Assembly (NCBI GenBank): GCA_031414595.1
Contig: JANNVX010000097.1
Location: 1 to 16,649, forward strand
DNA length: 16,649 bases
Direction of reading: 5' to 3'
Source: Deinococcales bacterium
GTDB taxonomy: Bacteria > Deinococcota > Deinococci > Deinococcales > JAAFIG01
Position numbers and translations under genes: made by a program. Of the stretch, positions 1 to 16,649 are shown piece by piece; position 1 is the first letter of the stretch, and each line of letters opens with the position of its first letter. The notes beneath the pieces are model-generated. The model saw only the letters and a program-made list of their open reading frames with translations. It did not search any database and was not told the DNA's origin.

Positions 1-136
1 ACGTGTTGCGGAATACGAAGTGGTATTGCTCTGATTGGTTTATGGAGATTGCTTGTGGTTTGCATAACCTTCGCTGTGCTTTTCGCAAACGGGCTTTGCG
101 GAAATCGAGCTAGTTTCTTATTTCCGATAACGTCTA
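1..136 (+). mobile_element. Right end of an IS5-family (ISL2 group / DDE_Tnp_4-like) insertion sequence, truncated by the window edge
   Basis: Transposase-like C-terminus ends at TAG 111-113 and is followed by TATTTCCGATAACGTCTA (119-136), a candidate right inverted repeat. The partner end lies outside the window, so the boundary is inferred. Confidence 0.6.
3..113 (+). CDS. DDE transposase, C-terminal fragment (5'-partial)
   Basis: Frame 3 reads VLRNTKWYCSDWFMEIACGLHNLRCAFRKRALRKSS*. The RN...D..MEIACGLHNLR segment is typical of DDE_Tnp_4-type C-termini. Not in the ORF track because it lacks a start. Confidence 0.7.
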   Translation: MLRNTKWYCSDWFMEIACGLHNLRCAFRKRALRKSS

Positions 137-265
137 TTGTATGATTGTGTTCAAGTGGAGTTCAATCAAAGCTCTCTGCATGGGATTCCACCCCAACCTT
201 TCGAGTCTCACGGCTTTGGCTCGAGCTTGGGGCTGCTGGTCGAACAAAAAACGCATTACCTCGAG

Positions 266-282
266 AATCACGGTATTGACTG
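266..282 (+). repeat. 17-bp direct repeat, left copy, flanking the TA module
   Basis: AATCACGGTATTGACTG (266-282) versus AATCACGGTTTTGACTG (909-925): 16/17 identical. Confidence 0.75.
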
Positions 283-286
283 CTGG

Positions 287-550
287 TCAATCTGGCTTTT
301 CAACACTTGCCCAAAATTCGTCAAAGCCCATGCGTTCACCTTTTTTGGCAGCACTCACTCGAGATTCAAGTAATTTGTGCAGTTTTTTAGAACGATACAA
401 CACCAAACGCTCGAGGTCGTCGGCATCTTCTGGAACAATCAGCACAGCAGCAGCAACCCCATTTTTGGTGATGATAACAGGACTATCTGCCGCATCAAGT
501 ACCACTTGCGATAAGGTATTTTTGGCTTGGCTCAGTGGAATCAGTTTCAT
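287..550 (-). CDS. Type II antitoxin, Phd/YefM family
   Basis: MKLIPLSQAKNTLSQVVLDAADSPVIITKNGVAAAVL fits the Phd N-terminal DNA-binding pattern. The ATG at 550 overlaps the toxin TGA (ATGA coupling). 87 aa. Confidence 0.85.
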   Translation of the reverse strand: MKLIPLSQAKNTLSQVVLDAADSPVIITKNGVAAAVLIVPEDADDLERLVLYRSKKLHKLLESRVSAAKKGERMGFDEFWASVEKPD

Positions 551-876
551 TGTTCTTCGCCTCCTATCCATAATTTATTGCCTTTTTTCTCGCCTATTGC
601 AATAATCAGTACAATTCCTAAAATCTCGGTTTCTGCTGAATTCTCCTCGAGTGTGAATCTGTACAGCACACGGTAGCGGTTTTGTTCTCCACTACGAAGT
701 TCCCAACTTGCTTCTTGAATGGTTGGATCGAGTGGTTTACGATTCTTAGTTTCGATGTTTGGTTGGAATAAAAGCTGCTCAAGAATGCTGTTTTTGATAC
801 TGGCGTGGTATTTTTTGTCTATCCACTCGAGGTCGTTTTTCACGCTGGTGTTGAATTCAATAACAAAACGAGCCAC
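547..876 (-). CDS. Type II toxin, RelE/ParE family
   Basis: 109 aa with F.IEF...V..DL, WELR...RYRVLY and IIAIG.K segments of the RelE fold. GTG start; translationally coupled to the antitoxin. Confidence 0.8.
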   Translation of the reverse strand: MARFVIEFNTSVKNDLEWIDKKYHASIKNSILEQLLFQPNIETKNRKPLDPTIQEASWELRSGEQNRYRVLYRFTLEENSAETEILGIVLIIAIGEKKGNKLWIGGEEQ

Positions 877-881
877 AGTTT

Positions 882-910
882 ATTATAGCTAGAATTCTAG
901 CTAAGTGCAA
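882..910 (-). promoter_or_regulatory. Sigma70-type TA promoter with overlapping palindromic operator
   Basis: Minus strand TTGCAC (910-905), 17-bp spacer, TATAAT (887-882), then 5 nt to GTG 876. A perfect 18-bp palindrome TAGCTAGAATTCTAGCTA (886-903) fills the spacer. Confidence 0.8.
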
Positions 911-925
911 TCACGGTTTTGACTG
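909..925 (+). repeat. 17-bp direct repeat, right copy, flanking the TA module
   Basis: AATCACGGTTTTGACTG, 16/17 identical to 266-282. Confidence 0.75.
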
Positions 926-1072
926 GCGTGGCGGTGAGTGAATTTAAGTTCATTCCGCCTAAATTCTTATTGCCTATCGCTTGTAGCTCTGGCTCGAGTG
1001 AGTCACAAATGCGTTCTCAACTTAACCGTTTTTGCAGTAGACTGTCACCCAAGTCACAAAAGAGGTGAGCCA

Positions 1073-2062
1073 ATGAATGCAGCCCTTAATTCAATTCTCG
1101 GCGGACTATTTCTACTTCTGGCATTTGCCACGGTTTTTTTGATGTATCACCTGTGGGGCTACCCTTTTGATAAAGCCCTACACAAAAGCGCTGCCCCACC
1201 CCGTTTGATGTTGCTGCACCGAATACTGGGTTTGGCATATGGAATTATTTATGTGCTGCTGATGACCCAAATGCTGCCACGCATGTGGACATACCAAGTC
1301 GAATTTCCTGCCCGTACTGTAGCGCACATTATTCTAGGGTTTGTGATTGGCAGTTTACTTTTAATCAAACTCTTTATTTTGCGTTTTGCGCGGCATTTTG
1401 AAGGATGGATGCCAAGCCTTGGCACGGGCTTACTGATTTGCACGGTGTTACTGACAGGGCTTTCGATTCCTTTTTCCTTTCGAGAACAAAACTTGGCTTC
1501 TGGACGCGGCGATTTAACCAGTCCAGCCAATTTAGAACGCTTAAAAACCTTATTGCCAAGCGCAAATTTTTCTCCAGACACCAACCTCGAGTCGCTGGCT
1601 ACCCCACTGGCACTCAATTCTGGACGGCAAGTGCTGTTGGGTGATTGTGTGATTTGTCATGACCTCCGCACCGTGCTACTTCGTCCTCGTACCCCAGCCG
1701 ATTGGCAACAAACAGTCGTGCGGATGATCGAGAAACCCAATCCTTCAGGCGAGATTACCCAGCGCGAAGCTGAGACGGTTACAGCCTATTTAATTGCCAT
1801 TACCCCAGATATTCAGCAATCCGCCCAATCAAAACGCGAACAAGCCCAAGCGCCAAGCGCAGCCTCGAGCATGGACACCAAAACCTTATTTGAAACGATT
1901 TGTTCGCAGTGTCACGGCTTAGATGAAGTTAAAAATTATCCCTTCTCGAGCAGTGATAGACCTCTGGCAGTGGTCAAACGCATGGTTGCTAACGGCATGA
2001 AAATTTCCGAAACTGACTTGCAGAGCATTGTCCAACACATCGAAAGCAATTTTATGAAGTGA
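1073..2062 (+). CDS. Membrane-anchored di-heme c-type cytochrome with an N-terminal ~4-TM His-containing domain
   Basis: Start moved to ATG 1073 because of SD-like GAGGTG at 1062-1067. About 4 hydrophobic helices with His residues (HRILG, HIILG). Two CXXCH motifs, CVICH (1646-1660) and CSQCH (1901-1915), each followed by V.RM (candidate axial Met). Confidence 0.8.
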   Translation: MNAALNSILGGLFLLLAFATVFLMYHLWGYPFDKALHKSAAPPRLMLLHRILGLAYGIIYVLLMTQMLPRMWTYQVEFPARTVAHIILGFVIGSLLLIKLFILRFARHFEGWMPSLGTGLLICTVLLTGLSIPFSFREQNLASGRGDLTSPANLERLKTLLPSANFSPDTNLESLATPLALNSGRQVLLGDCVICHDLRTVLLRPRTPADWQQTVVRMIEKPNPSGEITQREAETVTAYLIAITPDIQQSAQSKREQAQAPSAASSMDTKTLFETICSQCHGLDEVKNYPFSSSDRPLAVVKRMVANGMKISETDLQSIVQHIESNFMK

Positions 2063-2078
2063 TTTGGTAGACTAGACT

Positions 2079-2861
2079 ATGAAAATTGACTTACAAGGCA
2101 AATCCGCACTGATTACAGGCGCATCAAGGGGAATCGGACGGGCAACCGCGCTTGCACTCGCCGAAGTTGGCGCGGATGTGATTGTGACTGCCCGCAGCGC
2201 AGCCGAACTCGAGACACTGGCTGACGAAATCAGACAAAAAGGCACTCGAGCCATTGCGATTGCCAGTGATATTTCGGATTTCTCGAGCTTAGGTACGCTG
2301 GTCTCGAGAGGGATAGCCGAATTTGGGCAGCTTGATATTTTGGTCAATAACGCGGGGATTACCCAAGGCACAAAATTTACCAGCATGGACTATGAACTAT
2401 GGCAAAAAATTCAGCGTATCAACGTGGATGCTGCCATGAAACTGATGCAATTAACGTTGGATGGCATGGTTTCTCAGGGTTGGGGGCGGGTGGTGAACAT
2501 TGCCAGTATTGCCGCCAAATCTGGTTTGCGGTATAGCGCTGCCTACAATGCCAGTAAACACGCACTGCTCGGTTTAACCCGTAGTGTGGCACTGGATTAT
2601 GCAACCAAGGCTGTAACCGTCAATGCCGTCTGTCCGGGTTGGGTGCATACCGAAATGGTCGAACAAACTGTGACGAACATCATGGAAAAGACCAACCGCT
2701 CGAGAGAAGAAGCCATTGCTAGTTTGGTCAAAGATGTACCGCTAGGACGGATGGTCTCGAGTGAAGAAGTGGCAGCCCTAGTGGTTTTTTTATGTTCATA
2801 CCAAGCGGCTGCGATTACTGGGCAAGGCATCAATATAGATGGTGGCACAGTCATGAGTTAG
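2079..2861 (+). CDS. Classical short-chain dehydrogenase/reductase (FabG / 3-hydroxybutyrate dehydrogenase-like)
   Basis: TGASRGIG, NNAG, catalytic YNASK and NAVCPGWV.T motifs; 260 aa. Confidence 0.92.
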   Translation: MKIDLQGKSALITGASRGIGRATALALAEVGADVIVTARSAAELETLADEIRQKGTRAIAIASDISDFSSLGTLVSRGIAEFGQLDILVNNAGITQGTKFTSMDYELWQKIQRINVDAAMKLMQLTLDGMVSQGWGRVVNIASIAAKSGLRYSAAYNASKHALLGLTRSVALDYATKAVTVNAVCPGWVHTEMVEQTVTNIMEKTNRSREEAIASLVKDVPLGRMVSSEEVAALVVFLCSYQAAAITGQGINIDGGTVMS

Positions 2862-2891
2862 TCATCCATTATGAGTTTTGAAGATTTTACC

Positions 2892-2915
2892 GTAGGGGCA
2901 AGGCATGCCTTGCCC
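2892..2915 (+). repeat. GTAG-initiated REP-like palindrome between convergent genes; possible bidirectional terminator
   Basis: GTAG followed by the perfect 20-bp palindrome GGGCAAGGCATGCCTTGCCC (2896-2915). Confidence 0.65.
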
Positions 2916-2947
2916 ACCTTAGAGACACATTTTTTGGTCTGTTTTTG

Positions 2948-4336
2948 CTAAAACTGCGGAATAGGAATAACATTAAAAATCATACCAGCCAAAACTGCCA
3001 CAATTAAAATCAGCACGACCCGCCCGAACCAAGTGCCAATCAGCCATTGCAGCGCCAAATAAGCAGTCAGTAGAACCGCGCCGTAAAAGCCAATCAGGGC
3101 GGCTTGGGCGGGGAGCATTCGCATTTCACCGAGTACAATCAGCGCCCCGCAAACCAAGTAGAGCAACCACAGGTAATCGCCGCCTTGTTGTTTGGCTGGT
3201 GTAGGCGTGACCACAACGGGGGTTGCGAGTTGCGGTGTACCCCAGATTTGTCCTCCAGGTGGTTGTTTTGACAGGTTTTGATTGACCACAGGTGGTGGGC
3301 TGACATACGGCGGTGGGGTTGGTTTGGGTTGCTGAGGCGGTGGCGGTGGTGTGACCCTGACGGTTGGTTGGGCTTGTGGTTTTTTACCTTGGGTCTGCTC
3401 GAGCAGCGCCAGAAATGCTTGTGCGGTTTGTGGGCGTTCATCCACTTTCATTTTCATGGCTTTCTCGAGGACATCCGAGAAGGCTTTGCTGACTTTGGGG
3501 TTGAGTTCTCGAGCGCTTGGTTGTTTGACCCCACTGGCACGGTCGGTAGCTGCGACGGGTTCTTTGCCAGTCAAGGCAAATTGCAGTGTGCCAGCCAAGG
3601 CGTAGACATCGGTAAATGGTCCGCGTCGCGCCTCGGAAGCATACTGCTCGAGTGGGGCATACCCGGGGGTAATAATAATACTGACCCTTGCGCCTCCCGC
3701 AATTTCTCTGGCACTGCCAAAATCTATTAAGACTGCGCCGCGTTGTACCATCATAATGTTGTCGGGTTTAATGTCGCGGTGCAACAAGTTTGAACTGTGT
3801 ACTAGGGTGAGGGCTTCAACCACTTCTCGAGCTATTTGAACAACTTGGGCTTCGCTTAAAACCCCGCCCTTTTCGACCAGACTTTGTAAGGGTTTGCCCT
3901 CCAAGAATTCCATGGTGTAATACTCGGTGTCGTTCTCGGTGAAGACATCATAAACCCGAACAATATGAGCGCTTGGGGCGTTCAGGGTTAAACGCGCCAC
4001 CACCCGTGCTTCGTCGGCAAATCTGGAACGAGCTTCGGCAAATTCTTTTGCCCCATATGTGGCGGGTGGGCGGACACTCATCCCAACCCGCACACTGCCC
4101 GAAGGTTGAAATTCTTTGACCACCACGGGAATGCCCATGCCAGCATTCTGGGCTTTGTAGGTCACGCCAAAGCCGCCTTGTCCTAGAACTTTTTCGAGTT
4201 TATATTTACCGTTTTGTAGCACAGTGCCAGCTTTCATGGCAGTTGGGTACTGAGCGCCTTCTAAGCTCGCACCGCACATGCTACAGGCTTTATTGGACTC
4301 AGGATTTTGGGTGGCGCAATATGGACAAACAATCAT
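2948..4336 (-). CDS. Hanks-type Ser/Thr protein kinase with N-terminal Zn ribbon, Pro/Gln-rich linker and C-terminal TM helices
   Basis: CPYC..CSMC Zn ribbon; intact LGQGGFG, VVVKE, HRDIKPDN, DFG and YAPLE motifs; PPPPPQQPKP linker; about 3 hydrophobic C-terminal segments. Confidence 0.93.
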   Translation of the reverse strand: MIVCPYCATQNPESNKACSMCGASLEGAQYPTAMKAGTVLQNGKYKLEKVLGQGGFGVTYKAQNAGMGIPVVVKEFQPSGSVRVGMSVRPPATYGAKEFAEARSRFADEARVVARLTLNAPSAHIVRVYDVFTENDTEYYTMEFLEGKPLQSLVEKGGVLSEAQVVQIAREVVEALTLVHSSNLLHRDIKPDNIMMVQRGAVLIDFGSAREIAGGARVSIIITPGYAPLEQYASEARRGPFTDVYALAGTLQFALTGKEPVAATDRASGVKQPSARELNPKVSKAFSDVLEKAMKMKVDERPQTAQAFLALLEQTQGKKPQAQPTVRVTPPPPPQQPKPTPPPYVSPPPVVNQNLSKQPPGGQIWGTPQLATPVVVTPTPAKQQGGDYLWLLYLVCGALIVLGEMRMLPAQAALIGFYGAVLLTAYLALQWLIGTWFGRVVLILIVAVLAGMIFNVIPIPQF

Positions 4337-4349
4337 TGGGGTTTCCTAA

Positions 4350-6071
4350 TTAAAGTGGGTCTCGGGTCTCGAGTTTCATCACCAAGGCAGTGGCATTATC
4401 CGAGGTGCTGCGTTGCAAGGCTTGGCGCACCAATCGGTCGGCTAGGTCTTGCGGCTCGAGTGGTTCTAAGAGGGCAATTTCAAATTCTTTGGGTGGAAAT
4501 ACGCCCCAAACACCATCAGAGACAATTACTATTTTGGCGTTGGCTGGGATGGTCATTTCGCGCAGTTCCACATAATCTGGTGGTAATTCACGGTTGCTGC
4601 CCAATGCCCGCATGATTTTGTTGCTGTCGGGGTGATTATGGGCGGCTTCGGCAGCGATAATTCCCATTTTGACAAACATGGCGACCATACTGTGGTCTTC
4701 AGAAATTTGCACGGCTGTATCGGTAATTAAGTAGGCTCGAGTGTCGCCGACATGTGCAAGGGCGAGTTTGTCACCATCAGCAATCACGCCCGTAAAAGTA
4801 CAACCACCATTTTTGCCTTCCATTGCCCCAATCACCCTTGCATTGGCAAAAGCAATCGCTTCGTGGACAGCTTGGCTCGAGACTTCGGACAGTGGGTAAT
4901 CGAGAAACCCAGACACAGCCGCTTGGCTGGCATCTTCGCCTTTTGCCATCCCACCAATCCCGTCGGCAACACAAGCCACCACAATTGTATCGTTGTGGGC
5001 AGCGCCGGTGGCACGTCTGGCACGGTAGCCTACCGAATCTTCGTTGGTTACACGGTCTGGGTTGATTCCGACGGTGCTGGCAGTCCCAAGCACCCAAGCA
5101 TAACGCGGTTCAAAAGCCCGTTCTAATTTGCTGGCTAACTCGAGCGCATCGGATGGATTGACCCGCGTGGTGCTGGGCGAAAGCATGGCGGTTAAGGCTT
5201 GTGGCACACCGGGAATCTCGGGAAAGGAAATCAGCATTTCACCTTCGATTGGCATTTGCCCAGTCAAGGCATGGTACAAAAGTGCGCCTATGGCGTAAAC
5301 CCCTTCGTTGCCATTGATTTTATGTCCAGCCGCCCGTTCAGGAGCGCCATAACGCGGCGCTTCGGCACTGATTGCATCGCCGATTTTATGCACATTGGGT
5401 AAGCGCTGTAAGCGGGTTGGCTCGAGCAGCACATCACGCGGGTCTACCGAAACCATCGAAAAACCACGGGCGTGTAAATAGCGGTTCAATCTGGCTAAAT
5501 CCACAATTGCCGAAATAACCACTCTTTTGTTGCGTTCATAAATGGCAGATTCTAGGGTGTTGCCCTCGAGTTTAGGATGGGCAATCAGTATTTTGCCATC
5601 CACTTCACCAGCATCTATTAAATTCGGGAGCATTGGGTGCGGATAAAGGGCGCGAGTGACATCCGCGCCTCTGGCATAAACCGCCACCCGCACTTCTGAT
5701 CCATCTGGGGCTTTGGCAATCACCCGCCCTGCCGATTCTTGGGTTAAGAGCGCATATTCGCCACGTTCAAGTTTCATGATTGGCGGTACAGTTAATTGCG
5801 GCGCGGCACTGCTTGGCGCGGTTGGTGTTAAGATTTCTTCTTCGAGAAAACCACTGTCATCGGCTGGGGCTAACAACGGTAATTCTGGGGTGGCAATTTG
5901 TTCTTGCTCCCAAGCCAAAACATCTGGCGGAGGCATAAAGACTCCCGATTCCTCGGGGAGGACATAGACCCCATCGTCCATGTCTAGTAAATCATAAGGC
6001 TCAGACAACTCGATGGTGTCTGATACCTTATTGGTCACGCCTTCTAACTGGCGCGGTTCTTCATTGTTCAC
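4350..6071 (-). CDS. Degenerate kinase (pseudokinase) domain fused to a PP2C/PPM phosphatase
   Basis: PP2C motifs NEDS, VADGIGG, HVGDTRAY, SDGVW and DNAT are intact. The middle domain keeps YGAPE and VYAIGALLYHALTG but has MVSVDPRDV in place of HRDxKxxN and no DFG. Acidic N-terminal tail. The GTG start overlaps the FHA gene stop (GTGA). Confidence 0.88.
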   Translation of the reverse strand: MNNEEPRQLEGVTNKVSDTIELSEPYDLLDMDDGVYVLPEESGVFMPPPDVLAWEQEQIATPELPLLAPADDSGFLEEEILTPTAPSSAAPQLTVPPIMKLERGEYALLTQESAGRVIAKAPDGSEVRVAVYARGADVTRALYPHPMLPNLIDAGEVDGKILIAHPKLEGNTLESAIYERNKRVVISAIVDLARLNRYLHARGFSMVSVDPRDVLLEPTRLQRLPNVHKIGDAISAEAPRYGAPERAAGHKINGNEGVYAIGALLYHALTGQMPIEGEMLISFPEIPGVPQALTAMLSPSTTRVNPSDALELASKLERAFEPRYAWVLGTASTVGINPDRVTNEDSVGYRARRATGAAHNDTIVVACVADGIGGMAKGEDASQAAVSGFLDYPLSEVSSQAVHEAIAFANARVIGAMEGKNGGCTFTGVIADGDKLALAHVGDTRAYLITDTAVQISEDHSMVAMFVKMGIIAAEAAHNHPDSNKIMRALGSNRELPPDYVELREMTIPANAKIVIVSDGVWGVFPPKEFEIALLEPLEPQDLADRLVRQALQRSTSDNATALVMKLETRDPL

Positions 6072-6880
6072 GCGCCGTCACTCGAGTAAACAAACAAAAA
6101 TTTCATGTTGCCAAAGGCTACTTCGTCGCCATCGGACAAGGCTTGGGGTTCGATAATTCGTGGGCTGTACTGGGCTTGCCCAGCCCGTTTGACATAAACA
6201 CCGTTGGTACTGCCAAGGTCACGAACCAACCAAAAACCATTCTCGAGGTAAACTTCGGCGTGGCGACGCGAAATATAATTTTCGCCTTGCCCACCCGATA
6301 AATCAATATCCACAGGTCCGGCACTGGGGTCAAACCGTCCAACCACCATCCGTTCAGAGTGCATCACATAACCATCATTACTGTTTGCCCCTAGGTTTCT
6401 GGGGATTAAACGAGCCACCCGAGGGGCATTGTTGACAGGTGTTTCCATGGTGGCTTTGAGGTTGACCGAACCATCCAAAGTGGAATCCATGGCAGCCACG
6501 ACTGGTGCGACCACAGCAACCACAGCAGGTGCAGTTATCGCCTCTGGCTCGAGGTCAAGCGCCGCTTCATCGGCAGCCACAGGCGTTGGAGTCAGTTCTG
6601 GTAATTCTGGCAGAGATGGGGGCAAAACCTCGGCTTCGGGCATTGGGGCTAAACCGGGGATGGCGGTTTCAATCGCACTGACCACGGGTTGCACAATTTC
6701 TGGGGTCTCGAGGTTTGGTGGAACAAAAGCAGGGATTGCATCTGCCACAGCATTAACGACTGGTGTGGCGATTGTCCCAACATTCATTTCAACCGCCGGT
6801 GCGCTCAGTTCGACACCACAACCCTCGCAGAATTTTGAACCATCTGGATTTTCCGTACCGCATACGTGACAAACAATCAT
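6068..6880 (-). CDS. Zn-ribbon + FHA domain protein
   Basis: CHVC..CEGC N-terminus; acidic Pro/Ala linker; FHA motifs VGR, ISRRHA, DLGSTNG and GDEV.FG. SD AAGGAG at 6891-6886. Confidence 0.92.
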   Translation of the reverse strand: MIVCHVCGTENPDGSKFCEGCGVELSAPAVEMNVGTIATPVVNAVADAIPAFVPPNLETPEIVQPVVSAIETAIPGLAPMPEAEVLPPSLPELPELTPTPVAADEAALDLEPEAITAPAVVAVVAPVVAAMDSTLDGSVNLKATMETPVNNAPRVARLIPRNLGANSNDGYVMHSERMVVGRFDPSAGPVDIDLSGGQGENYISRRHAEVYLENGFWLVRDLGSTNGVYVKRAGQAQYSPRIIEPQALSDGDEVAFGNMKFLFVYSSDGA

Positions 6881-6901
6881 GGTGACTCCTTTAAGAATTC
6901 T

Positions 6902-6910
6902 ATTTTAACA
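6902..6910 (-). promoter_or_regulatory. Possible internal extended -10 promoter upstream of the FHA gene
   Basis: TGTTAAAAT on the minus strand, 21 nt upstream of ATG 6880, within an 86-bp spacer. Confidence 0.35.
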
Positions 6911-6966
6911 AGGATTACAGGGGGTTTGCACAAACCAAATGATTTTATGCCCCAGTCGGTGATGGT

Positions 6967-8307
6967 TCATGCCCCAGTCAGTTTACGAATCTCTTCGTCC
7001 GATGGTAAACCATTGGCGTTGCTCGATCCACCGCCGACTTTAATGGTCTGGGTTTTCGCTCCCATTTTAATGGTTTTGGCTGTCCCAGCCGAAATTCCCT
7101 TGCCCGAATCAAGTTCTGATTTGGCTTGGTCAAGCACTTGGGTCATGGCAGCATTGCCGAGGCGAACAGTCATGGCTCGAGCAATTTCGATGGTCTTGGC
7201 AGCCGCTTGCGGATTGGTTTGGGCTTCTTGGGCGGCTTGTTTGACCAGTCCTTCAAGGTTGCGTTGCTGCACGTAACCCATCACAGTTGGGTTGACCGCA
7301 GCCGTGGCGTTCTCGTCAAAACTAAATTCAACAACCACATCCACGGGTGGAATTTCGCCCCGAGTTCCCTCGCCGGGCATGTCAAAAGTTAAACCAATCT
7401 GGGCAATTCGCACCCGAGCCGGTGGGCGCGGCGGCAAGGTTAGCTCGAGCAGAAAAGCAGTTTGGTCTTTAGATTCTAAGTTACCCGCTCGGGCTTTCAT
7501 TGCGCCACCCAAGTTCTGCATTTCGCATTCGGCAAGGAACGGGTAGACTCGAGTTACGCGGTCTAAAGTTACTCCTTTCACGCCACGCAAGCTAAACTCG
7601 AGGTTGGTGACGACTTCATTAGCCGCTTTCTTGAATTCTTCGCCAAGTACCTCATCTAAGTTATCAGCTAGAAAACTGATTGGAGGACTGGCGTTTTGTC
7701 CAACCACACGAATCACTCGCCCGCCAGTACGGTCAGAAATTTCGCCCATCAAGTCTTCGTTGAACTCATCACCTACGCCGATACTGGTAATTGCTACGCC
7801 TTGCGCCACATAGGTATTGGTCACGGCACGGCAAGCATCCTCATCAAAAGTTGCCCCATCTGTCATTAGCATCACCCGTTTATTGGTGTTGCCCGCTATT
7901 GTGTGGTTTAACGCCTCGAGCATCCCCAAGCCCATCATTGTGCCGCCCGAGTGTTTGCGTAAGGCTTCGACAGCCGCTAACATCTGATTGCGGTTGCCTG
8001 TTGGGGCGGTTAAGGTACTGGCATCATCGTCAAATTGAACAATCGCAACGCTGTCCTTATCAGATAAACTAGAACTCGAGACAAGGGCTTTCATGGCGTT
8101 CAGGGTTAAATCCAATTTGGTTTTACCACCCGCCACTTTTTCACGCATACTGCCAGAGGTATCCACAATAAAAGTTAAGGCCAGTGCTGCCCGAGTGGTG
8201 ATTTGTGGGGTTAGCTGTGCCAACAAAAAGAGTTTTTGGGTGTCGGCACTCCCTTCGGGTGAGGCTCGTAAATAATTGCGGTGGGGGGTTAAAGAGACTT
8301 CGATCAA
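6967..8307 (-). CDS. von Willebrand factor A (vWA) domain protein
   Basis: MIDAS motif DTSGSM, GGT.M, MTDG and IGVG.EFNE. TTG start with SD GGAGGA (8317-8312). Helical C-terminus. Confidence 0.92.
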   Translation of the reverse strand: MIEVSLTPHRNYLRASPEGSADTQKLFLLAQLTPQITTRAALALTFIVDTSGSMREKVAGGKTKLDLTLNAMKALVSSSSLSDKDSVAIVQFDDDASTLTAPTGNRNQMLAAVEALRKHSGGTMMGLGMLEALNHTIAGNTNKRVMLMTDGATFDEDACRAVTNTYVAQGVAITSIGVGDEFNEDLMGEISDRTGGRVIRVVGQNASPPISFLADNLDEVLGEEFKKAANEVVTNLEFSLRGVKGVTLDRVTRVYPFLAECEMQNLGGAMKARAGNLESKDQTAFLLELTLPPRPPARVRIAQIGLTFDMPGEGTRGEIPPVDVVVEFSFDENATAAVNPTVMGYVQQRNLEGLVKQAAQEAQTNPQAAAKTIEIARAMTVRLGNAAMTQVLDQAKSELDSGKGISAGTAKTIKMGAKTQTIKVGGGSSNANGLPSDEEIRKLTGA

Positions 8308-8461
8308 GGCATCCTCCTACGGAATGGTAATTACACACCATTCTACGCTTTTTGGGCTTAAAAAGTTCCTGATTGCGGCTACAACCAAAGGATGAGACCG
8401 ATTTTTGCTTGCTAAACCAAAAATCACACCCGCAGTAGTGATTTGCGTTACAATAACAGAC

Positions 8462-10339
8462 ATGGAAAACATCACTTGGCAAGAAAAATTCCGCTACTGG
8501 TTTGATAATGTCATGGCAAAAGGTCCACTTGCGACCATTGGCTTACTGTTTGTGGCAAGCATTGCTTTTATCAGTCTGATTGGTGTTTTGGTGACCCTGT
8601 TTGGTTTTGCCCCCGAAGGTGAAGGCGGTCAGCCCCAAGGTTTACCAGACGTGATTTGGGGCAACTTAATGCGAACCTTAGACAGTGGCACGATGGGTGG
8701 TGACACAGGCTGGGGCTTTCGGGTCTTTATGCTAATTGTCACGCTTGGTGGGGTTTTTCTGGTTGCCAGCTTAATCGGTATTATCTCTGGGGCGTTTGAT
8801 AGCAAAATCGAAGAACTGAAAAAAGGACGTTCACGGGTTTTAGAGAACGATCACACCCTGATTCTTGGGTGGAACTCGCAAGTCTACGGAATTCTGAACG
8901 AAATCTGTTTAGCCAACGAGTCACGCACCCGCCCTGCGATAGTGGTCTTGTCCGAAACTGACAAAAGCGAAATGGAAGAAAGCATCCGCGAACGGGTACA
9001 GAGTGGCAAAACCCGAATTATTTGTCGCAATGGCAACCCAATGGACTTAACCGACCTCGAATTGGGCAATTTTAACGCTGCCAGAAGCATCATCATTCTT
9101 GCACCAACCGACACCACCGACCCAGACTCGAGCATCATCAAAACCACGCTTGCCTTGACCAATCACCCAAAGCGCAGCCAAAAACCATTCCATATTGTTG
9201 CCGAAATCCAAGCCAGCGATAACTTAGAAGCCGCCAAGCTGGTTGGCAAAGACGAAGCCCATTTTATTCTGGCTAAAGATTTAATCTCGAGAATCACGGT
9301 GCAAACTTGTCGGCAAAGTGGTCTAAGTGTGGTCTACACCGAATTACTCGATTTTGGCGGCGACGAAATTTATATTTCCAAACAATCCGAACTGGCGGGC
9401 AAAACCTATTTTGAAGCCCAAATGTCATTTGCCAAATGCAGTGTCATGGGGTTTTCCAGAGGCGGCGCAATTCATTTAAACCCAAGTCCAGACACAAAAC
9501 TCGAGGCAAACGACGAACTAATTTTAATTGCCGAAGACGACAGTTTAATCACCCGCAGCCCAGCCCCAAGTCAGATTAACGAAGCTGCCATTTCAGATGC
9601 CAAAGAACCACAAGCCCAACCTGAAAAGACCCTGATTCTTGGTATTAACTCTACGCTTGGCACAATTATTTCCGAGCTTGACCAATACGTTGCCACTGGT
9701 TCACAAACCCTAATTATTGCCGATGCCGCTACTCCAGCCTTAGCCAATCCGACCAACCAGAATTTGCTCTTTAAGCGTGGCGACCCCGCCAGCCGCGCCG
9801 TTCTCGAGGGCTTACAACCCTTTGATTATGACCATATCATTGCCCTTGCCAGCGACACCATGCCGATGCAAGCCGCCGATGCCAAAACCCTGATTACCTT
9901 GCTGCACCTGCGCGACATCGCCGAGAAAAACGGCAACGACCTGAGTATTGTCTCGGAAATGCTCGACACCAAAAACCGCGAACTTGCCGAAGTTACCAAA
10001 GCCGATGACTTTATTGTGTCTGATAAGCTGATTAGTTTAATGCTTTCGCAAATATCCGAGAACAAACAACTCGCCGAAGTCTTCAGGTATTTATTTTCCA
10101 ATGATGGCTGCGAAATTTACTTGCGCCCAGCCAACTTGTATATCAAACAAGGCTCGAGCGCAGACTTTTATACTGTTTTAGAAGCCGCCCGTCGGCGCAA
10201 GGAAACCGCCATTGGCTACCGAATCGCCAAAGATGCCCACAATGCCAGCCGATCTTATGGTGTTAAAGTCAATCCCAATAAACTCGAGACCCTGACCTTC
10301 TCGAGTGAAGATAGAATTATTGTCTTGGCAGAAGAATAG
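8462..10339 (+). CDS. CASTOR/POLLUX (DMI1/SYM8)-like cation channel with tandem RCK/TrkA-N domains
   Basis: FRYWFDN.M; two TM helices around the pore segment TLDSGTMGGD; L.KGRS.VLE.DH.LILGW, GLS.VYTELLDFGGDEIY and G.EIYLRPA motifs. Start taken at ATG 8462 (TACAAT 7 nt upstream). Confidence 0.85.
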   Translation: MENITWQEKFRYWFDNVMAKGPLATIGLLFVASIAFISLIGVLVTLFGFAPEGEGGQPQGLPDVIWGNLMRTLDSGTMGGDTGWGFRVFMLIVTLGGVFLVASLIGIISGAFDSKIEELKKGRSRVLENDHTLILGWNSQVYGILNEICLANESRTRPAIVVLSETDKSEMEESIRERVQSGKTRIICRNGNPMDLTDLELGNFNAARSIIILAPTDTTDPDSSIIKTTLALTNHPKRSQKPFHIVAEIQASDNLEAAKLVGKDEAHFILAKDLISRITVQTCRQSGLSVVYTELLDFGGDEIYISKQSELAGKTYFEAQMSFAKCSVMGFSRGGAIHLNPSPDTKLEANDELILIAEDDSLITRSPAPSQINEAAISDAKEPQAQPEKTLILGINSTLGTIISELDQYVATGSQTLIIADAATPALANPTNQNLLFKRGDPASRAVLEGLQPFDYDHIIALASDTMPMQAADAKTLITLLHLRDIAEKNGNDLSIVSEMLDTKNRELAEVTKADDFIVSDKLISLMLSQISENKQLAEVFRYLFSNDGCEIYLRPANLYIKQGSSADFYTVLEAARRRKETAIGYRIAKDAHNASRSYGVKVNPNKLETLTFSSEDRIIVLAEE

Positions 10340-10341
10340 GG

Positions 10342-10393
10342 AAGGCGAAAGTTAAAAGGCGAAAGTAAACCTTCGCCTTTTAACTTTTGCCTT
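10342..10393. terminator. Long inverted repeat built from heptamer units; probable bidirectional terminator
   Basis: 22-nt arms AAGGCGAAAGTTAAAAGGCGAA (10342-10363) and TTCGCCTTTTAACTTTTGCCTT (10372-10393), 21/22 complementary, 8-nt loop. Fills the gap between two convergent stops. Confidence 0.7.
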
Positions 10394-11568
10394 TATCCCT
10401 CTTGGTCATTCAGCAACTCGAGAAAGGCTTTTTCTAGGTCTGTAGGTAAGTCCTTACCGCGCCTCTCAGCATAAAAGGTGCGGTATGCCTCAAGGGGGCT
10501 AAGTTCTGGCGTTTGGGCTGTCTCGAGGGTGGTTTTGATTTCTTGGTTTCTAATTTCGGTCTCAAGCGCAAAGAGTTGACTGGGATTCCACCAAGATTTG
10601 ATGCCGTTTAGGATGCGGTCTTTTAAGCCTTGCATCGGGGAATCGAGTTGTATCACCAATTTGGCATGACCAGTAAAGCCTTTTAATTCCTCGAGTTTGC
10701 GTTCAATACCGTCCAAGTCGGTGCGGATGTTCTTTAAGGTCTTACCACTCGAGAGTGGAATATGCTGGACTTTAGCGGGTTTGCCGGGGCTAACTTCGAT
10801 GAGATTGACCCGTTTTTGTTCGCCGGCTTCACCAAAATCGAGTTGGATAATGCTGCCACTGTACTGCACAGGTGGGGCGCTACCGAGTTCTTGGGGTTTG
10901 TGCAGATGCCCGAGTGCCACATATTGGGCGCTCGAGGGGAAACTCTGTGGGTCTAGGCTGTAACTGTTACTAACATGAAAACTGTATTCCGAATTGGAGA
11001 GCAGTCCGCCATCTAAGGTGGTGTGTAGCATCAGGATATTGACCGCATCGGCGCGAAAACCTTGACAGATATGGTTGACAAAAAAACGCATTCCATCGCG
11101 GTACTTTTGTCGCCACTCGCCAACATCAGGGGCTTTGAGTAAATCGGCGGCTTTGACCAACCGTCGCTCGGATAAAAAGGGTAAGCCAGCCACCACCAAC
11201 GAACCCGCCTGTAACTCGAGGGTCACGGCTTTTAAGTCTGGGCGGACTGTGCCGAGTAAACTGACTTTGACCTTTGAAAGTAAACCCGCCACGCTCTCTA
11301 AACGCTGTGGGTTATCGTGATTACCAGCAATCACCACACTCGGAATACCAACTGCGCCTAGTGTGAGAAAAAAATTATAAACTGCACTTTCGGCTTCGGC
11401 ATTGGGATTAGGCATGTCGTAGACATCGCCAGCCACCAGCACCGCGTCTACTTTTTCGGATTTGGCTAAGGCAGCAATTTCCTCGAGCGCAGCCCGAATC
11501 TCGGAAGTCCGTTCAAAGCCGCGTAAGGTGCGCCCCGCGTGCCAGTCTGCCGTATGAAGTAACCTCAT
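10393..11568 (-). CDS. sbcD: Nuclease SbcCD subunit D (Mre11-like metallophosphoesterase)
   Basis: HTADWHAG, AGDVYD, IAGNHD, ALGHLH and YSGS...DFGE motifs. Start set at MRLLHTADWH (ATG 11568). Confidence 0.92.
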   Translation of the reverse strand: MRLLHTADWHAGRTLRGFERTSEIRAALEEIAALAKSEKVDAVLVAGDVYDMPNPNAEAESAVYNFFLTLGAVGIPSVVIAGNHDNPQRLESVAGLLSKVKVSLLGTVRPDLKAVTLELQAGSLVVAGLPFLSERRLVKAADLLKAPDVGEWRQKYRDGMRFFVNHICQGFRADAVNILMLHTTLDGGLLSNSEYSFHVSNSYSLDPQSFPSSAQYVALGHLHKPQELGSAPPVQYSGSIIQLDFGEAGEQKRVNLIEVSPGKPAKVQHIPLSSGKTLKNIRTDLDGIERKLEELKGFTGHAKLVIQLDSPMQGLKDRILNGIKSWWNPSQLFALETEIRNQEIKTTLETAQTPELSPLEAYRTFYAERRGKDLPTDLEKAFLELLNDQEG

Positions 11569-11644
11569 TGTTGGTATCATGACATAACCGACTGTGCTTT
11601 GGGATGGCATTTAAGCAGACCAAAAGCTGGAAGTAAAAATACTC

Positions 11645-11656
11645 GTAAACGTTTAC
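11645..11656. promoter_or_regulatory. LacI/GalR-type operator-like palindrome
   Basis: Perfect 12-bp palindrome GTAAACGTTTAC with a central CG, in the divergent intergenic region between sbcD and the small ORF. Confidence 0.45.
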
Positions 11657-11769
11657 AGTAGTTGCACTGACCGGCACTCACGGTGCAACAGGCACACCGC
11701 GAACAACAGCAACAGAGCAGAACACAAATGTGAATGCAAGCCAACATTCTTGCCTAAAGGTGAATGACC

Positions 11770-11982
11770 ATGAGTCGAATTCAAATCGAGAACGGATACA
11801 GCCTTTGTATCATGCACCGCCAACCCTATACCCACTTGTTGCTCGAGCAAACCCTACCCGATGGCAGTACGATTCTGCACGGCGAAAAGAAACTCGAGAA
11901 CAGCGAACTTGAAGCATTTTTAGCTTTCGGTTCAAACAACGCCCAAGCTATCCGAGAAGCATTTAGGCACAAAGACGCTTGA
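11770..11982 (+). CDS. Small hypothetical protein (70 aa; alternative start at 11764)
   Basis: SD-like AAGGTG at 11757-11762. Occupies an otherwise empty gap. Two CTCGAG sites read as LE codons, as in the neighbouring genes. No recognisable domain. Confidence 0.6.
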   Translation: MSRIQIENGYSLCIMHRQPYTHLLLEQTLPDGSTILHGEKKLENSELEAFLAFGSNNAQAIREAFRHKDA

Positions 11983-12007
11983 CGTTTGCAAACTTGGATG
12001 TTAAAGT
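11979..12007 (+). promoter_or_regulatory. tRNA promoter
   Basis: TTGACG (11979-11984), 17-bp spacer, TAAAGT (12002-12007) with a TG extension; lies 38 nt upstream of the tRNA. Confidence 0.7.
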
Positions 12008-12045
12008 CCTCCCTCGCGTGGCAAGCCACGCAGCCCATGCAGTAC

Positions 12046-12122
12046 GGGCGGTTAGCTCAGCTGGTTAGAGCACCCCGCTGATAACGGGGAGGTCCGCGGT
12101 TCGAGTCCGCGACCGCCCACCA
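12046..12122 (+). tRNA. tRNA-Ile (anticodon GAU)
   Basis: 77 nt. Acceptor stem GGGCGGT/ACCGCCC + ACCA; D-arm AGCTCAGCTGGTTAGAGC; anticodon arm CCCCG-CTGATAA-CGGGG; T-loop GGTTCGAGTCC. Confidence 0.97.
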
Positions 12123-12128
12123 GTACCT

Positions 12129-12156
12129 TCCCCTCGAGAACTCGAGGGGATTTTTT
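12129..12156 (+). terminator. Rho-independent terminator after the tRNA; possibly also serves the convergent aldolase gene
   Basis: TCCCCTCGAG-AA-CTCGAGGGGA followed by TTTTTT. Confidence 0.8.
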
Positions 12157-13036
12157 ATGTCCAATCAGACACAGCTTGCAGTAATTTCTCTAGGGCGATG
12201 TTGGTATCGGCATCGACATCTAAAAGCGGCGCTCGAGGATACCCCGCGCTGACCTCGAGTAAACGCAAGGCTGCTTTTAAGCCCGGTACGCCATAATCAC
12301 GGGTCACGGCATACGATAACGGATTGACAACCCGTTGCAACTCGAGCGCTTTGTCTAAGTCGCCCTCAGAAAACGCCTGCATAATCGCTTTGAATGCCTT
12401 TGGCATGATATTCCCAGCCGCCAGAATCGCGCCTTGCGCTCCAACTGCCAAAGCTGGCAAAAGAGTAGGGGCATTACCGGTTAATAAATTAAAACCATTT
12501 GGCGTGACTCGAGCGATTTCGGTAAAATTCATAATGTCACCACTGGAATCCTTGACCCCAGCCACATTTGGGTGCATTCCAATCCGACTAAACCAAGCGG
12601 GTGCATGGGCAATCCCCGAAACTTGCGGGATGTTATAGACATAGACTGGAATCGGACTTGAATTTGCCACGGTCATAAAATGGGTCTCGAGAACATTTGG
12701 GGTCATGCTGCCACGGTTGTAATACGGCGCAATCACCAAGGCTGCATCCGCCCCTGCTTCTGAGGCATCACGGCAACGTTCAATCACATGGGCAGTGGCT
12801 TCGCCGCCAGCCCCTGCAATCATGGTCTTGATAGCTGGGATGGCTTCACGAGCGGCGGCTAAGACCCTTAGCCGCTCAGGTTCATCCAGGTAGGCTACTT
12901 CGCCATTTGAACCAAGGATTAGAAAACCATCCACATGAGGCTCGAGCCAAGCAATTAACTGCTGCAAGGCTGGCAAGTCCAAAGAACCATCTTTTTTGAA
13001 TGGGGTGGGTACAGGCGGGAATAATCCAGTTAGCAT
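12155..13036 (-). CDS. Dihydrodipicolinate synthase/NAL-family aldolase (4-hydroxy-2-oxoglutarate aldolase-like)
   Basis: G.FPPVPTPF, GSNGE (not GTTGE), YVYNIP and the Schiff-base Lys in GVKDSSGD. Confidence 0.88.
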   Translation of the reverse strand: MLTGLFPPVPTPFKKDGSLDLPALQQLIAWLEPHVDGFLILGSNGEVAYLDEPERLRVLAAAREAIPAIKTMIAGAGGEATAHVIERCRDASEAGADAALVIAPYYNRGSMTPNVLETHFMTVANSSPIPVYVYNIPQVSGIAHAPAWFSRIGMHPNVAGVKDSSGDIMNFTEIARVTPNGFNLLTGNAPTLLPALAVGAQGAILAAGNIMPKAFKAIMQAFSEGDLDKALELQRVVNPLSYAVTRDYGVPGLKAALRLLEVSAGYPRAPLLDVDADTNIALEKLLQAVSDWT

Positions 13037-13089
13037 GAATACAGTCTAGCACCTTTGTCTGGTTCTCAAAATAAAAAACGCACACCTGA

Positions 13090-13308
13090 TAGAGCCTCTT
13101 AAAAGAATGCCATTTTATCGTTGGTTACAGGACAGACACAGGGGTGTCTTGACCATAAACGCGCACCTGACGACGGGCATGGTCGCCTGTCCCTACAGGC
13201 ATGGCATAAACAATACGTGAGGTAGGGGCGAACCCCCGTGTTCGCCCTGTTTTTCCATTTACGTGTTTGACGAAAATCTCTAAGAATCAAGACCTTTCGG
13301 AGGCTCTA
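13090..13308. mobile_element. 219-bp non-autonomous MITE-like element with terminal inverted repeats and a 9-bp target-site duplication
   Basis: Ends TAGAGCCTC (13090-13098) and GAGGCTCTA (13300-13308), extending to 13/16 complementarity. CACACCTGA flanks both sides (13081-13089 and 13309-13317). No credible ORF inside. Confidence 0.72.
13172..13247. repeat. Divergent pair of GTAG-REP-like hairpins inside the MITE
   Basis: Minus strand GTAGGGACAGGCGACCATGCCCGTC (13196-13172); plus strand GTAG-GGGCGAAC-CCCCGT-GTTCGCCC (13222-13247). Confidence 0.6.
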
Positions 13309-13368
13309 CACACCTGATAAGCCAAGGGTTTTAAGAATTTTGTTGTATCGTTTAATCAAAGGAAAAAG

Positions 13369-15483
13369 GTGAACATGAAAAAGATTAGCATCGCCCTGAT
13401 TGGTTTAACATTGTTTGGGCTGGGGATGGCACAACAAACCCCGAAACTCGAGAAACCCGTTTGGTTTACGCCTTCGATTGGTGGAGTGATCAACTCGGCG
13501 CGTTTTAATGGCAATGATGGCTTAGCCATGACCACAGGCTCAGATGGGACAATTCAAATTTGGAACAGCAGCACAGGGCAACTGACTCGCAGTATCAAAG
13601 CCAGTCTTGGACGGCTGTATTTGGCGGTTTTTTCTAAAGATGGTTCAAAAATACTATCTTCTGGGGCAGATGACACAACGCGGATTTGGAATGCCAAGAC
13701 AGGTGAGTTAATTAAGGAACTAGAAAGTGGCTCGGCGGGTGCAAATTTTTCGCCAGACGGCAACCGCTTTGTGACGGCAGCCAACAACAACAAAGACCTT
13801 TTGGTGCTAAACAGCAAAGATGGCAAAACAGCCTTAACCTTAAAAGGACACACAGAATACATTTACGAAGCTGAATTCTCGGCAGATGGTAGCCGGATTG
13901 TTTCCTCGAGTGATGACGCATCCGCCAAAGTTTGGGATGCTAAAACAGGTAAATTGATTCGTTCCTTTAAGCACACCGAATATGTCTTAGATGCAGCTTT
14001 TATGGCAGGTAACTCGAGAATCGTGACTGGTGATGATGGCGGTTTGATGCGGGTTTGGGATGTGGCGACAGGTAAAGAACTCAAAAAACAAAAAGTCGGT
14101 GAGAGTGGTATTGCTGTGGTCGTCGTCAGCCAAGACCAAAGCACATTTTTGACAGGTAGTTACGACTCGAGTATTCGACTCTGGGATGCCAAAACATTCA
14201 AAGAAATACGGGCTTTTAAGGGTCATGAACGCGCCATTTATTCCCTAAGTTACGGACTTAAAGACCAAAAAATTATTTCTGCCAGCAGCGATGGCACAGC
14301 TAAAATTTGGGACACCAAAACTGGTAAACAACTGTTTTCCTACAACAAACACAGCTACAACACCAATTCAGTAGCGTTTTCTAATGACAACAAGAAAATC
14401 CTGACCAGTACAAATTTACGAGATGTTCGGATAACAGATACCGAAACTGGCAAAGAACTGCTTAAATTCCGTATTGGTGAAGTGCTTGCCACGGCTAATT
14501 TTTCACCCGATGGGGTTAATTTTGTAACCGCCAGCGACATCCACGGCGATGTTTGGAACGCCAGCACCGGCGAATTGGTGACTTCCTTAAATGGTCATGA
14601 TGGCGGAATGCTATCGGCGGTTTACTCGAGTGATGGACTGAGTATTTTAAGTGTTGGCGAAGATAAAACCGTGCGACTTTGGAATTCGACTTCGGGCGAG
14701 CAAAAATGGCAAATAACCCACGAAAAAGAGGTAGCCAAAGCCATTTTCTCCACCGACCAAAAGCAAGTTGTCAGTTTAGATGCAACTGGCACAACCTTTA
14801 TTTGGGATGCCCAAACAGGCAAAGAAATCAGTAAGTTTGCTGCCACAACCCCCGATTATCATTATTCACCAGCTTTAATTCCAGTCGGTAATAATGTGGT
14901 GATTGCTGCCAACCGACTTGACGGTGGTATTGGTGTTTGGGACTTAAATAACAAAGCCCTCTTTGAGCCTCGAGCCGATGAACTGAGTAAATCTGGCACA
15001 GTCCAAGCCGTTTCAGCCGATGCTTCACTGGCTTTGATTAACTTAGGCGACAGCATTTTTATTCAAGAACTGGCGACTGGCAAAACACTGCTCGAGATTC
15101 CAAAATTTGACAGCCGTTCAAAAGCCCAATTTAGTGCCAATAATCAGCAATTGGTGGTGGCTTCGCCAAGTGGACTGCAATTATTCCAAATACCAAATGA
15201 AGTGCTGACCCAAGTCAAAAAATTAGATGTACCCGCCCTGCAAATTTCTATCCCAAGCAGCCCAAGCAACCTTGAAACTCGAGTCGGTATAATTCTTGCC
15301 CTAAGCACCAAAGGCGCACTGACTGGCTTACAATTCTTGGGCTTAAAACGTTTAATCGAAGAGAAAGCCGAACCCAAGGAACTCACCGATTTTCTCGAGA
15401 CACGCCTCCCCGAAAAAGACTTTTTAGAACTTGTCTATGCTGGGTTTTTTGAACGATTCAATGTCCCACGCGGTAAGCCGTAA
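13369..15483 (+). CDS. Secreted/periplasmic WD40-repeat protein (about 14 blades, likely two beta-propellers)
   Basis: Signal-peptide-like MKKISIALIGLTLFGLGMA (alternative ATG at 13375). Repeated GH...FS.DG..I.S.S.D....WD units, 14 by hand count, the last ones degenerate. Short helical C-terminal tail. Confidence 0.9.
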   Translation: MNMKKISIALIGLTLFGLGMAQQTPKLEKPVWFTPSIGGVINSARFNGNDGLAMTTGSDGTIQIWNSSTGQLTRSIKASLGRLYLAVFSKDGSKILSSGADDTTRIWNAKTGELIKELESGSAGANFSPDGNRFVTAANNNKDLLVLNSKDGKTALTLKGHTEYIYEAEFSADGSRIVSSSDDASAKVWDAKTGKLIRSFKHTEYVLDAAFMAGNSRIVTGDDGGLMRVWDVATGKELKKQKVGESGIAVVVVSQDQSTFLTGSYDSSIRLWDAKTFKEIRAFKGHERAIYSLSYGLKDQKIISASSDGTAKIWDTKTGKQLFSYNKHSYNTNSVAFSNDNKKILTSTNLRDVRITDTETGKELLKFRIGEVLATANFSPDGVNFVTASDIHGDVWNASTGELVTSLNGHDGGMLSAVYSSDGLSILSVGEDKTVRLWNSTSGEQKWQITHEKEVAKAIFSTDQKQVVSLDATGTTFIWDAQTGKEISKFAATTPDYHYSPALIPVGNNVVIAANRLDGGIGVWDLNNKALFEPRADELSKSGTVQAVSADASLALINLGDSIFIQELATGKTLLEIPKFDSRSKAQFSANNQQLVVASPSGLQLFQIPNEVLTQVKKLDVPALQISIPSSPSNLETRVGIILALSTKGALTGLQFLGLKRLIEEKAEPKELTDFLETRLPEKDFLELVYAGFFERFNVPRGKP

Positions 15484-15507
15484 ACTTAAATTTATCCGTG
15501 AGGTATT

Positions 15508-15539
15508 TTGTAGGGCAGTGATGCCTTACAATTTTTTTT
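15508..15539 (+). terminator. Rho-independent terminator of the WD40 gene
   Basis: TTGTAGGGCA-GTGA-TGCCTTACAA (GNRA loop, one G-U pair) followed by T8. Confidence 0.8.
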
Positions 15540-15717
15540 AGAAACTCGAGTCAATTCAAGACCCACTTTGGATTAGTCAATTAGTCGTAAAACTTAGTGC
15601 AACGTCGGATAAGTATCTAAAAACCATAATTTTGTGATTAAAAACGCTCAGAGACGATATTGGTCGGCACAGATTACTTCTTTTTCCGACCCTGCAATGA
15701 GTTACTCCTTTTAGTCG

Positions 15718-15748
15718 GTTAATCAGTCAAAATACGCGACTGATTAAC
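15718..15748. repeat. 11-bp inverted repeat downstream of the minus-strand hypothetical gene (possible terminator or binding site)
   Basis: GTTAATCAGTC, 9-nt loop, GACTGATTAAC. Confidence 0.5.
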
Positions 15749-15774
15749 ACAATTTGGTATGATTGATCATTAGG

Positions 15775-16500
15775 TCACAACTTTTCTTCGATTGCCTTTA
15801 AGAACGTATTTTGAGTAGCATCATTTAGGAATTTTAGAAACTTATATGTTCCGTCGGCTGTCCGCTCACCGAAAGAAAAAAATCTCTTCATTCCAGCGTT
15901 TTCTAAAGTAAAGTAACGCCTAGTTCCTATTGAATCCACACTTAATGCTGTGAAGTACACTTCGGGAATTAAAATTGGCTTTGGAAAAGTAAAAACAAAA
16001 ATTTTCGTATTCGATACTTCAAAACGCTCTACATTAAACGCAGCCGCCATCTCTTTCATGGGGGCATAGTTATCTACAGGGTAAGCCTGCTCTTGCGTAA
16101 AGTAACCAAGGTCAATGCTCATGGTTTCTGTCAGACCACGCAGATAAGCTCCTAATGCAAGCACATCAGACTTAGAAATTTTATTGACAATAATCTGCTC
16201 AATTTCTGGATGCTTTGCAAAAAAAAGTGTAGGTAAGACCTTATGGGGCAGAAAAAAATGAATAGGACGAAAAATAAGTTTTCCATCAAAATTATAGAGC
16301 TTGAAGTTACGCTGAACGGAAAAAGCACTTGGCGTGGTTTTTGAGTAAAGTTCTTCAAGTTGTTTTCTTGCATCCACGCTACTCGAGTAGGAAGCATTAG
16401 ATTGGACTTTGACTTTATTCTGGGTTAAACCAATAAAGAAAATAAGAACAGAAAGCACAAAACTAATAATGCCCATAGCAATGCCGAATGATTTATCCAT
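15775..16500 (-). CDS. Hypothetical membrane-anchored protein
   Basis: 241-aa ORF with SD AGGTGG (16510-16505) and one N-terminal TM helix. C-terminal FPKP...PEVYF...RYFTLE segment. AT-rich. Confidence 0.75.
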   Translation of the reverse strand: MDKSFGIAMGIISFVLSVLIFFIGLTQNKVKVQSNASYSSSVDARKQLEELYSKTTPSAFSVQRNFKLYNFDGKLIFRPIHFFLPHKVLPTLFFAKHPEIEQIIVNKISKSDVLALGAYLRGLTETMSIDLGYFTQEQAYPVDNYAPMKEMAAAFNVERFEVSNTKIFVFTFPKPILIPEVYFTALSVDSIGTRRYFTLENAGMKRFFSFGERTADGTYKFLKFLNDATQNTFLKAIEEKL

Positions 16501-16649
16501 AAATCCACCTTAGGATTTGTCCCAGAATAACTTCCCGATTTCAAGAATAGTGTCATTCGGTTCTCGGTTTGGTAAAGTCATTTGAATGCAGACCTACTCA
16601 CTAAAAGTCAAAAATATGATGTTACGGCTGTACCAGTCACTTAATGAAC

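Follow-up and report, generated by a model that had tools for sequence, protein, structure and literature searches.

In an uncultured family of Deinococcales, the hexamer CTCGAG proves to be a real highly iterated palindrome that extends through the whole lineage. The window (the whole stretch of DNA analysed, 16,649 nucleotides) contains exactly 73 copies, the first at 220–225 and the last at 16382–16387, or about one per 228 bp; because the word is palindromic, the array (220..16387) has no strand. Dinucleotide-preserving shuffles of the window gave 2.14 copies on average (s.d. 1.37, maximum 6) and none of 200 reached 73, which amounts to a 34-fold enrichment. The source genome (4.49 Mb) carries 23,235 copies, one per 193 bp or 5,176 per Mb, with an observed-to-expected ratio (O/E) of 23.9 relative to base composition; the runner-up among unrelated hexamers reaches 4.1. 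The first-pass annotation had counted about 73 sites by hand and put the excess at 18–20-fold: the count was exact and the excess, given the 34-fold and 23.9-fold values, was right or conservative. Across the source genome, the site occurs on all 105 contigs above 5 kb (2.6–8.6 per kb) and at least 13 times in each of 732 ten-kb windows, the counts per 10 kb being over-dispersed (variance/mean 1.86). Flanking bases are nearly unbiased, the enriched word being the exact hexamer with no extended consensus.

The comparison set comprised 31 genomes, 19 from the family (the source genome and 18 others) and 12 from four other families. All 18 other family members contain 4.3–6.8 sites per kb, and the enrichment holds across five genera and a sampled GC range of 45–59%; a sample of G013 (59% GC) was enriched 14.7-fold, with 6.8 sites per kb in non-coding DNA. 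The initial description of a HIP1-like iterated palindrome is thus borne out family-wide. The enrichment weakens in other families of Deinococcales, and genomes resembling Deinococcus contain few sites. We found no earlier report of hyper-abundant CTCGAG in this group in the literature searched. The window is matched without differences by contigs assembled independently from run X1, its possible source; a relative about 93–94% identical to the window is present in run X5, from another study, and the record titles of six related loci point to several assembly projects. An assembly or library artefact, named at the outset as one way in which the observation could fall, fails against these independent contigs and the 18 further genomes.

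Sites lie in genes and spacers alike. By our own gene calls, those of the window are split 34/12/20 among the reading frames, with 7 more non-coding or at edges, and all 13 called genes contain at least one, in agreement with the earlier remark that almost every gene and all three frames are involved. The SDR gene (2079–2861, plus strand; Pfam adh_short, E=1.7e-57) holds four (2208..2308, plus strand), starting at 2208, 2245, 2282 and 2303; they lie in frames 0, 1, 2 and 2 and read Leu-Glu, Thr-Arg, Ser-Ser and Ser-Arg, as had been noted, so that all three frames are represented within one gene. Density in the source genome is 5.15 per kb in coding and 5.37 per kb in non-coding DNA, and 4.8–6.5 per kb across divergent, tandem and convergent spacers. 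Spacing is near-random (mean 191 bp, coefficient of variation (CV) 0.99), with distances of 8–14 bp depleted and a distance of 6 absent genome-wide. The widest gap between neighbouring sites in the window measures 1,046 bp (8081..9126, strandless, between sites at 8075 and 9127) and is within the range allowed by near-exponential spacing. A close pair, 17 bp start to start (10283..10305, plus strand), lies at the 3′ end of a Castor/Pollux-like channel gene (8405–10339). Two copies (12133 and 12141) make up the stem of a hairpin, CCCCTCGAG-AA-CTCGAGGGG followed by ATTTTTT (12129..12156, no strand assigned), between a tRNA gene (12046–12119, plus strand) and the end of a DHDPS-family gene (12155–13036, minus strand); its shape suggests that it may act as a terminator.

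CTCGAG overrides codon choice and shifts the amino-acid sequence in the source genome. Coding sequences contain 20,422 sites, about tenfold more than the 2,007±52 obtained by within-gene synonymous shuffling (20 shuffles, maximum 2,109), and codon permutation predicts 923±22. CTCGAG encodes 59.8% of the 20,468 Leu-Glu pairs, whereas context-free codon use predicts 1.6%, and Leu-Glu is the top dipeptide by O/E (2.22; Glu-Leu, 0.98). Outside the motif, in this genome of 47% GC, CTC makes up 7.9% of Leu codons and GAG 19.9% of Glu codons. In non-coding DNA, where 99 sites are expected, there are 2,849, a 29-fold excess. Both out-of-frame forms exceed the codon-pair-preserving expectation (1.73- and 2.13-fold), so the enrichment persists under the dicodon null that had been proposed as a refutation. 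The initial view that codon or amino-acid bias is an unlikely cause is upheld by the shuffles, dipeptide use and the codon-pair-preserving test.

We compared aligned Leu-Glu/Leu-Glu positions between the source genome and its relatives. Within the genus, the relative carries CTCGAG with probability 0.77 where the source genome does and 0.59 where its Leu-Glu is site-less (odds ratio 2.4); between genera the values are 0.46 and 0.37 (odds ratio 1.4). Sites at these positions are thus largely independent gains. Since eligible positions such as Leu-Glu have a high probability of carrying CTCGAG, mostly irrespective of the relative's state, what is maintained is density rather than particular sites. 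All 15 site-free stretches longer than 1.8 kb in the source genome have 32–44% GC, and in the four that were annotated 9 of 13 proteins have Pfam matches, to polysaccharide synthesis, ABC-3C defence and clostripain/AAA functions; low-GC accessory islands lack the motif, which points to a dependence on how long the DNA has been resident. One-off variants of CTCGAG are depleted as a whole (11,992 observed, 17,996 by summed expectations), those bearing T being the commonest (O/E 1.07 and 1.23). Comparing perfect with one-off sites (18 × N0/N1 = 34.9), we infer that fixation favours gains over losses by a factor of about 35 (ln about 3.6), a force per site of the size of codon bias.

The explanation that we favour, tentatively and at less than even confidence, is a weak, ubiquitous directional force that would keep about five sites per kb on long-resident DNA, most likely through a reader that acts in DNA uptake or recombination. 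A putative sequence-specific reader in the natural-transformation or recombination pathway, probably a dimer because the motif is a 6-bp palindrome, would cause CTCGAG-rich fragments to be preferentially taken up or recombined; the word could then spread by molecular drive and mark DNA as 'self' at the level of the family, a watermark role that is proposed for HIP1 and that DUS and USS play in Neisseria and Haemophilus. ComEC is found in the source genome and 17 of the 18 other family members, as is DprA; both also occur in every one of the 12 genomes from the four other families, motif-poor Deinococcus-like ones included, and are thus necessary for such a mechanism rather than discriminating. 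Known uptake sequences are 9–12 bp long and non-palindromic, with an extended consensus; DNA uptake in Thermus and Deinococcus is reported to show no preference for particular sequences. The bare 6-bp palindrome differs from these known sequences, and its spacing, random rather than even (CV 0.99) with over-dispersed 10-kb counts (1.86), also speaks against uptake. HIP1 is reported to make transformation of Synechococcus PCC 7002 more efficient in a methylation-dependent manner (bioRxiv 10.1101/2024.09.10.611283) and has been proposed as an uptake 'watermark' (PMC13756078). The analogy is incomplete, because the HIP1 effect depends on methylation while no conserved methylase was found in the family.

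Methylation-directed biased repair, as in Elhai's HIP model, is less likely, though it is the strongest of the alternatives. One or more methylases would modify CTCGAG, and a repair activity reading the methylated word would either turn near-sites into perfect ones or rely on closely packed sites to tell the strands apart. The overall depletion of one-off variants fits this, but the T-bearing variants that Vsr-type repair should purge are the commonest. The source genome is rich in methylases (9 PF01555, 5 PF00145, 1 PF02086, 10 PF02384 and 9 PF07669 matches; 24 genes after merging), some with TaqI-like specificity domains, and non-orthologous enzymes or another class could share a specificity; high-frequency HIPs of cyanobacteria are described as accompanying a methylase of matching specificity (PMC4390886). 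However, none of the 24 genes is common to all five genera, and clustering the methylases at 35% identity or more over 60% of the length gave no group that reaches beyond three of six representative genomes. Methylase matches between the source genome and G013 are all 29–39% identical, whereas 198 orthologue pairs have a median identity of 64%; there is no PF01555 match in G013, a genome in a single contig, and no PF00145 match in G010. Neither the XhoI-family nuclease (PF04555) nor Vsr (PF03852) was found in any of the 19 family genomes. Elsewhere in the set, G021 pairs a PF04555 nuclease with a PF01555 methylase whose close relatives are confined to G022 and G027 (63%), the family offering only partial matches of 33–47%; for the PaeR7I-type methylase, G030 alone has a clear relative (57–58%), and just 6 of the 19 have matches, at 22–37% identity. 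Neither methylase type is thus conserved in the family, and, to the extent that these searches can tell, the enrichment is not driven by a conserved orphan methylase acting with Vsr-type repair. Of the first-pass interpretation, the likeness to HIP1, the non-codon origin and the pointer to Deinococcota stand; its first-named mechanism, an orphan XhoI-like methylase with a Vsr/MutH-like partner, is not supported by these searches for XhoI, Vsr and methylases, and its other suggestions, a recombination, uptake or chromosome-organising signal, are still candidates.

Somewhat less probable still is a density-dependent chromosomal function, in which CTCGAG would be bound by a putative nucleoid-associated or chromosome-organising protein and high, even coverage would be beneficial. 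That genes, non-coding DNA and all 10-kb windows have a uniform density, and that enrichment persists across a 14-point GC range, agree with such a role, which Xu et al. argue for HIP1 (PMC5861425). Sites are also conserved 2–3.5-fold more than background hexamers (50–58% against 18% in G006, 14–25% against 7% in G013), but most of this vanishes once Leu-Glu propensity is allowed for, and accessory islands work without the motif.

It is improbable that CTCGAG is a Chi-like 'self' mark that attenuates a helicase-nuclease at DNA ends and stimulates recombination, DNA without it being degraded. The lack of sites in low-GC accessory DNA suits this reading; Chi sites, however, are asymmetric and orientation-dependent, and CTCGAG is palindromic. 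The usual partner is also missing: RecC is found in none of the 31 genomes, and PF12705, the nuclease domain of AddAB/RecB-type enzymes, is patchy (the source genome and 12 of 18 other family members), its sole match in the source genome being a protein of 256 aa encoded on contig C62, where a type I methylase gene lies about 1.3 kb away. Kamoku and Nielsen do call the HIP1 effect reminiscent of Chi (bioRxiv 10.1101/2024.09.10.611283).

A by-product of composition, codon, dipeptide or dicodon bias, a dispersed repeat or an artefact is very hard to credit: in the 68% GC relative G025, 532 of 580 sites are in frame 0 and synonymous shuffling yields 310, about half, so codon bias contributes in high-GC relatives, but the minor status of CTC and GAG, the non-coding and out-of-frame excess, the flanks without consensus and the equal signal in 18 further genomes led us to reject this reading for the source genome.

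Among known systems, XhoI/PaeR7I-type restriction-modification shares the recognition word and exists in the order (G021, G030); restriction sites are normally avoided, not enriched, and neither PF04555 nor a conserved methylase of either type was found in the 19 family genomes. In E. coli, the Dcm/Vsr system, in which a repair enzyme is linked to a methylated palindrome, shifts how often CCWGG and CTAG-type words occur genome-wide, but only a few-fold compared with 24-fold here, where Vsr and the predicted depletion of T variants are not seen. DUS of Neisseria and USS of Pasteurellaceae resemble CTCGAG in being lineage-specific, present in genes and spacers at a cost to protein sequence, scarcer than elsewhere in low-GC accessory DNA, sometimes found as pairs that form terminator-like hairpins, and accompanied by competence genes. 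They are, however, asymmetric 9–12-mers with an extended consensus, about one per kb and a known uptake bias, whereas CTCGAG is a bare 6-bp palindrome at five per kb whose uptake role would be by analogy. HIP1 (GCGATCGC) and the alternate HIPs of cyanobacteria (Elhai 2015, PMC4390886; Xu, Lawrence and Durand 2018, PMC5861425) are likewise short GC-rich palindromes, hugely over-represented clade-wide; they too occur in spacers and in all frames of genes, override codon choice and are unexplained in function. HIP1 differs in its 8-bp length, its higher O/E (55–228 against 24), its methylases DmtA and DmtC (no conserved cognate methylase was found here) and the positional conservation reported by Xu et al. 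(PMC5861425), which is weak for CTCGAG. With 5,176 sites per Mb against 300–2,700 given for HIP1 (PMC4390886), CTCGAG parallels the unexplained HIP1 repeat of cyanobacteria at a higher density and in a different phylum.

The window carries 73 CTCGAG sites between positions 220 and 16387, exactly the number that the first-pass annotation had counted by hand; dinucleotide-preserving shuffles yielded 2.14±1.37 copies with a maximum of 6, and none of the 200 reached 73. The four sites of the SDR gene that had been offered as examples also proved correct in coordinates, translation and Pfam assignment. The sites occupy all three reading frames (34, 12 and 20, with 7 more in non-coding or edge positions), and at least one lies in each of the 13 called genes. 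On the minus strand, four genes in a row (window 2948-8307) form a signalling cluster; they encode a zinc-ribbon Ser/Thr protein kinase, a 573-aa protein with a PP2C phosphatase match in its C-terminal half, a zinc-ribbon FHA protein and a VWA protein. At the start of the window, codon-usage score favours the minus-strand ORFs 287-571 and 547-876 over a mechanically listed 154-aa ORF at 141-605 (+), for which no Pfam match was found.

We found the same abundance throughout the genome to which the window (contig C97) belongs, G000 (4,488,778 bp in 120 contigs, 47.2% GC, 94% completeness). CTCGAG is its top hexamer, with 23,235 copies, or one per 193 bp, and an observed to expected ratio (O/E) of 23.9 against base composition. 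The hexamers next in over-representation are its own one-base shifts, the best unrelated word reaches an O/E of 4.1, and among the 64 hexamer palindromes CTCGAG alone exceeds 2.2. All 105 contigs longer than 5 kb carry 2.6-8.6 sites per kb, and ten-kb windows hold a median of 52 and a minimum of 13 sites (n=732). An artefact of assembly or library, which the first-pass annotation had allowed for, does not account for this result: contigs assembled independently from run X1, possibly the source sample, match window 2001-12000 with 0 differences, and run X5, from another study, contains a relative that shows 428 differences across 6.2 kb and 119 across 2.2 kb. Runs X6 and X7, with small shares and short pieces, were left out of the evidence.

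We called genes in G000 by codon usage, using a score trained on long ORFs, and obtained 3,961 genes and 88% coding DNA. Coding DNA had 5.15 CTCGAG per kb; for non-coding DNA the figure was 5.37, from 2,849 sites where 99 were expected. Coding sequences contained 20,422 sites (12,242, 3,955 and 4,225 in the three frames), as compared to 2,007±52 after within-gene synonymous shuffling, a tenfold excess, and 923±22 after codon permutation. Outside the motif, CTC encodes only 7.9% of Leu residues and GAG 19.9% of Glu residues, and yet CTCGAG spells 59.8% of the 20,468 Leu-Glu pairs, where 1.6% would be expected. Leu-Glu is, moreover, the dipeptide with the highest O/E in the genome (2.22), whereas Glu-Leu stands at 0.98, indicating that CTCGAG has altered the protein sequences themselves. 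When all codon-pair counts were kept, the two out-of-frame forms still occurred at 1.73 and 2.13 times expectation. The enrichment, whose loss under a dicodon-preserving null would have counted as refutation in the first-pass annotation, survives these nulls.

The bases flanking CTCGAG in G000 are nearly unbiased (per-position frequencies 0.17-0.30), and the motif is therefore a bare hexamer rather than part of a repeat element. Spacing between sites is near exponential (mean 191 bp, CV 0.99), with a three-base periodicity that comes from the frame preference; spacings of 8-14 bp are depleted, and a spacing of 6 bp, which would create GAGCTC, has zero cases. Intergenic densities of 4.8 (divergent), 5.7 (tandem) and 6.5 (convergent) sites per kb argue against a strong tie to promoters or terminators. 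Directly 3' of a tRNA, at window 12129-12156, we read in the sequence a terminator-like hairpin, CCCCTCGAG-AA-CTCGAGGGG followed by ATTTTTT, whose 9-bp stem consists of two CTCGAG copies plus CCC/GGG, with the T-run after it. In G000 as a whole, a T- or A-run adjoins 185 of the 783 site pairs spaced 7-20 bp apart.

Related loci have record titles that read 'MAG: Deinococcales bacterium' or 'Deinococcota bacterium', and the taxonomic placement follows these titles, since RF00177 gave no 16S rRNA match in G000. The other 18 genomes of the family, from 5 genera and 57-94% complete, all carry 4.3-6.8 sites per kb, and the sampled range of GC within the family runs from 45% (G006, of the same genus as G000; O/E 29) to 59% (G013, of another genus, a closed genome of which 400 kb was used; O/E 14.7). 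Twelve genomes from four other families of the order have 0.03-2.9 sites per kb. A wider survey of 150 genomes, all of this one order, gave 26-2,175 sites per genome in the Deinococcus-like family f3 (82 genomes), 1,455-2,803 in genus g9 (27 genomes), 1.4-3.4 per kb in genera g13-g15 and up to 2.4 per kb in family f2. From near-complete genomes of two families outside that of G000 we took samples of 200 kb each (G019:C4:500001-700000 and G025:C1:500001-700000). Non-coding CTCGAG was enriched about sixfold in both (52 observed against 8.4 expected in G019 and 38 against 6.7 in G025), and coding CTCGAG stood at 1.6-1.9 times the synonymous shuffle, with gene calls that are rough at high GC. The density gradient across the order means that the trait is graded, being extreme in the family of G000, and the weaker enrichment in G019 and G025 may give cultivable experimental material, if these are cultured strains.

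Orthologues of G000 were aligned with those of G006 (216 pairs, median 77% aa identity) and of G013 (198 pairs, 64%). Of the G000 sites, 50-58% had a counterpart at the aligned position in G006 and 14-25% in G013, as compared to 18% and 7% for other hexamers, amounting to a conservation 2-3.5 times that of background hexamers. Where both genomes encode Leu-Glu, the frequency of the site in G006 is 77% if G000 has it and 59% if G000 does not (odds ratio 2.4); the corresponding values for G013 are 46% and 37% (odds ratio 1.4). These odds ratios suggest that most co-occurrence reflects standing pressure at eligible positions and not inheritance of the sites. One-off variants of CTCGAG in G000 have an O/E of 1.07-1.23 when of transition type and 0.17-0.69 when of transversion type, of which, as a test of Vsr-like repair, the non-depletion of transitions is the interpretable part, the transversion variants overlapping other avoided words (CTAG, CGCG, CACGAG, CTGGAG). 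With 23,235 perfect and 11,992 one-off sites, a simple mutation-balance argument suggests that fixation would favour gains over losses by a factor of ~35 (ln 3.55). These results are consistent with a bias in fixation that favours CTCGAG and is weak, ubiquitous and dependent on residence, the motif being read by a sequence-specific factor of some kind.

Fifteen stretches of G000, 1.8-4.9 kb in length (the longest 4,941 bp) and of 32-44% GC, are free of CTCGAG. We annotated four such islands of 32-38% GC (G000:C46:36674-41608, C30:4286-7534, C96:7398-10013 and C49:33409-35798), in which 9 of 13 proteins have Pfam matches, the others being unknown proteins. The families include glycosyltransferase, flippase-type polysaccharide synthesis, acetyltransferase and DegT aminotransferase, as well as a pair of clostripain and AAA/TPR proteins and ABC-3C defence domains. 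Composition and gene content suggest that the four stretches are typical accessory cargo, recently arrived; in G000, a lack of CTCGAG flags DNA whose history differs. In practice, the 6-bp XhoI sequence, at one copy every 190 bp, offers a strong taxonomic marker, both in binning and in spotting DNA of different history in these genomes.

We also noted that other palindromes of the genome have been purged. In G000, 34 of the 64 hexamer palindromes have an O/E below 0.1 and ten occur in 0-6 copies, where 780-970 would be expected; GGGCCC has 0 copies, TGCGCA 2, CGATCG 3 and GAGCTC 6. GGCC occurs 152 times against 13,951 expected, and members of the degenerate restriction words GDGCHC and GRCGYC are near zero. 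The purged set varies by genome: in G000 and in samples of G006 and G013, respectively, the O/E is 0.006, 0.85 and 0.06 for GTGCAC, 0.18, 1.32 and 0 for CAGCTG, and 0.14, 0.50 and 1.48 for GATC. GAGCTC has at most 25 copies in 16 of the 19 family genomes. The purge of restriction-type palindromes is extreme and lineage-specific, and CTCGAG is its single constant exception. A scan of viral contigs for a three-site CTCGAG pattern returned at least 126 stretches, of which 80 loci were examined; most look like cases of codon bias, since they have 63-72% GC and many GAGCTC. Five whole viral records carry 0.6-3.7 sites per kb. Two IMG/VR contigs combine many CTCGAG with a single GAGCTC, L156 of G171 (100 CTCGAG in 36.9 kb) and L141 of G172 (18 in 4.8 kb); both are high-GC, and for this reason may be phages of Thermaceae-like hosts.

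Among the possible forces behind the fixation bias, we rank first, tentatively and at less than even chances, a drive linked to transformation or recombination, because the data fit such a bias and because current work on HIP1, the highly iterated palindrome (HIP) of cyanobacteria, points to natural transformation. Homologous HIP1 sites are described as raising transformation up to 7-fold, and more than 100-fold with methylation (bioRxiv 10.1101/2024.09.10.611283), and HIP1 has been presented as a proposed uptake 'watermark' (2026 GBE paper, PMC13756078). ComEC and DprA were each found in G000 and in 17 of the 18 other members of its family, and the 12 genomes from other families all have them as well. 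A more specific and rather doubtful form of this drive would make CTCGAG a 'kin watermark' that does not depend on methylation: CTCGAG-dense DNA would be favoured by a sequence-specific reader, a dimer, acting in the family's uptake or recombination pathway, and CTCGAG would spread by molecular drive within a gene-exchange community, the same community purging dozens of restriction sites.

Methylation-directed repair, in which a methylase acting on CTCGAG would steer repair toward the motif, ranks second and is in our judgement unlikely. Together with nucleoid structure and DNA uptake, it belongs to the functions described as debated for HIP (PMC4390886, PMC5861425, PMC13756078, bioRxiv 10.1101/2024.09.10.611283), and the mechanism named first in the first-pass annotation, an orphan XhoI-like methyltransferase with a Vsr/MutH-like partner, is of this kind. 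The searches went against the methylase and against Vsr: no such methylase is conserved among the classes searched, methylases of two CTCGAG systems have no close homologues in the family, and the Vsr endonuclease (PF03852) was found in none of the 19 family genomes and in one of 31 overall (G029, outside the family). The XhoI nuclease family (PF04555) was likewise found in 0 of the 19 and in one of 31, G021, where the nuclease gene is convergent with that of a PF01555 methylase. Close relatives of this methylase (63%) occur in G022 and G027 only, both outside the family, in which best matches reach 33-47% over part of the protein. In the second system, from a Methylocystis plasmid, the partner of a PaeR7I-family nuclease is a methylase with an Eco57I domain; 6 of the 19 family genomes match the PaeR7I-type methylase, at 22-37%, and its sole clear relative (57-58%) is in G030, again outside the family.

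The methylase repertoire of G000 comprises 24 genes of five Pfam families (PF01555, PF00145, PF02086, PF02384, PF07669) on contigs C4, C12, C18, C22, C27, C32, C41, C43, C44, C47, C48, C62, C64, C67, C89, C90, C98, C100, C104 and others. Three are type I HsdM-like, two have TaqI-like specificity domains, and several are ~1,100-1,270 aa long with Eco57I or N6_Mtase domains. This repertoire is very large and fast-changing, with far fewer genes in G006 and in single-contig G013, and none of them is family-wide. We compared it with all matches to PF01555, PF00145, PF02384 and PF02086 in G006, G013 and representatives of further genera (G010, G011, G012). Clusters at ≥35% identity and ≥60% length spanned at most 3 of the 6 genomes; PF01555 had 0 matches in G013, and PF00145 had 0 in G010. 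The narrow span of the clusters and the lack of PF01555 in G013 argue that a conserved orphan methylase of the searched classes is probably absent from the family, specificities not being readable from sequence. Methylation-directed repair could still operate through non-orthologous enzymes of the same specificity, or a methylase of another class (Dam PF05869, EcoRI-methylase, MT-A70, type III), either of which may be present.

A nucleoid-binding role, in which the sites would serve as landing points on the chromosome, ranks third, and we think it quite unlikely. A Chi-like mark, ranked fourth, is very improbable, and we rejected the Chi-site class: CTCGAG is palindromic, RecC was found in 0 of the 31 genomes, and PF12705 is patchy among them, with only a 256-aa match in G000. 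The remaining weight goes to something not yet thought of.

Among known systems, CTCGAG differs from XhoI/PaeR7I restriction-modification in that neither PF04555 nor a close cognate methylase was found in the family, and from Vsr-type very-short-patch repair in that PF03852 was not found in its 19 genomes. The DNA uptake sequences of Neisseria and Pasteurellaceae (DUS/USS) cause competent cells to take up DNA bearing them preferentially, and have an asymmetric 9-12 bp core with an extended flanking consensus, and Chi is asymmetric, orientation-dependent and read by RecBCD or AddAB. Unlike DUS/USS, CTCGAG is a 6-bp palindrome with no extended consensus. Like them, it is under-represented in DNA that appears to be recently acquired, namely the 15 site-free stretches, and genes that uptake requires, ComEC and DprA, occur in the family. 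The closest likeness is to HIP. In the sense of Robinson and Elhai, CTCGAG behaves as a HIP: its O/E is 23.9 genome-wide, it exceeds codon bias in all frames and in non-coding DNA, and it recurs in 18 of 18 relatives. In literature searches on highly iterated palindromes with methyltransferase, the matches listed all dealt with cyanobacteria save one Argonaute paper, which also uses cyanobacterial proteins; CTCGAG was not found described as 'highly iterated', nor was anything relevant on CTCGAG in Thermus, Meiothermus or over-representation among the matches listed. In the passages matching CTCGAG with Deinococc and palindrom, it figures as a methylated motif only. For HIP1, Xu et al. (2018, PMC5861425) report positional conservation above neutral expectation and a chromosomal periodicity of 10-90 kb. 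CTCGAG differs from HIP in word, phylum and density, in that no conserved methylase seems to accompany it, and in that its sites appear to turn over. Work on highly iterated palindromes has until now been confined to cyanobacteria, and CTCGAG is an independent, denser case in another phylum. If the 'kin watermark' were true, CTCGAG would be a highly iterated palindrome detached from any conserved cognate methylase, the first such case, and an independent second system for the 30-year-old HIP1 question. The different word, the wide GC range and the lack of a detectable conserved methylase make competing HIP models testable by comparison: models that require a conserved orphan methylase are weakened, and models of a weak genome-wide fixation bias are strengthened.
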